Part shown: in pieces, positions 1-64,000 of the stretch
How the letters are laid out: each line of letters begins with the position of its first letter
How positions within the stretch are numbered: the stretch's first letter is position 1
From: a virus
Taxonomy: Duplodnaviria > Caudoviricetes
DNA: 64,000 nucleotides
IMG/VR virus record: IMGVR_UViG_3300031555_002663
Coordinates: 9,985-73,984 of that record
Reading direction: 5' to 3' (one strand)
The notes under the pieces: generated by a model
What the model was told of the DNA's origin: nothing
The model's input: the letters and a program-made list of their open reading frames with translations, nothing else
Databases searched by the model: none
Position numbers and translations under genes: made by a program

Positions 1-122
1 TACCAAACTTTTGAACCTCTTACTTCCCCAGTCATCATCATAGTAATAACGAAGTGGCGTGTTATTCTGATGAAGACAGGTGTTAATTTGGATGGTACTC
101 ATTTTAGTTTCCTCATTGATAA

Positions 123-389
123 TTAGTCATTCGTAGAAATCTTTGCAGACTTAGACTTGAAATATCCACCGATCCAGCCAAGCGTTGCGGCACACAGAGG
201 AATCATATCCTTTGTGAAATGAGTGGTATTAAACAGAGAGTTCAGGCCCTCGGCAAGCACATCGCCAATTACCAGAGAGCACAGCCAGCCGCCAAAGTAA
301 GCGAACCAGAAAGAAATAAACGGCACGAAAATAACGGTGAGAAAAATCGTAGTAATCGCGCCAATAATCGTCAGAATGTCTTTTCCCAT
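123..389 (-). CDS. small hypothetical membrane protein
   Basis: 88-aa hydrophobic ORF, AGG-type SD upstream, TAA stop. Confidence 0.6.
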   Translation of the reverse strand: MGKDILTIIGAITTIFLTVIFVPFISFWFAYFGGWLCSLVIGDVLAEGLNSLFNTTHFTKDMIPLCAATLGWIGGYFKSKSAKISTND

Positions 390-460
390 ATTAGATTACC
401 TCCACTTGATTTTACCTTTTATTTATGTTATAATTATTATATATGAAAGGAGTGAAACGT

Positions 461-1042
461 ATGCTATCTATACTAGCGGGTATGATGATTGCCATCGGCG
501 GCATTATCAACTTGACTATTGGAGGAATTGCAGGAGCACTCTTCTTTTCCATGGGGTTATTAACAATTCTCACTTTGAAGTTTGAACTGTTTACCGGAAA
601 GGCAGGACTCCTCGCCACCAACGAGATCAAACCCGGCAAACTATTTGGAATTTGGATTGGAAACTTTATAGGTACAGCCGCATTAGCTTTCTTGCTCGTG
701 ATTACTCCAAGAGGCTTAGTATTAGCCGAAGAAGCTTCAAAAATCGTGGCAATTAGAGTTGCAAACGGTCCATTCGTCAATTTGATTTATGGCATCATAT
801 GCGGTATGCTCATGTTCCTGGCTGTTAAAACATTCGCCGTGTCGAACGGCAATCCGATTTACGCCATGTTACCTGTGGCAATCTTCATTCTATGTGGCTT
901 CAACCACTGCATTGCAGATATGTTCTACTTGAACATGGGAGCCATCAATCTTGGAGATTACCTCGTATTGATTCCAACCACTATTGGAAATTTAATTGGA
1001 TGTAATATTATTCCTTGGGCGATTGATCAATCTTCATCCTGA
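461..1042 (+). CDS. formate/nitrite transporter (FNT) family channel, short form
   Basis: Multi-TM protein with FNT motifs GxxIAIGG, ELFTG(K), GNFIG, GIICGMLM, FILCGFNHCIADM. ATG at 461 follows GGAG. Own TTGATT-17-TATAAT promoter at 406-434. Confidence 0.85.
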   Translation: MLSILAGMMIAIGGIINLTIGGIAGALFFSMGLLTILTLKFELFTGKAGLLATNEIKPGKLFGIWIGNFIGTAALAFLLVITPRGLVLAEEASKIVAIRVANGPFVNLIYGIICGMLMFLAVKTFAVSNGNPIYAMLPVAIFILCGFNHCIADMFYLNMGAINLGDYLVLIPTTIGNLIGCNIIPWAIDQSSS

Positions 1043-1338
1043 TCATCGGGACCTGAAGCAGGCTTCACATACCAAGAAATCCAGGATTCAATCTCTTCAC
1101 GATAGTGCATATCGACATCTTCTTCCTCGGGCTCAGTGCCATAGGACTCGCGCAGGTCTTCCTGGCAATCATACCAGCTCATAATACCGTGACAGCCCTC
1201 GTAAGACTGATACTCCTCTTCGGCGATACGATAAGCATCGTCCAGAGCTTCCTCTTCATTGTCGTACTCATAAGTGCCCTGATAGTTAGCTCCGCCGAAC
1301 GAGCCACCCATTCCGGCATAAATCTTAAACCACGCCAT
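1027..1338 (-). CDS. acidic hypothetical protein
   Basis: 103-aa ORF, GGAGG SD, tightly packed with neighbours. Confidence 0.7.
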   Translation of the reverse strand: MAWFKIYAGMGGSFGGANYQGTYEYDNEEEALDDAYRIAEEEYQSYEGCHGIMSWYDCQEDLRESYGTEPEEEDVDMHYREEIESWISWYVKPASGPDDQDED

Positions 1339-1588
1339 TCGGAACCCCCTCCATTGTTTTCAGAATTTCGTCAGAAGACATTGTAGGAGTAAGTACGGGT
1401 GAGAATACCATGCCGACATATTCGGCAAGACGATTGAAAGTCTCACGGGGGTCGTTTACGCCATAAAAGTCTTCTTTACCGTCCTTATATGTAATCATGA
1501 TAGTGCCGGGACGGTCTTTCGGCACGCCAAACTCACGAATCTGAGTCAAGTCGATATACCAACTTTCGTTAATCTTAAACCAAATCAT
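1325..1588 (-). CDS. hypothetical protein
   Basis: ATG at 1588 after GGAGG; overlaps both neighbours. Confidence 0.65.
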   Translation of the reverse strand: MIWFKINESWYIDLTQIREFGVPKDRPGTIMITYKDGKEDFYGVNDPRETFNRLAEYVGMVFSPVLTPTMSSDEILKTMEGVPNGVV

Positions 1589-1922
1589 CTTCTGGACCTC
1601 CAAAGTTAATGCAGTCTCGATACAATCGTTTAGTTAGGGAAGTGTCTTCATACATGAAGTTATTCCACAAAACCCAATCGTAATCATCAGTTACGTCGCC
1701 AGAGATGTCATAAATCTTATTACCGATTTGACAACCCCAGTGGTTTGCGACGGGGTCGTACATATAAAAGCAATCGTCAACATCGAGGAAGAAACGGTCA
1801 TATAGAATTGAAGCAAACCAGTAACAACAACCGTTAGAGAAACAGTCGATTACTTCTTGACGCTTTCCGTTATTGGTGAAGCGGCCGATAAACCGCATCA
1901 CAGTATCATGATTGTTCGGCAT
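1575..1922 (-). CDS. hypothetical protein, possible Cys-His-Asp triad
   Basis: FSNGCCYWFA...HWG...YDISG pattern. Confidence 0.65.
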   Translation of the reverse strand: MPNNHDTVMRFIGRFTNNGKRQEVIDCFSNGCCYWFASILYDRFFLDVDDCFYMYDPVANHWGCQIGNKIYDISGDVTDDYDWVLWNNFMYEDTSLTKRLYRDCINFGGPEDDLV

Positions 1923-2385
1923 ATATATGATTCATCTCCTTGCAGTAATGAAATTGTCTCATACATCCAAATTCGGGGTTGAAACAATAACAGCCTTTTT
2001 CACAAGTCTGTCGAATTCTTTCGGGGTTCATTACAGTTGTGACGGTAGTCATATGTCCCTGACGGAATTGTTTTTGTACCATCTTAGGAATTGGTGACGG
2101 ATCGTCTTCAAATGCACAGCTAACAGCATTCTTACAGAATGCGCAAGTGCCGAGTTGCTCCGCACACTCGTCACAAAGCAAATGCCATTTGTCTCCATCT
2201 GGAGTTAATACTGACGCACCGACGATAAGTCTGTGACAGGTTTCACAAATCTTTAATGAGGAAGCGTCTTGATGCTTTGAGCAGAAATCTTCTTCAGGGT
2301 CAACAACTGTTCGGAGAAGCGGGCATATGTTCTGCTCGGAGTCAAGCAAGCCGCAAGTCTTACAATATTTAATCACAGCGCTCAC
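1906..2385 (-). CDS. Cys-rich putative Zn-binding protein
   Basis: Several CxxC pairs in 159 aa; GAGG SD. Confidence 0.7.
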   Translation of the reverse strand: MSAVIKYCKTCGLLDSEQNICPLLRTVVDPEEDFCSKHQDASSLKICETCHRLIVGASVLTPDGDKWHLLCDECAEQLGTCAFCKNAVSCAFEDDPSPIPKMVQKQFRQGHMTTVTTVMNPERIRQTCEKGCYCFNPEFGCMRQFHYCKEMNHIYAEQS

Positions 2386-2689
2386 CTCTTATATTTTCAG
2401 TTAAAAAGTTGCCACGTTCGTCACAAGGAATAGAATGTGCACCTAATTCGGCAGTTGCATATTCCTCGATATTGATTCTCGGCATGAGAATGACGGGACT
2501 TTCTTCGTAAAGTTCAAGGGACTTGATGCAAATTAAGTCGGTACCATAATATTCCTCCAGAATATGTGCCGCGTCAGCAAAAGAATCGGCTAAACTCATT
2601 CCAGATTCAAAAACATAGTGATTTTCTTCAGTTTCTTGGTCGTAATCAACGAAGATGACGACAGAATACGAAAATGGATACTTTGCCAT
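2369..2689 (-). CDS. hypothetical protein
   Basis: 106-aa ORF, GGAGG SD. Confidence 0.7.
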   Translation of the reverse strand: MAKYPFSYSVVIFVDYDQETEENHYVFESGMSLADSFADAAHILEEYYGTDLICIKSLELYEESPVILMPRINIEEYATAELGAHSIPCDERGNFLTENIRGERCD

Positions 2690-2701
2690 TATATTACCTC
2701 C

Positions 2702-2995
2702 TTAAAATCCGTAACCCATTGCTTTCGGCAGACTCATTAAGACTTCCAAACTCTGGCTTGCCTTCTGCTCTCGAGCGACGTGTTCGGCAAATTCTTCACA
2801 AGACATTGAGAAATGCTTTTCATACTCGGCAATTAACTGCTTTAGCTTCTGGTTTTCAGCCTTGAGTTCCTGATTCTCTTTATCCAGAGTTAAGATCCGC
2901 GAACCTAATTCGGCAACCTCTTGGCGATGTTGTTTCTTTAAGCGGGCTTTCTCTTCCATAAATGCCTTGTCTTTAGCGGATAAGGTTCTTGCCAT
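2702..2995 (-). CDS. coiled-coil hypothetical protein
   Basis: Heptad-like K/E/L-rich ORF; AAGGA SD. Confidence 0.65.
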   Translation of the reverse strand: MARTLSAKDKAFMEEKARLKKQHRQEVAELGSRILTLDKENQELKAENQKLKQLIAEYEKHFSMSCEEFAEHVAREQKASQSLEVLMSLPKAMGYGF

Positions 2996-3079
2996 CGTTA
3001 TCACATTCCTTTCTTATCTTATGTATATATTATATCATATTTTTTATAAAAAATCAATTGAGTTACTGTTAAATGCAAC

Positions 3080-3233
3080 TGTTAAAATTTTAGACACCTT
3101 TATAAATGTTAAAAAATTGTGTTAAAATTTTAGACAGCTATATGTTTGTTAAAAAATTAGACATCTATATAAGTGTTAAAAAAATGTGTTAAAATTTTAG
3201 ACACCTATATTTTTGTTAAAAATTTAGACTTCT
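3080..3233 (+). repeat. five 20-bp iteron-like direct repeats TGTTAAAAWWTTAGACWNCT
   Basis: Copies at 3080, 3120, 3147, 3187, 3214 (40/27/40/27 spacing, 67-bp period) in AT-rich DNA; extra TGTTAAA cores at 3067, 3107, 3174. Confidence 0.9.
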
Positions 3234-3302
3234 ATATTGTGGGTAAGAATTGTTAAGAGATTAACAAGAATTCTTATAAATATGTAGAGGGGAGGTGCAA
3301 AT

Positions 3303-3917
3303 GTGTTAAAGATCCAACCAAATTCAAGACAGATTCCCAAGGCTAGAAATATTTGTTCGAATAAAAAGTATTATGATATTTTGTATGCTTATTTGCAGTG
3401 CATTTCGGAAAGAGATAATGAAAGTAATAAGAGATACTTTTATAAGAAGGATATTAACTTTAGTAAGTTGGGAGAAATCTTTAATTTATCAAGACAAACA
3501 GTATCTACAAAGTTCAAGAATTTAAAAGAACTTGGACTTATTGAAGAGGTTAATAAGGACACTTATCAATTGATTGAGTTAAGTGCCGATATTGCCTCGC
3601 TGGTGCCTTATAATACTTTAAAGTTGATTACGGATACCTTAAATGATAACTCTATTTCTACTTATATTTATTTATTAAATTGCTATTATGGTAATGATTG
3701 TCGCCCATTCCAGTTCACATTGGATCAGATTAAAGGTTATATTGGTATTAGCACAAGCACAAGAAGTAACAATGATATTGTTACAAATATTCTGTATGTT
3801 TTGGAAAAGATCGGGCTCATTAAGTATTCATTGAGTACTGTGAAGCAAGAGTCCGATAGTTTTCAAAATGTGAAAACAATTTATCAATTAGATTGGTTAA
3901 CTAATACGTTGAATTAA
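3303..3917 (+). CDS. tandem winged-helix DNA-binding protein, Rep/initiator-like
   Basis: HTH FSKLGEIFNLSRQTVSTKFKNLKELGLI plus a second wHTH-like block FTLDQIKGYIG...ILYVLEKIGLIKY; lies directly downstream of the repeats. Confidence 0.65.
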   Translation: MLKIQPNSRQIPKARNICSNKKYYDILYAYLQCISERDNESNKRYFYKKDINFSKLGEIFNLSRQTVSTKFKNLKELGLIEEVNKDTYQLIELSADIASLVPYNTLKLITDTLNDNSISTYIYLLNCYYGNDCRPFQFTLDQIKGYIGISTSTRSNNDIVTNILYVLEKIGLIKYSLSTVKQESDSFQNVKTIYQLDWLTNTLN

Positions 3918-4017
3918 GTTGTTAAATTTATTGCACAGCGTAAGTAGATGAAGTGTTAAAAAAATGTACATACTTTGTTAAAAAAATAGTATCCTTATAA
4001 ATAGAAATAGGGGGTTC

Positions 4018-4066
4018 AAGATATAATATCTCTTCGGAGCTTCGCTCCTCCGAGATATTATATCTT
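4018..4066. repeat. inverted repeat with 15-bp perfect arms
   Basis: AAGATATAATATCTC...GAGATATTATATCTT around an inner GGAGC-TTC-GCTCC hairpin. Confidence 0.85.
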
Positions 4067-4108
4067 TCACTACGAATCGTTGCGCGCCGGAGTAAAAGGA
4101 GTATAGAA

Positions 4109-4315
4109 ATGAATTTTGAAGTAGAAAAAAAGAATCCCATGGTGGGAAAGACTGTAAAGTTTGCATTAGGTACAAGAGAAAGCTTAAAGAATTGTGATAA
4201 GATATTGAAAAGAGTTGAAATATATATTGATGGAGAAAGTGGAATATTGTATGTTGTACCTGAAGAAGAGGAGAATATCTTTTTACCAAATTTTGAAATT
4301 AAAATTAGAGAGTAA
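4109..4315 (+). CDS. hypothetical protein
   Basis: 68-aa ORF with AGGAG SD. Confidence 0.6.
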   Translation: MNFEVEKKNPMVGKTVKFALGTRESLKNCDKILKRVEIYIDGESGILYVVPEEEENIFLPNFEIKIRE

Positions 4316-4432
4316 ATGAAATTTCATTTGAAAAATCAAAATAAATATGTTATAATATAAATAAAGAAAATGAAAAATGAAATGAAAATCTCATTTCAAA
4401 AAACGAAACGAAAATCAGAAAGGAAAAATGAA

Positions 4433-4822
4433 ATGAAAAATATTGGTAAGTATAATGGTATTCCCTGCTATGAATGCTCTCATAGTGAGTATGTAAATGC
4501 CTATGACAATAAGCTGGATAACGGCAAACAGATTTTTATCATTGACGGCACTATGGTGCAGAAGAACACGATTATTGGCTACTACAATGGTCAGCACGTC
4601 AATGATGTTTATGACAGCAAGAAGTATTATGTCAAGATGCCTGAGCAGAAGAAGACTGCAACTGTTACGGCAGAAAACAGCAAGTGGGATGAGAAGTTTG
4701 TCGAAGAGGTAAAGACTTCTTCTTCTACTGGAGCTACTTATGAAGAAGTAGTTGCAAAAGAGATTCGTTTCTCTGATTATAGTAAGATTGTTGATGAATT
4801 CTTTGCACTTCTGGAAGTGTAA
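4433..4822 (+). CDS. hypothetical protein
   Basis: ATG at 4433 after GAAAGGA; TTGAAA-17-TATAAT promoter upstream. Confidence 0.7.
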   Translation: MKNIGKYNGIPCYECSHSEYVNAYDNKLDNGKQIFIIDGTMVQKNTIIGYYNGQHVNDVYDSKKYYVKMPEQKKTATVTAENSKWDEKFVEEVKTSSSTGATYEEVVAKEIRFSDYSKIVDEFFALLEV

Positions 4823-4925
4823 TTATAGAAATTGTTGAAAATAGTCTAAAGATGGTGAGGTGAGGTGGCCCGATCGGTGCTGGACACCCAGCACTTTTCA
4901 TCGTCACCGTTATCGTCATAAAAAT

Positions 4926-4960
4926 AACCCCTGAGATGAAAATCTCAGGGGTTTTTCTTT
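4926..4960. terminator. bidirectional intrinsic terminator
   Basis: AACCCCTGAGAT-GAAA-ATCTCAGGGGTT with A and T tracts, between convergent genes. Confidence 0.85.
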
Positions 4961-5395
4961 TTACAGTCCCATTTCCTTAAGGAAATTACCAATTACCGCA
5001 TCGGGATCATTAGGCTTAACGATCTTCTTAACGGGAGCCTTGACAACGGGCTTTGCGCCAAACATTGCCTCGAGACCCTTAACAGCCTCGATATACTCCT
5101 TCAAAGAATCAACAAGCTCGATTACCTGATCGGCCTTCAGCTCAGCCTTGATTTTCTCGGCGTTCATGCCGTAGTAAGTGCCGAACCAGTCACAGAACAT
5201 ATCAAGGATGTCCTGCAACTCTTCCTTCTTCTGGACCTCAGCCTTTTCAACAGCGGCCTTTTCGGCAGCCTGCTTAGCCAAAGTGTCCTGGTGCATCTTG
5301 TTCACCTTATTTAGCGCTGCGGCCATCTCATTAGCAATAGTCTGTGCGTCCTCGCCGTTCTGCAGTCTAGCAAGGATAGTAGCTTCATCAAACAT
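4961..5395 (-). CDS. helical hypothetical protein
   Basis: 144 aa, GGAGG SD, consensus promoter at 5428-5456. Confidence 0.8.
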   Translation of the reverse strand: MFDEATILARLQNGEDAQTIANEMAAALNKVNKMHQDTLAKQAAEKAAVEKAEVQKKEELQDILDMFCDWFGTYYGMNAEKIKAELKADQVIELVDSLKEYIEAVKGLEAMFGAKPVVKAPVKKIVKPNDPDAVIGNFLKEMGL

Positions 5396-5583
5396 ATATA
5401 TGTCCTCCTTTATCACTTTATATATATATTATACCATATTTTTTTCAAAATGTCAAGTTTTTCTTTTGACGCGAACATAGAGAGGGGAGAGATATTTTTT
5501 GCTCTTCTGGATTAGCTCTGGAGGAGCTCAAATATGCCGTTTGAGCAAAGGAGAGATCAGTTTTTGTGTGAATTAAATTAATA

Positions 5584-5782
5584 CCGATCGGCGCCCATCT
5601 CTTTTTTTATATAATAACATATTTTTTATTTTATGTCAAATCCGAGCGCATATGGCGAACCGATCGGCCCCCGCCCAGTGGAGGAGCTAAGATGAGGACC
5701 GATCGGCCTTTCGGGAAAAACTGGGCGCATATGTCGGAGGCGCTAGAAGTCTCGAAATTTTTGCATATGGATACCCGATCGG
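5584..5782. repeat. cluster of CCGATCGG palindromes and GCATATG motifs in non-coding DNA
   Basis: CCGATCGG at 5584, 5660, 5699, 5775 (also 4870); GCATATG at 5648, 5727, 5763. Confidence 0.85.
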
Positions 5783-5787
5783 AAAAT

Positions 5788-5814
5788 CGGGCCCTGCCTG
5801 CCGTCGAGGGCCCG
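5788..5814. repeat. GC hairpin family copy H1 (27 bp)
   Basis: CGGGCCC-13nt-GGGCCCG followed by CC and a minus-strand promoter. Confidence 0.75.
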
Positions 5815-5888
5815 CCGTATCCCTGTCTTAATTATACCACAAGTCGGACCATTTGTCAATAGGTATTTTCAACAAAAAAATCGCTCAA

Positions 5889-6074
5889 TTAAGAGCGATT
5901 TTCGGCAATCATTTTGTTCACTTCGTCAAGGGTCAAGTGCTGGTTACAACCCCAGCAAGCCATGTCCCCGCCCTCGCAGATGTCACAATCGGCACCAATG
6001 CAGGGCTTTGGAGTATTTACCGCATAATGCGGATTGCGGACACAGTCCGCGCAAACGCAACCTTTACATCCCAT
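5889..6074 (-). CDS. small Cys-rich protein
   Basis: 61 aa with CxxCxCxxC and CxxC; GGAGG SD. Confidence 0.7.
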   Translation of the reverse strand: MGCKGCVCADCVRNPHYAVNTPKPCIGADCDICEGGDMACWGCNQHLTLDEVNKMIAENRS

Positions 6075-6270
6075 AGACCTTTGCCTCCAATCTCGGCTTC
6101 CATTCTTCCCACAGGGTAATGAGTTCGGCTTCTTTGTCCCAATCATTAACCTCTGCCATTGCAAATTCTAATGCTCCGAACGCCTGAGCAAGGAAGTTCT
6201 GACCGCCTTCGGGATACTGCTCGATGCTCTGCTCTTTGCGTTCCCAGTATTTAATCAGTTTCTCTTTCAT
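6064..6270 (-). CDS. hypothetical protein
   Basis: 68 aa after promoter and AAGGTGATACCATG start. Confidence 0.75.
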   Translation of the reverse strand: MKEKLIKYWERKEQSIEQYPEGGQNFLAQAFGALEFAMAEVNDWDKEAELITLWEEWKPRLEAKVYGM

Positions 6271-6343
6271 GGTATCACCTTTCCTTTCTGATACTATTAT
6301 ACCGCAAAAGGGGCGATTTGTCAACCCCTTTTGCGAAAGTTTT

Positions 6344-6949
6344 TTAGAAAGGTAACTCGTGAGTTTCTGCAGCGTACTCGCAAGCAATGTTCATGTATTC
6401 CTCGGTAATAGAAGGAATGTCAAGGAAAGAACGGCTTGCCATGTAGTCTGCCATGTGTACACAGCGGTCAATGTTGGTGGAAGGTCGGTCTTCCTTGTTA
6501 GTAGACCACTGACCCATGTGAGCCTTCATTGCATCAAGCAGGTATTCGCTCGGTGCATAGTCGGTGTAATGGGTGCAGTACATCATGAAAGCATAGGCGG
6601 CATTTGCGGCGTGGTCTTTGTACTGGGTCTTGTCGTACTCGCCTAAACCATACTTTTGAGTGTCGTGCATGATGCAAGCGGCAATCACATAGTCCTTGTG
6701 TTCGGGCTTCATGTATGCGTAACTGCTCATTCGCAGAAGTTCCTCGGCGAACATGACCACGGCTTTAGTGTGGCGAACCAGACCGCCCATGCCCTGAGAA
6801 AATGCAGGGTGATATTTGCCACTACTGGAAGCACCGTCCGTCCAGAAGTAGTCGGGTACAGCTTCTTCCATGTAGCCTTTGACAGCCATGCGAAGGTCTT
6901 CATTTACGATGAGGTCGATTTCTCTTTCAAACAGCTTGATAGTTTTCAT
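6344..6949 (-). CDS. HD-domain phosphohydrolase
   Basis: ASSSGKYH...GGLVRHT...HDTQK...HMG...HMADY motifs. Confidence 0.85.
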   Translation of the reverse strand: MKTIKLFEREIDLIVNEDLRMAVKGYMEEAVPDYFWTDGASSSGKYHPAFSQGMGGLVRHTKAVVMFAEELLRMSSYAYMKPEHKDYVIAACIMHDTQKYGLGEYDKTQYKDHAANAAYAFMMYCTHYTDYAPSEYLLDAMKAHMGQWSTNKEDRPSTNIDRCVHMADYMASRSFLDIPSITEEYMNIACEYAAETHELPF

Positions 6950-7088
6950 TTTGCGGTGTCCTTTCTTTTAGAGCTCCTGCTCTCTTGATTACATACTTAT
7001 TATACCACCGTTTCGGGATTTTGTCAACACCTTTTGGAAAAATATTTTTCGGAAATTTTTTTTCTAAAACCCTTGACAAATCGAAATT

Positions 7089-7114
7089 CCGCCCGGACGC
7101 CTGTGTGCGGGCGG
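7089..7114. repeat. GC hairpin family copy H2 (26 bp)
   Basis: CCGCCCG-12nt-CGGGCGG; preceded by TTGACA without a clear -10. Confidence 0.75.
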
Positions 7115-7189
7115 CTCAAGCCAATAGGCAAAATGCACAAAAAAAGAGCCGACCCTAAAAAGGGTGGCTCTTGTGAGAGGGAGAGGGGC

Positions 7190-7561
7190 TTACTCCGCAA
7201 GGGAGAAGTAAGCCTTTCTCTTGTCCTCAGTGCGGACAACGATGCCATCGTCCTTCATCTGGCGAAGCAGAGCGGACACTCTCTGGTTGCTGAGTTCAGC
7301 ACACTCAGGGATTTCCTTCTGGATTTCGGTCACAGTGTAAAGGCGGTTGGGTTCCATACCCTCAGCGATAGCGGTCTTAATGCCCTCGTTGGCAGTCTGC
7401 TGAGCGGTAGGCTTTTTCTCAGCGGAGTTCTTGCGGTTGAGCAACTCAACCTCGTGGTCGATGAAGGCGATAACCTCATCGTAGTTGTCTGCGGTTGCAG
7501 GGTAAGCCGCACGGATAATTGCGAAGTAGTCCTTCTTAGTCATCTTCTTAGTATTAGCCAT
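7190..7561 (-). CDS. winged-helix DNA-binding protein, paralog A1
   Basis: C-terminal YTVTEIQ...ELSNQRVSALLRQMKDDGIVVRTEDKRKAYF; true start at 7561 after promoter and conserved TIR. Confidence 0.8.
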   Translation of the reverse strand: MANTKKMTKKDYFAIIRAAYPATADNYDEVIAFIDHEVELLNRKNSAEKKPTAQQTANEGIKTAIAEGMEPNRLYTVTEIQKEIPECAELSNQRVSALLRQMKDDGIVVRTEDKRKAYFSLAE

Positions 7562-7654
7562 AGTATCAAATCCTTTCTGGTTTTCTAAGGGTTTTCCTTC
7601 CCTTACTGTACTTACATTATACCATACTTCTAAGGGTTTGTCAAGGGGTTTCGC

Positions 7655-7880
7655 AAACTTTTTTTCTCGACTTACTGCGTCCATTAGACGTTTCACTTCA
7701 TCATGTCTATCACTCTTGCCGTTGGCGAAGTGCCACATTGTGGTGTTTCCCATTGGCTCAGATAGTCCGCCCGATAGTTACTGCGTGTAGTCGCCTTACT
7801 GCGGAATAAGTGGCTTACTTCCTCTACTAACCGAAGTGTGCACCCCTCGGCTTTCTTGGGCTACCGCCCCTTGACTATCT
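7655..7880 (-). ncRNA. candidate structured non-coding RNA 1
   Basis: Own promoter (TTGACA-17-TACAAT), no SD-led ORF, 8-bp closing helix AGAUAGUC/GACUAUCU, several internal hairpins, three CGCAGUAA motifs. Confidence 0.5.
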
Positions 7881-7929
7881 TTATTGTACCACAAACCTTT
7901 CGGTTTGTCAATACCTTTTTCAAAACTTT

Positions 7930-8108
7930 TTGAAAAAGTTTTGGCTTGTGTATCCTGCGTATCCACGACATTTTTTCAGCCTGCGTGGTCTGGTTCACAT
8001 TTGTATACCGCAAACAGGAACACCTTGCGGTCGGGTCTTGGGGAATCGGTCTTACTGACTCACACGGGTCACACCTTTTTGGCTTTGCCATTCCCTCGCC
8101 TTTTGTAT
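7930..8108 (-). ncRNA. candidate structured non-coding RNA 2
   Basis: Own consensus promoter; helices GGGAAU/AUUCCC, ACCGCAA/UUGCGGU, CCACG/CGUGG; the only ORF runs through the next promoter. Confidence 0.4.
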
Positions 8109-8290
8109 CTTTATTATACCACATCGGGAGCGGATTGTCAAGACCTTTTTCAAACTTTTTTCAAGTTTTTTCATCTTGCCTTTTGGCGGCTAGCCCCTCT
8201 CCCTTGGGACAATTATAGTATACTACATTGAATGCAGTTTGTCAATAGTTTTGGGAAAAATAATTTCTTTTTTTATTTTCGCAAAACCCC

Positions 8291-8354
8291 TTGACAAAAT
8301 GGCTGGCGGCATGGTATAATAAAAATTCGGCCCAGCGCGCTCGTCGCCGGGCCG
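8291..8354 (+). promoter_or_regulatory. + strand promoter with GC hairpin H3
   Basis: TTGACA(8291)-18-TATAAT then CGGCCC-15nt-GGGCCG (8328-8354), faced by a minus-strand promoter. Confidence 0.8.
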
Positions 8355-8468
8355 CCAATTATACCACATCAGCTTGCATTTGTCAATAGTTTTTTGAAAA
8401 AAAATAAATTTTGTGCAAAAAAGAGAAAAAATCTCCGATTTCTCGGAGATTTTTGTAAGATTTGCCGA

Positions 8469-8867
8469 TTATTTCGGCTTTCTTTTCTGCACAAGGGTCA
8501 ATTCATAGGCATTTTCACCAATTTTGAAAGCAATTTGGCGTTCTTTGTTGGTGATTTCGACATTTTCGCAAGCATTTTCGCTGTTTTCGGTCAAAAACTT
8601 GGCAAGTTCGGCAATGATAGAGCCTTTTGTGGGGTTTTCCTTTCGGCTACGCTGTCCACCTGTGTTGTCTAACTTGTAGACGGGAGGGGTTTTGCGTGTC
8701 CCTGCGTTCCTTGCTTTTTTGCTTGCTTTTTCCTGTTCGGGAGAGAGTTCAAAGAGTTTTGCACCTTTGTCAATCTGTTCATCACACTTGATTACATCGT
8801 CAATCTCTTCCTGTGTGAAGCCTAAACTACGCATGGCTTCAATCTGCGACTTTTCAACTTTTGCCAA
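8469..8867 (-). CDS. hypothetical protein, paralog B1
   Basis: TTG start after AGGGGA; clearly homologous to 10757..11143. Confidence 0.8.
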   Translation of the reverse strand: MAKVEKSQIEAMRSLGFTQEEIDDVIKCDEQIDKGAKLFELSPEQEKASKKARNAGTRKTPPVYKLDNTGGQRSRKENPTKGSIIAELAKFLTENSENACENVEITNKERQIAFKIGENAYELTLVQKRKPK

Positions 8868-8986
8868 AGCGTCATCCCCTTTCCTTGATTACATACTAAT
8901 TATACCACATCAAAGGCGATTTGTCAATAGGTTTTGCAAAAAAGTTTTTGGAGAGAGGGAGAAATTTCTCCCTCTCTCTGTTAGGC

Positions 8987-9346
8987 TCACGCCTTGGAGA
9001 AATACGCCTTACGCTTCTCCTCAGTACGAACCACCTTGCCGTCATCCTTGAGCTGACGCATCAGAGCAGAAACACGCTGATTGGACAACTCGGCACACTC
9101 GGCAACTTCTTTCTGAATTTCGGTTACGGTGTACAGACGGTTAGGCTCCATGGCTTCCAGAATGGCTTCCTTGATACCCTCGTTGGCAGTCTGCTGGGCA
9201 GTCGGCTTCTTTTCAGAGGCGTTCTTCTTCGCCAACAGTTCCAGTTCATGGTCGATGAACTCCACCAACATCTCATTACCTGCAACCTCGGGGATAACCT
9301 TGAGCATCTCGAACTTCTCACGCTTCGTAATCTTCTTCATAGTCAT
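8987..9346 (-). CDS. winged-helix DNA-binding protein, paralog A2
   Basis: Same KKPTAQQTANEGIK and LSNQRVSAL motifs as A1. Confidence 0.85.
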   Translation of the reverse strand: MTMKKITKREKFEMLKVIPEVAGNEMLVEFIDHELELLAKKNASEKKPTAQQTANEGIKEAILEAMEPNRLYTVTEIQKEVAECAELSNQRVSALMRQLKDDGKVVRTEEKRKAYFSKA

Positions 9347-9662
9347 AGTATCAACTTCCTTTCTTGCGTTGGTCGCAACCCTTATTGTATCTTTATTATA
9401 CCATACTCGGTTGAGTTTGTCAAGAGGTTTTTTGAAATTTCCTAAAGTTTTTTTCTTTCGGCTCTTGACTTTCTTTCCCTTTCTGTATCTTTATTATACC
9501 ATACTCGGTTAGGTTTGTCAATACCTTTTTGAAAACTTTTTGAAATTTTTTTCTGACCTCTTGGAGTTCCTCTCCCTTGGTACATTATTATTATACCACC
9601 ACTCCCCCACATTGTCAACACTTTTGGGAAAAATAAAAAAATAAAAATTTTCGCAAAAACTC

Positions 9663-9724
9663 TTGACAAAATTTGTGCCGCGTGGTATAATGGTGAATTC
9701 GGCGCCCATCGACCGTGGGCGCCG
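9663..9724 (+). promoter_or_regulatory. + strand promoter with GC hairpin H4
   Basis: TTGACA(9663)-17-TATAAT then CGGCGCCCA-7nt-TGGGCGCCG (9700-9724). Confidence 0.8.
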
Positions 9725-9765
9725 CGCCAAAGTCAATAGGCAAATTGCACAAAAAGCAAAATCCC

Positions 9766-10248
9766 TTAAAGGGATTTGCTTTCAGAAACGAAATACTTTC
9801 CGTTGTGCTTTTCGATGAAGTTTTTGATGATAGTGCTTTCAGCCTGAGTGTGAGAGTAGAAGTCAACTTCGTAATACTTTACAATGTCATTGTACTTGTA
9901 ACCAATGTCGTTGACCTTGCCCCACTCTTTCAACTCGGCAATCAAATTATCGTCGTGCTTGAAAGTGGTTTCAATCTTCCACAACTTGTCTTTGCGTGCC
10001 TTTTCCTCGCCCCACTTGACAAGGAACACGCCGACCACATTACACACAAAAGTGATAATACATTTCTGCCACATAGGGAAATCGGCAACCGTGTAAATCA
10101 TCATAATGTTATAAAATGCGAAATAGCCACCAGAAATCAGACTTGCCGCAATCTTACTGCCGTTAATGGTTACGATGGAGCGAATAGTGGAGAATACCAC
10201 ATTCACAATGGAAAGTCCGACAAACACCAACAAAAATTCGTAGTTCAT
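9766..10248 (-). CDS. membrane protein resembling UPF0316/DUF5698
   Basis: N-terminal TM region IVNVVFSTIRSIVTING.K.AASLI and a small soluble C-domain. Confidence 0.55.
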   Translation of the reverse strand: MNYEFLLVFVGLSIVNVVFSTIRSIVTINGSKIAASLISGGYFAFYNIMMIYTVADFPMWQKCIITFVCNVVGVFLVKWGEEKARKDKLWKIETTFKHDDNLIAELKEWGKVNDIGYKYNDIVKYYEVDFYSHTQAESTIIKNFIEKHNGKYFVSESKSL

Positions 10249-10347
10249 AGTATCAACTCTCTTTCTTACTTTCTATAATTATTATAACATAATTTTAATG
10301 ATTTGTCAATAGGTAAATGCTAAATTATTTGTTTTTTTCTCTTCCTT

Positions 10348-10506
10348 TTAAGCAAGGAAGAGAAATTTAGCCAAATAGGCAAAAGCCATGATTTCAATGC
10401 CGAACCACACCATTAAGCCACCACAATCACTGTCGATAGCCTTTACAAATTGTGCAGATAACTGAAATACAAAGATAATTAAAATAACAAGATTAAAACT
10501 ATTCAT
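10348..10506 (-). CDS. small membrane protein (52 aa)
   Basis: Read manually; promoter and AAAGGGGA SD upstream, TAA stop. Confidence 0.6.
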   Translation of the reverse strand: MNSFNLVILIIFVFQLSAQFVKAIDSDCGGLMVWFGIEIMAFAYLAKFLFLA

Positions 10507-10606
10507 AACTCATTTCCCCTTTCTGTAATTACATTATACACCCACTACTGGAAACTGTCAAGGGTTTTAGGAAAAAAAGTTTTTTAATTTATTTTACATT
10601 TTTCTC

Positions 10607-10669
10607 TTGACAAATTGCGTGGACTGGGGTATAATTAAAATTCCGGCCGCAACGTGCGTGAGCGGCCGG
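10607..10669 (+). promoter_or_regulatory. + strand promoter with GC hairpin H5
   Basis: TTGACA(10607)-17-TATAAT then CCGGCCGC-11nt-GCGGCCGG (10643-10669), faced by a minus-strand promoter. Confidence 0.8.
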
Positions 10670-10756
10670 CCAATTTTACCACATTCATTTGGATTTGTCA
10701 ATAGGCAAAATGCACAAAATTTTCATTTGGTAAAATTGCACAAAAAAAATGCCCCC

Positions 10757-11143
10757 TCAAGAGCGGGGGGCACTCAACACGATTTTGTACTTTTTGCCGT
10801 TCCAGTCGAACACAAATTCACGTTCAGGGTTCAGCACTTCAAGGCTTTTGCAGTCGGCTTGGTCGCTGATGGTCTTGGTCAACAGTTCAATCAAACCGCC
10901 CTTGACATCATCTGCCTTTTTATTGCGCTTTCCTTTGGAATTGTCCAGACTGTAAACAGTGGGTTTGCGCTCGGCTTGTCTTGCCTTCTTTGCGCCCTTT
11001 TCTAACTCTGGGGGCAACTCGAACAGCTTTTCGCCTCGGTCAATGCGCTTGTCATCTTCCAAAACCTGTTTGATTTCTTCCTCGGTCATTCCGAGATTTC
11101 GCATGGCTTGAATTTGCTTTTCATTACTTGCCATCTTCATCAC
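10757..11143 (-). CDS. hypothetical protein, paralog B2
   Basis: QIQAMRNLG.T.EEI...IDRGEKLFEL...KKARQA shared with B1. Confidence 0.8.
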   Translation of the reverse strand: MMKMASNEKQIQAMRNLGMTEEEIKQVLEDDKRIDRGEKLFELPPELEKGAKKARQAERKPTVYSLDNSKGKRNKKADDVKGGLIELLTKTISDQADCKSLEVLNPEREFVFDWNGKKYKIVLSAPRS

Positions 11144-11227
11144 CTGTCCTTTCTGTACTTATAGTATAGCACAAGGTGGAAGGTTTGTCAAGGGGTTTTT
11201 TGAAAAACCCCTTGACTTTTTCCTTCA

Positions 11228-11590
11228 TCAGATAGCCTTGAAGTAAGCCTTGCGCTTATCTTCAATTCTCTCAACCTTGCCGTCATCCTTCATCTGACGA
11301 AGCAGAGCAGATACACGCTGGTTAGACAGTTCTGCCATACCCTCGCAGTTCTTCTGAATGTCGGTAACGGTCATCATCTCGCCGCTTTCAGCAAGGAAGT
11401 CATAGATGGTGTCCTTCAGACCTTCATTTGCCACCTGCTGTGCAGTGGGCTTCTTCTCGCTTGCGTTCTTCTTGGCAAGCAGGTCGAGTTCGTGGTCGAT
11501 GAATTCGACAAGCATTTCGTTTGCGGAAACTTCGGGGATAGCCTTCAGCATTTCAAACTTTTCTCTCTTAGTCATCTTCTTGTTCATCAT
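11228..11590 (-). CDS. winged-helix DNA-binding protein, paralog A3
   Basis: Same family as A1 and A2. Confidence 0.85.
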   Translation of the reverse strand: MMNKKMTKREKFEMLKAIPEVSANEMLVEFIDHELDLLAKKNASEKKPTAQQVANEGLKDTIYDFLAESGEMMTVTDIQKNCEGMAELSNQRVSALLRQMKDDGKVERIEDKRKAYFKAI

Positions 11591-11828
11591 AGTATCATTC
11601 TCCTATCTCGTGTTAGGTCACGACCCATTTTTTTATCTGTAAGAGGCTTCCCTCTTTACATTCTTATTATACCATACTTGGTGAGGTTTGTCAAGGGGTT
11701 TTTCAAACTTTTTTAAAGTTTTTTTCTTGGAGGTTTTGTTTCTCTCTCCCTCTCACTGTAATCATTATACCACAGTGAGAGGGGTTTGTCAAGAGGTTTT
11801 TAAAAAGTTTTTTGAAAAACTTTTCAGA

Positions 11829-12488
11829 TTAGAAACGGCACTTTACATTGTTAAAGCGGTAGGGAGTGTCGCCCTTGTGTGCATTTCGAGTGAATTTGCG
11901 GTGAGTGTTCCAAACTGCACGCAGGATTTCAACTTCGATTTCGCAGTCAGCGAGAGCGGTGTGTTCTTCGACAAACTCAATCTCTCCGCTGATGAAACGA
12001 TAGCAAATTTCAGCGGACATCTGAATGTTGCCCTTTGCAGTTACAAAGCCATTTTCGGCACAGAATTTGTTATACTTTGCATACTGTCCGATAGTTTCAA
12101 AGAAAGCGAGCCAGGTGTCAACAAATTCCATTCCCTCAATGCACTCTGCAACGAAAGTCTTGTTGAAGTCAAAGCCAGAGTTGTGAGCGCAGGCGCAGGA
12201 AACATCGTTGGAAGTAAGCCAGTTGGAAAAGATTTCCTTTGCTTCATCTTCATTGTAGCAAATGACAGTTGCAGGGTTCTTGAGCAAGTCACGGTAATAA
12301 TCTTTCTTATACTTGCCATAGAAAGCACTATCGAGCATTAAGTTGCCGATAACTACAATGTCAATGCGGTCAATTTCGCCCCTCTTGGAGAGGGCAATGC
12401 CAGCGCAGTGGTAGGTAGGGCAATGAGCCTGAGCCGCACCGCCGAGGGTTTCAGTATCAATTACAGCAAAAATCTTTTCCTTAAACAT
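11829..12488 (-). CDS. DEDDh (DnaQ-like) 3'-5' exonuclease
   Basis: VIDTET (ExoI), AHNSGFD (ExoII), HTALAD (ExoIII); start after conserved TIR. Confidence 0.85.
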   Translation of the reverse strand: MFKEKIFAVIDTETLGGAAQAHCPTYHCAGIALSKRGEIDRIDIVVIGNLMLDSAFYGKYKKDYYRDLLKNPATVICYNEDEAKEIFSNWLTSNDVSCACAHNSGFDFNKTFVAECIEGMEFVDTWLAFFETIGQYAKYNKFCAENGFVTAKGNIQMSAEICYRFISGEIEFVEEHTALADCEIEVEILRAVWNTHRKFTRNAHKGDTPYRFNNVKCRF

Positions 12489-12725
12489 GGTATCAAATCC
12501 TTTCAAATTAGTGATTGAGGTTTGCCATCGCTCTCTCAACCTTACATACTTATTATACCACAGGTCGGTCGGTTTGTCAAGAGGTTTTTTGAAAGTTTTT
12601 TAATTTTTTTTTCTAACCTCTTGGAACTCCGTTCCCTTACCTTGTATACTTATTATACACCCAACGGCTGAAAATGTCAAGGGTTTTGGGAAAAATAATT
12701 ATTAAAAAAATTTTCGTAAAAAGTC

Positions 12726-12789
12726 TTGACAAATTGCGTGGGAAGTGGTATAATAGAAAATTCGGCGCGCCACAATCGTCCGCGCGCCG
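12726..12789 (+). promoter_or_regulatory. + strand promoter with GC hairpin H6
   Basis: TTGACA(12726)-17-TATAAT then CGGCGCGC-11nt-GCGCGCCG (12763-12789). Confidence 0.8.
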
Positions 12790-12936
12790 CCGAAATTTGT
12801 CAATACCTTTTTTGAAATTTGTGCAAAATGACGAAAATCCCAACCCGAAATGGATTGGGATTTTCATCAAGAAAGAGAGAGGGAAGGGGGTGGAAAATAG
12901 TGGGATGGGGCTGATTAGCTCAACCCCCGAGAAGCC

Positions 12937-13191
12937 TTACCAGCAGATGGTGTAATTGCCGAAACTGCTGTGAACAGTGAAACCGCTCTGCTCAAGGTAA
13001 GCCTTAAGGAAAGTCCATTCAATGTTCCTTGTCTTTGTAAAAGTGGCTTCTCTCCTGCCGTGCTTTGCGGCATCTTCAAGGGCAGGTCCGATGACTTCTT
13101 CTGCATACGCCATTGCCCTATTCATCTTTGCAGTTTCACGCTCACCCTGTATCTGTGTAGCGACTGCTTCTAACTCTTTTGCATTTTTCAT
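12937..13191 (-). CDS. hypothetical protein
   Basis: 84 aa, own promoter and conserved TIR. Confidence 0.8.
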   Translation of the reverse strand: MKNAKELEAVATQIQGERETAKMNRAMAYAEEVIGPALEDAAKHGRREATFTKTRNIEWTFLKAYLEQSGFTVHSSFGNYTICW

Positions 13192-13246
13192 GGTATCAAC
13201 TCCTTGTCCTTTTGTACCTTAATTATACCACATGAGGAGGGGTTTG

Positions 13247-13552
13247 TCAACCCCTTTCCTCAAATTCTTTGAGAATTTTTGCGGCTTCGGCGATTGCCTG
13301 CTTGAAACGACCTGACAGCTCATGCTCTCCGCAACAGTCCATTTCATCAGCAATGTGTTCTTTTACTTTGTTCAGCTCATCGCCAAACTGAGTGGCGTAC
13401 TTGGCAAAGCAGACGCAGGGCATGGAGCCGATTTTGTCAACATAGATTTCCAGTGCTTCGCCCTCGCGGATGCCACACTGTCTGCGGATTTCCTTGGGGA
13501 TTACAACTCTGCCGAGGTCATCAACACGGCGAATAATTCCAGTAGCTTTCAT
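13247..13552 (-). CDS. AbrB/SpoVT-family transcription regulator
   Basis: MKATGIIRRVDDLGRVVIPKEIRRQCGIREGEALEIYVD is the canonical swapped-hairpin domain. Confidence 0.9.
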   Translation of the reverse strand: MKATGIIRRVDDLGRVVIPKEIRRQCGIREGEALEIYVDKIGSMPCVCFAKYATQFGDELNKVKEHIADEMDCCGEHELSGRFKQAIAEAAKILKEFEERG

Positions 13553-13629
13553 AGTATCAATTCCTTTCTTGTTTGTGTCTTAATTATACCACATTTCGGG
13601 AGGTTTGTCAAGGGGTTTTTTGGAAGTTC

Positions 13630-14076
13630 TCAAAGATTTTTGAGAACTTCCATGATGTTCTGCACATCGTAGGCTCTGCCCGTCCAGTTGTCACGGTTCT
13701 TTGCTTCATCGTCAAAGAGAATGTCAAGAGGATTTTCGCAGAAGTTCTGCTTCGGTGTACCGTAAGGGACGATTGTAATTCTATCCCAATTCACAGAGGG
13801 AAGATGTTCGGCAAGCCAACGCATTTTTGCTTCGGTGACTGCTTCGTTATAGGCTTCGCTTCCACTCTTGGAAAGCCAAGAGATAACAGCGATTTCATAA
13901 CCTGCTCTCTGGAGTGCGTTTAACTTACGAGCCAGAGTGCAAAGGCGAAGCAGAGGATTTGCGTTTGCGTAGGGGAATACATCTTCATTGATAAGGTATT
14001 CGAGCCAGTTTTCAACGCCGTAAAGGTCAGCAATCGTGCCGTCCATGTCAAAGTTAATAGTAATGTTCATCTTCAT
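13630..14076 (-). CDS. HAD-superfamily hydrolase, 5'(3')-deoxyribonucleotidase-like
   Basis: FDMDGTIAD motif I, W(L) cap segment, ILFDD motif IV. Confidence 0.8.
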   Translation of the reverse strand: MKMNITINFDMDGTIADLYGVENWLEYLINEDVFPYANANPLLRLCTLARKLNALQRAGYEIAVISWLSKSGSEAYNEAVTEAKMRWLAEHLPSVNWDRITIVPYGTPKQNFCENPLDILFDDEAKNRDNWTGRAYDVQNIMEVLKNL

Positions 14077-14146
14077 AGTATCAATTCCTTTCCTTACTTT
14101 CTATAATTATTATACCACCGATTGACCGATTTGTCAAGGGGTTTTC

Positions 14147-14578
14147 TTAAATTTCTTTCTGAAATTTTACCCAAGTTTCGTAGTAGTCTTTTTCTACGCT
14201 CTTGGAATAGCCTTCTTTCTGGTAGCCTTCTTCAATGAACTTGTGCATTTTGTAGTCAAATTTCATTGCCCATTTACGCAGATGCAGAGGGGCTTTTCTC
14301 CATAGGTTACTGTAACCCCAATCCATGCAGTAGTAAAAAGCATTATCTTCTTCGACCCATTCGAGAATGTAGGGCAGAACATGGTCAAGCACCTTGCAAG
14401 CGGTTTCTTCGCTCCACTCTCTACGATTGTAAGCCCATTCAGATGCCTTGTCGTAAGCAACCACAAAGGGAATGAGGGGTAGTGCCCAGATGTAATAGCT
14501 GTACTTTTTGCCGTGGATTACATACCACTTTCTTTTGGATTTATTCTCTCTTGTCTTTGCGTATTCAAAATCTTTCAT
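14147..14578 (-). CDS. hypothetical protein
   Basis: 143 aa, own promoter and GGGAG SD. Confidence 0.75.
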   Translation of the reverse strand: MKDFEYAKTRENKSKRKWYVIHGKKYSYYIWALPLIPFVVAYDKASEWAYNRREWSEETACKVLDHVLPYILEWVEEDNAFYYCMDWGYSNLWRKAPLHLRKWAMKFDYKMHKFIEEGYQKEGYSKSVEKDYYETWVKFQKEI

Positions 14579-14683
14579 GTTTGTTTCTCCCTTCCTTTAC
14601 TGTATCTATAGTATACCATACCCGCCCGCATTTGTCAATAGTTTTAGGAAAAATAATTATTTTATTTTTTTTTGATTTTTCTC

Positions 14684-14745
14684 TTGACAAAATGTGCAGG
14701 CTGTGGTATAATGGAAATAACGCGCGCCTGGGTCGTGGGCGCGCG
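14684..14745 (+). promoter_or_regulatory. + strand promoter with GC hairpin H7
   Basis: TTGACA(14684)-17-TATAAT then CGCGCGCC-9nt-GGCGCGCG (14721-14745). Confidence 0.8.
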
Positions 14746-14797
14746 GCCGAAAAAGAAAAACCGCCCCCATTTCGGGAGCGGTTTCTGCAAGGGGAAA

Positions 14798-15046
14798 TCA
14801 AATTCCCCAAGCAGTCATCATCATCCAACCCAGAATCATCATCGTCCATTCCTCGGTGATGTAATCCTCTTCGGCGTTGGCGGTTACATAGACCTCACCA
14901 GTGTAGCCATCGACCACATCAACGGGAGCGCCGTTGGTTGCGTGTTCCATCAGAGCACAGATGGCAACATCAGCGGAGTTGGTGGCAACAGTAATGTCGC
15001 AGTCCTCGTAGTGAGCAGTTACATAGTAAGCAGAAGTGTTCATCAT
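14798..15046 (-). CDS. hypothetical protein
   Basis: 82 aa from the conserved TIR; the ORF-track extension crosses its promoter. Confidence 0.75.
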   Translation of the reverse strand: MMNTSAYYVTAHYEDCDITVATNSADVAICALMEHATNGAPVDVVDGYTGEVYVTANAEEDYITEEWTMMILGWMMMTAWGI

Positions 15047-15125
15047 AGTATCAAATCCTTTCCTTTTTTGTATCTTAATTATAGCACAGAGCAGATGATT
15101 TGTCAAGGGGTTTGGAGAAGATTTT

Positions 15126-15344
15126 TCAATCTTCTCCGACACAACTTCTACAAAAGATGTTACCCTCTTCGTCAATCATTGCAGAAGGAAGAATCATCGA
15201 GCTGTCACAGCACTGGCATCTGACAATCATCGGCAGGTCATTGGCGAAGAACCATTCGCCGTTAATCTGTCCCTTCGGCATTTCTACGCCGATGTTTTTC
15301 TTAATCCACTTTTCAGCGGTGAGAATCTTTTTAGTGTTAGCCAT
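15126..15344 (-). CDS. small Zn-ribbon protein
   Basis: CQCC...CRSC; N-terminus MANTKK identical to paralog A1. Confidence 0.75.
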   Translation of the reverse strand: MANTKKILTAEKWIKKNIGVEMPKGQINGEWFFANDLPMIVRCQCCDSSMILPSAMIDEEGNIFCRSCVGED

Positions 15345-15434
15345 GGTATCAATTCCTTTCCTGTTTTCTGATACTATTATACCATACTCTGAGCAGTTTG
15401 TCAATAGGTTTTTGAAAAGTTTTTAATTGGCTCT

Positions 15435-15851
15435 TTAGAAAGAGCCAATCTGTGTGATGCCTTGGTCTTTCAACCATTCGCAGAACTGGTCGGCAGGAAG
15501 TAAGTCAACAAGGTCTTTCATGGTGTACCATCTGGTCACTTCCATCTTTTCCCATTTCACACGAATAGGCTCAAAAGTCTTTTCAGTGAGTTCAGTGTTG
15601 TTTCTTTCAATGTCGCCCCAGTGAATTTCAATGGTAGGACGACCACGAAACAGAGTGAAACCAGTTTCGGCATTTCTAATCATGTTGCGTTCAATCGCTT
15701 CACATGCTTCGGCAAATGTGCCGTAGTAGTATTCTGTACTGTTGGAACTACCTTCCATTTCAATGTAGCGAATGTGGCTCCAGATGGAAGTGTCACAGAA
15801 GTCGCTGTTTCCGATTGCTACGGAACATCTAAGGTCAATAAGTTTTTTCAT
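15435..15851 (-). CDS. hypothetical protein
   Basis: 138 aa, promoter and TIR. Confidence 0.8.
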   Translation of the reverse strand: MKKLIDLRCSVAIGNSDFCDTSIWSHIRYIEMEGSSNSTEYYYGTFAEACEAIERNMIRNAETGFTLFRGRPTIEIHWGDIERNNTELTEKTFEPIRVKWEKMEVTRWYTMKDLVDLLPADQFCEWLKDQGITQIGSF

Positions 15852-15911
15852 AGTATCAATTCCTTTCTCTCTTGCTTTCTGTAATTATTATACCACACAT
15901 TAGGGGCTTTG

Positions 15912-16238
15912 TCAACCCCTAATTGTGAAAAGTTCGGGATGTCTTTTGCAATTTTTAGTGATGCGTTTTTCCATGCGAGGGGACATTTGCCCTTTACCTG
16001 CCATTCTGTACAGTTTGTATCCCTGAGATACTGTTGCCATGAATGCAGTAATTACAATGTCACGATACAGATTCTTTACTACGATAATTCCGCTACTGGT
16101 CAGAATGTATCTTTTTTCTTCTTCAACTACTGCAACTTCGAGAACTGCATTGGTGAAGCCGAGGACTTCTTCGAGAGCCTGCAGGCGGTTTGCTCTTTCT
16201 ACTCCTGCGTGGAAGGTGGTGTTGTGGATGGTAGTCAT
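15912..16238 (-). CDS. hypothetical protein
   Basis: 108 aa from AAGGACTTGATACAATG. Confidence 0.75.
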   Translation of the reverse strand: MTTIHNTTFHAGVERANRLQALEEVLGFTNAVLEVAVVEEEKRYILTSSGIIVVKNLYRDIVITAFMATVSQGYKLYRMAGKGQMSPRMEKRITKNCKRHPELFTIRG

Positions 16239-16308
16239 TGTATCAAGTCCTTTCTTGTTTCCCTTTGTTGTATTTATTATACCACGGAGAAGGGGTTTTG
16301 TCAACCCC

Positions 16309-16662
16309 TTATTTGAAAAATTCTCCGTAATTTTTTCTGTTTTTTCCACACTTGAAAGCGCACAGACCGAGTTCGCACAGCTGATTGTAGAAGGGGTCTT
16401 CGTAAGGAACTTTGAACCATTCAGTTTTCTTGCCGTCAATGGTAGCAACTACCATTTCATAACCCATTTTGACGATTTCCTTGTGGAACAGACCTTCCAC
16501 AAAATGCTTGCTCTTTTCCATGGTCTTTACATAGCTAATGCAACGGACTTCGGGGTTGTGTGTAGTGTAAGCATTGAAGCGGTTTGCAAGGTCGCTTGCA
16601 AAACCAGCCTTGAACAGGGCGTAGTTCTTCTTTTCATCCATCATCAGATACACAGAATTCAT
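16309..16662 (-). CDS. T5orf172/MUG113-like GIY-YIG family protein
   Basis: VYLM...KAGFASDLANRF...VEGLFH...TEWF. Confidence 0.7.
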   Translation of the reverse strand: MNSVYLMMDEKKNYALFKAGFASDLANRFNAYTTHNPEVRCISYVKTMEKSKHFVEGLFHKEIVKMGYEMVVATIDGKKTEWFKVPYEDPFYNQLCELGLCAFKCGKNRKNYGEFFK

Positions 16663-16761
16663 TTTAATTTACCTCTTTCTTTCTCTTGTTGTTTTCCCTT
16701 GTTGTTGTATTTATTATAGCATGGAAGGGGCTGTTTGTCAACCCCTTTTTTCAATTTTGTT

Positions 16762-16935
16762 TTAATTATTTTCAGCAAATTCAGTAAGCATTACAAATGC
16801 ATTGTATTCACTGTGTACAGGATTGGGCATGGTGTTGTCTGCGACGATGTCTACCCAACTGGCTACAAGCCACAACATGAACAACACATTTACTAAACAC
16901 CACAATCTACCTAACCACTTCATCATTGTCATCAT
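16762..16935 (-). CDS. small membrane protein (57 aa)
   Basis: Read manually; promoter and GGGAG SD, hydrophobic N-half. Confidence 0.6.
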   Translation of the reverse strand: MMTMMKWLGRLWCLVNVLFMLWLVASWVDIVADNTMPNPVHSEYNAFVMLTEFAENN

Positions 16936-17110
16936 CTCCCTTTCTTTAATACTATTATAGCATTACGGGAGATTGTTGTCAATAGTTTTTTTACAACTTT
17001 TTTTAGTTTTTTTACTGTAGCACTTTAGCGCGCTAAAGCTAGGGCTCCAGCGGCCCTGCTCGGCGCCAACGGCACACAAAGAAAAAGAGAGGGCTTTCAC
17101 CCTCTCTTGA

Positions 17111-17440
17111 TTAAGGCATGATGTGCTTAACACAGATGACTTCTTGGCAATCATCACACACCCAATAGTATTTATCTCCACCATTCTTTACATGGTCAGC
17201 ACTCTTGAACTCCCACGCCTGTCCGCACTCATGGCATACGCCATTGTTCCACGCCTTCTCGTCGTGTGCGCTCTCTGCCCACATCACACCTGTCATGAGG
17301 AGACCGAAGGCCACAGCCACAAGCACACCTACCACACCACGCACCCACGGCTTGCTGTTGTCCATGTTGCTGGTTACCATGAGGGAGAAGAAGCTCCCCA
17401 CGATGCTACATACTACTACGCTAAAGATGAATACTCCCAT
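17111..17440 (-). CDS. membrane protein with C-terminal Zn ribbon
   Basis: Two TM segments, CHEC and CDDC. Confidence 0.75.
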   Translation of the reverse strand: MGVFIFSVVVCSIVGSFFSLMVTSNMDNSKPWVRGVVGVLVAVAFGLLMTGVMWAESAHDEKAWNNGVCHECGQAWEFKSADHVKNGGDKYYWVCDDCQEVICVKHIMP

Positions 17441-17555
17441 TGTTCCTACCTCTTTCTTTGTGTTGTTCTTTCCTTTACTGTACCTTTATTATACCACACT
17501 ACTGGTTATTTGTCAAGGGGTTTACACAAAGTTTTTTGCACAAATTAAGAGAGGC

Positions 17556-17942
17556 TCAATGAGCCTCTCTCCATACCTTTACAATGATGTCGTCCTCTGT
17601 ATTGTTAGGTGTGTGGTTGTCTGCTATCCACAAGAGCAAGAAGTCATCAGCCTGCACAGGCTCTTCGATGTACCACACATCGCCTGTCTCATCCTCTACC
17701 AGCTGACGCTCGTACTGCCATGCCCCCACCATGCGGATGGTGCCATCGCTGAAGTCCCCGCACCAGTTATCCTCGATGATAGAGGTATCAAAACCCCCGC
17801 TCTGCTCTACCACAGGAGCCTCTACGGCAGATGCCTGCACAGGAGTTATTGCCTGCATGAACAGAACTACAGCGAACAGAAACGCTACAGCACCAAGTGC
17901 CATGCCAATGCTCAAGGTTACATCTCTCAAAGTCTTCTTCAT
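17556..17942 (-). CDS. secreted or membrane-anchored acidic protein
   Basis: Signal-peptide-like N-terminus (VQASA); first gene of the leftward cassette array. Confidence 0.75.
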   Translation of the reverse strand: MKKTLRDVTLSIGMALGAVAFLFAVVLFMQAITPVQASAVEAPVVEQSGGFDTSIIEDNWCGDFSDGTIRMVGAWQYERQLVEDETGDVWYIEEPVQADDFLLLWIADNHTPNNTEDDIIVKVWREAH

Positions 17943-18099
17943 AGTTATCATTTCCTTTCCTCTTTGTTGATACTATTATACCATGCTACTGGCTTGTTGT
18001 CAATAGGTTTGTGCAAATTATTTTGGGAATTTTTTAAGTTTGTCAGATTGCACAAAAATTTGTCGAGAAGTTTGTGCAGACTGCCAATTGCGTAAAACT

Positions 18100-18126
18100 C
18101 GGCTCGCCACGTCCGGCGCCGAGCCG
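18100..18126. repeat. GC hairpin family copy H8 (27 bp)
   Basis: CGGCTCG-13nt-CGAGCCG preceded by AAAACT. Confidence 0.7.
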
Positions 18127-18390
18127 AGCAATTGCTAGGGGTGGTAGATTGTTCTTACTGTCGCTGCTTCTGGAAAGCTGGCAATACTTTTTGTATAGGG
18201 ATGTGGGGGGTGTATTTCAGGGAAAAAAATTTTTTTTCTTGTTGATTTGTTTTGCTCTGGGCACAACTATCCTGTAGACCATTTTCGATTTCGGATTACG
18301 GAGTTCAGAATAGACGAAGGACCCACCCCCATCCCTATTTCCGGGATTTTTAGGGAGTGGGTCCCATACTACCAGGTTTGTGTATATTAA

Positions 18391-18639
18391 TTAGATAAAA
18401 TCATTTTCATCGGCTAGCACGAACTTATCATGCCAACCCTTTTCGCCACACTTAGGGCATTTCAGCATTCTCTTGCCAGGCATGTGCATACTACACGCCC
18501 ATTCTTTTACTGTGGGTTTGTGAATAGTTCTACACTTCCCACATTGATAAACTGCAGTCTTAAAATCATATACAGTTGCCGCAACGGTCGCTACAACCAT
18601 CACGCCAGTCAAAATTCCACCAATTACTTTCTTGTTCAT
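18391..18639 (-). CDS. membrane-anchored Zn-ribbon protein
   Basis: TM helix plus CGKC and CPKC. Confidence 0.75.
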   Translation of the reverse strand: MNKKVIGGILTGVMVVATVAATVYDFKTAVYQCGKCRTIHKPTVKEWACSMHMPGKRMLKCPKCGEKGWHDKFVLADENDFI

Positions 18640-18827
18640 AAACTACCACCTTTCTTGCCGCCAAAGCCAAACTTAAACCAATCCTTCAATTCTTCAACTT
18701 TAGCCTTTCCTGTATAAATTAAAAATGTCTTTGTGCCGATTCCTGCAATATAAATGAAAGCGTATGCCGTTGCCCATGCTCCGACCGCTTTGCCAATTGC
18801 CATGAGACCTTCGCCTAAAATTTCCAT
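18636..18827 (-). CDS. small membrane protein
   Basis: 63 aa, coupled overlaps with both neighbours. Confidence 0.65.
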   Translation of the reverse strand: MEILGEGLMAIGKAVGAWATAYAFIYIAGIGTKTFLIYTGKAKVEELKDWFKFGFGGKKGGSL

Positions 18828-19162
18828 TACTCTTTACCTCCAAAAAGTGCACCAAGAATATCGCCAAGTTCTTTTTCAACATTGATATTGTTAAATGGCT
18901 TTACATAATAGTGCCAAACGAAGCCGAGTCCATCTTGCACTGTGCCGATGTAGTCTAAATACTTAAGAGTCTCTGGCAGCTCCCAACCGGTGCCAAGGCA
19001 AATAATTTGCAATTCAATTTCATCCACATCATCGTCAACTTCATACCAGATGCAAGGACCTGCGCCCGGCTGAAATTGTGCCGTTAAAATTCTTCTAATC
19101 TTACCCTTAATATTTGTAATTGCTCCATCAGTTCCCAATTCATCTTTATAAATTCTAATCAT
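18827..19162 (-). CDS. hypothetical protein
   Basis: 111 aa, GGAGG SD. Confidence 0.7.
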   Translation of the reverse strand: MIRIYKDELGTDGAITNIKGKIRRILTAQFQPGAGPCIWYEVDDDVDEIELQIICLGTGWELPETLKYLDYIGTVQDGLGFVWHYYVKPFNNINVEKELGDILGALFGGKE

Positions 19163-19186
19163 GCCGTTTCCCGGTCCTCCGATCTA

Positions 19187-19642
19187 TTAATCTGGCTTAA
19201 ATCTGCCCATGCCGCAATCGACAAATCTATGACAAGTTAGCATACATTGTGCATCTGCCGAATGACATGGTACAAATTCATCAAGTTCTCTCATGTAACT
19301 AATATCATAGTTACATTCATAATCATGTGGTTTTGTATGAAATAAGAAACTGTCATAACCGATTTCATAAAAGCATCTACTTGCAATATATTCATCCCGC
19401 ATTTTAATCCATGCGTCTTTTTCTGCGCGAGAAGGCTCTTCGATGTCTTCTTTAATTTTGCCAGTTTCATCATCAATTTCAATATCAACGCTCATACTAC
19501 CATCTTTATTTCGATGGCATCGTTTTGAAAAAAGTTTTCTGCTTACTTCAAAAGGGTCTCTAATATTATGTTCTCTGGCAAATTTATTAAAATCTGCCGA
19601 AAAATTCATAGCTTTAAAGCCATCTTCTGATACAATTACCAT
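19187..19642 (-). CDS. hypothetical protein
   Basis: 151 aa, GGAG SD. Confidence 0.7.
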   Translation of the reverse strand: MVIVSEDGFKAMNFSADFNKFAREHNIRDPFEVSRKLFSKRCHRNKDGSMSVDIEIDDETGKIKEDIEEPSRAEKDAWIKMRDEYIASRCFYEIGYDSFLFHTKPHDYECNYDISYMRELDEFVPCHSADAQCMLTCHRFVDCGMGRFKPD

Positions 19643-19842
19643 TTTGTAATTACTCCTTCAACATGGCCGACTTTAATAAACCCTGCAGGTTCATCTAAAT
19701 CAACAAAATACCCATCATTTATTTTAATGAATCGTTTATCTTGAACAATCCATAAGTCGCCGAAACAAGGATTCAAATAAATATCTCCATCAACGGCATC
19801 TTCATATTCATTATCCAATTCTTCAAATTCTTTATTTGCCAT
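19636..19842 (-). CDS. hypothetical protein
   Basis: Start MANKEF after AAGGA, overlapping the folD stop. Confidence 0.65.
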   Translation of the reverse strand: MANKEFEELDNEYEDAVDGDIYLNPCFGDLWIVQDKRFIKINDGYFVDLDEPAGFIKVGHVEGVITKW

Positions 19843-20662
19843 TTTCCTTACGCTCCTTAAAACCAGTACGTCTGAATTGCGCGGCAAGCAAAGTATTTTC
19901 CAATAGGGCGACTCTTGTGAGGAGCCCAACCCCGCCAGGAACTGGCGTTACATCTCGGTTTTCAGTGTTAATACAGTCACCTACAAGTTTGCCGTTTTCA
20001 TCAAAATTAATACCAACATCAACCACTGGTACATGAATTGCATAACAATTTAAAAATGCTGGTTTGCCGACTGCCGTAATAATGAAATCTGCCGTTTCAA
20101 TAAACTGCCATTTGTCCTTACTCTTTGAATGACACAGAGTAACTGTAGCGTCCCTGTTAGTTAACATTTGCGCCAATGGCTTACCAACAATATCACTTCT
20201 GCCAAAAATCGTGACATTTTTACCTGTAAAATCATAGCCGCAACCATTTACTACATAGTCAACAATTCCAGCAGGAGTGCATGGATTGAACCAGCTCATA
20301 GGATGAAAACCATCTACATCTTTTTCTGGCGCAATGGTTAGCTTAATAGCATCTACATCAATATGCTCTGGTAGAGGCATCTGAACAATCATACCGTCCA
20401 CATAAGGAAGTAAGTCTTTGATTTCTGTTACGAGTTCATTTTCTGAAATTGTTTCTTCATAATAATACCACTCGAAAGAAATTCCGACTTCTTCACAATC
20501 TTTCTTTTTATTGCGAATATAACGAGTTGAAGCTTCGTTATTGCCGACTTGGATAACTGCCAAAGTTGGCTTCTTGGCATCTACAAAGTCTTGCTCAATA
20601 TCTTCTTTAATCTGCGCTTTCTTATTTGCACAAAATTCTTTAATGTTTTGAGTTAAAATCAT
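19832..20662 (-). CDS. folD: bifunctional methylene-THF dehydrogenase/cyclohydrolase
   Basis: LAVIQVG...ASTRYIRNKKKDCEEVGI, IVQMPLP, PEKDVDGFHP, PCTPAG, GRSDIVGKP, VTLCHS, DVGIN, TPVPGGVG. Confidence 0.95.
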   Translation of the reverse strand: MILTQNIKEFCANKKAQIKEDIEQDFVDAKKPTLAVIQVGNNEASTRYIRNKKKDCEEVGISFEWYYYEETISENELVTEIKDLLPYVDGMIVQMPLPEHIDVDAIKLTIAPEKDVDGFHPMSWFNPCTPAGIVDYVVNGCGYDFTGKNVTIFGRSDIVGKPLAQMLTNRDATVTLCHSKSKDKWQFIETADFIITAVGKPAFLNCYAIHVPVVDVGINFDENGKLVGDCINTENRDVTPVPGGVGLLTRVALLENTLLAAQFRRTGFKERKENGK

Positions 20663-20879
20663 CGTCATCATCCCATCCTTCTGGTAAGATACAATCCAAT
20701 AGAGTAGTAAGAACCTGATTAATGCCGAAAATCGGTCCGCCGATCGCGAAAATCAGAAAGAATGCTACTTTATCGGAAGGTTCTAAATTTTGAACATATG
20801 GAATATAATCTATCATTGCGATTGTTGATAGAGTAAACCATAAAATTACTGCTATTACATAAGAGATCGAAAATCCCAT
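20640..20879 (-). CDS. small membrane protein
   Basis: Two hydrophobic segments, acidic tail. Confidence 0.6.
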   Translation of the reverse strand: MGFSISYVIAVILWFTLSTIAMIDYIPYVQNLEPSDKVAFFLIFAIGGPIFGINQVLTTLLDCILPEGWDDDDDFNSKH

Positions 20880-21247
20880 TGATAACTCCCATCCTTCATT
20901 TTACAAACTATTTGATTTGGAAGGAGTGCAAATCGGAATCCGTCTTCATCATTTTTATCTTCATGTGTTATTTCAGTTTGATATTCTGTAAGTCCAATAA
21001 TTTTCTTTTCGTCGTATAATGAAAAATCATAGACAGAACCAGTAAAATCTGCACCTTCTTTTACTGAGAGTAAAAGAGAACATGGATATTTCTCTTCAAT
21101 ATTTTTCTCGAACCAAAGTTTCATGCTTTCTTCTGGATGTGATTTAATGTAGGCATCCATAAGTTTGCCGATTGCTATCCACAATGAAGCGATAATAAAT
21201 ATTGAGCATAGTAGCAACCCGCCTAAAATACAAATTGCAATTACCAT
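20855..21247 (-). CDS. membrane-anchored hypothetical protein
   Basis: N-terminal TM helix; promoter at about 21276-21305. Confidence 0.7.
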   Translation of the reverse strand: MVIAICILGGLLLCSIFIIASLWIAIGKLMDAYIKSHPEESMKLWFEKNIEEKYPCSLLLSVKEGADFTGSVYDFSLYDEKKIIGLTEYQTEITHEDKNDEDGFRFALLPNQIVCKMKDGSYQWDFRSLM

Positions 21248-21275
21248 ATAAAACCCCTTTACCTTTTTATATAAT

Positions 21276-21338
21276 TATTATAACATTTTTTTTTGAATTT
21301 GTCAAAAATTTGACTTTGCCCAAAATTTTTGTTATAAT
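21276..21338. promoter_or_regulatory. back-to-back sigmaA-type promoters at the strand switch
   Basis: Minus strand TTGACA-17-TATAAT; plus strand TTGACT(21310)-17-TATAAT(21333). Confidence 0.75.
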
Positions 21339-21355
21339 AATTGTAGACTTAGGAG

Positions 21356-22420
21356 GTGAATCCTATTATTAAGTTAGATTACACTTTAGAGTCTCCAGAA
21401 GAAAGAGTTGCGTTGGTCGAACAGATTTTAGCTGAGAATCCCGACCCCAACGAGAAGTATTTAGAAATATTAGCTGATTACTTAATTCTTTGCATGGAGA
21501 AACAAGAGAAAAAGGAACGTAAAATATTAACTGAAAATCGAATGATGACAGTTAATAAAAGAGAATGCTCTTTTGAAGGTCTTGTTTCCCAACTTGAAAA
21601 TGGCGAAGATGGTATATATAATTTAATTAGTGAGAATAAAAATCAAATTTTCCAGCCGAAAGTTACAATTACGAAAAAAGATTTAGAAGAGATTGAACCG
21701 TTAAGACAGTTGAGAGAAGCCATTAATTTATGGGAAGCAAAATTAAAAGTCACTGAGGGAAAAGACGCATTTATTATTAAGAAAGCTTTAATTGAGATGC
21801 GAAAAGATCAGTATCTTATTAAGAACGCTTATCGCAAACCCATTGTTTTTAATAAGCTTACTCGTTCCAGAAGCTACATTAAGCTTGAAGATACTACTTG
21901 CCGTTTTGACGAGGACGGATACCCAATCCCTGAGGGCATTAGTTTGCTAGACCCTGTGGTTTGCTCAGCTATCTTATGTAACTATTCGAAGTTAAAACAA
22001 GACTCCGCCGATCAATTTGAAGGAGATTTGTATTACTTAATGGAATCATTCGATCAAGTCGCAGATATTGCATTAGAAGAATACCCTTTATATGAAAAGA
22101 TCGTCGAGTGTAAAATTGATGGGTTACAAAATGTACAAATCCAAGAAATTTTACAAGAAGAGTTTGGAATTAAACATAGTCTTGAATATATTTCAAGTTT
22201 ATGGCGTAAAAAAATTCCAAAATTAATTGCCTCTGCCGCTGAAGATGAATATCTTGATTGGTATTATCAAGAAGTTGAAAGAGGGAAATATAAACGTTGC
22301 AGCCGTTGTGGTGAAATTAAATTAGCTCATAATAAATATTTTAGTAAGAATAAAACCAGCAAAGACGGTTTCTACAGCATTTGCAAAAAATGTCGTAACA
22401 GCAAGGCCAAGAAAGCCTAA
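21356..22420 (+). CDS. putative regulator with C-terminal Zn finger (possible sigma-like HTH); start may be ATT at 21365
   Basis: CSRC...CKKC at C-terminus; helical HTH-like region before it. Confidence 0.7.
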   Translation: MNPIIKLDYTLESPEERVALVEQILAENPDPNEKYLEILADYLILCMEKQEKKERKILTENRMMTVNKRECSFEGLVSQLENGEDGIYNLISENKNQIFQPKVTITKKDLEEIEPLRQLREAINLWEAKLKVTEGKDAFIIKKALIEMRKDQYLIKNAYRKPIVFNKLTRSRSYIKLEDTTCRFDEDGYPIPEGISLLDPVVCSAILCNYSKLKQDSADQFEGDLYYLMESFDQVADIALEEYPLYEKIVECKIDGLQNVQIQEILQEEFGIKHSLEYISSLWRKKIPKLIASAAEDEYLDWYYQEVERGKYKRCSRCGEIKLAHNKYFSKNKTSKDGFYSICKKCRNSKAKKA

Positions 22421-22465
22421 TTTGAGTTTGGTGTTTTTATTAAGATATAAAAGGAGGAAAATTAC

Positions 22466-23632
22466 ATGGCTGAACAACAATACTACTGTAAAAAATGTAA
22501 TAGAACCATGAGTGCTGATTAGTTCTATGGATCCTCCAACTTGGAGAAATATCCCACAGGCAAATTAGACACTTGTAAAAAATGCATTTCAATGCATGTT
22601 GATAACTGGAAGCCAGAAACTTATGTATGGATTTTGCAAGAATGCGATGTGCCATATGTTCCAGATGAATGGAATAAGTTATTAGAGTCTTACGCGCGCG
22701 ACCCTTCCAAGGTAACAGGTATGACTATTCTTGGCAGATATTTATCAAAAATGAAACTTAAACAATACAAAGAATACAGATGGAAAGATACTGAATTTTT
22801 GCAGGAGCTTGCCGATAATAAATTAGAACAAGCAATGAAGAGACAAGGTTACAGCGCTGCTGAAATTACTTTGGCTCAAGAGCAAAAACGAATTATTATT
22901 CCAGAAGAGGGATTTAAAGAACCTGTTTATGAAGAACCTGTTGTTGAAGATTACTTTGCACAACAAGCAGGTGGCGATGACATTGAAATTGATTTAACAG
23001 ATGAAGATAGAACTTATTTAAGATTAAAATGGGGTAAAGCTTACAAGCCAGAAGAATGGGTTAAACTTGAACAGCTTTATGAAGAAATGATGAGTTCTTA
23101 TGACGTGCAAGGTGCCGGACATATTGATACATTGAAGCTTGTTTGTAAAACATCTTTGAAGGCTAATCAGTTGATTGATATGGGTGATATCGAAGGATTC
23201 CAAAAGATGTCAAAAGTTTACGACAGTCTTATGAAGTCTGGTAAGTTTACTGCCGCTCAGAATAAAGCAGAGTCTGGCGAGTTCGTTGATGCGATCGGAC
23301 AGCTGGTTGAAATCTGCGAAAAAGAAGGATTCATTCCAAGATACTATATTGATAAACCAAATGATAAAGTTGATGAAACTCTTGCAGATATGAAGAGCTA
23401 TACAAAGACTTTGGTTTATGAAGAATTGAATCTTGGTAATCTTATTGAGCAATCTATTAAGACTATGATGAGTGAAGAGAATAAAGACGAAGATGAAGAT
23501 ATTGAAGAGGAATTGAGCTTGGAGGAAATTGATTCTTTGAAAGATGAAGACTTTGAAGAGCATCTTGATTTCCTTGAAGAAGAAGCTGAATTGGATGAAG
23601 AAATTCTAAAAAGAATGATGGGTGAAGATTAA
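22466..23632 (+). CDS. Zn-finger protein upstream of terL, candidate terminase small subunit (1 in-frame TAG)
   Basis: AGGAGG SD and ATG at 22466; CKKCNRTMSAD[TAG 22520]FYG...CKKC in frame with the tracked ORF 22541..23632. Confidence 0.75.
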
Positions 23633-25377
23633 TGGCTCTGCAAGATTTGTTAGACCTTAGTCAAAACCGTAAAAAAATTGGTTTATCCGAAGAGCGTATT
23701 CGAGCTATTATTCCTGCCGCTAGAGATTATATTGCTTTCTGGCGTGAATATCCCGACCTTTTTGTTGACTTTATGAAAGGCCCAGATAACAACTTTAATT
23801 TATTCTTTTACCAAAGAGTTTTTATGCGTGCCGCTATGCGTCACAAATATGTTTATGCAGTTTTCCCTCGTGCATATTCAAAATCATTCCTTGCGGTTAT
23901 GATTTTAATGATTAGATGTATTCTTTATCCTCGCTGCAAATTGTTTGTTACCTCAGGCGGTAAGGAACAAGCTGCAGGAATTATGAAAGAAAAAGTTAAA
24001 GAAATTTGCACTCTTATCCCCGCCTTTGAGCGAGAGATTGACTGGGGTCGAGGCAAATCTCTTGAAGGTAAGGACTATTGTAAATATGTATTTAAGAATG
24101 GTTCTTATTTCGATAATATTGCCGCCCGCGAATCTTCGCGTGGTAAACGTAGACATGGCGGTCTTATCGAGGAATGTGTTGGTGTTGATGGCACCATTCT
24201 TTCCGAAGTTATTTTACCTACTATGAACATTTCTCGTATGTGCATGGATGGAACTACTCAACCTGATGAAACTTTAAATAAATCTCAAATTTATGTTACA
24301 ACTGCAGGTTGGAAAAATACTTTCCCATATGAAAAGCTGATTCAATTACTTATTTGGCAAATTGTCCAGCCAGGTAAGGCAATGATTATGGGTGGTACTT
24401 ATAGAATTCCTATCTTAATGAAGTTGCTTGATAAGAACTTTATTAAAGACTTAAAGATGGACGGAACTTTCAATGAGAGCTCATTCGACCGTGAATATGA
24501 GTCTAAATGGTCTGGAACTGTTGAAGATGCATTCTTTAGTTCTGAAGTATTTGATAGAAATAGAATTCTTAATCAGCCTGAATATGAAGCTTCCGGTCGT
24601 TCAAGCAAAGCAGCATATTATATTCTTGCAGCCGACGTTGGACGTAAAGGTTGTGACACTGTTGTTTGTGTATTTAAGGTAACTCCTCAACCACAAGGTT
24701 CTGCAATTAAGAGTTTAGTAAATATTTACACTCTTACTGATGAACACTTTGAGGAACAGGCAATTAAATTAAAATCTTTATATTATAAATATAATGCCAG
24801 AAGAATTGTAATTGACGCAAATGGTCTTGGTGTTGGCTTGGTTGACTTTATGGTTAAACCTCAAGTTAATCCAGATACCCTTGAAGTTATGCCAGACTTT
24901 GGTGTCTATGGTGGCACACAAGATGATGCAGCTCAAGAGTATAAAAAGTATAAAACCAATTCTACAGAACAAGATGCACTTTATTTAATTAAAGCTAGCG
25001 CTCCGATTAATACCGAGGCTCATACGATCGCTCGTTCCAATTTGTCTTCTGGAAAAGTAAAATTCTTAATTGATGAACGTGTTGCTAAACAGAAGTTATT
25101 AAATACTAAAGTCGGTCAAAATATGAAACCTGAAGAAAGGGCAAATTATTTAAAACCATTCACCTTAACTTCTATATTAAAAGAGGAAATGATGAACCTT
25201 CGAGAAGAAAACGAAGGTGTAAATATTATCCTAAAGCAAGCAAATAGAGGTATTCGAAAAGATAAATTTTCAGCTTTTGAATACGGTTTATATTATATAA
25301 AACAAGAAGAAGAGTCTAAAAAGAAGCGTAAAAAATTTAATGCTAAAGAATGGGCATTTTATTCATCTGGTAGATAA
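23632..25377 (+). CDS. terL: terminase large subunit
   Basis: Walker A PRAYSKS, Walker B LIEE, nuclease motifs ADVGR, IDANGLG, KDKFSA. Confidence 0.9.
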   Translation: MALQDLLDLSQNRKKIGLSEERIRAIIPAARDYIAFWREYPDLFVDFMKGPDNNFNLFFYQRVFMRAAMRHKYVYAVFPRAYSKSFLAVMILMIRCILYPRCKLFVTSGGKEQAAGIMKEKVKEICTLIPAFEREIDWGRGKSLEGKDYCKYVFKNGSYFDNIAARESSRGKRRHGGLIEECVGVDGTILSEVILPTMNISRMCMDGTTQPDETLNKSQIYVTTAGWKNTFPYEKLIQLLIWQIVQPGKAMIMGGTYRIPILMKLLDKNFIKDLKMDGTFNESSFDREYESKWSGTVEDAFFSSEVFDRNRILNQPEYEASGRSSKAAYYILAADVGRKGCDTVVCVFKVTPQPQGSAIKSLVNIYTLTDEHFEEQAIKLKSLYYKYNARRIVIDANGLGVGLVDFMVKPQVNPDTLEVMPDFGVYGGTQDDAAQEYKKYKTNSTEQDALYLIKASAPINTEAHTIARSNLSSGKVKFLIDERVAKQKLLNTKVGQNMKPEERANYLKPFTLTSILKEEMMNLREENEGVNIILKQANRGIRKDKFSAFEYGLYYIKQEEESKKKRKKFNAKEWAFYSSGR

Positions 25378-25391
25378 GGAGGTTTGGTTGA

Positions 25392-25748
25392 ATGAGAGCT
25401 TCAAGAGGCGAAATTAAAATTGAAGAGATTTTAAAAGAAGCGGAATTGAATTTCAAAATGGAATATATTTTTCCTGACTTAAGAAGTCCAAATGGCCGAC
25501 CTTTAAGATTCGATTTTGTTATTTTTGATGACGATGGTAAAATTGATTTTATTATCGAGTATCAAGGAAAACAACATTATGAACCTAGCCAGAAGTTTGG
25601 TGGAAAGCGTGGCTTTTACCAACAGCAATATAATGACAATCAGAAGCGTAGATTTTGTGCGCTTCACGATTTCAAATTAATTGAAATCCCATACACCGAT
25701 GAAAACTTAATTTCTTATGATTATATAATGAAACTTGCTGGATATTAA
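25392..25748 (+). CDS. PD-(D/E)XK endonuclease (Vsr/DUF559-like)
   Basis: LRFDF...IEYQGKQHY...DNQKRRFC...LIEIPY. Confidence 0.75.
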   Translation: MRASRGEIKIEEILKEAELNFKMEYIFPDLRSPNGRPLRFDFVIFDDDGKIDFIIEYQGKQHYEPSQKFGGKRGFYQQQYNDNQKRRFCALHDFKLIEIPYTDENLISYDYIMKLAGY

Positions 25749-25762
25749 AAGGAGGTGGGATT

Positions 25763-27415
25763 TTGGATACTAAAATGACTCGCTCTGAAGAGGTTCATAG
25801 CAAAGGCTTCGACTTATTTGGTTCTACATATAGCCTTCAAGATGTTGAGGATCCACTTGCTTATCGAAAGATTAAGGTCGGTCCAAAAAGTCTTGATGAT
25901 GCAATTTTAAATCTTGGTAGCTATAGTGCAGATTTGCCGAAATACAATGGTATTAGTAAACGAATGATTTTGCAGGCTTTAGCTGTAAATGATTTAAAGG
26001 AACTTCGTAGAATTTCAAATTTGTTTTACAATGTAAGTGGTATGTATCAACGCGTATGTGATTATTTTGCATATCTTTATAGATACGATTGGTATGTTGT
26101 TCCAGAAGTATACGATGATGGAACAAAAGAAGAAAAGATTTTGAAAGATTTTTCAAAGATTTTAAACTATTTAGATAATTCTTATTTGAAGAAAATGTGC
26201 GGAGATATTGCCCTCGAAGTTATTAAGAATGGTTGCTATTATGGTTATATTGTTGACAGTCCAGATGGATTGGTTTTGCAGCAATTGCCAATTGATTTCT
26301 GCCGTTCAAGATATTATGTTGGGACAAATCCCGCAATCGAGTTTAACATGAGATTCTTCGACACTATTCCAAATGTGGCTTATAGAATGAAGGTTCTTAA
26401 ATTATTCCCAGAAGAGTTTGCAAAAGGTTATATGCTGTATAAGCAAGGTAAGCTTGTTGATACAGAAGATACCAGCAGACCTTTTGGAGCATGTATGACA
26501 AACTCTGGTTGGTATTTGTTAGATCCAAATAATACCGTTAAATTTAATTTCAAAAATAGCGATGTTCCAATTTTTGTAAATTCAATTCCAGCTATGTTGG
26601 ATTTGGATGCAGCCCAAGATTTAGATAGACGCAAACAAATGCAGAAACTTTTGAAAATTATTGTTCAGAAGTTACCTATGGATAAAAATGGTGATTTGAT
26701 TTTTGACGTTGATGAAGCTAGAGATATCCATAATAATGCAGTTGAAATGTTAAAGCGTGCTATTGGTGTTGACGTTTTAACTACTTTTACTGATGTTGAT
26801 TCTATTGACTTGTCTGATAAAAATACTACTGCAAGTCAAGACGATTTGGAAAAGGTAGAAAGAACGGTTTATAACAATTTAGGTATTTCTAAAAATATTT
26901 TTAATACTGATGGTAATTTATCTCTTGAAAAGTCCATTTTGAATGATGAATCTACTGTAAGAAATCTTTTATTGCAGTTTAATATGTTTATGGATAGAGT
27001 TATCAAGAAAAAGAATACTAATATTAAAAAGTATAATTTCAAGATTTATTTCTTGGAAACCACACAGTATAATTATCAAGCATTATCCAAGCTTTATAAA
27101 GAGCAAACTCAGCTTGGCTATTCTAAAATGTTACCACAGATTGCTCTTGGACATTCACAAAGTTTCATTCTTAATACTGCTCATTTTGAAAATGAAGTAT
27201 TGCATTTAAGTGAAATTATGATTCCTCCATTAATGAGTTCTACTTTAAGTAGTGAAGATATTTTGGGTAAAAAAGATTCAAGTGCAAGTTCTAATTCTCA
27301 AAATAATTCAGGAACGAAGAAAAACTCTACGGAATCAAAGACGGTCGGGCGTCCTGAAAAGGCCGATGATCAGAAAAGTGAAAAAACAATTTAGAATAAA
27401 GAATCAATGAGCTGA
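25763..27415 (+). CDS. portal protein (1 in-frame TAG)
   Basis: About 550 aa between terL and protease; reads through TAG 27392 to TGA 27413-15, which abuts the next SD. Confidence 0.8.
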
Positions 27416-27425
27416 GGAGGATATT

Positions 27426-29015
27426 ATGAAACATACAAGCATTAAATTAGATACGCCTTGTGAGTTTATTAATGTAACTCCTGTCAACCCTTTAATTTCT
27501 AAGTGTCAGATTAAGGTTTGTTATGTTGGTGAAGAACCTAATCGCAACAGAAGTATTATTACGAAAGAAGTGGCTACCCAAATGGCGAATAGCTTGCCAG
27601 GTAGCCCAATTGTTGGTTTTTATAACGAAGCTAAAGAAGATTTCGAAGAGCACAATCGTGTAATTGATATCTCTAATGGCGAGTTTAAAATTAAAGACAC
27701 TACCAGACCTTATGGTTTCGTTGATATGAATGCAAAGGTTTGGTTCCAGAAATTTTTAGACGATGGCGTAAATGAACATGAGTATCTAATGACAGAAGGG
27801 TACATTTGGACAGGTCAATATCCAGAAAGTCAAAGAATTATTGACAAAGGAAATAACCAGTCTATGGAACTTTCTGAAAATTATTTAGATGCGACATGGA
27901 CAAAAGATGATAATGGAAAACCATAGTTTTTTATTATTAATGAGGCAATAGTCTCAAAACTTTGTATTTTAGGTGAGGACTGCGAACCTTGTTTCGAAGG
28001 CTCCCAAATTGCAAAGATTGAGTTTTCTTTCGATGATAGCTTTAAGAATCAACTTTTTGCTATGATGAATGAACTTAAAGAATATTTAAAAGAAGGAGGA
28101 GCCAAAGAAGTGTTTACAAGATATGCAGTGGAAATCGGTGACGCTTTATGGAGTGCACTTTATAGTCACATCGAAAAGACTTATCCCGATGCACAGAACT
28201 GCTACTGCTCTGTTTACCGCATTGAAGGAATCTTTGAGGATAACGGACAGAAGTTTGCTGTTCTTCAGAGTCGCTCTGACATGAAGTATTATCGCTTAAA
28301 TTTCGCTCTTACTGAAGATACTGGTTTTGTTCCTTCCGACACCTTAATCGAAGTTACTAAGTCCTATACTCCTGCCGAAGAGCCTCAGTTTGCTCTTGAC
28401 GCTGTTGAAGAGTTTGAGGCTGAGTACGCTAATAAGAAAAAGGAAGAAGAAGAGGGCAAAGATGGTGAAAACGCCAATAACAATTCTGAAGATAATTCAG
28501 AAGGTGGCGAAGAAGAAAAGTGTCCTAAGTGCGGCAAGCCTCTTGCAGAGTGCGAGTGCGACGATGAAGATAACCATGAAGACGGACCTCAGAAGACCTA
28601 TAATCTTGAAGAGGTTGTTGAATATACCGAGCTAAAGGCTCAGTATGAAGAATTAGAAGCAAAGTTTAGTGCTCTCGAAACTGAGCATGAAAACCTTAAG
28701 TCTGAAGTCGAACCTTTAAAGGCTTTCAAATTAGAAGCTGAAAAGAAAGATAAGCAGGCTATGATTGATCAGTTCTATATGCTCTCTGACGAGGATAAGG
28801 CTGACGTAATTGCTAATATTGACACTTACTCAGTGGATGACATTGAGGCAAAGCTTTCTATTATTTGTGTTCGCAACAAGGTGAGTTTCGACCTTGACGA
28901 AGATAATAAGAACAGCGGAAATCCTACCGTTTATAATTTGAATAATAACGATAGTGATGAAGCAAATGTTCCAGCATGGGTAAAATCTTTGCGTGAAACC
29001 GCAAAGTCCATGTAA
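27426..29015 (+). CDS. prohead protease/scaffold fusion (1 in-frame TAG)
   Basis: ORFs 27426 and 28062 are in frame across TAG 27924; the joining segment carries SKLCILGEDCEPCFEG; acidic coiled-coil C-half. Confidence 0.85.
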
Positions 29016-29047
29016 AATAAAAAAACTATTAAGGAGGAAAATCTAAG

Positions 29048-29887
29048 ATGATGACAGATTTTTTAAAGAGTCGTATTACATCTCAGGCTAAGTATCCTGA
29101 AGTAGGATTTGGTCAGGTCGAGCCAAACCATTTGTCTGCTCAGTACACTGGTCAGATTTATGCTCAGTTGCCTGCCGATCCTGATATTGAGATTCTTGAA
29201 CAGGGTCAGTTTGTAAAGTACGACTATGCCAATGGCCTCGTTAATTTTACTGGCGAAGGCGAATGGATGCTTGTTTATAATGAAATTAAACTTTATAGAG
29301 ATTTCCAGAGAGATTGCGAATTCGCAATGTTGAAGGGTAACTATCAAGCTCGTGTTTACAGCCCACTTGATGGTACTGTAATGCAGGAGATGTATGGTCC
29401 TACTCGTTTCTTACAGGGTAAGAGAGAGGCTTATGACAATGCTACTGGCACTCTCCAGACTCTTACTGGCGAGTTGGCCTATGATGAAGTAAATAAGAAG
29501 TGGGTTCAGGCTGATGAGGATCATCCTGCTGCTGATTATTCTGTTGCTTCTACTGTTCATGATTATTATGAACTTGATGATGTAAATGCTCCTGATCTTG
29601 ATGAAGTTTCTAAGAGACTCTTCATGAAGCTCCGTGATTACAAAGAAAAGATGATGCCTGCTGGCACCACTATGGTTCCTCGTGTATTTAAGACTAACGT
29701 TGGTGACCATTATACTACTAATATGATTAATGCAACTCCTGAAGAGCTCACTCTCGGTGCAACTTTGAAGGTTGGCGAGAAGGGTATTCTTGAACCAGGT
29801 TCTGATGAAAAGATGACTTGGCAGGTAGTTAAGGTTTATACAATGCCCGACCATCAGCGTGGCGTTAAGATCATGCGTATCGCGTAA
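29048..29887 (+). CDS. capsid-associated structural protein (decoration-like)
   Basis: Position between scaffold and MCP; strong-expression codon bias. Confidence 0.6.
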   Translation: MMTDFLKSRITSQAKYPEVGFGQVEPNHLSAQYTGQIYAQLPADPDIEILEQGQFVKYDYANGLVNFTGEGEWMLVYNEIKLYRDFQRDCEFAMLKGNYQARVYSPLDGTVMQEMYGPTRFLQGKREAYDNATGTLQTLTGELAYDEVNKKWVQADEDHPAADYSVASTVHDYYELDDVNAPDLDEVSKRLFMKLRDYKEKMMPAGTTMVPRVFKTNVGDHYTTNMINATPEELTLGATLKVGEKGILEPGSDEKMTWQVVKVYTMPDHQRGVKIMRIA

Positions 29888-29904
29888 GAAAGGAGAGAAG
29901 AGTA

Positions 29905-31002
29905 ATGTTAGATAGAGCTAATTTAGTTGCTTTAATGAAGCAAGTTGCTAAGGCTGATCCTTCTGCTCCAGTTTCTTATAGCTATGGTGATCAGAATTTC
30001 AGCTATGACCAGTTGAATGAAACTCTCCGTAAGGAGCTTAATGAATACGCTGGTACTTATTCTCTATATCGTGAGAATAAAAATTTGATTTTCTCTTTAA
30101 TCGAAGAGACAATTAACGAAATCCTTCCTAAGAAGGTTGAGCAGGCTTATATGCAGTTTGCTGAGACTAAGACCTTCAAGCAGGGCGACAAGCCTATTTT
30201 CCGTCGTAAGAGAGATGCACGTTCTCGTGCTAAGCAGTTCGTAACTCGCGTTGGACTTGCTGGTATTTATGAAGTCTTTAAGCTCGGTCCTTCTGAGGCT
30301 GAGAGCTTCGAAGTCCGCACCTCTGCTATCGGCGGAGCTGCTCAGATTGGCTTCGAAGAGTTCCTTGATGGTCGTGTTGACTTCGCTGAAGTTACCGCTA
30401 TCGTTATGGAAGGTATGGACGAACTTATCTTTAAGGAAGTCGGCCATGCTCTTAAGGCTGCAGTAAATCAGCTTCCTCCTGCAAATATCGTTGTTACTAC
30501 TGGTTTCGACGAAGAAGAATTTGATCGTCTTCTTGTTATTGCTTCTGCTTATGGCGAGCCTTCTATTTACTGCACTTACGAGTTCGCAGTTAAGATGGTT
30601 CCTTCTGAGGGCTGGAGATATACCGAGTCCATGAAGAATGAGCTTTGGAACACTGGTCATCTTGCTACTTATAAGGGCCGCAAGGTTATCATTCTTCCTC
30701 AGGGTCTTGAAGACGAGTCCAATACTCGCAAAGTAATTGATCCTGGTTATTGCTATATTATTCCTGCCGGTGCTGATAGTAAGCCTGTTAAGATTGCTTT
30801 TGAGGGTGGCGCTATTGTTGACGAATATGTTAACAAGGATCGTAGCCGTGAGATTCAGGTTTATGAAAAGGTTGGCGTAACTGCTTTGTTGGCTAACAAC
30901 ATTTGTGCTTATGTTGACTTGGCTCTTGCTGGTCAGTATGACCTTCAGGGTTCTAAGTGGGATAGTACTGCATACATTGATATGACCTATCCTAACGCTT
31001 AA
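29905..31002 (+). CDS. major capsid protein
   Basis: 365 aa, strongest codon bias in the module, follows scaffold, terminator downstream. Confidence 0.8.
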   Translation: MLDRANLVALMKQVAKADPSAPVSYSYGDQNFSYDQLNETLRKELNEYAGTYSLYRENKNLIFSLIEETINEILPKKVEQAYMQFAETKTFKQGDKPIFRRKRDARSRAKQFVTRVGLAGIYEVFKLGPSEAESFEVRTSAIGGAAQIGFEEFLDGRVDFAEVTAIVMEGMDELIFKEVGHALKAAVNQLPPANIVVTTGFDEEEFDRLLVIASAYGEPSIYCTYEFAVKMVPSEGWRYTESMKNELWNTGHLATYKGRKVIILPQGLEDESNTRKVIDPGYCYIIPAGADSKPVKIAFEGGAIVDEYVNKDRSREIQVYEKVGVTALLANNICAYVDLALAGQYDLQGSKWDSTAYIDMTYPNA

Positions 31003-31030
31003 TTAATAACCGAATAATTAATATAATTAG

Positions 31031-31066
31031 AGGGGAGCAGGGGTATTCCCCTACTCCCCTTTTTCT
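31031..31066 (+). terminator. intrinsic terminator after MCP
   Basis: AGGGGAG.AGGGG-TATT-CCCCT.CTCCCCT plus T tract. Confidence 0.8.
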
Positions 31067-31093
31067 TATTTTTGTGATAAAGGAGATATTAAA

Positions 31094-31681
31094 ATGAGTA
31101 CAATGTACAATGTTAAAAATAGAAGTGCCGGAGTGGCTGTTTATAAGATTCCTGAGCTTGGAGTTCGTCGTAGTTTTGCCCCTGGTGAAGTAAAGCAGAT
31201 TAGTGCCGAAGAGCTTGAAAAGCTTACCTATCAGCCCGGTGGCATGGCAATGCTTGCTGGCTTTTTGCAGATTATGGAACCAGAAGCAATTAAGAAGGTT
31301 GGCTTAAATCCTCAGCCTGAATATCATATGAGTGAAAAAGATATTGCTAATCTTATGATTAATGGTTCCATTGATGAATTCCTTGACTGTCTTGATTTCG
31401 CTCCTCCAGGCGTTATTGATTTAATTAAGAAGATGAGTGTAAGTTTACCTCTTGCTGATTATCAGAAGAAATCTGCTCTTAAAGCAAAGACTGGTTTTGA
31501 TTGCGATGCTGCTCTTAAGCACGTGATGGAAGAAAAGGAAGATGATGGCGAGAATACAATCCTCAAAACTTCTGGTGAGCGCAGAGTTAAGAAAGAGGAG
31601 CCTGCTGCGCCAGAGCGCAGAACCGCTCCTAAATATAATGTAGTAACTCCTACTGAAAAGAAGGAAGAAACTGCTGAGTAA
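31094..31681 (+). CDS. virion morphogenesis protein
   Basis: 195 aa in the head-neck block. Confidence 0.6.
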   Translation: MSTMYNVKNRSAGVAVYKIPELGVRRSFAPGEVKQISAEELEKLTYQPGGMAMLAGFLQIMEPEAIKKVGLNPQPEYHMSEKDIANLMINGSIDEFLDCLDFAPPGVIDLIKKMSVSLPLADYQKKSALKAKTGFDCDAALKHVMEEKEDDGENTILKTSGERRVKKEEPAAPERRTAPKYNVVTPTEKKEETAE

Positions 31682-31706
31682 TCTTCAAGAAAGGAGGTTG
31701 TAAATT

Positions 31707-32282
31707 TTGGGAACTAAATTTGCAACAGTATATAACCGCTTTCTTGGAAAAATTACTGATGATATGTATCTAGAATTAACTCCAGAAGATACAATTAAGG
31801 ATTTGCAAAATCTTTTAGTTGATGCAATTCCTGGATTTGAATTTCCACGAATTAATCTTTATGATTATGATATTTCGGTTGTAAAGATTGCCGAAGATGA
31901 AATCGTAGAAGAAGATTTTGTTTTGGGTGTAGTTTGGGAAGATGATTCTGGGGAATTATCAGAAGTTCCTAACGTTCTAGTCGATCGTTCTAGTTTTAAT
32001 GTTGAATTAAGCTCTGAAGAAGTTAACATCTTAGCACTGTTAATGAAACAGGCTTGGGTTCAACGTCAAGTCACTTCTATTGAGAATACAAGAATGAAAT
32101 ATAGTGGAGCTGATTTTAAAATGACTTCACAAGCTAATCACTTGGCTAAATTGCTTTCATTATTGACAGAGTCTCGTAGAGATTCTTTCCATATGCAAAG
32201 ACTTTATAAAAGGAGAAAACTTTCCAAAGATGGTTATTCATCTAACTGGTCAGTTTTACGAGAAACAAGTGCTATTAACTAA
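31707..32282 (+). CDS. putative head-tail adaptor
   Basis: TTG start; YSGADFKMTSQANHL; position after capsid genes. Confidence 0.55.
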   Translation: MGTKFATVYNRFLGKITDDMYLELTPEDTIKDLQNLLVDAIPGFEFPRINLYDYDISVVKIAEDEIVEEDFVLGVVWEDDSGELSEVPNVLVDRSSFNVELSSEEVNILALLMKQAWVQRQVTSIENTRMKYSGADFKMTSQANHLAKLLSLLTESRRDSFHMQRLYKRRKLSKDGYSSNWSVLRETSAIN

Positions 32283-32583
32283 ATATGATTTTTTATTCTC
32301 AGCTAATGACATTGATAAAAATGTTAAACGCCTAACTAATCAACTTTGGAAATTAATTCCAATGAGAGAAAATGATGAAGATTGGCGTAAACAATTGGAT
32401 ACAGTTACTTTAGAAGTTGTGGGTCTGAATGAAATTTTCCTTTCATACCCACAATTTTTATAGCTGTTAAGTAAACTAGAAGGATTGCAACATACTGAAG
32501 AAATTGAATTTGATTTGTATCGAAAAACTGTTTTTGAAGCTATAAATTTACTTCAGGAGATTAACCGTGTCACGAGGGTATGA
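32269..32583 (+). CDS. hypothetical neck-region protein (1 in-frame TAG)
   Basis: Reads through TAG 32461 for 40 more codons to TGA, overlapping the next start. Confidence 0.7.
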
Positions 32584-33670
32584 CCTTAGTGAAAAGTTGG
32601 GATACAGATTAATTCAAGGACGTTTAGGAGTATATGATAAATACAAAACAGTTGATACCATTCTCGACTCCGATTTAACTGGTATTGAAAATCAGTTTAA
32701 ACGCTTAAAGCCTCGTAAAAAGTTCGGAGGTGTCCAAGACGCTCGAATCAATTACCAAGGCGGCAGTTTTCAGCAAGATAGAATGATTGCCGATAAGCGT
32801 AGATCGCTAGATCGAGCATTATGGTATTCATACCAAGGAGCGAATGTAATTAAGACTGACTCCACTGCAGAAGAGCACGTTAGAGCCTTAATTAATCCAA
32901 ATAAATTAAAACAGGACTATGATGACAAAATCATCTCTGTTGGATTCGAACATGATTTTGAACCCGGCACTGTTTTTGAATGGATTGGAACTAATACCTA
33001 TTGGCTTGTTTATCTTCAAGATTTAACCGAGCTTGCATATTTTAGAGGAGATATTCGTAAATGTTCCGATGAAATTTCATGGGAAGATGAAGATGGTCTT
33101 CATAAAGCTTATGCAGCAATTAGAGGTCCAGTAGAAACAAAAATTAATTATATTCAGAAACATGGAATCAGTGTTGACACTCCAAACTTTTCTTTAAATA
33201 TATTAATGCCAAAGACTGAGTCTGCGGTGAAATATTTTCAAAGATATAAAAAATTTTATCTCCAAGGAGATAAAGATTATAATATTTGCTGGCGAGTTGA
33301 GGCAGTAGACTGGCTAAGTATGCCAGGTGTTTTAGAGATTAATGCCGTTGAGTATTATGCTAATGAAACTGAAGATGATTTAGAAAATGGCTTGGTTGGT
33401 GCATTAATTGCCGAACCAGTATCTCCAAACACACAAGAACAAGAAGAAAATATTACAGGTCCTACATTTATTAAACCTAAGCGTGAGTATGAATTTACTT
33501 ATGTCGGTAATAAAGTGGGAGAATGGTCTGTTGATAAAGACGTCCCTGTAAGCTTAGAGCAAAATGGTAAAACTGTGAGACTTCGTTGGCATGACACATA
33601 TAGCGGTCAATTTGATCTCTATTATGCAAAGGTGTTTAAAAAGACTATTGTTGTAGAGTCTTTGTTTTGA
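32567..33670 (+). CDS. putative head-closure/neck protein
   Basis: 367 aa, beta-rich, position. Confidence 0.55.
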   Translation: MSRGYDLSEKLGYRLIQGRLGVYDKYKTVDTILDSDLTGIENQFKRLKPRKKFGGVQDARINYQGGSFQQDRMIADKRRSLDRALWYSYQGANVIKTDSTAEEHVRALINPNKLKQDYDDKIISVGFEHDFEPGTVFEWIGTNTYWLVYLQDLTELAYFRGDIRKCSDEISWEDEDGLHKAYAAIRGPVETKINYIQKHGISVDTPNFSLNILMPKTESAVKYFQRYKKFYLQGDKDYNICWRVEAVDWLSMPGVLEINAVEYYANETEDDLENGLVGALIAEPVSPNTQEQEENITGPTFIKPKREYEFTYVGNKVGEWSVDKDVPVSLEQNGKTVRLRWHDTYSGQFDLYYAKVFKKTIVVESLF

Positions 33671-33690
33671 GTAAAAGGAGAGTATGTTAA

Positions 33691-34278
33691 ATGAAGATTA
33701 ATAAAGATCCGATGCCTAAATCTTCATTCCTATCTATGGAAAAAGATATGCATCTTATTACCAATATGATGCTAAGAAATCCTCGATTAAAAAAGTTGTT
33801 GCATCATACTACACCAAGATGTTTAGAGATGCCTGCTTTGACTGAGGATCAAACCTATGATCTTATTGGTAAAAATATTAAATTAATTCCTAAACTTTAT
33901 GTCGATAATTCAGTATTGAATTATATTATTGTTAGCTTTGATAATTTTACACCAAATGCAACAAATCCAGAGTTTAGAGATAATATTATTGAATTTGACA
34001 TTATTTGTCATTTTGACCAGTGGGGCCTAAAAGATTTCCAATTGCGTCCATATAAAATTGCAGCGGAAATTGATTCAATGTTTAATGAAAAACATTTAAC
34101 TGGAATCGGTACTTTAAAATTCTTAGGTGCGAATCAAATAATTCTTACTGACGAATACGCTGGTTTATGTTTAATGTACTCTGCTATTCATGGCGAAGAA
34201 GACAAGATTGATATGCTCAATCCTCGTGATCAAGAGCAGTTTGAAAAAGACTTTAAAGAATTAATGGGCCAAAAATGA
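33691..34278 (+). CDS. putative tail terminator/completion protein
   Basis: IEFDIICH...RPYKIAAEIDSMFN; upstream of tail tube gene. Confidence 0.55.
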   Translation: MKINKDPMPKSSFLSMEKDMHLITNMMLRNPRLKKLLHHTTPRCLEMPALTEDQTYDLIGKNIKLIPKLYVDNSVLNYIIVSFDNFTPNATNPEFRDNIIEFDIICHFDQWGLKDFQLRPYKIAAEIDSMFNEKHLTGIGTLKFLGANQIILTDEYAGLCLMYSAIHGEEDKIDMLNPRDQEQFEKDFKELMGQK

Positions 34279-35003
34279 ATGATATTCGATTGGCGCTAAT
34301 GTGCGGGTCGGACATCCCTATTCCTGAGATTCAAGCGGCCGTGCATTAGCCGAAAATGAAAGAAATTGCTCTTATTGGAGAAGCAGATTTTTTTGTAGCA
34401 ATACAATGCTTAAACGTAGACAAAAACCTTTTACGTCAGGACAAAACACTTTTATAGAATACAAGTAATTTTTAGATATTTATGACGATAATGTCTGAGA
34501 AGGAGACAAAAGATAAGAAATTAGCAACTCAGCAATTACTACAACTTTTATTTCCTAATCATAACATTATGTTTACCCCTCGATCAATTCTTTTACAAGG
34601 AAAAGAGAATTCTTCAACAATTGATGAATCAAATTTCGAGTTTTTGCAAGAAATTTTAAAACAAGTCTTTTGTGTTTCTAATAAAAATAATCAGCAGGCA
34701 GGTTTTAATCCAGCAAATGAAAAAGCTCGTGAGATTGCTGAAAAGTTAATGAGAGGTAGACAAAGAGTTGCTGAACAAAACGGTTCAGCTAATGCTAGTA
34801 TATTCAGCCAATATCTTTCTATATTAACTGTTGGACTTTCATCCATGTCTCTGCAAGAATTAATGGAACTAACCATGTATTAGTTATATGATTTAGTGGA
34901 AAGATATCAGCTTTATATTAGTTGGGACATTGATATTCGTTCTCGTTTGGCTGGAGCCAAGCCAGATGATCGTCCCGATAATTGGATGAAAAACATTCAT
35001 TAA
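34275..35003 (+). CDS. tail-region protein, chaperone-like (4 in-frame TAG)
   Basis: ATGA overlap with previous gene; TAG at 34347, 34455, 34473, 34881; continuous 242-aa frame to TAA. Confidence 0.8.
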
Positions 35004-35025
35004 TTTTTAAGGAGGAAAATAACCT

Positions 35026-36054
35026 ATGAAATTCGGTGTTCGCGAAATTTGTGACGTTGTTTTGAAGGCAAAGGCTCCTCAGAAGATTGGTAATAAGATT
35101 TTCTATAAGAACGAGCCAGTTCTTTATTTCGACACTTTAAAAACTTCTACTATGGAAGGCGCTGCTACCACTGTATATGCACAGGGTGGTCGTGGTAACT
35201 CTCGTCTCGTTGCATGGGAAGGTGAGAGAACTGTAACTTTCACTATGGAGGACGCTTTGATTTCTCCAGAAGGCTTTATGATTCTTTCTGGTGCTGGTCT
35301 TATTGAGGCCGCTGAAAATAAGCCTGTTTATCAGCACGTAACTGAAACTGTTGATGGTTCTAAGATTTCTAGAACTCAGGAAGGTATTACTATTAAGTTG
35401 AGCAAAGAGCCTTATTTGCCAATTATGACTGATGACTCTGTTGGCGTTGAAGGTAACTATGCTTATGTAATGCTAGTTAAGAATGGTGAAATCGTTTCTG
35501 AGCCTTACATTCCTGTTCATGGTGATGTTACCAAGGTTGAAGAGGGTAGCGAAGTTTACTATCTCTTGAACGTAGCTGGACATGAAAACTATGATACTCT
35601 TGAGACTGATGCTGGTTCTGAAGATCAGTATGATGTTGATGCAGACCTTACTGCTGTTGGTGCTTTTGATAGCGTAATCGTTGATTATTATGTAAAACAC
35701 ATTGGTGGTGCAATGCAGATCGAAATTACTCCTGACAAGTTCGGTGGTAACTACTATCTCGAAGCTTCTACTTTGTTCCGTGATCAGAACGGTGTTGACA
35801 TGCCTGCAGAATTTATCATTCCTAACTGCAAGATTCAGTCTAACTTTACATTTACTATGGCTTCTTCTGGCGATCCATCCACTTTCACTTTCACTATGGA
35901 TGCATTCCCAGATTATACAAGATTTGACCATAGTAAGAAGGTTCTTGCTGCAATTCAGATTATTAAGGACGTAACTGGCGAAGATCTCTATCGTCTTGAT
36001 ACTATCCATAATTTGACTGATGAAGGTAAGAAACACGACATTATTCTTGGTTAA
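35026..36054 (+). CDS. major tail (tube) protein
   Basis: 342 aa, strong codon bias, FTFTMASSGDPSTFTFTMD, terminator downstream. Confidence 0.75.
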   Translation: MKFGVREICDVVLKAKAPQKIGNKIFYKNEPVLYFDTLKTSTMEGAATTVYAQGGRGNSRLVAWEGERTVTFTMEDALISPEGFMILSGAGLIEAAENKPVYQHVTETVDGSKISRTQEGITIKLSKEPYLPIMTDDSVGVEGNYAYVMLVKNGEIVSEPYIPVHGDVTKVEEGSEVYYLLNVAGHENYDTLETDAGSEDQYDVDADLTAVGAFDSVIVDYYVKHIGGAMQIEITPDKFGGNYYLEASTLFRDQNGVDMPAEFIIPNCKIQSNFTFTMASSGDPSTFTFTMDAFPDYTRFDHSKKVLAAIQIIKDVTGEDLYRLDTIHNLTDEGKKHDIILG

Positions 36055-36076
36055 TAGAGAATAAATATATAAATTT

Positions 36077-36110
36077 AGGGGAGAGATAGAAATATCTCTC
36101 CCCTTATTTT
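36077..36110 (+). terminator. intrinsic terminator
   Basis: AGGGGAGAGATA-GAAA-TATCTCTCCCCT plus T tract. Confidence 0.85.
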
Positions 36111-36132
36111 TGTTTAAAGGAGGAAAAGGCGT

Positions 36133-37176
36133 ATGGATTTAGTGATTCCAAATATTGCTGCAGAAGCAGAACAGTTAGGAATTCAAGAAATGTCTGAAAA
36201 TGTTGTTTTAGAACATAAAGGAGATTTAGAGTTTTTAAAACAAGCGGCTTTAGATTATAAGAGAATTGTTGACGATTTAGATGGTAGATTAAAATTATTT
36301 TCTCAAACGCTAAAAAGACAATCTCAAATACGACGTCAAGTTGGAAAAACAAATGTCCAACAGGTCGATGAATATGTTAAAAATAAAGAAAAAGTCCATG
36401 AATTTTTAATTAGCGATATTCCAAAGCAATTATATCATGCCAGTTTTGAATTTCAAAATAAATTAAATGAATTTTTAGGTCAGCAAGTAAAGATGATATT
36501 TGTAGTTGAAGGAGCTTCTGGACCAGAACTTTATGAAATGACTTCTGAAGAAATATTACGATTTGACTATAGTAGTTCGAATCAATTGTCTGCTCGTTAT
36601 AAAGTTACAAGTGATGATCTTGGAAAGTCATTAAAACATTTAGAAATTACTGAATCAAATTTGAATTTTAGTTTGACAGGATTAAAAACTACATATTCAG
36701 AAGTACTTGCAAGATATCGTATCAGCAGAAGTAAAAATTTAAGATTGCTCATGTGGAAGCCTGGTAATTCTTGGAAGAAAATGACTATTTCTGCTGAGGG
36801 CGATATTAATGAGGCTTATGCTGCTTTTGTATTTTTAAATAAAGTGTCTCCATCATTTAAAAAAAGTATGGAGTATAATATTGGAGATTTTGCTCAAGGC
36901 GTAGCAGCGGTAGATAATATGTCAGGTTTATTAAAAGGTGACGTTAGTGTTGGAAATATTGAGTATGGTATTAAATCTGCAGATGCATCAGCTCTTGGTT
37001 TAAAACAGATGGAAAAATTGGCGAATCAAATTCTTATGGAAGATTTTGGTCCAGATTCTTTGCAAAAAATTCAACAAAAATTAGCTTCAAGAGCGAAAAC
37101 CCGTAACCATATTTCTGATTTAGTTAATAACACCACAGATGAACTTTTAGAAATTATTGATCCAAGAGTGCAATAA
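36133..37176 (+). CDS. hypothetical protein inserted in the tail module
   Basis: 347 aa between a terminator and a sigmaA promoter. Confidence 0.75.
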   Translation: MDLVIPNIAAEAEQLGIQEMSENVVLEHKGDLEFLKQAALDYKRIVDDLDGRLKLFSQTLKRQSQIRRQVGKTNVQQVDEYVKNKEKVHEFLISDIPKQLYHASFEFQNKLNEFLGQQVKMIFVVEGASGPELYEMTSEEILRFDYSSSNQLSARYKVTSDDLGKSLKHLEITESNLNFSLTGLKTTYSEVLARYRISRSKNLRLLMWKPGNSWKKMTISAEGDINEAYAAFVFLNKVSPSFKKSMEYNIGDFAQGVAAVDNMSGLLKGDVSVGNIEYGIKSADASALGLKQMEKLANQILMEDFGPDSLQKIQQKLASRAKTRNHISDLVNNTTDELLEIIDPRVQ

Positions 37177-37177
37177 C

Positions 37178-37206
37178 TTGACAAGACAAAAAAATTATGT
37201 TACAAT
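37178..37206 (+). promoter_or_regulatory. sigmaA-type promoter
   Basis: TTGACA-17-TACAAT with TG. Confidence 0.7.
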
Positions 37207-37237
37207 ATAATAAGAAGAGTAAAAGGAGGTAAATGAA

Positions 37238-37762
37238 ATGGCAAAAGTTTCACTTACAAAACTTGGTTTGAAAGTAAATCAAGATGTTAAAATTGTTGAC
37301 TTTAATGAACAAGACATTGAAGTTAAACAGTATTTACCAGTTAATGAAAAATTAGAATTGATTAGTAATGTTATTAATTTATCTCATGATGATAATAATT
37401 TTGCTAATCCTGTAAAAGTTAGTATTTTTACTACATTGGAAATTATGTATGCTTATACTAATATTAATTTTACAGACAAACAAAAAGAAGATCCAACTAA
37501 ATTATATGATATGTTAATTTCTTCTGGCTTAGTGAAGAAAGTTGTATCTATGATTCCAGAAGAAGAATATCATGAAGTACTTTGCGGAGTTTCTGATAGT
37601 ATTGATGCAGTGTATACATATCGCAATTCTGTGATGGGTATTTTAGATATTGTATCTGCTGATTATAGTGCATTAAATTTAAATGCAACTGAAATTCAAC
37701 AGAAGTTGGCAGATCCTAAAAATATGGAATTGTTAAAACAGGTTTTGACTAAATTGGGCTAA
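37238..37762 (+). CDS. putative tail assembly chaperone
   Basis: 174 aa immediately before the tape measure gene. Confidence 0.55.
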   Translation: MAKVSLTKLGLKVNQDVKIVDFNEQDIEVKQYLPVNEKLELISNVINLSHDDNNFANPVKVSIFTTLEIMYAYTNINFTDKQKEDPTKLYDMLISSGLVKKVVSMIPEEEYHEVLCGVSDSIDAVYTYRNSVMGILDIVSADYSALNLNATEIQQKLADPKNMELLKQVLTKLG

Positions 37763-37806
37763 TTAAATCCATTAAATTATCTTATTTTTTAAAGATATAT
37801 AGGAGT

Positions 37807-37850
37807 AATTGGGGATAAGAGTAGTATTACTCTTATCCCCAATTTTTTAT
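37807..37850 (+). terminator. intrinsic terminator
   Basis: 17-bp perfect stem AATTGGGGATAAGAGTA-GTAT-TACTCTTATCCCCAATT plus T tract. Confidence 0.8.
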
Positions 37851-37890
37851 TTTGCAAAATAAAAAATTAGGAGAGAAAGGAGCAAAATAA

Positions 37891-40800
37891 ATGGCTAAAC
37901 AATTAAATGTTAATCTTTCATTTACCGCCGATACCGGAAAGGCGAGAGCTCAATTGAAAGATTTGCAAACTCAATTGACACATTTAATAAATCAGTCTTC
38001 TATTGATGGCGATGGCTTGGGTCTCAGTAAAGATATTGAAAAAGCAACAAAATCTGTCGCTGAACTTCAAACCCATTTAAATAAAGCCATGAATACTAAA
38101 ACTGGTAATTTAGATTTTTCAAAATTAAATGATTCATTGAAAAAAAGTGGAAAAAGTTTAGACAAGTATGGAGAAGAATTAAGATCTTTAGGTCCAGACG
38201 GATAGAAAGCTTTTTAGGCTTTAGCTACATCAGTTGCAAATGCAGAGATTCCTATTAGACGATCAAATGCTGCATTAACAGAAATGTGGACTACTTTAAA
38301 AAATACTGCTCGTTGGCAGATTTCTTCAAGTATTTTACATGGATTTATGGGTGCCGTTTCTTCTGCTTATGGGTACGCTCAAGATTTAAATGAGTCTTTA
38401 AATAATATCCGCATTGTAACAGGAAATAGTACTGAAGAGATGGCTAAGTTTGCAAAAGAAGCAAATAAGGCTGCAAAAGCTCTCAGCACTACTACCACTA
38501 ATTATACAGATGCGGCTTTAATTTACTACCAACAGGGTTTAAATGAAGAGCAAGTTAAGGAGCGTGCTGATATTACTGTAAAAATGGCTAATGTTGCTCG
38601 TGAAAGTGCTGATATCGTTTCTGACCAGTTAACTGCTGTTTGGAATAACTTCTATGAAGAAGGCGGTCAATCTTTAGAGCACTACGCTGATGCAATGACA
38701 GCTCTTGGTGCGGCTACAGCATCTAGTACAGATGAAATCGCAGGCGGCTTAGAGAAGTTTGCATCTATCGCAGATATGATTGGTTTAAGCTTTGATAATG
38801 CAGCTGCAGCTTTAGCTACTATTACTGCAACTACTCGTCAAAGTGAAGAGGTAGTTGGTACAGCATTAAAAACTATTTTTGCTCGTATTCAAGGTTTAAA
38901 TTTAGGAGAAACTCTTGATGATGGTACTACTTTAAATAAGTATTCTGAAGCTTTAGCTAAAGTAGGAATTTCCATTTATGATGCTGCTGGAGGATTAAAA
39001 GACATGGATAGCATCCTTGAAGAGATGGGTGCTAAATGGCAATCCTTAAGCAAAGACCAGCAAGTGGCTTTAGCTCAAACTGTAGCTGGTGTTCGTCAAT
39101 ATAACCAATTGGTTTCTTTGATGGATAATTTTGATTTTTATCAACAAAATTTATTAACAGCACAAACTTCTGAGGGAGCCCTTAATAAACAGGCTGAAAT
39201 TTACGCAGAATCATGGGAAGCTGCACAAGCTCGAGTAAGAGCTGCGGCAGAGGCCATTTATGGAGAATTACTCAATGATGAAGCTTTTATTGACCTTTTA
39301 AATATCATAGAAAAACTTTTAAACGGCATTAAAACTTTTATTGATAGTGTCGGAGGTCTTGAAGGCGTTTTAGTATCTTTAGGAGCTGTTATTACTAAAG
39401 TATTTCATAATCAGTTATCTCAAAGCTTGACAAATGCTGCCTATAGTATGAAAATGTTAACCGCTAAAGGCAGAGAAGAAATTCAAAATGAAAGAAAATC
39501 ATTTTTAGATAGAGCTGCGGGCGTTACTGAGAATAAAGAATATACTACTGGAGAAGAAAAAGCTAGATCTGAAGCTTTAAGAGATCAGCTAACATTGCAA
39601 TCTGAACTTTTAGATAAAGCTGATCGAATGAGCGAAATTGAGTTAGAAACTAATAGGACTCTAATGGACCGAGCAAAACTTCTTGGTGAAAATAAAATTA
39701 AAGCGGCTGAAAATTTAGATCAACAAAAAGAAAAAGTTAGCGATAAAACTTTTGATGTAAAAACATCTATTACTCAAAATGCATTAGATAATGGATTAAA
39801 TCTTAAACAAGTTACAGCTGAATTTGATGGATTTCAAAAGAAATTAAAGAATGGTATTAACATAAAGACAAATCTTCCTGCTGAATTAAGAAAAATGCAA
39901 TCTGAAGGAAAAAAAGCAGACAAGCAATTGGAATATATCCAAAAGCAAGCTCGAAAAATGGCAGATGCAGATTTAACAAAATTTGTTAATGGATTAAAAG
40001 CTAGTGATTTAGAGGGAGAAGAATTAGAACAAACACTGGTTCAAATTGTTGCTCACGTCAATAATATCATGGACGACTCTCATGCAGGTATTGTTGACCT
40101 GGGAGTAGATGTTAAAGATGTTGATGATTTAGTTGATTCCATGTATGATAGAGCAGAGGCTCAAAGAGATGTAAATAAAGCAACAGAAGAGGCAGCAGCA
40201 GCTCAAAAGACCGCTTCAGATTCTATTAAAGAATCTAATGGTGCTCAAAAGGGTTGGGCTGATCATATGGTTAACATTGCCAATACAACTATGGCAACTA
40301 TCTCCATCATCCAAACTCTTGGAGGAGTTTGGGATACAGTATCTAATCCAGATGCATCAGCATGGGAAAAAGTCGGTTCTGTAATGATGGGTCTTGCAAC
40401 TATTGTTCCAATGTTAACAATGGCTCTCAGTAAAGAATCTATTCAGTCAATGGCGGCAGCGGCCGCAGCTATTGCTCATGCATTGGGTCTATCTACTGAA
40501 GCAACCGCGGCAGGAATTGCAGCCGGAGCTACAGCAACCTTCGGAACTGTATTGTATACGGTATTGTGGCCTATTGGACTTGTAATAGCGGCTATTGGAC
40601 TTTTAGTTGGAATTGTCATGGGAGTTGTAAAAGCTTTCCAATATTTCCAATCTCAAACTCCTGAAGGAAAATTAAAAACTTTACAAGAGGAAGCTCAAAA
40701 AAGTGCAGATGCTTTTGCTAGAGTTACAGAGTCTGTTGAAGAAACAAAAGCTGCTCTTGAAAGTTTAGATTCTGCATATGAAACTATAGAAAATTTAACT

Positions 40801-43800
40801 CGTGGTACTGACGAGTGGTATAATGCCATTACAAATGTAAATGCAGAAGTAATGAAGCTTCTGGAAAAATATCCTGATTTAATTTCTGATCAGGTATATG
40901 CTACTGAAGATGGCATGTTAAAAATTACTGAAGCTGGCATCGATGCAATTGAGAAAGAAAATCGTATGCGACTTCAAACAGCTCAAAATGTAAATACTGC
41001 AAATCAAATTGCTGTCAAAAAGCAAGAAATCGAAGTTTCTCAAAATGATTTTGAGGGAATGAATAAAATTGCTCGCGGCAGATATGACGATGAAGTTGCA
41101 GATGCAATTCAACAGTATTATGAAACTGAAGGTGTTGGAGAGCAATTATTTACTAAAGAAGGAGCAAATGCATTACTAAAAGGCCTTCGTGATGAAGCTT
41201 CTTTCCTTATTAAAGATAAAGTTGATTCTGAGAAATTTTATCAGATGCTTTTGGATAACCAAGAGCAAATTAGAGAGAATGCTAATATTCACAAGCAAAT
41301 TAACATCTTAGAAGATTCTCTTATTCAATCTCGTGCAACTGCTGTTGGATCTACTAGAAGTGCAGATGAAGTTAGAGATTTAGTTGGAGAAGATACAATT
41401 ACCAGAATTAAGAATAAAGCTAAGGAAGATGTAAAACTTGATTTTGGTAACTGGAATAAACATATTAATTATGATAAAGATGATGAAGAATGGGGTATGA
41501 TTGAAGACTTCATGAATCTTCAAGGCGATGATGTTGAATATGTTGCTCAACGTCATGGAAAAATGGTTCTTGAAATTGATGGAGAAGAAATTGAATACTC
41601 TAAAGATGAAGTTTATAATGCATTAACTGAATTATATAGTGGACCAGAAATTGAATCAAAACTTGAAGAAGGTTTTGAAAAGAGTATTGGTGCTGCTTTA
41701 GGTCGTTCAGTTGCTAATTTAGACGTTACAGAACTTGCCGAATTAGATAATTTCCAAAGAGGACTTGCTGATGCTTTAACAGGCACCGACTTTGAAGGAA
41801 ATTCTGATGAAGTATTTAAATCTGTTGCTAACACCTGGAACGTTGACACAGAGCAAGGATTTGAAAATTTCCAAACTGATACTCAATATATTGATTTAAC
41901 ATCAGAAGCATTTTTACGCCAAGCTTTAGCTTTAAATGAAGGTGCTATTAGCGCTGGTCAATTTAAAGATGCAGTTCAAGAGCTAAATGCTCAAGGCGAG
42001 ATTTTAGCAATGAATGATTTCTTTACCAATGCGGCGAAGGGATTAGGCTTAGATGATGAAGCTGCTGCTGAAATGCAAGAATATGCTGAACATTTAAGAA
42101 GTATTGCAAAAGAATCTGAGATTTTAGATGAAAGATTAGCAGAAGACGCAAAGAGTGCGGCAGATTTAGCTGTTGAAATAACTCGAATGAATAAGGGTAT
42201 CGATGACTTAGCAGACGGTTTTGAAGAGTGGAGCGATATTCTTAAAAAGAGTAGTAAAGAAAGTGCTGAATATGCTAGTGCTATGTCTAATATCAAGAAA
42301 TCTTTAAGTAATGTTCTTGATGTAGAATCCGATTTAATTTCTAGCAGCTTTGTTGAAGACCATTTGGAAGAAATTGAAAAGGCTTCTCAAGGAGACGCTG
42401 AAGCTATTGATTTCTTACGTTCTCAAATGGATGAAGAGATTATCCAAAAAGTTTCTTTAACTAAGCCAGAAGAATTACAGCAAGAAATTCTTGAATTAGA
42501 TAATAAATTAAAATCAGAGTTAGAGCGAATTAATGCTGAGATTCCAGATATTGAAGTTGGTGCAATTTTACAAGATCAGGCATTTATTGATGCTGCAAAC
42601 AACTTAGTAACTCAATCTGGTATGACTGCCGATGAAGCAAATGCATATTTTGCTGGTATTGGTTATGAACCAGTATATAATGTTACTGACGTTGAAGCTC
42701 CTGGTGAAATTGATACTAACACTCAAACAACTAGCTATTTAGATCATTTCTCTTTATTTAATGGCTATTCTGATTTAGATTTAGGACCTCTTGGTTCTTA
42801 TAAAATTCCTAAAATTAATCCTAATATTACTTGGCATAGTGAAACTAAACCATTAACACCAACTCCAATTGAAACAACCATGCCTTTGGTTAGCTTCAGT
42901 GGTGATGGTAAACCTCCTCAGATTCAAGGATTAAGAAAAAAAGCCACTGGCTCAATGAACAATTATTCCAAGTCAAATTCAGGAGGAAAAGCTCCTGGAT
43001 CTTCTGGAGGTAAAAAAGGTAGCGGTAGTAAAGGCAGCGAACCTAAAAAAGTAGATCAAACTAAAAAAACAGATATTGTTGATAGATATAAGCAAATAGA
43101 AGATCAAATTGATGATGTATCAGATGCATTAGATGATGCTTCTAAAGCTGCAGACCGACTTTATGGACTTGATAAAATTAAGAAAATGCGTGAAGTCAAT
43201 TCTTTGTTACAAGAAGAAGTTGGCTTATTGGAGAAGAAAAAAGAAGAAGCTGAAAATTATTTAGCTACAGACTTAGCAGATCTTCAAAGCGCCGCGTCTG
43301 AATTTGGAGTCCAATTTACTACTGATGAAAATGGTAATTTAACTAATTATCAAACCATTATGGAAGGTCTCTATAATCAGCTCCACGCTTTAGAAACTGC
43401 TAATGGTGGCATGGCCGATGAGGCTCAAGAAGAAGAAATTAAAAATCTTAAAGAAAAAATTGATAAAGTTAAAGAAGCTATTTCTCAATATGATGAAACT
43501 CGTGAATTAATTGAAGATATAGATAATGAAATTCAAGATAAGATTTATGAATGGCAAGATAATAATTATGAAATTTTACAATATGAGCTTGAATTAAAAA
43601 TAGAAATAAATGATGAAGATTTAAGAAAGTTAGATTATTATTTAAATAAATATTCTGATAATTTCTATAAAATGGCAGAATCTGCGGAGTTGTTAAACAA
43701 ACAAATCCCAGAATTAAAAGAAGCTTTAAGTATTTATGATGAGCATAAAGCAAAATTAGATGAAGCTTATGCCAATGGAGAAATTTCACAAGAAGCTTAT

Positions 43801-45927
43801 ATAGAAGGATTGAAAGAAGTCCGTGATGGTTATTATGACAGCCTTGAAGCTCTCAATGAATTAGATAAAAAGATGCTTCATTACTATGAAGATACTTTAT
43901 CTGAGGCAAGAAGTGAACTTGAAGACTATACTGATCATATGGAACATCTTACTGAGGTATTTGATCATTATATTAACTTAATGGATATTCTTGGAAAATC
44001 TAAAAACTATGAAGCAATTGGAGATTTCTTAGGAGGAAAAGCGGATACTATTAGAGATCGATTAGAGGTTTCTAAAGAGTATTACAATATGCTTCTTGAG
44101 CAAAAATCTGACATTGAAGCTAAATTAAATGCTGCTATTGCAGAAGGTGACGATGCAGCCGCTGAACTCTATAAAGAAGAGTGGGATGCTATTGCTGATG
44201 AAGTTGATGCCGCACAAGAAGAGGTTTTAAGTCTTACTGAAGAGTGGGCCGAAGCAATGAAAGCAGTTATTGAAAATAATATGGCGGAAATTGCTGAAGT
44301 TCTTGAAAAATCTTTGACTGGTGGAACTACTTTTGATACTCTCATGGATGAATTTGATAAATTAAATACTCGTCAAGAAGAATATTTAACTAAAACAAAT
44401 CAAATCTACGAAACCAACAAGTTGATGCGCACTGCAAGTAAAGCATTAGATGAAACAGATAATAAAGTTGCAAAACAAAAACTTAAAAACTTTATTGATG
44501 AAACAAAGAGTTTGCAAGAGAATACTAAATTAAGTCAATATGAGTTAGAAATTCAGCAGGCTAAATATGATTTGTTATTGGCTGAAATTGCTCTTGAAGA
44601 AGCTCAAAATGCAAAATCTACTGTTCGCTTGTCCCGAGATAGTGAAGGTAATTTTGGATATGTTTATACTGCAGATCAAGATAAAGTGGATGATGCTCAA
44701 CAGGCTTATGAAGATGCAGATAATAGATTATATAATCTTTCTCTTGAAGGTCAGCAAGAATTTACTGAAAAGTATTTACAAGCTACTCAAGAAATGTATA
44801 ATCAATTAACCGAGTTACAGCAAGCTTGGTTAGATGGTGAAATTGCTTCTGAAGAAGAGTATGAAAGAAGAAAAGAAGAAATTCTTAATCATTATCTTGG
44901 TCCAGAAGGCGTTTTAACTACTTATCAAAATCTTTATAACATTGCAGTTCGTACTGATGCCGATGCTACCGCAGATAACTGGCAAAAAGATTATGCTGCA
45001 ATGACTCAAAATACTGAAGATTGGAAAGACGCAGTAAATGAGTATTTAGTGGCTGTTGAAGAACAAACTGCACAGTGGGCAGAAGTTTCTGAACAGGCTA
45101 ATGAAGATGTTGAGGGAGCTCTTGAAGATAGTGCAACAGCAACTAAAGAATTGACTGATGAAAGCGCTGAATTAAGAGATACAATTGTTGATGAAGTTAT
45201 TCCAGCAATTGAAGAAGAATTGGATTGGGTTCAAGCGCAAACTGAAGCTTATGCTGAACAGCGTGCAGAATTACTGGCTTTAATTGAAACCTATGAAGAT
45301 TATATTGATGCTATTAATCAGCAAATTGAAGAAGAGGCCGGTCTTGGATATGATAAAAACACAGACTATTCAGCTGTTATGGCTGGATACTTAGCCGCTG
45401 GAGGAACTGTTGGTAGTGATACTTGGAATGAACTTGAAAGACAAAGAGAAGCAAAAATTGAAGGAGAAGATTTAAAGAAAGATTATTATGGTTCTCGTGT
45501 TGGAGAAGACGATTATAATCCTCAAGCAAGTAATAAATGGTATGAAGATAAAGATGCAGTTAATGAAATCCTTAAAAAATTAGGTATTCAAACTTTCTCT
45601 TCTGGAGGATACACAGGAGACTGGGGTCCAGAAGGAAAACTTGCTATTTTGCATGAAAAAGAACTTGTTCTTAATGCAGGAGATACTGCTAATTTATTAT
45701 CTACTATTTCTTTCATTCGTGATTTGGTATCTTTGATTGATAGTCAAGCAACATCTGCAAGTCTATATAATCTTATGAGTACTCCTGGAGTAACAACCTC
45801 TCAAGAAGTTCTTGAACAAAAAGTTGAAATTTATGCAGAATTCCCGAATGCAACAGACCATAATGAAATTGAAGAAGCCTTTAATAATCTTGTTAATAGA
45901 GCGTCTCAATATGCTAATAGAAAATAA
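37891..45927 (+). CDS. tail tape measure protein, 2678 aa (2 in-frame TAG)
   Basis: ORFs 37891 and 38284 join across TAG 38203 and 38215; TP901-type TMP core (LNESLNNIRIVT, TIFARI), long helical region. Confidence 0.9.
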
Positions 45928-45931
45928 TATG

Positions 45932-45965
45932 AAGGGTGAGATAGAAATATCTCACCCTTTATTTT
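45932..45965 (+). terminator. intrinsic terminator
   Basis: AAGGGTGAGATA-GAAA-TATCTCACCCTT; shares GAGATAGAAATATCTC with the 36077 terminator. Confidence 0.85.
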
Positions 45966-46052
45966 CGTTTATTGGCCAAATTACATTATGAAATTATATT
46001 GAAAACTTAAAATATAATAGGAAAATTATTAGAGAAAAAGGAGGAATTGATA

Positions 46053-49000
46053 ATGGCAGATATTGCTGAGCAAATTTGTTTAGCTGTCGATTAGATCGTT
46101 TTAGAACGATTAAAAAATATTAAATACGACACTACAATTGTCGCTACAATTGTAGATAATAAACACGCCGCAGATTATAGATATACTTGTTCTAATGGTT
46201 CTGCGCAATTTGTTGCTTTCTCTAAAGATACAACTTATAAAATTAACGATTCTGTGCAAGTAACAATTCCTAATGGAGATTATGATCAGCAAAAAATTAT
46301 TATTGGTAAATATGTAGCTGATGATGAAACTCCTTATATTTTTACTTAGCCCTTTGATACAATCATTGATGTTAGTGCAAATTTAATTGATGAAGAAGTT
46401 TCAGCCAAAGGACTTATTGCTAATGATGAATATGATACTGGACGTCATATGGATGAAGTTCTTGTATGGAGTAAAGTTTTTTCAGAAGGCTTTTATGATT
46501 TTGAAAGACTTGGTATTCAAGGTCAATTTAGAAGTAGAATAAAATCTTTAAAACCAGTTTCAGGAAACTATGGTTATAGATTAGAAGTTCTTTCAAGTAG
46601 AGATGAAATTGTTTCTAATGGCTCTGTCCCAGAAATTGCTTTTATTTATAGTGCAATTTTAAATAAAGAAGAATATGGTCTTGGACCTTTAAATACTATT
46701 CCCGAAAGTTGGTTTGGAAAAGTTGCTGATGAATTGGGATTAACTATTACAGAAACTGAAGAAACTTTCAAAAAAGCTTATATTCAAAGTTTTAATGCGG
46801 AATATGAAATTGATAAGTTTTCAAATAAATGTATGAGCATGGCAAAGGCTTTGCTTTATGCTAATGCACAATTAACAGAATTATATTTAAGTAGTGCAGA
46901 TATGTATGGTAACCCATATAATTTTCAAAGCTTTTTTGAGCAAGAAAAAGTTTATGATATTTCTTCCTTAAATGCAATTTTTGGAATGAGTTTATATTTT
47001 TATGAAGATTCAGGTTCTTTCTTTGATGAAGATGGAGAACCAATTCCTTATAAATATCAAACCGGCAGAAAAAGAGATCCTAATTTGCATACAAAGGATC
47101 CTTATATTTGTTTGGGTTATGATTTATCTAATTTTGATTCTGAGCAGGCTCTATTATTTACTACTGATGGTTCTACATACAAGACTCGTGATGAAGTAGC
47201 GGTAGCAGATAATAGAAAACATATTCGTTTAAGATGGCTTCATTTGTTTGAAAATGGTAATATTTCAGTAATTTCAGAAGCCTCTCAATTAGAAGGATAT
47301 GAAGTTAGATGGTATCGATATAAAATGGGCGCTCCTAGCGCCGATGAATACAGTGGAGTCTATTGGACTGCGATAGAAAAAACTGACGATTGGTTTAATT
47401 ATACTTTAAATCCTGCACCAAATACTTCAATAGAACAAATTAAAGCTATTGTTTTATTTGAAGGAAAAGTAATTCGTAGCAATATTTTAACTTTTTCAAA
47501 TGAAGTTGAAGTCGCTAATACTGCAACTGCTGAAGTTATTTCTGGTTTATCTATTTGGTGTAAAGATGGCAGCTATGGCAATTATTGTCGATATGGTCAA
47601 AATAATGAACTTATGGATAGTATTCAGCCAAATGAAAACATTCAAACCATTACTGCTAATACTGTTTTTACATTTGAAGCAAGATTTGCAGATAAAACTT
47701 TATTGGCTGATGAATATAATGTAGACCAGGTTGCTTTACCTTTACAAGAAGCAAAAGAGATTACTTGGGAAATTCCTTTGCAAAATTCTATGATTATTGT
47801 GCAAGGGTTTAATTATAACTATCCTATTTATGATAGCGAGTGGGTTAATGTAGATAAAACTATTCCCAATTATGAAATGATTTATGCTAATGATGATTTA
47901 AATGATGGCGCTCGTTATAAACAAGATGGTTTTTATAGTGACGCTATTATTAAAGTAAGAGGAAATAGTATTTTTATTACTCGCAAGGGAGCGGAAGATG
48001 GTTCTATTAATGCCTTGCAGGATTATCGAATAAATAAAACATTTAATGCATCCGCATTAAATAATACTGTAAAATGTACTGTTCTTAAAAATGGTTTAAT
48101 TTATAGTGCCACTAAAGAATTGACTTTTGGCATTATGGGAACAAATGGTACAGATGCTACTATTGTTATTGATTTTGACAATAATAAGACGGCTTTAACC
48201 GCAAATGACCCAGAAGACCTTTTAAAAGTGACAGCACACCTATATGACTCTTCTCATAGAGAAGTTGATTTTCATGATGAAACCAATAAAAATATTCGTT
48301 GCTATTGGTCTTGGAAACATTATTCTTTAAATGATGGAGAAGAAGTAAAACTGACTCAGCGCCTTAATGCTGAATATTTAGAAGTTGATGCAACTATCCC
48401 AAAAAATGTATGTTATTTATCTCATACAACTCCGCTGTCTATTGCAGCAAATTCAAAATATTTTTTGGTATTAAAAGTAACTGTTACTGGTTTTGGTGAT
48501 TATAATTTAATTGCCTATAAAGCAGTACCTTTGCGCGCTAATCGTCAATATAGAAATATTATTGGCCCAACTGAAATTATTTATAACACTACTGGACATC
48601 CCACTTACTATAAAGATAAATTCTCTTTATGGTGGTGTGCAGATGAAAATAAAATTACAGAATTTGATACTGTAACAGATGAAACAGCTATTTCCAATAT
48701 TTCTTCTAATTGGAAAATTCATAATCCATATTTAGAAGAATTGAATTTAATTGGTACAATTAGCAACAATATTTTAAAACCTGCTAATGTGTATATTAAG
48801 AACGCAGAGCCTTATGGAGCTTATTGTTTCTTAAATACTGCGGATGGAGGAACCTCTGAACCTGTTTGGATTCAGCCTTTTGTAATTATGCAAAATGAAT
48901 ATCCTTCTGCGACAATTAATCAGTGGAATGGTAAAGAAGTTCAAATTGAATATGATAAAGGATATATTCTTTCTCCTGCAATTGCAGCAGGTAGAAAAGA

Positions 49001-51068
49001 TAAAGATAATCGTTTTTATGGTGTTATGATTGGCGATTGGAGTAACACTCCAACCGCAGATGATTTAACTAAACAAACTGGTGTTTATGGTTTCCATGCG
49101 GGCGCACTAAGCTTTGCTTTTAAAGAAGATGGTACTGCTTTTATTGGTAAGAGCGGCCGTGGACGAATTGAACTTGATGGTAATAATGGTACTTTAAAAT
49201 CTTCTGCTTGGACAGAAGAAAATGAGACTGGCATGTTTTTAGATTTGGATGATGGTATTCTTAAACTCCAAAGAGAAGGCGGATTTGACCAAATTCGTAT
49301 TGACGATCCAGGAAGTTATAGTACAGGAACTTATTATGTTCAAAAAATTACCTATACTAAAGTTGATTTAAATACACCTTATGATTCTTCTCAAGTATAT
49401 TTTAAAAAGGGTCTTGTCCCAGTTCTTGCTATTAATGAAGCTACTTTTAATAGAAAGAAAGCGGCAGGCATTCTTTATTATAGAGCGCCAGATGTTTATA
49501 ATCAATGTAAAGATACTGACGTATACAGTGATACTAATGAGTATTATCAACATACTTATACTGCCGCGATCGGTTTAACTGCAGAAACTTTTGTACCATC
49601 TAACTATTATATTAAAGATGGAGATACTTATACAAAATGTTCTGCAACAGCAACGTTTGATGAAAATACAACTTATTATACTCAAAATGAAGGTTTAAGT
49701 AGAGTTTATCCAACTAAAGAGCAATATGAAGCAAATCCAGGGCAATATTTCATTTATATGCAAGGTAATATTGTTAAAGTAACTTCTAACTTAGCTTATA
49801 ATGCCGAGCATGAATATTATCAAGAAGGATATGTGGAACAAAATTATGGCGTTTCCCCTCCTCCTTCAACTTGGAACACATCAGAAGATGAAAGTCTTGC
49901 AGATGGGGAAAGTTATTATATTGCAACAGGTATGGAATATGTAATTTCAAATGATCCATACGACCCGGGCGAAATTTATTATGAAGATAATCGTTCTGAG
50001 TCTGATAGATATATTACATTATCTGCAAAAACAACCCAATACCCTCTTGCTATTGGTACAAATGTAAATCCATCTAGCCGAAAGTTTAGAGTTGATTGGG
50101 ATGGTACTTGCTATATTCAAGATGGCGTTTTTAGTGGAACTATTGACGCAGAAAGTGGAACCCTTGGAGACTTAACTTTATATGGAACTCTTTCTGTTGA
50201 GAATGGTGGACATATTAATATTGATAGAGAAGGATATATGTATGTTGGACCTTCAGGATATATCGAATTAGATAATAATGCATATATTACCATGAATAAA
50301 GGTGGATATATTGAATTAGATGCTCGTGGAGGATATATTTCCTCTGTAAAATTAAAACTATCTGATGTTGAAAATTCTGGATTCTGGTTAGATATTGATG
50401 GATTCCATGTTGGTGGTAGACAAAGATATTTTTATGCATCTCCGAGCGCCATTGGATTTTATAGTAATATGCTTGGATATGATGGTAGCAGAATTACTTA
50501 TTTCCCTGGTACTTTAAGATTGTCTGGACACGCCTTAGATATGTATGCTTCTGCTATGGAAGAAGGATGGGGTGCAAGTGATGACGATCTTATTAAAGCC
50601 GCAGAAGATGGTCTTTCAAAAATTACTTCTACTAATTTTTATGATGAAGGATCAATTAGAATTGGTTGGGAGCCAAATAGAACATTTTTCCATCCTTATT
50701 TAAGACTTGGTTTTGGTACTTATGCTTCAGGCTCCACTTATCATATGGCTGATGCCGCGACAATTAAAAAATATACTGGCGGCATTTGGATTGGTAACTA
50801 TGGATATGGAAACTATATAGGAGATGGCGGTAATCATTTACAAACCCCATTTGTAGACCCTAGAATTTATTGTGGTATGTTTTATTATACTGGTTCAACT
50901 TATTTGGACGGAAAAACCGAACAGGTTGCTGAATATGGTCCGGGTGGAAGTTCTCCAACTGTACCTACAGTATTTAGATGTGAAGTTATTCCTATATATA
51001 ATGCTAAGGGTAATATCACAGGATATAAAACTGTTTATGAACCAGCGAGATATGCAAGATTTGCATAA
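46053..51068 (+). CDS. large tail-tip/baseplate protein, 1671 aa (2 in-frame TAG)
   Basis: AGGAGG SD and ATG 46053; TAG at 46092 and 46347; in frame with tracked ORF 46449. Confidence 0.8.
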
Positions 51069-51092
51069 TATGAGATAAAGGAGATTTTTAAT

Positions 51093-51479
51093 ATGAAAAC
51101 AATTAATAAAGTTATGACCAATGATGAAATTTATCGTTGCGCTGTTGATATTATGAATAGTCTCAATGATATTGAGACCCCAATGCCAGCAGCAATTAGT
51201 TTCAGCATTACAAAAAATAAAAAGACAATTTCTGCTTTAGCAGAAGACATTGAAAAGTATAGAATTGATATATTAAATAAATACGGTGCAAAAATCGTTG
51301 AAAATAATATGATTTCTATTCCAGAAGAAAAAGTTAATGATGCAAACAGAGAGCTTGAAGAATTATTAACTATTTCTCAGGAAGTTAGAATCTATACTTT
51401 TTCTATTGAAGATTTACAGAATGTAAACCTTTCACCAGCACAAATGGAAGCAATTCTATTTATGATTGATGAGGAATAA
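51093..51479 (+). CDS. hypothetical protein
   Basis: 128 aa, AGGAG SD. Confidence 0.75.
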   Translation: MKTINKVMTNDEIYRCAVDIMNSLNDIETPMPAAISFSITKNKKTISALAEDIEKYRIDILNKYGAKIVENNMISIPEEKVNDANRELEELLTISQEVRIYTFSIEDLQNVNLSPAQMEAILFMIDEE

Positions 51480-51505
51480 ATAAAGAGAAAAAGGAGGCAA
51501 ATTAA

Positions 51506-54500
51506 ATGTTAGCTTCACCTATTATCGAAGGAACATTGCCCGCTTTTTATTTAGAAAACGGGACTGCTACTATTGCAGTCCCTTTTTCTCGAAGTAGAGC
51601 GGTTAGCGATTATGATGTTAATGGATATAGTCTTAAAATTAAAAATTTACAAGGCTCAGAATATTTATTAACTTTATCTCATTCTCGCTTTGACTCCAGC
51701 GAATCTATTGTTTATTTTGATGTTCTTGAAGATACTGTAAAAAAAGTTTTTTCAGTTGGTTCTTTCTACAAAGCGCAAATGGCTTATGTAGATAGAGATG
51801 GTTTAGTTGGATATTATTCCACTGTTGGTATTCTTAAGTATACTACTAAACCAGATGTTTCTATTCTTGATTTAAAAACCATGAAGAATAATGGACATCA
51901 ATATTCTTATACAGGAGTTTATAGTCAAAAAGGAAAAGATTTTACTGAAAAAGCTTATTCTTATAGATTCGTTGTGAAAAATAGTAATAATGGTATAGTT
52001 GAGGATACTGGTTTTATTGTTCATAATCATTCTACCGATACTAATCAGTATGAGTCTCAAGATGTGTTCTTATTTTCACAAGACCTTCCTCCAAATGAAA
52101 AATACTCTATTACTTATACAGTAAGAACAAATAATAACTTAGAAGTTTCTAGTCCAACATATAAAATTGTAGCTCAAACCTCTATGGTTTCTACTTTAAT
52201 TTCTGAGATTAGTACTTCTTTAGACTATGATAACGGCTATGTTGCAATTAAATTAAAAGGAGAAATTGATCCAAATACTGGGCTAGAGCGTTTGGTCAAA
52301 GGCTCTTTCATGTTATCTCGAACTTCTGAAAAATCTAACTTTTTAGATTGGGAAACTATAGATTGTTTTAATTTAACTTCTTCTAAGCCTTCTATAGAAA
52401 CCTGGAAGGATTTTGCGGTAGAGCAAGGTATCCGTTATAAATATTGCATTCAGCAGTACAATAAACAAAATCTATTTTCTCAAAAGTTGATTTCAAATGA
52501 AGTTTATGTAGATTTTGAAGATGCTTTTTTATATGATGGAAAACGTCAATTAAAAATTCGTTTTAATCCAAAAGTATCTTCTTTTAAGAAAAATTTATTA
52601 GAAGCCAAAATTGACACAATCGGAAGTCAGTACCCTTTTATTTTTAAGAATGGTAATGTTGAATATAAAGAATTCCCTATTGCGGGATTAATTTCTCGAA
52701 CAATGGATGAACAAAATCTTTTTAGAGAAGATTCTAATTTAGTTTTACCAGAACAAGGACATAGAAAGCAAGATAGATCATTTATTAAAGTTTCTTTTCC
52801 AAGTGAAACATCTGATGCATATCAGGCACAAGTTTATGAAAAGAATTATATGATTTATTATGTTTCTATTTATACTGCCGCGACTGGAACATCAAAAATG
52901 TGGAAGTGGACAGAGTATCTTTCTTCTCTTGGAATTCCAGTAAATCAACATCACTTGTGGACTTATTGTGCAGATCTATTTAAAAACAATATCAATAGAT
53001 TGTATGTTTCTAAATGTGTAGCTACCAAGCAAGATTTAAAAGAAGAGCTGTTCTTAAAAGTAACAGATGAAATTTCTTCTAATATTTTTGCAGAACGTGA
53101 ATTTAAATTAGATGTTCTTGATTGGTTAACCAATGGTCAACCAAAATTATTTAAATCTCCTAATGAGGGTAATTATTTAGTGCGTTTAATGAATACTTCA
53201 TTAACACCTCAAGACCAGTTAGGACGAATGCTTCATAATTTTTCTTGTACTGCATATGAAATTGATAAATTTACATATGATGCGATGATTAAATATGGTA
53301 TTATAAATATTAGTAATGAAAATAGTAAGTATTTAAAAATTATTTCTGTTCCATTGCAAACCTATGATACTAACTGGGCAAATCTTAGTGGTATTGAATT
53401 TCAACCAAATCCTAAACGCGTTCCTTCTGGACCTTATTATGCACAAGGAGATTTGTTAAAAATGAATCGAATGGTTGAATGGGCTACCTTAGAAGATATG
53501 GAGCCTGGCACTAAATTAACTATCGATGGAGAATCTGTTACTGTTGGTGCGAGTGGAAAATATCATATACCAATGACAGTGTCTCAGATTTCTTTAGATC
53601 CAGGCCAAAAAAGTACAGGTATTTTAACATATGCTTATTATGGTGAAATTAATGACTCTTTTAGTCAAGTTATTAATACCAATATTGATGAGGTTATTGG
53701 AAGACAATTTATTGGTGCCCATGAAAATGTTATAGATTTAATAAAAGATAATGCAACTCAAGTTTCATCTTTTTATAATGTAAGACTCTTAAAACGACCT
53801 ATTCAAGATTGTTATATGAGTCCTTATACCTATTACGAAAGAATCGATTATACTTATGAGTTTGTTTTAACATATAAAGATAATTATAAGAATTATTTCG
53901 TAGAGAATAAAAATGTAGATGGAGAATATATTCCTGCTCCAGAAACATATGACCCTAATTTAAGCTATTATAAAGCAATTATAAAACAAGAGTTAATAAC
54001 TGAAAATGGAGATGTAATTGCTAAATTAGGCGCTAAAGGAAATGTTGAAGAGGTTATTAAGCCAGAGATTTATAATCCTCTTACTATTTATCATTTTACT
54101 AATGACTATAGTGGACAATTAGAAACTGCTTTATATAGAAAAGTTAAATTTATTCCAACCGAGCATCAAGATACTGGATTTTTTGCAGAAGATGGAAGTG
54201 GAAAAATTACATCAACTCTTCAAGATAGAACTTATTTAACTCGTACAAGTACAAATCCATATCTAATGAATGAACAAGATTTCTTCCTTTATGGAAGTCA
54301 TGGTATGCTTTACCAAAAATATATTGAAAAGAATGAAAATCAAGAAGAAGTAATTTTCTTTATGCCGGTTTATGATTTTAATTTCTTTGGAGACATTCCT
54401 GCCGACATAGATTTTTATATTAAAGAAGATATTGATTTTTATTTGGATTTAAATAATCCAAGAGAATTGTATATTAGTCCATCTTCTTATCAAGGTTTTA

Positions 54501-54925
54501 TGGAAGATATGGGATTAGCAACAGTGCATCCATATAAGAAATATTCTTATGTAACTTTTATTAATAGTAATAAAACTGCTATTGATTTAACAACAAAAGA
54601 AGTTTTTGATATTGGTCCTATGGACAATATCCAAATAATTACCACTCCAGCGGGAATTTATTTAGAGCTTTTTTATCAAACTTTATCTCTTGAATACGAC
54701 CTTTCTTCTGATTATAATTTACAAATTATTAAGAAGACTTTAGATGTTTTTAAAGAAAAACTTTCAAAAGATTACATGATTAAAAAATGTATTGAATCCA
54801 CCAATCCAGAAGATAGAAGACAATATTTACAAGATTTAGAATATATTTATGAGAATTATTCTCGATTATATTCAGATTATTTAACGCAATTAAATCTGTA
54901 TTTAAAGGCAAAAGAGGAGGCGTAA
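51506..54925 (+). CDS. tail-tip structural protein
   Basis: 1139 aa, beta-rich, in the tail module. Confidence 0.65.
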   Translation: MLASPIIEGTLPAFYLENGTATIAVPFSRSRAVSDYDVNGYSLKIKNLQGSEYLLTLSHSRFDSSESIVYFDVLEDTVKKVFSVGSFYKAQMAYVDRDGLVGYYSTVGILKYTTKPDVSILDLKTMKNNGHQYSYTGVYSQKGKDFTEKAYSYRFVVKNSNNGIVEDTGFIVHNHSTDTNQYESQDVFLFSQDLPPNEKYSITYTVRTNNNLEVSSPTYKIVAQTSMVSTLISEISTSLDYDNGYVAIKLKGEIDPNTGLERLVKGSFMLSRTSEKSNFLDWETIDCFNLTSSKPSIETWKDFAVEQGIRYKYCIQQYNKQNLFSQKLISNEVYVDFEDAFLYDGKRQLKIRFNPKVSSFKKNLLEAKIDTIGSQYPFIFKNGNVEYKEFPIAGLISRTMDEQNLFREDSNLVLPEQGHRKQDRSFIKVSFPSETSDAYQAQVYEKNYMIYYVSIYTAATGTSKMWKWTEYLSSLGIPVNQHHLWTYCADLFKNNINRLYVSKCVATKQDLKEELFLKVTDEISSNIFAEREFKLDVLDWLTNGQPKLFKSPNEGNYLVRLMNTSLTPQDQLGRMLHNFSCTAYEIDKFTYDAMIKYGIINISNENSKYLKIISVPLQTYDTNWANLSGIEFQPNPKRVPSGPYYAQGDLLKMNRMVEWATLEDMEPGTKLTIDGESVTVGASGKYHIPMTVSQISLDPGQKSTGILTYAYYGEINDSFSQVINTNIDEVIGRQFIGAHENVIDLIKDNATQVSSFYNVRLLKRPIQDCYMSPYTYYERIDYTYEFVLTYKDNYKNYFVENKNVDGEYIPAPETYDPNLSYYKAIIKQELITENGDVIAKLGAKGNVEEVIKPEIYNPLTIYHFTNDYSGQLETALYRKVKFIPTEHQDTGFFAEDGSGKITSTLQDRTYLTRTSTNPYLMNEQDFFLYGSHGMLYQKYIEKNENQEEVIFFMPVYDFNFFGDIPADIDFYIKEDIDFYLDLNNPRELYISPSSYQGFMEDMGLATVHPYKKYSYVTFINSNKTAIDLTTKEVFDIGPMDNIQIITTPAGIYLELFYQTLSLEYDLSSDYNLQIIKKTLDVFKEKLSKDYMIKKCIESTNPEDRRQYLQDLEYIYENYSRLYSDYLTQLNLYLKAKEEA

Positions 54926-54928
54926 TTT

Positions 54929-57900
54929 ATGAAAAGAAATCCCATTAATAATAAAGAATTTCTTTATGAATTAAGTCAATTCCGTCAAAAAGAAATCTAT
55001 GCAAAAATAATCGCTTTAGATTTTGAAGAAAATCCTTTAGAGCAGATTGAAGGAAAAGTAACAGGAGGATCCCTCAATATTGATGGATCCTCTGCTGTTA
55101 GAAGAACTTGTAACTTATCTTTAGTTGCAAAAGATGTTAATATTTCTGATTTCTATTGGAGCGTTAGTAATAAATTTACTTTAGAGATTGGTGTAAAAAA
55201 TCAAATTAATAAAGAATATCCTGAAATTATTTGGTTTTCTCAGGGCATTTATGTAATTACTTCTTTTAATGTTGCATTAGCAAATAATAGTTACAATATT
55301 TCTATTAGCGGAAAAGATAAAATGTGTTTGCTAAATGGCGATATTGGAGGAAGTCTTTACGCTTCTATTGATTTTGGAAAAATTGACACTTATAGCGATG
55401 CATATTCTATGGTGGAATTTGAAGATTTAACTCAATATGTAGCCAATAAATATTATATTTATCAAGGTGGAGAATATGTCATTTCTACTGCTGAATATGA
55501 TCCAACTAAAACATACTATGCCAAAGATGTTGTTTTAGAGCAAGAAGATTTGAAATTAAAAGATATTATCCGTGAAGCTGTACACGTTTACGGCAAAGAG
55601 ATGTACCATAATATTATTATTAATGACTTAGATGATTATGGTTTAGAGCTTTTAGAATATAGAGGAGAAAATCCTTTATATATGCTTTATAATGAAGACG
55701 CTGCGGTTTATGAGAATATGGTTTTAGATGAAGATTTTCCAATTTATCTTGAAATCTCTCCAGAAAATTATAATTATGAACCGCTTGAAAATCTTCCTAT
55801 GGAAACTTTCTATGCCAATCCAGAAAATTATTGGGTTAAAAGTGAAGAGTCAGAGGATTTTTATTATCAAGTAAGTCAATACGATGAAGAATTGACATAC
55901 TATACTCGATCTTATATTGCACCGATTATTAATAGCACATCTAAGCAAATTAAGGACACTCCTGTTTTTAATAATGCTATTAATGATTTTAATGATTCAC
56001 GCACTATTTTTTATCTCAACTCAAATATCTTAGATGAAAAAACTGGAAAAAGAGATGAAGCAAGATGGTCCGCAACTAAAATAGAAGCAGGTAACGCGGC
56101 AGGCTATCGTACGACAGATCTTACTTATGCAGGAGAACTAATCTCTTCTATTGGGGAATCATTAACTTCTATTTTAGACAAAATTAAAAATATGCTTGGG
56201 CCTTTTGAATACTTTTATGATAAAGAAGGTCATTTTGTTTTTCAAGCTAAAAAGATTTATGCAAATGAGTCTTGGAATAGTTTGGTTGAAGCAGATGATG
56301 AGGTTTTTGCAAGAGATAATATAGAAGAGTCTCCATACTCTTATAGCTTTGAAGATGTAAATCTTATTCAAAGATTTCAAAATGCTCCTGCAATAAATCA
56401 AATTAAAAATGATTATTCTATTTGGGGAGTTCGCAAAGGAGTTAGCGGAGCAGAAATACCTATTCATGCTCGCTATGCAATTCATGAAAAACCAATTTAT
56501 TATAGAGGTTATGATGGATTGGTTTATTGCCAAAATAAAGATTTCGTCGATCACTATTTTGAACTAAAAAAGCAAGAATTGTTGGCAACTATTAATGATC
56601 GCTTGGATAATTATGAACCTCAATATCCTATTATAGAAGGCTTAAAACAACCAGTGAAATTACCAGACGGTTCTTGGTCTGAGGGCTGGTGGGATATCCG
56701 AGATTGGCACGATTATTATGTAGCTTTAACGAATGAAGAACCAAACTATAGTATGAAAGAGTACAGTAAAAATAATGCATCTGGATGCGTATCTTATATA
56801 GAAGCTTTTCCAAATAATAGCCCATATTATGAAAGCGGCAATTCAGATAGATACGTTTGGTTAATTATTTATAATCCTAGAACAAATCGTATTAATATTC
56901 AACATGGTTCTGGTAACCCTACTGCAAGAGGCTCTTGGCGTTTTAGATATCAATCAGAATATAGAGAAGATGGAAGTTTATTTACTTATTATGTAGATAC
57001 TGCAGGAAATAAGCATGAATCAGGATATCTTTCAGCGTCAGGATATTATGATGATAGTAGTGATATGGCAAGAGAAGCTATTGCGGCAAAGAATAATATT
57101 CCAGTTGAAGGAGTAACTTGGTTTATTCCTCCTTATAGTGGTTGTAATGATAAGCATACTTATCTTGAATTCTTAGAAGGAGATATTAAACATTCTGGTA
57201 ACTTAGTTTATTTTTACAATCCTAATTTCCCAGGAACATCTTCTCTTCAAGAGGCTATTGAAAAAGAGCTTGAAGAAGAGTATGAAAAAATAATTAGTTC
57301 TTATACTTTCGTTGAAGTAGATTGGAGAGAAATTATTTATCAAATGGCAAAAGATTATTTTGCTCATAATCAAGATGAAGATTTCTTATTAAGAATTCGT
57401 GAAAATAATATGATGTTAGATGGCGTTTCTAGTTATTATCCTACTGGAGAAACTGGATACGAAATGTTTTATACAGATATCCAAGGTTTTTGGCGTCAAC
57501 TATATGATCCAAATCCTGTTATTAGTTATGATTCAGAGGGTGGATACTATAGTGAGAAGAAACAATATGAAGAGGATAATCTTACTTATAAAATTGTAAA
57601 TGAATGGAATCCATTTACGCCATTAGAAACTTTTTCTTGTGATTATTTTTTAAAACCTTCAGAAGGTTAGATTGCAGACGAAAAAGATTATTCATCAACA
57701 AAATATTATTGGCATAAAAATGTAGTAGAGGCTCCAGATTTATTAAATTTCTGGATTGATTTTTATGAAGGCGATGCACCTCTTTCACAATACTCTATCG
57801 GCAGTATTGGAAATAGGCCGAAAGTCGTAAATAATAATAAAGTTTCTTCCATATACTTTAGGAACACTCCGCAAATTATTTTCTATGAAGATGGGGAGTA

Positions 57901-58225
57901 TGATCCTTTAAATATTAGATCTGGTTATACTTATGCCAATTTAGTTGATATGGGAGATTTATTTACAATAAGCTCTCAAGGAAAAAGCGCACAAGATGAA
58001 TTGAATGAATTGTTTAACACTCATGCATATTGCACCGAGACTGTGACAATGACTTCAGTGCCGATTTATTATTTAGAACCAAATACCTTGATATATATCC
58101 ACAATGAAGAAAGTGGAATTAATGGTAAATTTTAGCTGACAAGACTAAGCATTCCATTAACTTATAATGGTATGATGTCGATTAATGCAACTAAAATTAA
58201 AGATAAAATTTATTTAGGAGGTTAA
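54929..58225 (+). CDS. tail hub/baseplate-like protein, 1098 aa (2 in-frame TAG)
   Basis: Continuous frame through TAG 57668 and 58133 to TAA 58223-25, which abuts the next SD; C-terminal PIYYLEPNTLIYI...GKF[Q]LTRLSIPL. Confidence 0.8.
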
Positions 58226-58230
58226 GGAGT

Positions 58231-58590
58231 ATGGGAAAAGTATTAAAGCAATTTAGATACTATGGTGACGTAGATCCCAATGGGTTGAACTATCCCTCTG
58301 AGATTAATAAAGAAAGTCTCCAAACCGGAGAAATCTTTTTTAATAGTCCAACTCTTATGACCGCTACTATTGCTTCACTTGGAATTCAAACAATTCCAGG
58401 AGTTAAATTTTATCTTAATGATGCCGTGGACTCTATTATTGTAGGGTCCTCTGGCGTCTATGAATTAAATTTAACTGATAACTATGAAATTTCAGCTTTA
58501 AGATTTGAAGGAAAATCTTTAGATTTAATTGGTAGTTATAGTGGAGACGCTTATTTAATTATTGATATTGTATATAATACGGAGGAGTGA
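58231..58590 (+). CDS. small tail-associated protein
   Basis: 119 aa, tightly coupled to neighbours. Confidence 0.7.
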   Translation: MGKVLKQFRYYGDVDPNGLNYPSEINKESLQTGEIFFNSPTLMTATIASLGIQTIPGVKFYLNDAVDSIIVGSSGVYELNLTDNYEISALRFEGKSLDLIGSYSGDAYLIIDIVYNTEE

Positions 58591-58594
58591 TTAA

Positions 58595-61500
58595 ATGAGT
58601 TTTTATGGTAGCGTTTCAAACGCAGGAAAAACAACTCTAACTTTTGATAAAGTTTATCCTAATCGCCAAGCGATGGAAACTTATTGTAAAGAAGATGGAG
58701 TTTTTATAGGACGATGCGTTCTTATTGAATATGATGATAATACTTTTGCTTATGTTCGTGGTTATACTACAGACTATCCAGCAAAAGATATTTTATATCA
58801 TTTATATGCTGACGTTAATGGAGACATTCCATTAAAGGTTGGTGAAAATTTCACAGTCGATGATGAAGGAAAAGTTAACGAAGAAGAAGGTTATTCTATT
58901 CAAATTGGTTCTTTGGTTAGAGCCAGATATGTTGATAGATTTGGAAATATCGCAGATCCAAATACTTTTTTCTTTGTTTGTGATGACACAGAACTTAATG
59001 GTATTGCAAAATTCAGAGTTGTTAACACTTCTGAACAATACATTACTGACTACGATTTAAACTATAAGATTGATAAAGATTATAGTGAAGATCATGGTTA
59101 TGTCTTTACTTCTGGATGGGATTCAACTGTATGGCAAAAAATAATTGAAGGCGGCGTTATTAAGTATAGAATGATTGCTTCACTAAATTCTGATTTGCCT
59201 ACTTTTAAAGTCAGAGCAGAAGCTCCTTCTATTGATGCTGTAGCTCCTCACTTTGGAGAAGATAGTACCAATATGACTTATACTTTACATATGCCTACAA
59301 TGTGGGGATTTAAAGTAAAAAATATTGAAGATGCTGTAGAAGGTGAAACCCTTTATTCTGATGAAAAAGTTTTTTATGGAGATAGAAAACCTAAACCTCC
59401 TATTAATAAAAACGATAAAGAAGATGAATCAGAAGATGAAGAAGATGCAATTGGCCCAGAAATAAACCCAGACTTGTTGGGTGTTGAATATGATGGAGCG
59501 ATTTTCTTCAATAAGGCGGGTTTCAATAAATAGCATCGATACATGAGCGATGCAGAAAATAAAATTTCTATTCTTCCTACTGGACATTCAGTAAATTATC
59601 CAGATTATTATGTTCATGATGGAGAAAGTCATAAAGAATTAGCTCCAGATTTACAAGAACTTACAATTCAATTACCTGCAATTGGTAATGCTATTGCAGA
59701 ATTATGGGATGTAATGTATGGAGATAAAGACGCAAATGGTAAATATTTACGTTCCAGAAATGATAATATTGAATGGAATGATACTACTGGTATTCGTATG
59801 ATTACTGTAGATCCTGACACTGGCGGTTTTAAGTATTTACCAGACAAAACAGAAAGTTTAGCGGGCGCTATTAATTCTTTACATGATTTAATGGGTATGA
59901 TTATTGTATCCCCAGTTGAAGGTCAAAGTAAAGAAGAGGCTTTAGAATCTGCAATTTCAAGTAGAATTTATTATGGCCCTTATGGAGAAAATGAAAATCA
60001 AAACGGATTTTTCTTCAAAGATACAGAATATAAATTTGAACCTTTTGCAACTATTCCAGAGCTTAATGCAAAATATGAAGCAGAAGGTAAACCTGTTCCA
60101 TTTCCAGATTTTGATGCAGAAAATTTTGTTGGTTCAAGAACTTATTATGATTTAATTCAATTCTTAGCTAACACTTATTATACTTATGTTGATAATAATT
60201 TCTATTTGGATGCTAGTAATGTTCCAACTCCTGATACTTTATATTATTTATTAGGTGAGCCAAAAACTGTTCTTTTAAAAGAATGGCATGGCGAAATAGA
60301 AGATGAAGAAACAGGAGAAACTGTTGTTGAAGATACTTATTATAAATCTAACGGTAATTATATTAAAGACACAAGTGATGTAACTGATGAAACAAAAGAT
60401 TATTATTCTATTGTTGCAAAAAAAGAAACTTATCCAGAGAATCATGAAGAAACTAAAATTCCAAGATTAATTTGGAATCCTAAATTACCTCTTTATTGCC
60501 CTAATGATCCAGGCTCAGAAAATACTATTGAAAATGCTGAAGAAGGCATTGATTGGAGTGTATTAATTTCTGGTATTGATGGCAATGGAGTGCCTTGGGT
60601 TGAAAATGTAGTTGCAGTTAATAAAAATGGATATTTTTATCTTGCTTATGAAGAAGTTGAAGGAGAAGAAGACCCTATTGCTTCTACTTTAATTCAAGTA
60701 CAACCAACAGACGAATGGGTAGAAAATAGAAAATATTATAAAATCCCTATTTATGCAATTCGCGAGATGATCGATGAAACTGGTGCAAAAGTTAGAATTC
60801 CATATTTTATTAAATCTGATGGTACTTTAGTTTCATTTGAAGATGCCGTAGACGCAGGCGAAAATGGTGGAAAAGACGACAATCTCTTCCCTTATGGAGA
60901 TTATCGTATTAATATGATTGAATTTATCCCAGAACTTTATTTTTCTGAGGCTACTTTCAATATTGAATTAGAAGATGGAAGTACAAAAACTGAAACTGGT
61001 TATCAATGCTTGTTAAGTAGAGATGCTCTTGATGATTCTGTAATTTATTACACTATTGAAGCAACTCCTTTAACTGGCGAGGGTGATATTACAGTTGTAC
61101 CTCCAGAAGAAGGGGAAACACCATCTGAGCCTTCTGAGCCATCTGAAGAAATTTTATTAACTCACTATTATAAACCAGGTGTATATTATTTTAAAAATTC
61201 TACTAATGATTATATTTTAAGCACTTCTAAATCTTTTGATTCTAGCTTAACATATTATTTATTAACAGATAAAAATAATGTGCTTTTAGAAAAAGATCCT
61301 ACAACAAATCTTTTTAAAATTGAACCTGAAACGGCAGATTTCTATGAGCCAAATAAATATTATTATTTTAGTAATGAATTTGGTTCTAATTTAATGGATA
61401 CTGGAACTGTTATGAAAACTCCAGAGCATCCAGATGTTCATCCTGAATATGTGAGAACTGAAATTGCAGAAGATGGAACAGAAAAGAAACTGGTTTACTT

Positions 61501-62641
61501 TATTCCTCAAGAGGCATATGTTGTTGAAGATACCGCAGGTTTCTTAAACAAAGGTATGGTTTGGGATAAAAATGTTGAGCCCCCAGCAACAGTAACTCTT
61601 GGAGGCCGTTATACTGAACCTAAGTGGACAGAGCTTAAAGGTTTTTCAAGAGCTTTAAATACTGTCAATGGATTGATTTTGCAATTAAATAAATATTTTA
61701 AGTTTGATGACCAATATGTAAGAGATAATTCTACTGTTCAAGGATGTCTAAATCAGCTGAAAGATATTATTAATCTTACTGATGATTTAAATCCTGGTAA
61801 TATTATGATTATCGATGATTATGGTAGAATGTCTGGAGGTCTTTTAGAAGCTGATGGTTGGATTGCTCCAACAATTGAGACCAAGGCAAAAAATACTTCT
61901 TTGGTTTTAACTCATGCATTGCCTGAAGTAGCAGATGATGAGTTAACAGAAATCGGTGGCTTAAAAATTGATAAAAATGGTCACGTTAGATCTTTAGGCT
62001 CAGGTTTAACAATAGATTCTCTAAATTCAACCGTAACTGGCTTAAGTGGTAAGATAGATACATTAAATGGAGATGCTTCAACCGCTGGCTCTGTAGCTAA
62101 CACTGTTGCTACTGAAATTGCAAAAATTGTTAATGAAAATAACAATGGAAGTATTGATACATTAAATGAAATTGCTGCCTGGATTATTAACGATACCACT
62201 GGCGCAGCAAATATGGCGAATGATATCGCAGCTCTTGAAGCACTTGTTGGTGATACTGCAGTTGCTACCCAGATTAGCACTGCTATCGATACTGCTTTAA
62301 AAACTGATGGAGTAGATAAATATGCTTTTGCATCAGAATTAACTAATATTGGCGCTCGAGTAAAAACTTTAGAAGATACTATTTCAGCTGAAAAGATTGC
62401 TCAGTGGGATTCTGCAGAAGCTAATGTTCAATCAGACTGGAATGAAGCCGATGCAACTTCTGACGCATTTATTTTAAATAAGCCAGATTTATCCGCTTAT
62501 ATTACTAATACACAAGAGTTTGTTTATGACTATAATGGAACTCAAACAAATATGACAATTCAAGCTTTATTAACCTATATTGCAGGTTTAGAAGCTAGAA
62601 TTAAAGTATTAGAAGATGCTGCGACAACTCCTACTACTTAA
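58595..62641 (+). CDS. tail fibre/receptor-binding-like protein, 1348 aa (1 in-frame TAG)
   Basis: ORFs 58595 and 59543 are in frame across TAG 59531; C-terminal trimeric coiled-coil-like segments. Confidence 0.75.
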
Positions 62642-62647
62642 TAAATT

Positions 62648-62682
62648 AAGACTCGGTCTTGAGTAAAGGCCGAGTCTTTTTA
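62648..62682 (+). terminator. intrinsic terminator
   Basis: AAGACTCGGTCTT-GAGT-AAAGGCCGAGTCTT plus T tract. Confidence 0.8.
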
Positions 62683-62731
62683 ATTTATATAAATCTTTTT
62701 TTATATTAAATAGAGAAAAGGAGGTTAACAG

Positions 62732-64000
62732 ATGGCTAATTATGTAAAGTTTTTTCGCGGAACTCCTAAAGCATATGCGAACACTATAAAAAATAGTGAT
62801 ACTTTATATTTCGTTTCCGAAAGTGATAGCAATGTTGGTTCATTATATCTGGGCTCTAAGCTAATCTCTGGTGAAATTAATTCTCTAACTGAGTTAGAAG
62901 ATATTTTACTTTCTGAGCAGCTTTCCGATGGTTCAATTTTAGTATATGATGAATCTCAATCTTCTTGGGTAAATAAAACCATTGTTGAAGCAGTTGGTTT
63001 AATGACACCTGCAACTGCTGAAGCGGCAGGTGGTTATGGACTCGTTCCAGCTCCTGGAAAGGGTGAACAAAACTATTTCTTACGTGGAGATGGTGCTTGG
63101 GCACCAATTGAAGGCTCTGGAGGAGAAACTGTTTCAAGTAACACTCAAGTTTATGAAGTTATTACTAATGCAAATGAATTACATGATGATGCAATTTCTC
63201 GTATTGTTAATGGTGCTGAACTATTTAATGGAGATATTGCAATCGTTAAAGATTTAATTGCTGGAGATAAATAGCAGTATACCGCCTATGTTTATAATGG
63301 CACAAAATGGGTAGCCATGGATGGAAATTATAGAGCTGACAATGTTTATTTTGATGAAGATTTTATTTTCACAAAAGCTATTGGTACTGTTTCTATCCCT
63401 GATACTGGTAATGTGACTGTTTCTGCAGCCGGCAAAAATCTACAAGAGTTTTTTGCAGGATTATTTGCAGAAGAAGAGTATCCTACCACACCATCTACTA
63501 GTGCAACTTTAGGTTCTAATAATATTGGAACTAAAGAAGTTGGTACTAAAATTGGAATTCAATATTCCTTTACTACTACTGCTGGCAATTATAAATTCGG
63601 ACCTTCTGATAATGGCGTTACTTGGAGCGATTATAAAGCTACTTTTAACGGCGAAACTCTAACTGGAAAGTCTGGAACTTTTACTACAGTTCAAGTAACA
63701 GATGATACTAATTTAAGTATTACTGGTTCTGTTGAACAAAGCGCAGGCGCAATTCCATTAACTAATTTAGGCAATGAATATAGTGATGCACAAATTCAAA
63801 AGAAATCTTGGACTAATTTAACTAAAGGCACTTTAAGTGGTTATAGAGCTTGGTTCTGTGGCTATAAGAATGGCGATAATGCATTAACCGATCCAACAGC
63901 AATTACAGGAGCAGAAATTCGTGCTCTTGGAACTTCAAAAAATGGATCTTGGGCTTCTTCTATGAATATTTCTAAGATGAAACAAATGTATTTTGCCGCT
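62732..64000 (+). CDS. tail fibre-like protein, partial, runs off the window (1 in-frame TAG)
   Basis: Frame stays open for about 240 codons past TAG 63272 (YTAYVYNGTKWVAMDGNY...) to the window end. Confidence 0.8.

Follow-up and report, generated by a model that had tools for sequence, protein, structure and literature searches.

Hairpins with backward promoters in a candidate punctuation cassette between early genes of Bacillota phages

A spacer unit of roughly 120 bases, comprising a hairpin, a backward promoter and a forward promoter, separates early genes in many gut and rumen Firmicutes phages. Eight copies of its hairpin lie in the window (the whole 64-kb stretch of a 74-kb record that was analyzed here), within the array of early genes of a large siphovirus-like Bacillota phage that recodes TAG. 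The unit was also seen in 85 IMG/VR stretches and in 38 MAG-bin stretches retrieved with the same DNA pattern, mostly from Bacillota, and the window phage and every relative found are uncultured. We tentatively propose, as a plausible reading that falls short of probable, that the hairpins form the structured core of a conserved punctuation or insulator cassette placed between genes; the cassette would limit transcription leak from one gene to the next and would not encode small RNAs.

The original prediction held that the window contains eight GC hairpins of 25 to 27 nt, and all eight were found (Table 1). Six are perfect G+C stems of 7 to 9 bp, and a single mismatch or bulge interrupts each of those at 8328 and 18100; in H3 (the copy at 8328) it is an A-C mismatch on the + strand that becomes G-U on the minus strand. 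The eight hairpins have folding energies from -13 to -19 kcal/mol, with z values between -1.6 and -4.5. Elsewhere in the window, a perfect G+C stem of 7 bp or longer occurs just once, as the gene terminator at 10750; the scan threshold was also reached by five weaker stems of 6 bp. The first 10 kb of the record yielded no such hairpin. A covariance model, R1, trained on 66 copies from other phages with the window copies excluded, recovered exactly the eight, all on the + strand, with scores between 51 and 20.8 bits and E values between 2.8e-16 and 2.2e-4. The best remaining match over the 64-kb window had an E value of 1.4, and on the minus strand the eight hairpins reached only 10 to 11 bits. 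The A-rich leader, CC/GCC tail and loop CGT described at first sight are real and present in the family consensus, AAAUU-CGGCnCGC..CG..CGU..GCGnGCCG-CCaAA. Length was thought to be fixed, which is true of the window but not of the relatives, where hairpins are 21 to 40 nt long and most often 27.

The hairpins are a true family in which stems vary and pairing is kept through compensatory changes, as had been claimed. In a covariation count, 114 cells changed on both sides versus 33 in shuffles, with the stems preselected as palindromes, so that the percentage paired is inflated. Moreover, between orthologous copies (L032, L041 and L080 versus L034) a T-A pair corresponds to a G-C pair, a compensated change, and stem pairing appears to be selected. 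Neither stability nor G-U content differed between the strands (79 versus 73 copies; 64 versus 75 G-U; P = 0.72). The loop carries semiconserved, strand-polar, nonpalindromic positions (C11 G12 .. C15 G16 T17), which a pure pause or collision element does not explain and which may hint at a sequence-specific partner. A nonpalindromic loop also speaks against a symmetric dimer binding the element as duplex DNA. No Rfam family matches the hairpin, in line with the earlier view that it is no named element, and the suggested mimicry of CRISPR repeats is unlikely because the stems all differ and no Rfam CRISPR-DR family matches at E values up to 1.

The hairpin is strongly tied to ORF-less consensus promoters that are antisense to the local gene array, and both this tie and the unit itself proved to be conserved, in more than 100 related contigs. 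The five + strand promoters predicted to lie 7 to 8 nt before a window hairpin are all perfect 12/12 matches to TTGACA-17/18-TATAAT, the -10 box ending 7, 8, 7, 8 and 8 nt before the hairpin (promoters 8291, 9663, 10607, 12726 and 14684), and the 74-kb record holds no further perfect + strand promoter. All five are back-to-back with a minus-strand promoter, as anticipated, with -35 boxes 45 to 46 bp apart. In IMG/VR relatives, a hairpin lies 6 to 9 nt after the -10 box at 143 of 235 antisense promoters versus 3 of 893 sense promoters; in the MAG-bin set, the counts are 40 of 49 antisense promoters versus 2 of 266 gene promoters. Plain promoters next to a hairpin are in the opposite orientation 1,288 times and in the same orientation 88 times. 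A perfect -35 box, TRTG and -10 box mark the antisense promoter both in the window and in the consensus of 118 relatives, and the promoter is probably under selection. The genes facing it fall into 87 clusters among 140, and no gene family is tied to it.

Table 1. Hairpins, promoters and terminators of the eight window copies
Feature	Position	Strand	R1 score (bits)	E value	Details
H1 hairpin	5788..5814	+	31.1	2e-8	27 nt; perfect 8-bp stem; -16 kcal/mol
H2 hairpin	7089..7114	+	28.7	1.7e-7	26 nt; "short form" of unit
H3 hairpin	8328..8354	+	38.3	3e-11	27 nt; between face-to-face promoters
H4 hairpin	9700..9724	+	27.8		25 nt; 9-10-bp stem; -19.4 kcal/mol; z -4.45
H5 hairpin	10643..10669	+	49	1.8e-15	27 nt; between face-to-face promoters
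H6 hairpin	12763..12789	+	51	2.8e-16	27 nt
H7 hairpin	14721..14745	+	36.7		25 nt
H8 hairpin	18100..18126	+	20.8	2.2e-4	27 nt; imperfect stem; z -1.56
H3 antisense promoter	8291..8320	+			12/12; TG-extended; no ORF after it
H4 antisense promoter	9663..9691	+			12/12; TG-extended
H5 antisense promoter	10607..10635	+			12/12
H6 antisense promoter	12726..12754	+			12/12; TG-extended
H7 antisense promoter	14684..14712	+			12/12; TG-extended
Gene-strand promoter back-to-back with H3 antisense promoter	8217..8245	-			11/12; -35 boxes 45 bp apart
Same, H4	9590..9618	-
Same, H5	10533..10561	-
Same, H6	12652..12680	-
Same, H7	14610..14638	-			11/12
Promoter facing H3	8358..8386	-			12/12
Promoter facing H5	10673..10701	-			11/12; -10 box TAAAAT
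Terminator of gene 8469-8867	8427..8454	-			Bidirectional; predicted end of H3 antisense RNA (~135 nt)
Terminator of gene 9766-10248	9759..9777	-			~85 nt from H4 antisense start
Terminator of gene 10757-11140	10752..10769	-			No T-run on + strand
Terminator of gene 12937-13191	12833..12865	-			Bidirectional by sequence
Terminator of gene 14798-15046	14756..14786	-			Abuts H7

In 142 of 169 cases, the -10 box is followed 7 to 8 nt later by the start of the hairpin, at or within 1 to 2 nt of the expected transcription start; 5' stabilizers reportedly require such a stem-loop at the very end of the RNA, with next to no unpaired leader (Emory, Bouvet and Belasco 1992; Sharp and Bechhofer 2005). 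An alternative reading is that the product is RNA, in the form of plentiful small or antisense transcripts whose 5'-terminal stem-loop shields them from 5'-end-dependent decay. These could work in trans by decoying a host or phage RNA-binding protein or nuclease, or in cis as antisense to the 3' part of the convergent early gene. The strand-polar loop positions would fit, as would the three or four of five window units that meet bidirectional terminators, giving predicted RNAs of 70 to 135 nt. We nevertheless consider such a product unlikely. Of the dispersed family of 65- to 135-nt RNAs originally envisaged, the family stands but a conserved, dedicated terminator for the antisense RNA does not: the first terminator beyond the hairpin in relatives is the convergent gene's own (58 sense only, 34 bidirectional and 1 antisense only), and bidirectional terminators are not enriched beside antisense promoters (34% versus 30% elsewhere; P = 0.56). 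A defined short RNA therefore is not a conserved property. Moreover, sequence beyond the hairpin is not conserved, the genes that face it have no relationship to one another, hairpins outlast decayed promoters, G-U pairs show no strand bias, and neither Rfam nor CRISPR repeats provide a match. Finally, with only 3 of 893 gene promoters carrying the hairpin in the forward geometry, it is not a general stabilizer.

Hairpins do persist where the promoter does not. The antisense promoter is decayed or absent in three of the eight window copies (H1, H2 and H8) and at about half of the relatives' hairpins, with orientation and loop motif unchanged, and the hairpin therefore must have a role independent of head-on polymerases. 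H1, at the downstream end of the early-gene array, has no antisense promoter; minus-strand promoter 5859-5831 has its -10 box 16 nt upstream of this hairpin, and the motifs CCGATCGG and CATATG come after it; two relatives (L032 and L049) have the same context. H2 retains the antisense -35 box (7074-7079) and is missing the spacer and -10 box; the -35 box of the next gene promoter lies 62 nt onward on the minus strand, and this 60- to 65-nt spacing class was found again in relatives. H8, the weakest copy and likewise without an antisense promoter, is 97 nt upstream, in gene direction, of the array's first promoter (18003-17975).

That the hairpin outlives the promoter also favors another account, in which hairpins simply serve the gene (minus) strand as back-up terminators and the antisense start at the hairpin foot is incidental. 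The promoter's job would then be to boost its back-to-back neighbor, by shared upstream-element contacts or divergent-transcription supercoiling, or to recapture DNA-bound polymerases; the constant 45 to 46 bp between -35 boxes is consistent with this, as is the finding that polymerases not released from DNA at termination can start again in the opposite direction (PMC6978322). Each copy follows a gene end, 60 to 100 nt ahead of the next gene promoter, the gene strand reads AATTT or TTTTT after the hairpin, and a clean T-run is frequent in copies lacking the antisense promoter. Like intrinsic (Rho-independent) terminators, the hairpins have a G+C-rich stem at a gene end and, in some copies, gene-strand T-runs, and a minus-strand terminator scan passed H3, alone among the eight. 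Unlike them, the minus-strand U-tracts are weak (mean, 3.0 to 3.3 T in 8 nt, usually AA first), loops are often 7 to 11 nt (canonical terminators in the same loci have 3- to 8-nt loops and varied sizes), and loop motif and orientation are conserved; the conserved loop positions and 27-nt modal length are atypical of ordinary terminators. A proper U-tract is absent on both strands, as expected if polymerases pause or collide at the hairpin and less so if it is an intrinsic terminator. Most copies, moreover, already sit behind a canonical terminator, as H7 does directly after the U-tract of terminator 14786-14756, so that the punctuation reading, too, has to assume a need for extra insulation.

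The facing promoters bear on the same question. The second promoter said to face H3 and H5 across the hairpin is present, its -10 box 3 nt away, and in 54 cases, these two included, a gene-strand promoter abuts the hairpin's other side at 2 to 4 nt. Were the hairpin a terminator, such promoters (44 of 893, plus those at H3 and H5) would terminate at once, and we regard the back-up role as improbable. Facing consensus promoters converge on about 25 to 30 bp at H3, H5 and in 24 to 26 related units. Face-to-face pairs with overlapping 5' ends occur as pIN/pOUT of IS10 and pR/pL of coliphage 186. As in those pairs, the converging promoters at H3 and H5 could not both be occupied and the predicted RNAs overlap at their 5' ends; unlike in those pairs, the overlap is the hairpin alone, without a ribosome-binding site or switch gene, and most phage units have no facing promoter.

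The unit is mosaic. Gene order differs between the window and one relative (L135), where the H7 ortholog has a single loop-base difference; homology between the two runs from the U-tract before the hairpin to the next -35 box, and of 23 near-identical cassettes, 16 are flanked by unrelated sequence on at least one side. Conservation of the cassette amid differing neighbors suggests a further use, as a recombination linker for shuffling gene cassettes. We note that the 7- to 8-nt spacing to the -10 box could stem from the cassette's common descent instead of selection. Tandem promoters with orphan leaders lie at 9618/9521/9423, 12680/12580 and 11792/11694.

An element acting at the DNA level, whether a recombination linker or a cruciform or single-strand hairpin site for a nuclease, recombinase or replication protein, would account for the shuffling of cassette order between relatives, for break-points that flank the unit, for equal stability on both strands and for orphan-leader tandem promoters that resemble recombination scars. 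Stems of 8 to 9 bp with loops of 7 to 11 nt are, however, poor at cruciform extrusion, and stems that differ within one genome offer less homology for recombination, not more. A Pfam search of the array found no recombinase or HUH nuclease gene, returning HD, NT5C, MazE-like, T5orf172 and weak winged-helix matches only. A role in transcription is indicated instead by the strictness of the orientation rule and by the perfect antisense promoter, and we consider a DNA-level element very doubtful as the main explanation.

How a punctuation cassette would work is suggested by its layout. In gene direction, the ~120 bp comprise the previous gene's terminator, the G+C hairpin, the backward promoter, a 45-bp stretch and the next gene-strand promoter. 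The backward promoter is an ORF-less sigma-A consensus promoter whose transcript would start at the hairpin foot, and the A+T-rich 45 bp may be an upstream element common to both promoters. With some 30 perfect promoters driving the array, ordinary terminators would be expected to leak. The backward promoter would fire polymerases head-on against read-through, and the hairpin, being palindromic, could form in nascent RNA from either side and trap polymerase there. Trapping would bring about collisions and release at the gene boundary, and the next promoter would not be run over. Where the previous gene's terminator is one-directional, the cassette would also damp that gene via antisense transcription. 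We infer that the hairpin works from both sides, and head-on collisions need an RNA stem-loop to fall at defined gene boundaries (bioRxiv 10.1101/2022.10.23.513370). Like the collision-driven bidirectional terminators of that study (Wang, Watters, Ju and Liu), the hairpin is a stem-loop with a poor U-tract, formable in either RNA, between opposed streams. Those of Escherichia coli lie between two real genes, whereas in the phages one stream would come from a promoter with no gene and start at the stem-loop itself.

The promoter-early stem-loop (PeSL) cassettes of T4-type phages remain the nearest named analogue, as first proposed (Arbiol et al. 2010, PMC2839356; Comeau et al. 2014, PMC4122927). 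Both are small, repeated promoter-plus-stem-loop units between nonessential early genes of a large phage, with host sigma-70-type consensus promoters, and in both the unit is conserved, flanking genes differ and modules are shuffled; a recombination-linker role has been proposed for PeSL (PMC2839356, PMC4122927). PeSL, however, is a terminator followed by a promoter, both for the gene strand, whereas here an extra ORF-less consensus promoter points backward, with its predicted start at the hairpin. The stems here consist of G+C only and vary in a compensatory way; the hairpins are most often 27 nt long and have a polar loop motif and a weak U-tract. PeSL belongs to phages of Gram-negative bacteria, the host group here is Bacillota, and there is no sequence relationship. 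The order of parts is also that of the synthetic "terminator plus antisense promoter" part, in which a gene-direction terminator is followed at the gene's 3' end by a strong constitutive promoter firing back. The phage unit differs in having a separate palindromic hairpin at the antisense +1 and an antisense promoter fused back-to-back to the next gene's promoter. That part is engineered, and the phage cassette would be its natural, conserved counterpart.

The source record is linear, 73,984 bases long and an estimated 38% complete, and the window comprises its bases 9985 to 73984. The large terminase shares about 50% identity with the terminases of Enterococcus and Geobacillus phages of 134 to 142 kb and also matches that of Phass-1, a human-gut phage filed under a "Caudoviricetes code 15 clade." G+C content is 41 to 47% at window positions 5456-18003 versus mostly 28 to 37% in the remainder, with up to 41% in places. 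The record contains 34 perfect TTGACA-17/18-TATAAT promoters, and the early region holds 33 of them (28 minus-strand, 5 plus-strand); put as a density, 33 fall in 12.5 kb and 1 in the remaining 61 kb. Early genes are short, encoded on the minus strand and preceded by stereotyped ribosome-binding sites, and Pfam matches in the region were limited to HD, NT5C, MazE-like, T5orf172 and weak winged-helix families. A tRNA scan found none. The TG-extended consensus of the promoters and the taxonomy of the bins holding relatives point to a Bacillota host. The late genes all lie on the plus strand, so the early array's antisense promoters are oriented in their direction.

The early genes are punctuated by eight G+C hairpins, H1 to H8. 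An exhaustive scan of the window for perfect G+C stems recovered these hairpins; beyond them, stems of 7 bp or more were limited to that of a single gene terminator, and five weaker ones of 6 bp passed the threshold too. Folding energies of the eight range from -13 to -19 kcal/mol. R1, a covariance model built from 66 copies in other phages with the window's own copies left out, matched exactly these eight sites, all on the plus strand, at E values of 2.8e-16 to 2.2e-4, and its next match in the window had an E value of 1.4. Because R1 places every copy on the plus strand and gives H1 to H8 only about 10 bits when they are read on the minus strand, the family has a polarity. Moreover, hairpins with and without a promoter run in the same direction relative to the genes. 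Each of the eight lies 60 to 100 nt ahead of a gene promoter. Five begin 7 to 8 nt past the -10 box of a plus-strand promoter, one for each of the five such promoters, and every one of these promoters stands back-to-back with a gene promoter, 45 to 46 bp separating the -35 boxes. When six units, each a hairpin with its promoters, were aligned, homology ran from the gene promoter across an A+T-rich spacer, continued over the antisense promoter and entered the hairpin, where the stems differed and the loop (C)GT was constant in position. The original prediction of a hairpin family, of five members at the start of a back-to-back antisense promoter and of a second promoter across H3 and H5 is upheld. 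A fixed hairpin length had also been proposed, but length in related loci peaks at 27 nt and ranges from 21 to 40 nt. A special operator in the spacer of the antisense promoter was considered and rejected, as the conserved bases there are merely the Gram-positive TRTG -16 motif, and inner loop positions (11-16, 12-15 and 10-17) paired no more than expected.

Features of the early array and its surroundings (window coordinates)
Feature	Position	Strand	Observation
Early array	5428-18003	minus	Nearly all short genes are individually served by a perfect promoter of sigma-A type and share a ribosome-binding stretch that is near-identical between them, GAAAGGAATTGATACTATG
Repeated motif	5640-5790		CCGATCGG three times, each near GCATATGG or CATATG; past H1 at the array's downstream end
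H1	5788	plus	
H2	7089	plus	Gene promoter at 62 nt
H3	8328	plus	Additional gene-strand promoter 3 nt from the other side
H4	9700	plus	
H5	10643	plus	Additional gene-strand promoter 3 nt from the other side
H6	12763	plus	
H7	14721	plus	
H8	18100	plus	Gene promoter at 97 nt
Short motifs	7120-7140, 8405-8420, 9733-9750, 10698-10745, 12808-12828, 17990-18085		TTGTGCAA / TTGCACAA, frequently in the form CAATAGGCAAAWTGCACAAAA; ahead of the array and in the intervals separating hairpins from gene terminators
Promoter-led stretch	7655-7876	minus	CGCAGTAA repeats; no ORF; fold z -0.47
Promoter-led stretch	7941-8227	minus	No convincing ORF; 79% identity over 293 nt to L135:5680-5969
Fold of part of that stretch	7945-8106		z 0.02, no better than shuffles
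76-codon frame	8091-7861	minus	Passes through the next promoter
Tandem promoters	9380-9620, 11660-11800, 12540-12680	minus	About 100 bp apart, no gene between
52-codon ORF	10348-10506	minus	Very hydrophobic; own promoter and terminator
Palindrome	17020-17078		G+C-rich stretch at these positions with a perfect 16-nt palindrome, CTTTAGCGCGCTAAAG, after the terminator of gene 17111-17440; no R1 match, outside the hairpin family
Late/structural genes	21356-64000	plus	All on this strand

How the unit is distributed was followed with the DNA pattern TTGACAAA-N12-14-TGGTATAAT-N5-6-TTCGGC. In IMG/VR it had 85 exact matches spread over at least 76 contigs, of which many are 100 to 190 kb long. A further 38 matches came from metagenome bins, labeled mostly Bacillota, that derive from digesters and from the gut of rabbit, yak, sheep, deer and human. 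Related loci carried 1407 distinct near-consensus promoters; a G+C stem started 7 to 8 nt past the -10 box in 142 cases and 2 to 4 nt past it, in the facing geometry of H3 and H5, in 54. Promoters were classed as sense or antisense by the strand of plain neighboring promoters, as orientation by ORF length was too noisy. A forward-geometry hairpin was found on 143 of 235 antisense promoters and on 3 of 893 sense promoters in the IMG/VR loci, and on 40 of 49 and 2 of 266, respectively, in the bin-derived set, to which the same pattern had led. The loci were selected by a promoter-plus-CGGC pattern in which orientation had no part. The unit is widespread in relatives, and the orientation rule is the strongest result of the analysis. 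Cultured phages gave no match in DNA searches at near or distant range, whether the query was the region or a single unit, and the pattern was absent from the three complete phages with the closest terminases (Phass-1, Enterococcus VRE9_4 and Geobacillus E3). The family assignment sought in Rfam was not forthcoming: there were no matches at the gathering score in the 64 kb, and at E values up to 1 the early region gave only sub-threshold, terminator-like matches of no relevance.

The pairing of the stems is under selection. In the 66-row alignment, 7 of 8 stem pairs change on both sides, with 114 both-side-changed cells compared with 33 in shuffles, and sliding the partner abolishes the signal. 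The percentage paired is inflated because rows were chosen as palindromes, but the variety of pair types is real despite that pre-selection. Moreover, stem position 9 shows a compensated T-A to G-C change between orthologous copies (loci L032, L041 and L080 versus L034). About half of the family members in relatives are without a usable antisense promoter, which is visibly decayed or shortened. Since these copies keep both their orientation and the polar logo C1 G3 C6G7 C11G12 C15G16T17 C21G22 G27, the hairpin outlives the promoter. The next gene promoter is 60 to 65 nt away in promoter-less copies instead of 80 to 100 nt, and H2 and H8 fit these two distance classes. In some higher-G+C relatives (L014 and L009), the same 27-nt hairpin lacks an antisense promoter, comes after a canonical terminator and itself runs into TTTTT, so that true tandem-terminator-like copies belong to the family as well.

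The hairpins might be back-up terminators, next to which the antisense promoter plays an unrelated role, and TTTTT does follow the hairpin in some promoter-less relatives. The gene-strand tail, however, is of the AAUUU type, with a mean of 3.0 to 3.3 T in 8 nt, and only H3 passed a terminator scan (G+C stem, loop of 3 to 8 nt, at least 5 U in 8). Moreover, a canonical terminator already stands a few bases ahead of most copies, and neither the modal length nor the loop motif is a terminator trait. Finally, 44 of 893 gene-strand promoters in relatives, as well as those at H3 and H5, sit 2 to 4 nt ahead of the hairpin, a placement that would make little sense if all transcription stopped there. 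Simple back-up termination thus seems unlikely. The stem-loop does lie between predicted convergent units and could form in both RNAs, as a collision-type terminator would; this reading draws on the orientation rule and the absence of strand bias, with convergence inferred from promoters only.

Alternatively, the product may be an RNA made from the putative antisense promoters, which are of perfect consensus and are conserved. We doubt it. The first terminator past the hairpin in relatives is set to end the convergent gene (sense-only in 58 cases, bidirectional in 34 and antisense-only in 1, by a classifier that misses some weak gene terminators), and bidirectional terminators are no commoner beside antisense promoters than elsewhere (34% versus 30%, p = 0.56). 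Ortholog homology ends at the hairpin, and the genes facing it are unrelated (87 clusters among 140), with no link to one family. Neither stability nor G-U counts favor one strand or indicate a strand of function, and the hairpin persists where the promoter is lost. The dispersed small-RNA family first proposed is therefore left without a conserved 3' end or downstream sequence. The suggested mimicry of CRISPR repeats, as a solitary repeat or an RNA anti-CRISPR, is unlikely, as all stems differ and no Rfam CRISPR-DR family matched at E values up to 1. Perhaps the hairpin-capped transcripts are themselves the point, and several strong early promoters per genome output 5'-triphosphate G+C hairpins of set shape and loop motif that titrate a host RNA-binding factor, such as a nuclease or an RNA-sensing defense protein. 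Such a role seems very unlikely but, if true, would be a new class of phage RNA decoy.

Other sequences accompany the array. The stretch at 7941-8227 is conserved, given its identity to related locus L135, and neither promoter-led stretch was supported as a structured RNA. The 52-codon ORF looks like a small membrane peptide. H1-type hairpins in L032, L049 and L009 are followed by the same motifs as H1. In the place equivalent to that of the short motifs, related loci carry TGCATAATTATGCA palindromes and GTGTTAAA repeats, and all of these are candidate operator sites.

Genes around the cassette appear to have been shuffled. Locus L135 shares a 219-aa protein 82% identical to one in the window and homologous genes in a different order. 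Homology between its unit and H7 runs from the U-tract just before the hairpin, which differs by one loop change, through the antisense promoter to the next -35 box; to either side, neither terminators nor genes are related. When near-identical units from different loci were paired, at least one flank was unrelated in 16 of 23 pairs. AATT frequently occurs at both edges of the unit and may be a target duplication. The unit appears to be a linker between shuffled genes; that the element acts mainly at the level of DNA is, in our view, improbable. The orphan leaders of the tandem promoters resemble one another (CCAAGGGAGAGG...CCAAGAGG) and look like scars of cassette recombination. Linker behavior between shuffled genes has been described for the PeSL (promoter-early stem-loop) cassettes of T4-type phages (PMC2839356, PMC4122927). 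Like PeSLs, the unit joins a stem-loop to a strong early promoter of host type, recurs between genes of the early or hyperplastic region and marks break-points of modular shuffling. PeSL promoter and stem-loop, however, are both on the gene strand with no antisense promoter, whereas here a backward promoter carries the hairpin in 5 of 8 window copies and at the frequency given above in relatives. The PeSL stem-loop is an effective gene-strand terminator; the hairpins here may or may not act as one, with a weak gene-strand U-tract and only H3 passing the scan. In kind, the cassette is a variant of known composite promoter/stem-loop cassettes. What appears to be new is a conserved, ORF-less antisense promoter that begins at a covarying, polar hairpin.

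Our preferred reading, held tentatively and at somewhat less than even confidence, is that the cassette is an insulator or attenuator. The hairpin would be a two-way element at the gene boundary, and the antisense promoter would be a dedicated source of opposing polymerases. RNA polymerases can remain on DNA past termination and restart in reverse (PMC6978322). Polymerases so restarted could feed the same antisense promoter. By analogy, the anatomy of the cassette fits two experimental precedents. If the mechanism holds, the cassette would be a naturally evolved, standardized "insulator part," a gene-less promoter kept only to fire against read-through and fused to a two-way hairpin. Comparable designs have so far only been built in synthetic biology and, for real gene pairs, inferred in E. 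coli. The cassette is short and portable, could easily be tested in reporter constructs and offers a sequence signature for locating the early regions of this phage group. Ultimately, if true, our reading would show how a phage stops some 30 identical, maximally strong promoters from interfering with one another and how cassettes of early genes come to be shuffled in a large, uncultured phage group of animal guts that recodes stop codons.

Follow-up and report, generated by a model that had tools for sequence, protein, structure and literature searches.

A non-coding unit between two promoters of an uncultured phage: a candidate shuffled leader module with a small conserved core

The locus and its promoter array

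The window, that is the whole 64,000-nt stretch of DNA analysed here, belongs to an IMG/VR virus record of 73,984 nt with an estimated completeness of 38%. Related records span 139-402 kb, and three of them, at 139-177 kb, are estimated to be 67-92% complete. Between 5.4 and 21.3 kb the genes of the window lie on the minus strand and constitute the early arm. The GC content of these minus-strand early genes is 0.40-0.47, compared to 0.28-0.40 for the plus-strand late genes, and the same contrast appears by region (40-47% in the early arm at 5400-21300, 28-40% in the late arm at 22000-64000). The early arm is rich in promoters: 33 minus-strand matches to TTGACA-N16-18-TAYAMT were found between 5456 and 21305, about one per 480 nt. 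In the usual unit, an upstream A/T-rich tract is followed by a promoter, a leader of about 25 nt, the SD sequence GAAAGGA-TTGA, an ATG and a small gene. The cassette leaders typically open with GUCAAG(A/G)GGG or a similar sequence, and leaders of this kind begin many units in the relatives.

Other arrangements occur along the array. At 9395-9618, 11666-11792 and 12552-12680, two to three consensus promoters are stacked with a spacing of about 98-100 bp, separated only by a leader hairpin and an A/T tract. At 8291-8386, two consensus promoters oppose each other (plus strand 8291-8320, minus strand 8386-8358) and flank a single GC hairpin at 8328-8354, which both would transcribe from starts about 25 nt apart. 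Further plus-strand promoters like the one at 8291-8320 are found at 9663, 10607, 12726 and 14684. Behind the promoters 5859 and 5639 there are ORF-less units (window 5583-5710) in which the palindrome CCGATCGG occurs four times and CATATGCGC twice.

The unit examined here, 7652-7880 on the minus strand, lies between two near-consensus sigma-70-type promoters, P7911 and P7644. The original prediction had placed an RNA of about 225 nt here, with its own promoter, and the promoter is indeed present: P7911 (7911-7883, minus strand; TTGACA, 17-nt spacer, TGn, TACAAT) has 11 of the 12 consensus positions. Its expected +1 is near 7876, A/T tracts precede it at 7915-7943, and its counterpart in the related contigs L282-L287 has TATAAT. 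Judging by promoter consensus only, the unit would be expressed early. The transcript would begin with the generic leader of the promoter cassettes, in which GUCAAG is followed by the hairpin GGGC-GGUA-GCCC (7858-7869). At its 3' end, the unit consists of the A-rich UP-like tract of P7644 (7644-7616, minus strand; TTGACA-17-TATAAT, 12 of 12 positions), the proximal promoter of a winged-helix gene. No intrinsic terminator was found on the minus strand between 7880 and P7644; terminator-like sites are present in other units of the array, such as the one at 8328-8354. A transcript from P7911 should therefore read into the winged-helix gene, and the discrete transcript originally proposed loses its 3' end.

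The winged-helix gene (MarR/PadR-like, 7190-7561, minus strand, SD GAAAGGA) encodes 123 amino acids, and a terminator-like hairpin follows it at 7152-7165. Its product gives weak Pfam matches to the MarR, PadR and Mnd1 HTH families, has 3063 homologues at E <= 1e-20, and belongs to a family without a PHROG match. Among the more than 3,000 metagenome relatives of this family, one comes from a MAG labelled Treponema sp. An exact look-up of the 123-aa protein returned no match, because the public gene call is a 182-aa form. In this call (P0001) and in a second one (P0053, 178 aa), the ORF is lengthened by 59 aa across P7644 into the candidate unit (window 7190-7738); the extension is probably a gene-calling artefact. 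In P0053, moreover, the N-terminal part of the true protein is mosaic, suggesting that recombination has occurred within the gene. The window contains three winged-helix paralogues (7190-7561, 8987-9346 and 11228-11590), two of which precede a paralogous gene of 128-132 aa (8469-8867 and 10757-11143).

The unit itself does not look like coding DNA. As originally stated, it lacks an SD-led ORF: no SD start opens a frame of at least 25 aa inside it. A codon-usage log-odds model trained on 24 early genes gave -10 to -33 per 171 nt for the three transcribed frames, compared to 24.7 +/- 8.7 (5th percentile 8.3) for real in-frame gene windows. Codon usage is thus non-coding in all three frames. Each frame of 7652-7880 contains 2-8 stops, and no translated similarity was found in any frame. 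Reading TAG as sense opens frame 1, but the first start codon then appears only in the last 7 codons. Known RNA classes gave no hit either: Rfam 15 returned no match across the whole window at gathering thresholds and none inside 7652-7880 at E <= 5, no tRNA or tmRNA was found for the unit, and Tandem Repeats Finder returned only the A/T tracts of the UP-like elements.

The slot in related phages

Close relatives were traced via homologues of the winged-helix protein, followed by exact look-ups of their contigs, and the slot between the two promoters was found in four states. In the first, the window unit is retained: L294 and L295 are identical to the window over 1,681 nt, and L299-L301 are 99.1% identical, with 2 of 229 positions different. 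In the second (L282-L287 and L304-L306), the flanks are 81-97% identical, and a 114-nt ORF-less unit of unrelated sequence takes the place of the body. Similarity to the window is lost 2 nt past the P7911 -10 and returns about 8 nt ahead of the P7644 -35; with respect to L282-L287 the homology covers 8870-7881 and 7651-7190, and the intervening body is exchanged. In the third state (L288, L292 and L293) the unit is absent, and a P7911-type promoter directly drives the winged-helix gene. In the fourth (L302 and L303), the same slot holds homologous units, which we refer to as family B. Family-B units also occur in other slots, namely in L292 upstream of the neighbouring RNA described below and in L290 upstream of another winged-helix paralogue, which brings the homologues to four loci in related contigs.

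The 114-nt replacement unit (L282:2296-2410, and the same slot in L283-L287 and L304-L306) shares only GGGTGCACAC with the window unit. It has a perfect 8-bp closing helix, UUGCUUGG/CCAAGCAA, and keeps GGGUGCACAC; its fold z-scores are 0.4-0.7.

Family B is best read as a module that has been moved, swapped and deleted among related phages by recombination at the repeated promoters. The breakpoints lie at promoters and the unit is replaced or absent in close relatives, a pattern as described for the promoter-cassette shuffling of PeSLs, mobile regulatory cassettes known from T4-type phages (Arbiol et al., 2010, PMC2839356; Comeau et al., 2014, PMC4122927). Common to both are the many copies of strong sigma-70-like early promoters in a plastic region of small genes, here represented by the 33 matches of the array, and the location of indel and replacement breakpoints between close relatives at the repeated cassettes. 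There are also differences. PeSLs couple a promoter with a terminator stem-loop, whereas the unit at 7652-7880 lacks a terminator; what is swapped here contains no ORF; and the phage is an unrelated, uncultured one of roughly 170-190 kb from herbivore-gut metagenomes. Non-coding regions driven by early promoters, such as lncRNA2, have been described in the Kayvirus vB_SauM-515A1 (PMC7698491). Like the present unit, lncRNA2 has no ORF and follows a typical early promoter in a virulent phage. However, the Kayvirus regions are about 525-570 nt long, located beside tRNA genes and supported by RNA-seq, and they show no sequence relation to our unit, whose transcription is predicted.

For the unit itself, blastn found no match in the GenBank phage collection. 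When blastn and tblastn were applied to 19 related IMG/VR loci and to four whole records of relatives, the promoters matched but the body did not. Motif-pair and motif-triple scans of IMG/VR and JGI metagenomes gave chance matches only, and two pattern scans for family-B cores in IMG/VR gave either nothing or chance matches within coding DNA. The model R2, run over 37 loci and five whole records, found no members past the six already used. Paralogy with other ORF-less units was considered and rejected, with local alignment z-scores of -1.3 to +1.25.

A small conserved core

Alignment of the family-B members (A6) reveals a limited set of shared elements: the generic leader, the second hairpin, the purine-rich 14-mer AGUAGAGGAAGUAA (7815-7828), GUAAG-CGA, CAGUAA, and a 3' CGC(A/G)GUAA that stands before the A tract of the next promoter. 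The 14-mer is identical across all members, in lineages whose genes differ by 11-16%. The units of L290 and L292 are 92% identical, compared to 74-84% for the neighbouring genes, a difference that could result from recent lateral exchange instead of selection. An insertion of about 92 nt (7683-7774) is confined to the window/L299 lineage: it is gapped in L302, L290, L292 and L303, has no counterpart in other family-B members, and gave no match elsewhere by blastn or tblastn.

The complementary segments listed in the original prediction are all present in the sequence, and their fates in the homologues differ. The pair CCGAGG/CUUCGG is kept. The GACUAUCU arm and the hairpins CUU.GCC/GGCAAG and UAGAC/GUCUA, three of the five proposed helix elements, fall within the lineage-specific insertion. 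The helix said to close the 5' domain, 8 bp between the 5' end and a segment about 120 nt further on, depends on where the transcript starts: a z-score of -2.09 was obtained only with a start at 7880, 3 nt past the -10, which is implausible, and folding of the 5' domain from the expected +1 (7876) gave -0.45. For the whole unit, the folding energy is -58.8 kcal/mol, compared to -57.6 +/- 4.7 kcal/mol for dinucleotide shuffles (z = -0.25), and all family-B units fold like their shuffles (z near 0). The RNAalifold consensus of the family-B 5' part is -3.05 kcal/mol and contains no shared structure besides hairpin 2. With no excess of folding energy, most helices unconserved and a start-dependent closing helix, the five-helix architecture is not supported.

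Hairpin 2 (7831-7850) is the sole proposed helix that is conserved in the homologues, and the only one for which covariation was found. In the window it reads CCGAGG/GGUGCACA/CUUCGG, and its stems in the family are CCGAGG/CUUCGG, UCACUC/GAGUGG and CCAAGG/CCUUG-G. In alignment A7, 100% of the cells are paired and both partners are changed in four of the six pairs; this was equalled by 3 of 500 shuffles, and slid controls reached 0-1, in a comparison that is based on four independent sequence types only. The non-Watson-Crick cells are both G-U on the transcribed strand. The window, L299 and L302 share the 8-nt loop G-GUGCAC-A; L290, L292 and L303 have G-CGGCCG-A instead. The form of the loop, a purine followed by a 6-nt palindrome and A, is therefore preserved despite the change of sequence; by chance, a single loop of 8 random nucleotides would contain a 6-nt palindrome with a probability of about 0.046. 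Kissing-loop hairpins of the retroviral DIS type have a short stem and a loop of purine(s), a 6-nt GC-rich palindrome and A, with GUGCAC and a GC-only variant among the palindromes seen. Hairpin 2 resembles them in its 6-nt self-complementary core flanked by purines and kept through sequence change. It differs in that its loop has 8 nt rather than 9, its biological setting is another one, and it is also a plain DNA palindrome. The likeness to a dimerisation element is best treated as a lead.

The repeated word of the unit also changes its identity when homologues are considered. Three copies of the 8-mer TTACTGCG had been reported, and they are found at 7672, 7778 and 7796 (the last given earlier as 7797). 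On the minus strand they read CGCAGUAA. Copy 1 (7796-7803) corresponds to (G/A)GUAAG-CGA in relatives; copy 2 (7778-7785) is CUCAGUAA in L299, through one of the two changes noted above, and in L302; copy 3 (7672-7679) lies directly ahead of the A-rich UP-like tract of P7644, at a site conserved as CGC(A/G)GUAA throughout family B. The window contains four copies of TTACTGCG compared to 1.03 expected. The triple itself carries less weight, because simulation at matched local composition yields, per window, an average of 1.55 triples of an 8-mer within 140 nt, and because the middle copy is altered to CTCAGTAA in the 99%-identical L299. What the aligned sequences indicate as the family feature is the shorter word RGUAA, not the 8-mer CGCAGUAA: it is present in 4-5 copies per family-B unit, compared to about one in shuffles (P <= 0.01 each), at aligned places and outside the conserved loops.

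Immediately upstream lies another ORF-less unit (7942-8107, minus strand) with its own promoter, P8141 (8113-8141). Five distinct members were found, including ones from more distant phages (G001, G003 and G004), and the gene downstream of the RNA varies from phage to phage. The 3'-terminal 100 nt of the RNA are nearly invariant. Two hairpins and a loop-to-3' pseudoknot make up the architecture, the pseudoknot being formed by the loop of the hairpin CCGCAA/UUGCGG with ...CGCAGGAUAC. Each of the 21 pairs is formed in every sequence, and covariation supports the pseudoknot, with both partners changed in six pairs of the structure (equalled by 0 of 500 shuffles; slid controls reached 0-1). It has no Rfam match. 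By these comparisons, it is a stronger structured-RNA candidate than 7652-7880. The two units resemble each other in having their own consensus promoter, no ORF, no terminator and another promoter downstream, and ACGCAG words are common to both. Nevertheless, no homology is detectable (z = -0.04), and membership of the candidate in the neighbour family was rejected, since the covariance model R1 has no match in 7652-7880 at E <= 10. A further ORF-less unit, L290:180-300, contains GAGGGGTTCAAATCCCATGGG, which resembles a tRNA T-arm; ARAGORN calls no tRNA there.

Readings of the unit

The reading that we favour, and to which we would give about an even chance, is that the unit is a shuffled non-coding leader module, extending from a distal promoter of the winged-helix gene, with a core that acts in cis. 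P7911 would start a transcript near 7876, opening with the generic cassette leader. The transcript would then carry the core (the hairpin at 7831-7850, the 14-mer at 7815-7828 and the RGUAA words), pass through the approximately 92 nt of lineage-specific sequence, meet no terminator and cross P7644 into the winged-helix gene at 7561-7190. The unit would thereby be the distal-promoter leader of the winged-helix mRNA, and the core would act on the stability or processing of this downstream message, not as a small RNA of its own. A trans-acting RNA, too, would be compatible with the conserved core, the enrichment of RGUAA and the conservation above flanking genes.

Such a free early small RNA, released by processing or by factor-dependent termination, with RGUAA words that bind a host or phage factor and possibly forming a homodimer via the palindromic hairpin 2 loop, seems to us unlikely. 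It would give a role to the 4-5 aligned RGUAA words in every member, to a loop that kept its purine, palindrome and A while changing from GUGCAC to CGGCCG, and to a unit conserved above its flanking genes; the covarying neighbour also illustrates that a unit lacking an ORF can be a genuine RNA at this locus. By computation, the homodimer duplex exceeds two separate hairpins in stability by 13-16 kcal/mol. However, this figure is the cofold energy of the extended duplex only and is a trivial consequence of palindromy. Further arguments against a free RNA are the lack of a terminator or defined 3' end and of excess folding energy, the fact that the full 8-mer is not conserved, the loss or substitution of the unit in many close relatives, and the lack of a known protein linked to RGUAA. 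Direct support for the protein-sponge or antitoxin-mimic role of the original prediction was not found, with neither a tandem array nor a toxin-like neighbour at the locus. Sponge RNAs of the CsrB/RsmZ type present GGA in hairpin loops, usually in many copies, and end with a terminator. Our unit shares with them several copies of one short word in a short non-coding transcript, but its word, RGUAA, is not displayed in loops, and both a terminator and an Rfam match are missing. ToxI-type (type III) antitoxins are arrays of tandem repeats, each about 34-36 nt long, located next to the gene of an endoribonuclease toxin. They too are non-coding, repeat-bearing RNAs, and ones that a phage could mimic; in our case there is no tandem array, and the neighbour is a winged-helix gene rather than a toxin. 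It is tempting to speculate further that family-B RNAs are released from the leader and form kissing-loop homodimers with 8-10 RGUAA words per dimer, titrating a host RNA-binding protein or nuclease as infection begins, and that with the pseudoknotted neighbour they make up an ncRNA cluster travelling with winged-helix genes. We regard this extended scenario as quite improbable.

It is likewise doubtful that the unit is functionless filler, trapped between promoter cassettes by illegitimate or promoter-mediated recombination and carried neutrally, with its repeats arising as local microduplications. The unit is dispensable, being absent or replaced in relatives with flanks of 81-97% identity. 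About 92 nt of it are restricted to one lineage, there is no thermodynamic signal, and the 8-mer triple is unremarkable at the scale of the window. The lack of homologues in four related whole phage records, in IMG/VR and in the metagenome pattern scans also agrees with filler. What neutral filler does not account for are the compensatory double changes in four of six hairpin pairs with complete pairing, the 14-mer that remains invariant while genes diverge by 11-16%, and the 92% identity of the L290 and L292 units next to genes at 74-84%.

There is a slight chance that the conserved feature is a DNA-level element, in which the near-palindrome of 20 bp at 7831-7850, alone or together with the RGTAA words, would serve as a protein-binding site or cruciform regulating P7911. 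Its position, about +27 to +46 relative to P7911 and hence just 3' of the promoter, would suit a roadblock operator; all three variants are symmetric across the centre of the site; and family-B units are invariably upstream of a winged-helix gene. On the other hand, the arms change fully while the recognition helix of the adjacent winged-helix protein (SNQR[V/I]SAL-RQ) is nearly invariant, and no similar palindrome or RGTAA cluster exists upstream of the two other winged-helix paralogues; an operator for winged-helix proteins is disfavoured on both counts. The loop core is bordered by an asymmetric, conserved G/A pair, and the non-Watson-Crick cells are G-U on the transcribed strand. Taken together with the invariant recognition helix and the bare paralogue upstream regions, this favours a hairpin that would act at the RNA level rather than in DNA.

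Finally, a small protein-coding gene or decayed gene remnant is hardly credible: the public call P0001 (182 aa) does carry the winged-helix ORF upstream to 7738, and L290, L292 and L302 do contain short UUG-started frames following a GAGGAAG word, but the extension crosses P7644 without an SD, the UUG frames vary in length and sequence and have no equivalent in the window, and the codon scores, the stops in every frame and the lack of translated similarity all argue against coding.

Our findings leave the five-helix RNA unsupported, but the locus does hold a small conserved non-coding core within a mobile module. If this core or the pseudoknotted neighbour acts in trans, they would represent new phage RNA families at the onset of infection in uncultured large phages of the herbivore gut. 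The phage group itself is a clear natural case in which promoters mediate the shuffling of non-coding cargo, beyond the T4-like phages for which shuffling of this kind was described.

Follow-up and report, generated by a model that had tools for sequence, protein, structure and literature searches.

The 64,000-nt stretch of DNA analyzed here (the window; positions 9,985 to 73,984 of record IMGVR_UViG_3300031555_002663) is the right-hand part of a 74-kb fragment of a large siphovirus genome from gut or rumen. CheckV estimates the completeness of this record at 38%, and near-complete relatives measure about 133 to 177 kb. A left arm of early and middle genes is followed by a late module of 24 ORFs that spans packaging, head, tape measure, and tail genes (Table 1). 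GC content is 0.40 to 0.47 at 6 to 18 kb, compared to approximately 0.30 to 0.40 in the late module. Searches of the window against Rfam at gathering thresholds produced no match, and Pfam yielded nothing useful on the late proteins.

Table 1. Features of the window, with in-frame TAG codons and profile matches (PHROG match ranges in residues)
Feature	Coordinates	Strand	In-frame TAG	Remarks
Early/middle module, small genes mostly minus-strand	1..22420	-		Standard-code compatible
388-aa late protein (phrog_3314)	22466..23632	+	22520 (codon 19)	PHROG match 1-331 spans TAG
Large terminase	23632..25377	+	None	Matches PHROG terminase families
Portal protein, 550 aa	25763..27415	+	27392 (codon 544)	phrog_2739, E = 3e-84
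529-aa head-module protein (phrog_3313)	27426..29015	+	27924 (codon 167)	PHROG match 8-512 spans TAG
Two head genes, probably abundant proteins	29048..31002	+	None
117-aa protein	32230..32583	+	32461 (codon 78)
242-aa protein (phrog_4051)	34275..35003	+	34347, 34455, 34473, 34881	PHROG match 1-241
Virion structural protein (phrog_2729) and neighbor	35026..37176	+	None in either	PHROG match
Tape measure protein, 2678 aa	37891..45927	+	38203, 38215 (codons 105, 109)	phrog_34405 match 1-744
Tail protein, ~1673 aa	46047..51068	+	46092, 46347	Shine-Dalgarno before 46047/46053
1098-aa tail protein (phrog_32343 and phrog_1887)	54929..58225	+	57668, 58133	Relatives align over 1-1095
1348-aa tail protein	58595..62641	+	59531 (codon 313)	Homologues align across column
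Tail protein, at least 422 aa, runs off window	62732..64000	+	63272 (codon 181)	phrog_35541 match 166-338 spans TAG

The initial annotation had reported 16 in-frame TAGs splitting 10 genes, and every one was recovered, within ORFs bounded by TAA or TGA and distributed 1, 1, 1, 1, 4, 2, 2, 2, 1, and 1 along the 10 plus-strand late ORFs; no further in-frame TAG was found among the 24 late ORFs. These codons make up 16 of 13,584 late-module codons (0.12%), equivalent to about 3% of Gln codons. For seven of the 16, the frame stays open for 100 codons or more in each direction (for example, 914 and 184, 312 and 1035, or 171 and 362), and because such long open frames flank them even though TAA and TGA account for 6.5% of off-frame codons here, the in-frame TAGs cannot be put down to chance.

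Reading through the TAGs also restores gene structure. PHROG profile matches cross them in the 388-aa, 529-aa, 242-aa, and tape measure proteins, and the conserved tail of the portal protein, KTI[Q/TAG]NKESMS, runs on beyond TAG 27392. Since the phrog_34405 match begins at residue 1, the tape measure protein includes the 131 residues that precede its code-11 start. Restored starts were said to be Shine-Dalgarno led, and AGGAGG-type sites do lie at them, with none at the code-11 start at 46449; the gene at 22466 is preceded by a AAAGGAGG Shine-Dalgarno site, and the real start of the ~1673-aa tail protein is probably the ATG at 46053. Re-calling genes with code 15, a comparison proposed at the outset, increased late-module coding density from 0.931 to 0.963. 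Reading TGA or TAA as sense led to no meaningful merging of ORFs in either arm of the window. TAG is a sense codon in the late genes of this phage. In the left arm, treating TAG as sense joined only ORFs that were short, overlapping, or antisense, and none of these was accepted.

The expectation that genes end in TAA or TGA and never in TAG held for all credible genes. Of 23 late ORFs with an end in the window, 20 stop at TAA, 3 at TGA, and 0 at TAG; the last, 24th ORF runs off the window, with no end seen. The 63 minus-strand ORFs of the left arm end in TAA (46), TGA (13), or TAG (4), and the 4 ending in TAG were taken as spurious, being 48 to 87 aa long, with two starting inside TGGTATAAT promoter boxes. 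Across the 74-kb contig, TAG terminates no credible gene.

Membership in a recoded family does not by itself fix the residue inserted at TAG, because related lineages seem to differ, apparently reading it as Glu, Trp, or Tyr. For this reason, the residue was tested for the window phage itself, and alignment of homologues supports the proposed Gln as the best candidate. Over the window's TAG columns, relatives carry TAG 79 times, Gln (CAA or CAG) 74 times, Ile 35, Glu 28, Asp 24, and Tyr 24. Summed BLOSUM scores placed Gln first (17.3 versus 7.8 for Glu), as did a second, blind run over all ORFs (14 against -1). When the comparison was reversed, TAGs of relatives aligned to 614 window columns, and the window has Gln at 141 of these, where the background frequency is 3.7%; restricted to close relatives, the proportion rose to 50 to 70%.

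Individual columns differ in how much they say about the residue. Five of them (27392, 32461, 34347, 34473, and 34881) contain Gln or TAG almost exclusively, and none is a conserved Glu; relatives have Gln 23, TAG 6, Ala 5, and Lys 1 at 27392, and TAG 18, Gln 5, and Ile 3 at 32461. The three conserved-looking motifs quoted in the initial annotation are all present, and in the 242-aa protein TAG and Gln interchange within H[Q/TAG]PxIKEIA, NF[Q/TAG]IFMTIM, and MY[Q/TAG]LYDLVERY (columns in relatives, Gln 11/TAG 11, Gln 4/TAG 17, and Gln 16/TAG 6). Column 27924 is mixed (Lys 11, Gln 6, TAG 6, Glu 6), column 38215 in the tape measure protein is variable, and two columns lean slightly to Glu, namely 22520 (TAG 8, Glu 7, Gln 5) and 38203 (Glu 8, Gln 4, Asp 3, TAG 2). 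In the tail genes, distant homologues align across 46092 and 46347 with Ile and Asp, those at 57668 and 58133 share just 33 to 47% identity and carry Tyr and Ile, 59531 is variable (Asp 7, Arg 3), and 63272 is Tyr in all 10 aligned homologues. A search for closer homologues of the tail genes found none, and a scan of viral contigs with the 1673-aa tail protein returned no match. Because the homologues at these six tail columns are only 27 to 47% identical and carry Ile, Asp, or Tyr, the columns demonstrate read-through and not Gln.

The alternative that survives best is that TAG is sense but is read as Glu, or as Tyr or Trp, as it apparently is in lineages nearby. In 31 contigs of the family TAG aligns with invariant Glu, in others it aligns with Trp or Tyr, and in the window itself there are the two Glu-leaning columns and the Tyr found at 57668 and 63272 in all or most distant homologues. 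We nevertheless consider another residue unlikely for this phage. The five nearly pure columns and the summed scores favor Gln, the relatives that have TAG at the same columns are Gln types, as are the nearest neighbors on the terminase tree, and only homologues of 33 to 47% identity underlie the Tyr and Ile columns.

A true stop at TAG, with the 10 genes split or decaying, or completed only by low-level programmed read-through via host components, is less likely still. It would suit a fragment that lacks a suppressor tRNA, and truncation might be tolerated at 27392 and 58133, which lie within 30 codons of their gene ends. However, the frames are interrupted 16 times by TAG and never by TAA or TGA, homology extends on both sides of each TAG, and dozens of independent contigs have TAG or Gln at the same columns. 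A phage cannot do without its portal, tape measure, and tail proteins, and TAG serves as a gene end nowhere in the contig. Sequencing or assembly error, or a chimeric contig, could be suspected from the difference in GC content between the arms, yet it is barely credible when independent assemblies from many samples conserve the TAGs at homologous positions and when errors would not yield one stop codon only, in frame only.

ARAGORN, run on the whole 74-kb record (38% complete) with and without introns and at a lowered threshold, found no tRNA, and both the RF-1 domain and the GlnRS/GluRS catalytic domain are absent from this contig; the RF-1 domain is likewise absent from five large relatives. 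Four TAG-to-Gln relatives (G002, G007, G009, and G010) carry a tRNA-CUA, and the two of the four that were aligned, from G002 and G007, have the UGCGGUG acceptor strand and G73 in common with a tRNA-Gln(UUG). Two further TAG-to-Gln relatives differ: G006, 92% complete, has no tRNA at all, and in G008 the ten or so tRNAs include no CUA anticodon. The 'Pyl' label that ARAGORN gives to every CUA anticodon was not taken to mean pyrrolysine, given Gln at the TAG columns and the resemblance of the aligned suppressors to tRNA-Gln. In the window phage, UAG is likely decoded by an amber suppressor tRNA(CUA) of tRNA-Gln origin, encoded by the phage itself and presumably located in a large tRNA array on the missing part of its genome. 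The classical amber suppressor supE of Escherichia coli, a tRNA-Gln(CUA), arises by a single anticodon change and directs Gln to UAG in competition with RF1. A change in the anticodon of tRNA-Gln would be common to both; the difference is that the suppressor here would be virus borne and part of normal coding.

Taken together, we favor a model, to which we assign a probability of about 0.87, in which rare UAG codons in the late module encode Gln, are decoded by a phage tRNA-CUA, and act as a translational gate on virion production. Early genes, being free of in-frame TAG, would be translatable by an unmodified host that presumably uses the standard code, while 10 of the 24 late genes would give full-length products only after suppression is established, so that UAG may serve to time virion production. 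TAG codons are confined to the late module and absent from early genes. Their placement within genes is also skewed, with the first 110 codons holding 9 of 16 TAGs compared to 19% expected (P = 0.001, a value that rests on 16 codons clustered within genes). Head and tail structural genes that are TAG poor across relatives, and whose products are probably abundant, carry no TAG in the window; the head genes at 29048..31002 have about 1.1 TAG columns per 100 aa across relatives, versus 8 to 17 in neighboring genes, and the genes at 35026..37176 have about 0.6. This distribution fits the late-gene gating model of stop-codon reassignment already published (Borges et al., bioRxiv 10.1101/2021.08.26.457843), and code 15 has been proven proteomically in phages (PMC9523058). 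The window phage would join, as a sparsely recoded member, the phages in which a reassigned stop codon gates the translation of late genes.

The terminase was used to place the phage among its relatives. It is 50% identical to the terminases of the Enterococcus VRE9/EF1 and Geobacillus E3 siphoviruses, its best cultured matches, and 43% identical to that of phAss-1, and a Firmicutes host is likely because these cultured relatives infect Firmicutes. The closest described group is formed by phAss-1 and Schiekvirus-like large siphoviruses, and TAG-to-Gln recoding in phages is already known. Members of the proposed genus Phassvirus are siphoviruses of ~135 kb in which TAG encodes Gln in the genes for terminase, portal, tape measure, and tail proteins, and which have tRNA arrays including tRNA-CUA; phAss-1 itself (OQ749652) has three suppressor tRNAs, and divergent TAG-recoded relatives beside Enterococcus EF1-like phages have been noted before (PMC10607447). 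With protein identities to phAss-1 of only 31 to 43%, the window phage does not belong to that genus. Its terminase, unlike its counterpart, contains no TAG.

The comparison with Lak and crAss-like phages drawn in the initial annotation stands for mechanism but not for virus type. As in those code 15 phages, TAG is concentrated in structural and late genes while early genes remain compatible with the standard code, TAG has been lost as a terminator, and relatives encode a suppressor tRNA-CUA. In contrast to the podovirus-like Crassvirales and the Lak megaphages, this is an unrelated large siphovirus akin to phAss-1, Enterococcus EF1/VRE9, and Geobacillus E3, whose terminase matches lie elsewhere and whose tape measure protein is long, at 2678 aa. 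Its TAG use is also sparse (0.12% of late codons), and neither the fragment nor the five large relatives carry a release factor.

Beyond the window, alignments across this family of large gut and rumen siphoviruses suggest, in our view with good likelihood, that different lineages have captured UAG for different amino acids. Gln types comprise the window and about 40 fetched contigs. Glu types number 31 fetched contigs, which include some records present in two collections and represent 25 distinct terminase sequences; two contigs align TAG with Trp (L159 being one), and one, L131, which has no close relative among viral contigs, aligns it with Tyr. UGA aligns with Trp in 25 fetched contigs of the family. 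In the Glu-type genome G012 (133 kb, 93% complete), a tRNA-CUA and the genome's own tRNA-Glu have the same acceptor stem, U73, and D-arm; BLAST of this suppressor against five other records gave no match, and Glu-type G013 has a tRNA array without tRNA-CUA. Where a host lacks GlnRS, Glu is the residue first loaded onto tRNA-Gln, and amidation by GatCAB, if gained or lost, could change what the codon means. The terminase tree requires about 19 code changes, a number inflated by short contigs labeled standard code.

We found no published account of a phage that reads UAG as Glu, Trp, or Tyr, and the lineages that apparently do so would represent new natural codes among viruses. In the Agate clade, which mixes TGA-recoded, TAG-recoded, and standard-code phages of ~127 kb from the gut of cattle and pigs, only Gln was assigned to TAG and only Trp to TGA (Borges et al., bioRxiv 10.1101/2021.08.26.457843). 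As described, the clade resembles the window's family in genome size, likely habitat, and rapid code switching among close relatives. If the reading of several amino acids at UAG is true, the family offers a natural system for studying repeated reassignment of a freed stop codon, Gln cannot be assumed for TAG within it, and pipelines that apply table 15 to every TAG-recoded phage mistranslate the Glu, Trp, and Tyr lineages. The window phage needs annotation with table 15; otherwise gene calling breaks up ten virion genes, portal and tape measure among them. Separately, the phAss-1 homologue of the 242-aa protein is annotated as three fragments.

All 16 positions at which the initial annotation had placed an in-frame TAG carry that codon in frame, within 10 ORFs that terminate in TAA or TGA, and the remaining late ORFs of the window contain no further in-frame TAG. 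This is not a chance pattern, because long open stretches flank most of the TAGs even though TAA and TGA make up 6.5% of off-frame codons, PHROG profiles run uninterrupted across TAG sites (including those of a 242-aa protein with four TAGs), and a PHROG profile match covers the tape-measure N terminus that is lost under code 11. The starts restored by read-through have strong Shine-Dalgarno sites, as had been claimed, and re-calling genes with code 15 raised the coding density of the late module from 0.931 to 0.963. We consider it very likely that TAG is a sense codon in this phage. The claim that no credible gene ends in TAG also held: in the late module, 20 genes use TAA and 3 use TGA. In the left arm, four small ORFs do terminate in TAG, but they were discounted as genes, being small and with two of the four starting inside TGGTATAAT promoter boxes. 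Two minus-strand ORFs starting with MWYN (ATG TGG TAT AAT, an extended -10 box downstream of a TTGACA) were rejected as spurious, overlying strong early promoters.

To assign a residue, every late protein of the window was aligned to related loci fetched from IMG/VR, with X at each TAG. The relatives' codons at these columns were TAG (79) and CAA/CAG (74), followed by those for Ile (35), Glu (28), Asp (24), and Tyr (24), and five columns (27392, 32461, 34347, 34473, and 34881) held Gln or TAG nearly exclusively. Three of the five belong to conserved motifs, H[Q/TAG]PxIKEIA, NF[Q/TAG]IFMTIM, and MY[Q/TAG]LYDLVERY, in keeping with what the initial annotation had noticed. BLOSUM62 sums at TAG columns were 17.3 for Gln versus 7.8 for Glu, and a blind second run over all ORFs again ranked Gln first. 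In the reverse test, window columns opposite a relative's TAG were Gln in 141 of 614 cases, compared with a background of 3.7%, and the Gln share was 50 to 70% when the test was limited to close relatives. Glu has a slight edge at columns 22520 and 38203, and six tail-gene columns (46092, 46347, 57668, 58133, 59531, and 63272) show Ile, Asp, or Tyr in homologues of only 27 to 47% identity; judged from these alignments, the six are proof of read-through, not of Gln. With Gln the best residue at aligned columns, by BLOSUM62, and in the reverse test, the proposed TAG-to-Gln reading is supported, and we give it a probability of about 0.87.

The closest terminases in GenBank are those of Enterococcus phages VRE9/EF1 and Geobacillus virus E3 (~50% identity) and of phAss-1 (43%). 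TAG-to-Gln recoding is established and proteomically validated in phages (PMC9523058), and it has been described in the phAss-1 group, which is related to the window phage and for which TAG-recoded divergent relatives were already mentioned (PMC10607447); the window phage is therefore a further case of a known recoding. Borges et al. (bioRxiv 10.1101/2021.08.26.457843) describe a clade, Agate, in which TGA-recoded, TAG-recoded, and standard-code members are mixed; by that description it may be the same family.

TAG accounts for 16 of 13,584 codons in the late module, or ~3% of Gln codons, and the early genes of the window hold no convincing in-frame TAG. The first 110 codons of genes contain 9 of the 16 TAGs versus 19% expected (p = 0.001), a 5' bias that also appears relative to CAA/CAG (Fisher p = 0.003). 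Across the family's late genes, TAG density spans a ~20-fold range, with the 242-aa protein at 17 TAG columns per 100 aa. Head and tail genes with no TAG in the window or in most relatives probably encode abundant proteins. This placement fits a published model in which the host's standard code reads early genes and late genes are completed once a phage suppressor accumulates (bioRxiv 10.1101/2021.08.26.457843). Were TAG to have such a timing role here, early genes would be translated with the host's standard code while the suppressor builds up, and the late genes, among them a 2678-aa tape measure recognized by PHROG matches and several tail proteins of >1000 aa, could then be finished. The left arm consists of small genes, most on the minus strand.

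The source is a single linear virus record of 73,984 bp, with the window at bases 9985-73984. We found no tRNA gene, release factor, or GlnRS in this contig and no Rfam match within the window, absences that count for little because the contig is only 38% complete (CheckV). Among viral contigs, the near-complete relatives measure ~133 to 177 kb, including a 168,960-bp genome with terminal repeats, and the tRNA arrays of relatives comprise 10 to 39 tRNAs. In one related genome (G001), the array lies upstream of the head genes by ~50 kb, a layout that would put an array of the window phage past the contig's left end. Four TAG-to-Gln relatives (G002, G007, G009, and G010) encode a tRNA-CUA. In acceptor strand (UGCGGUG) and discriminator (G73), the suppressors of G002 and G007 agree with a tRNA-Gln(UUG) of the family, and all four suppressors, read off by eye, have a weak 1-72 pair and G73. 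Those of G009 (93 nt) and G010 (88 nt) have a long, class II-like extra arm, yet the TAG columns of both are Gln. None of the tRNAs of another relative, G008, is a tRNA-CUA. A further TAG-to-Gln contig (G006, containing locus L014; 176,574 bp, 92% complete) has no detectable tRNA gene whatever, so its suppressor must be noncanonical or otherwise supplied.

Features of the window and of related phages (L, fetched related loci or contigs; G, larger related genomes or contigs)
Feature	Location	Strand	Remarks
Late module	22466-64000	+	phrog_3314 protein, large terminase, portal, head-module proteins, tape measure, tail proteins
242-aa protein	34275-35003		
TAG-poor head and tail genes	29048-31002, 35026-37176		
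Rejected small ORFs	7861-8124, 8223-8369	-	
TAG aligned with Gln	40 loci and the window		Blind inference
TAG aligned with Glu	31 loci		Blind inference; some duplicated between collections, 25 distinct terminase sequences
Glu-aligned loci	L033:3733-21479; L115 (G012:46015-67733); L138, L174, L179, L183, L186, L189, L190, L206, L211, L215, L219-L221, L224, L262, L270, L276, L280		
TAG aligned with Trp	L159 (Ga0310691_10000132:74143-95096); L232 (IMGVR_UViG_3300009871_000027)		Blind inference; Trp 14/22 and 12/22
TAG aligned with Tyr	L131 (IMGVR_UViG_3300035498_000629)		Blind inference; Tyr 6 and Phe 3 of 10
TGA aligned with Trp	25 loci: L025, L026, L029, L035, L100, L101 (G005), and 19 others		Blind inference; in frame
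G012 tRNA-CUA	L143:5092-5168	-	
G009 tRNA-CUA	L103:1492-1584		
G010 tRNA-CUA	L105:9888-9975		
G005 tRNA-UCA	G005:82481-82551		

Codes among the relatives were inferred blindly from the majority residue aligned at every in-frame stop of all fetched loci. The noise floor, set by apparent TAA matches of inconsistent residue, was just 6 to 10 per locus, and the split was reproduced with terminases of two cultured standard-code phages as reference. In L033, a distant relative, in-frame TAGs align with Glu, not Gln: 81 TAGs among 5,728 late-gene codons lie where >30 relatives have an invariant Glu. GAG remains in in-frame use there, which disfavors a GAG-to-TAG artifact. The Glu-aligned contigs make heavy use of TAG (131 in-frame positions in L189). 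The tRNAs point the same way: the tRNA-CUA of G012, a 133-kb Glu-type genome, matches that genome's own tRNA-Glu(UUC) in acceptor stem, U73, and D-arm, and UAG-to-Glu is a candidate code in these Glu-aligned phages. By alignment, against a Trp background of 1%, UAG-to-Trp is a candidate in L159 and L232. One short contig (L131, 6,167 bp) makes UAG-to-Tyr a candidate, with TAG opposite Tyr/Phe in 9 of 10 cases and likewise against the cultured-phage terminases; its own terminase is interrupted by a ~570-bp insert. A full-text literature search returned no report of phages that decode TAG as Glu, Trp, or Tyr.

One TGA lineage, to which the window's nearest relatives for the gene at 27426 belong, places TGA opposite Trp at 38 of 71 window columns; the lone tRNA-UCA of G005, a TGA-type genome, is closest to tRNA-Trp. 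In a tree of 168 terminases the codes are interleaved, with ~19 Fitch changes, a count inflated by short contigs that were labeled standard code for want of observed stops, and the window's nearest neighbors are Gln-type.
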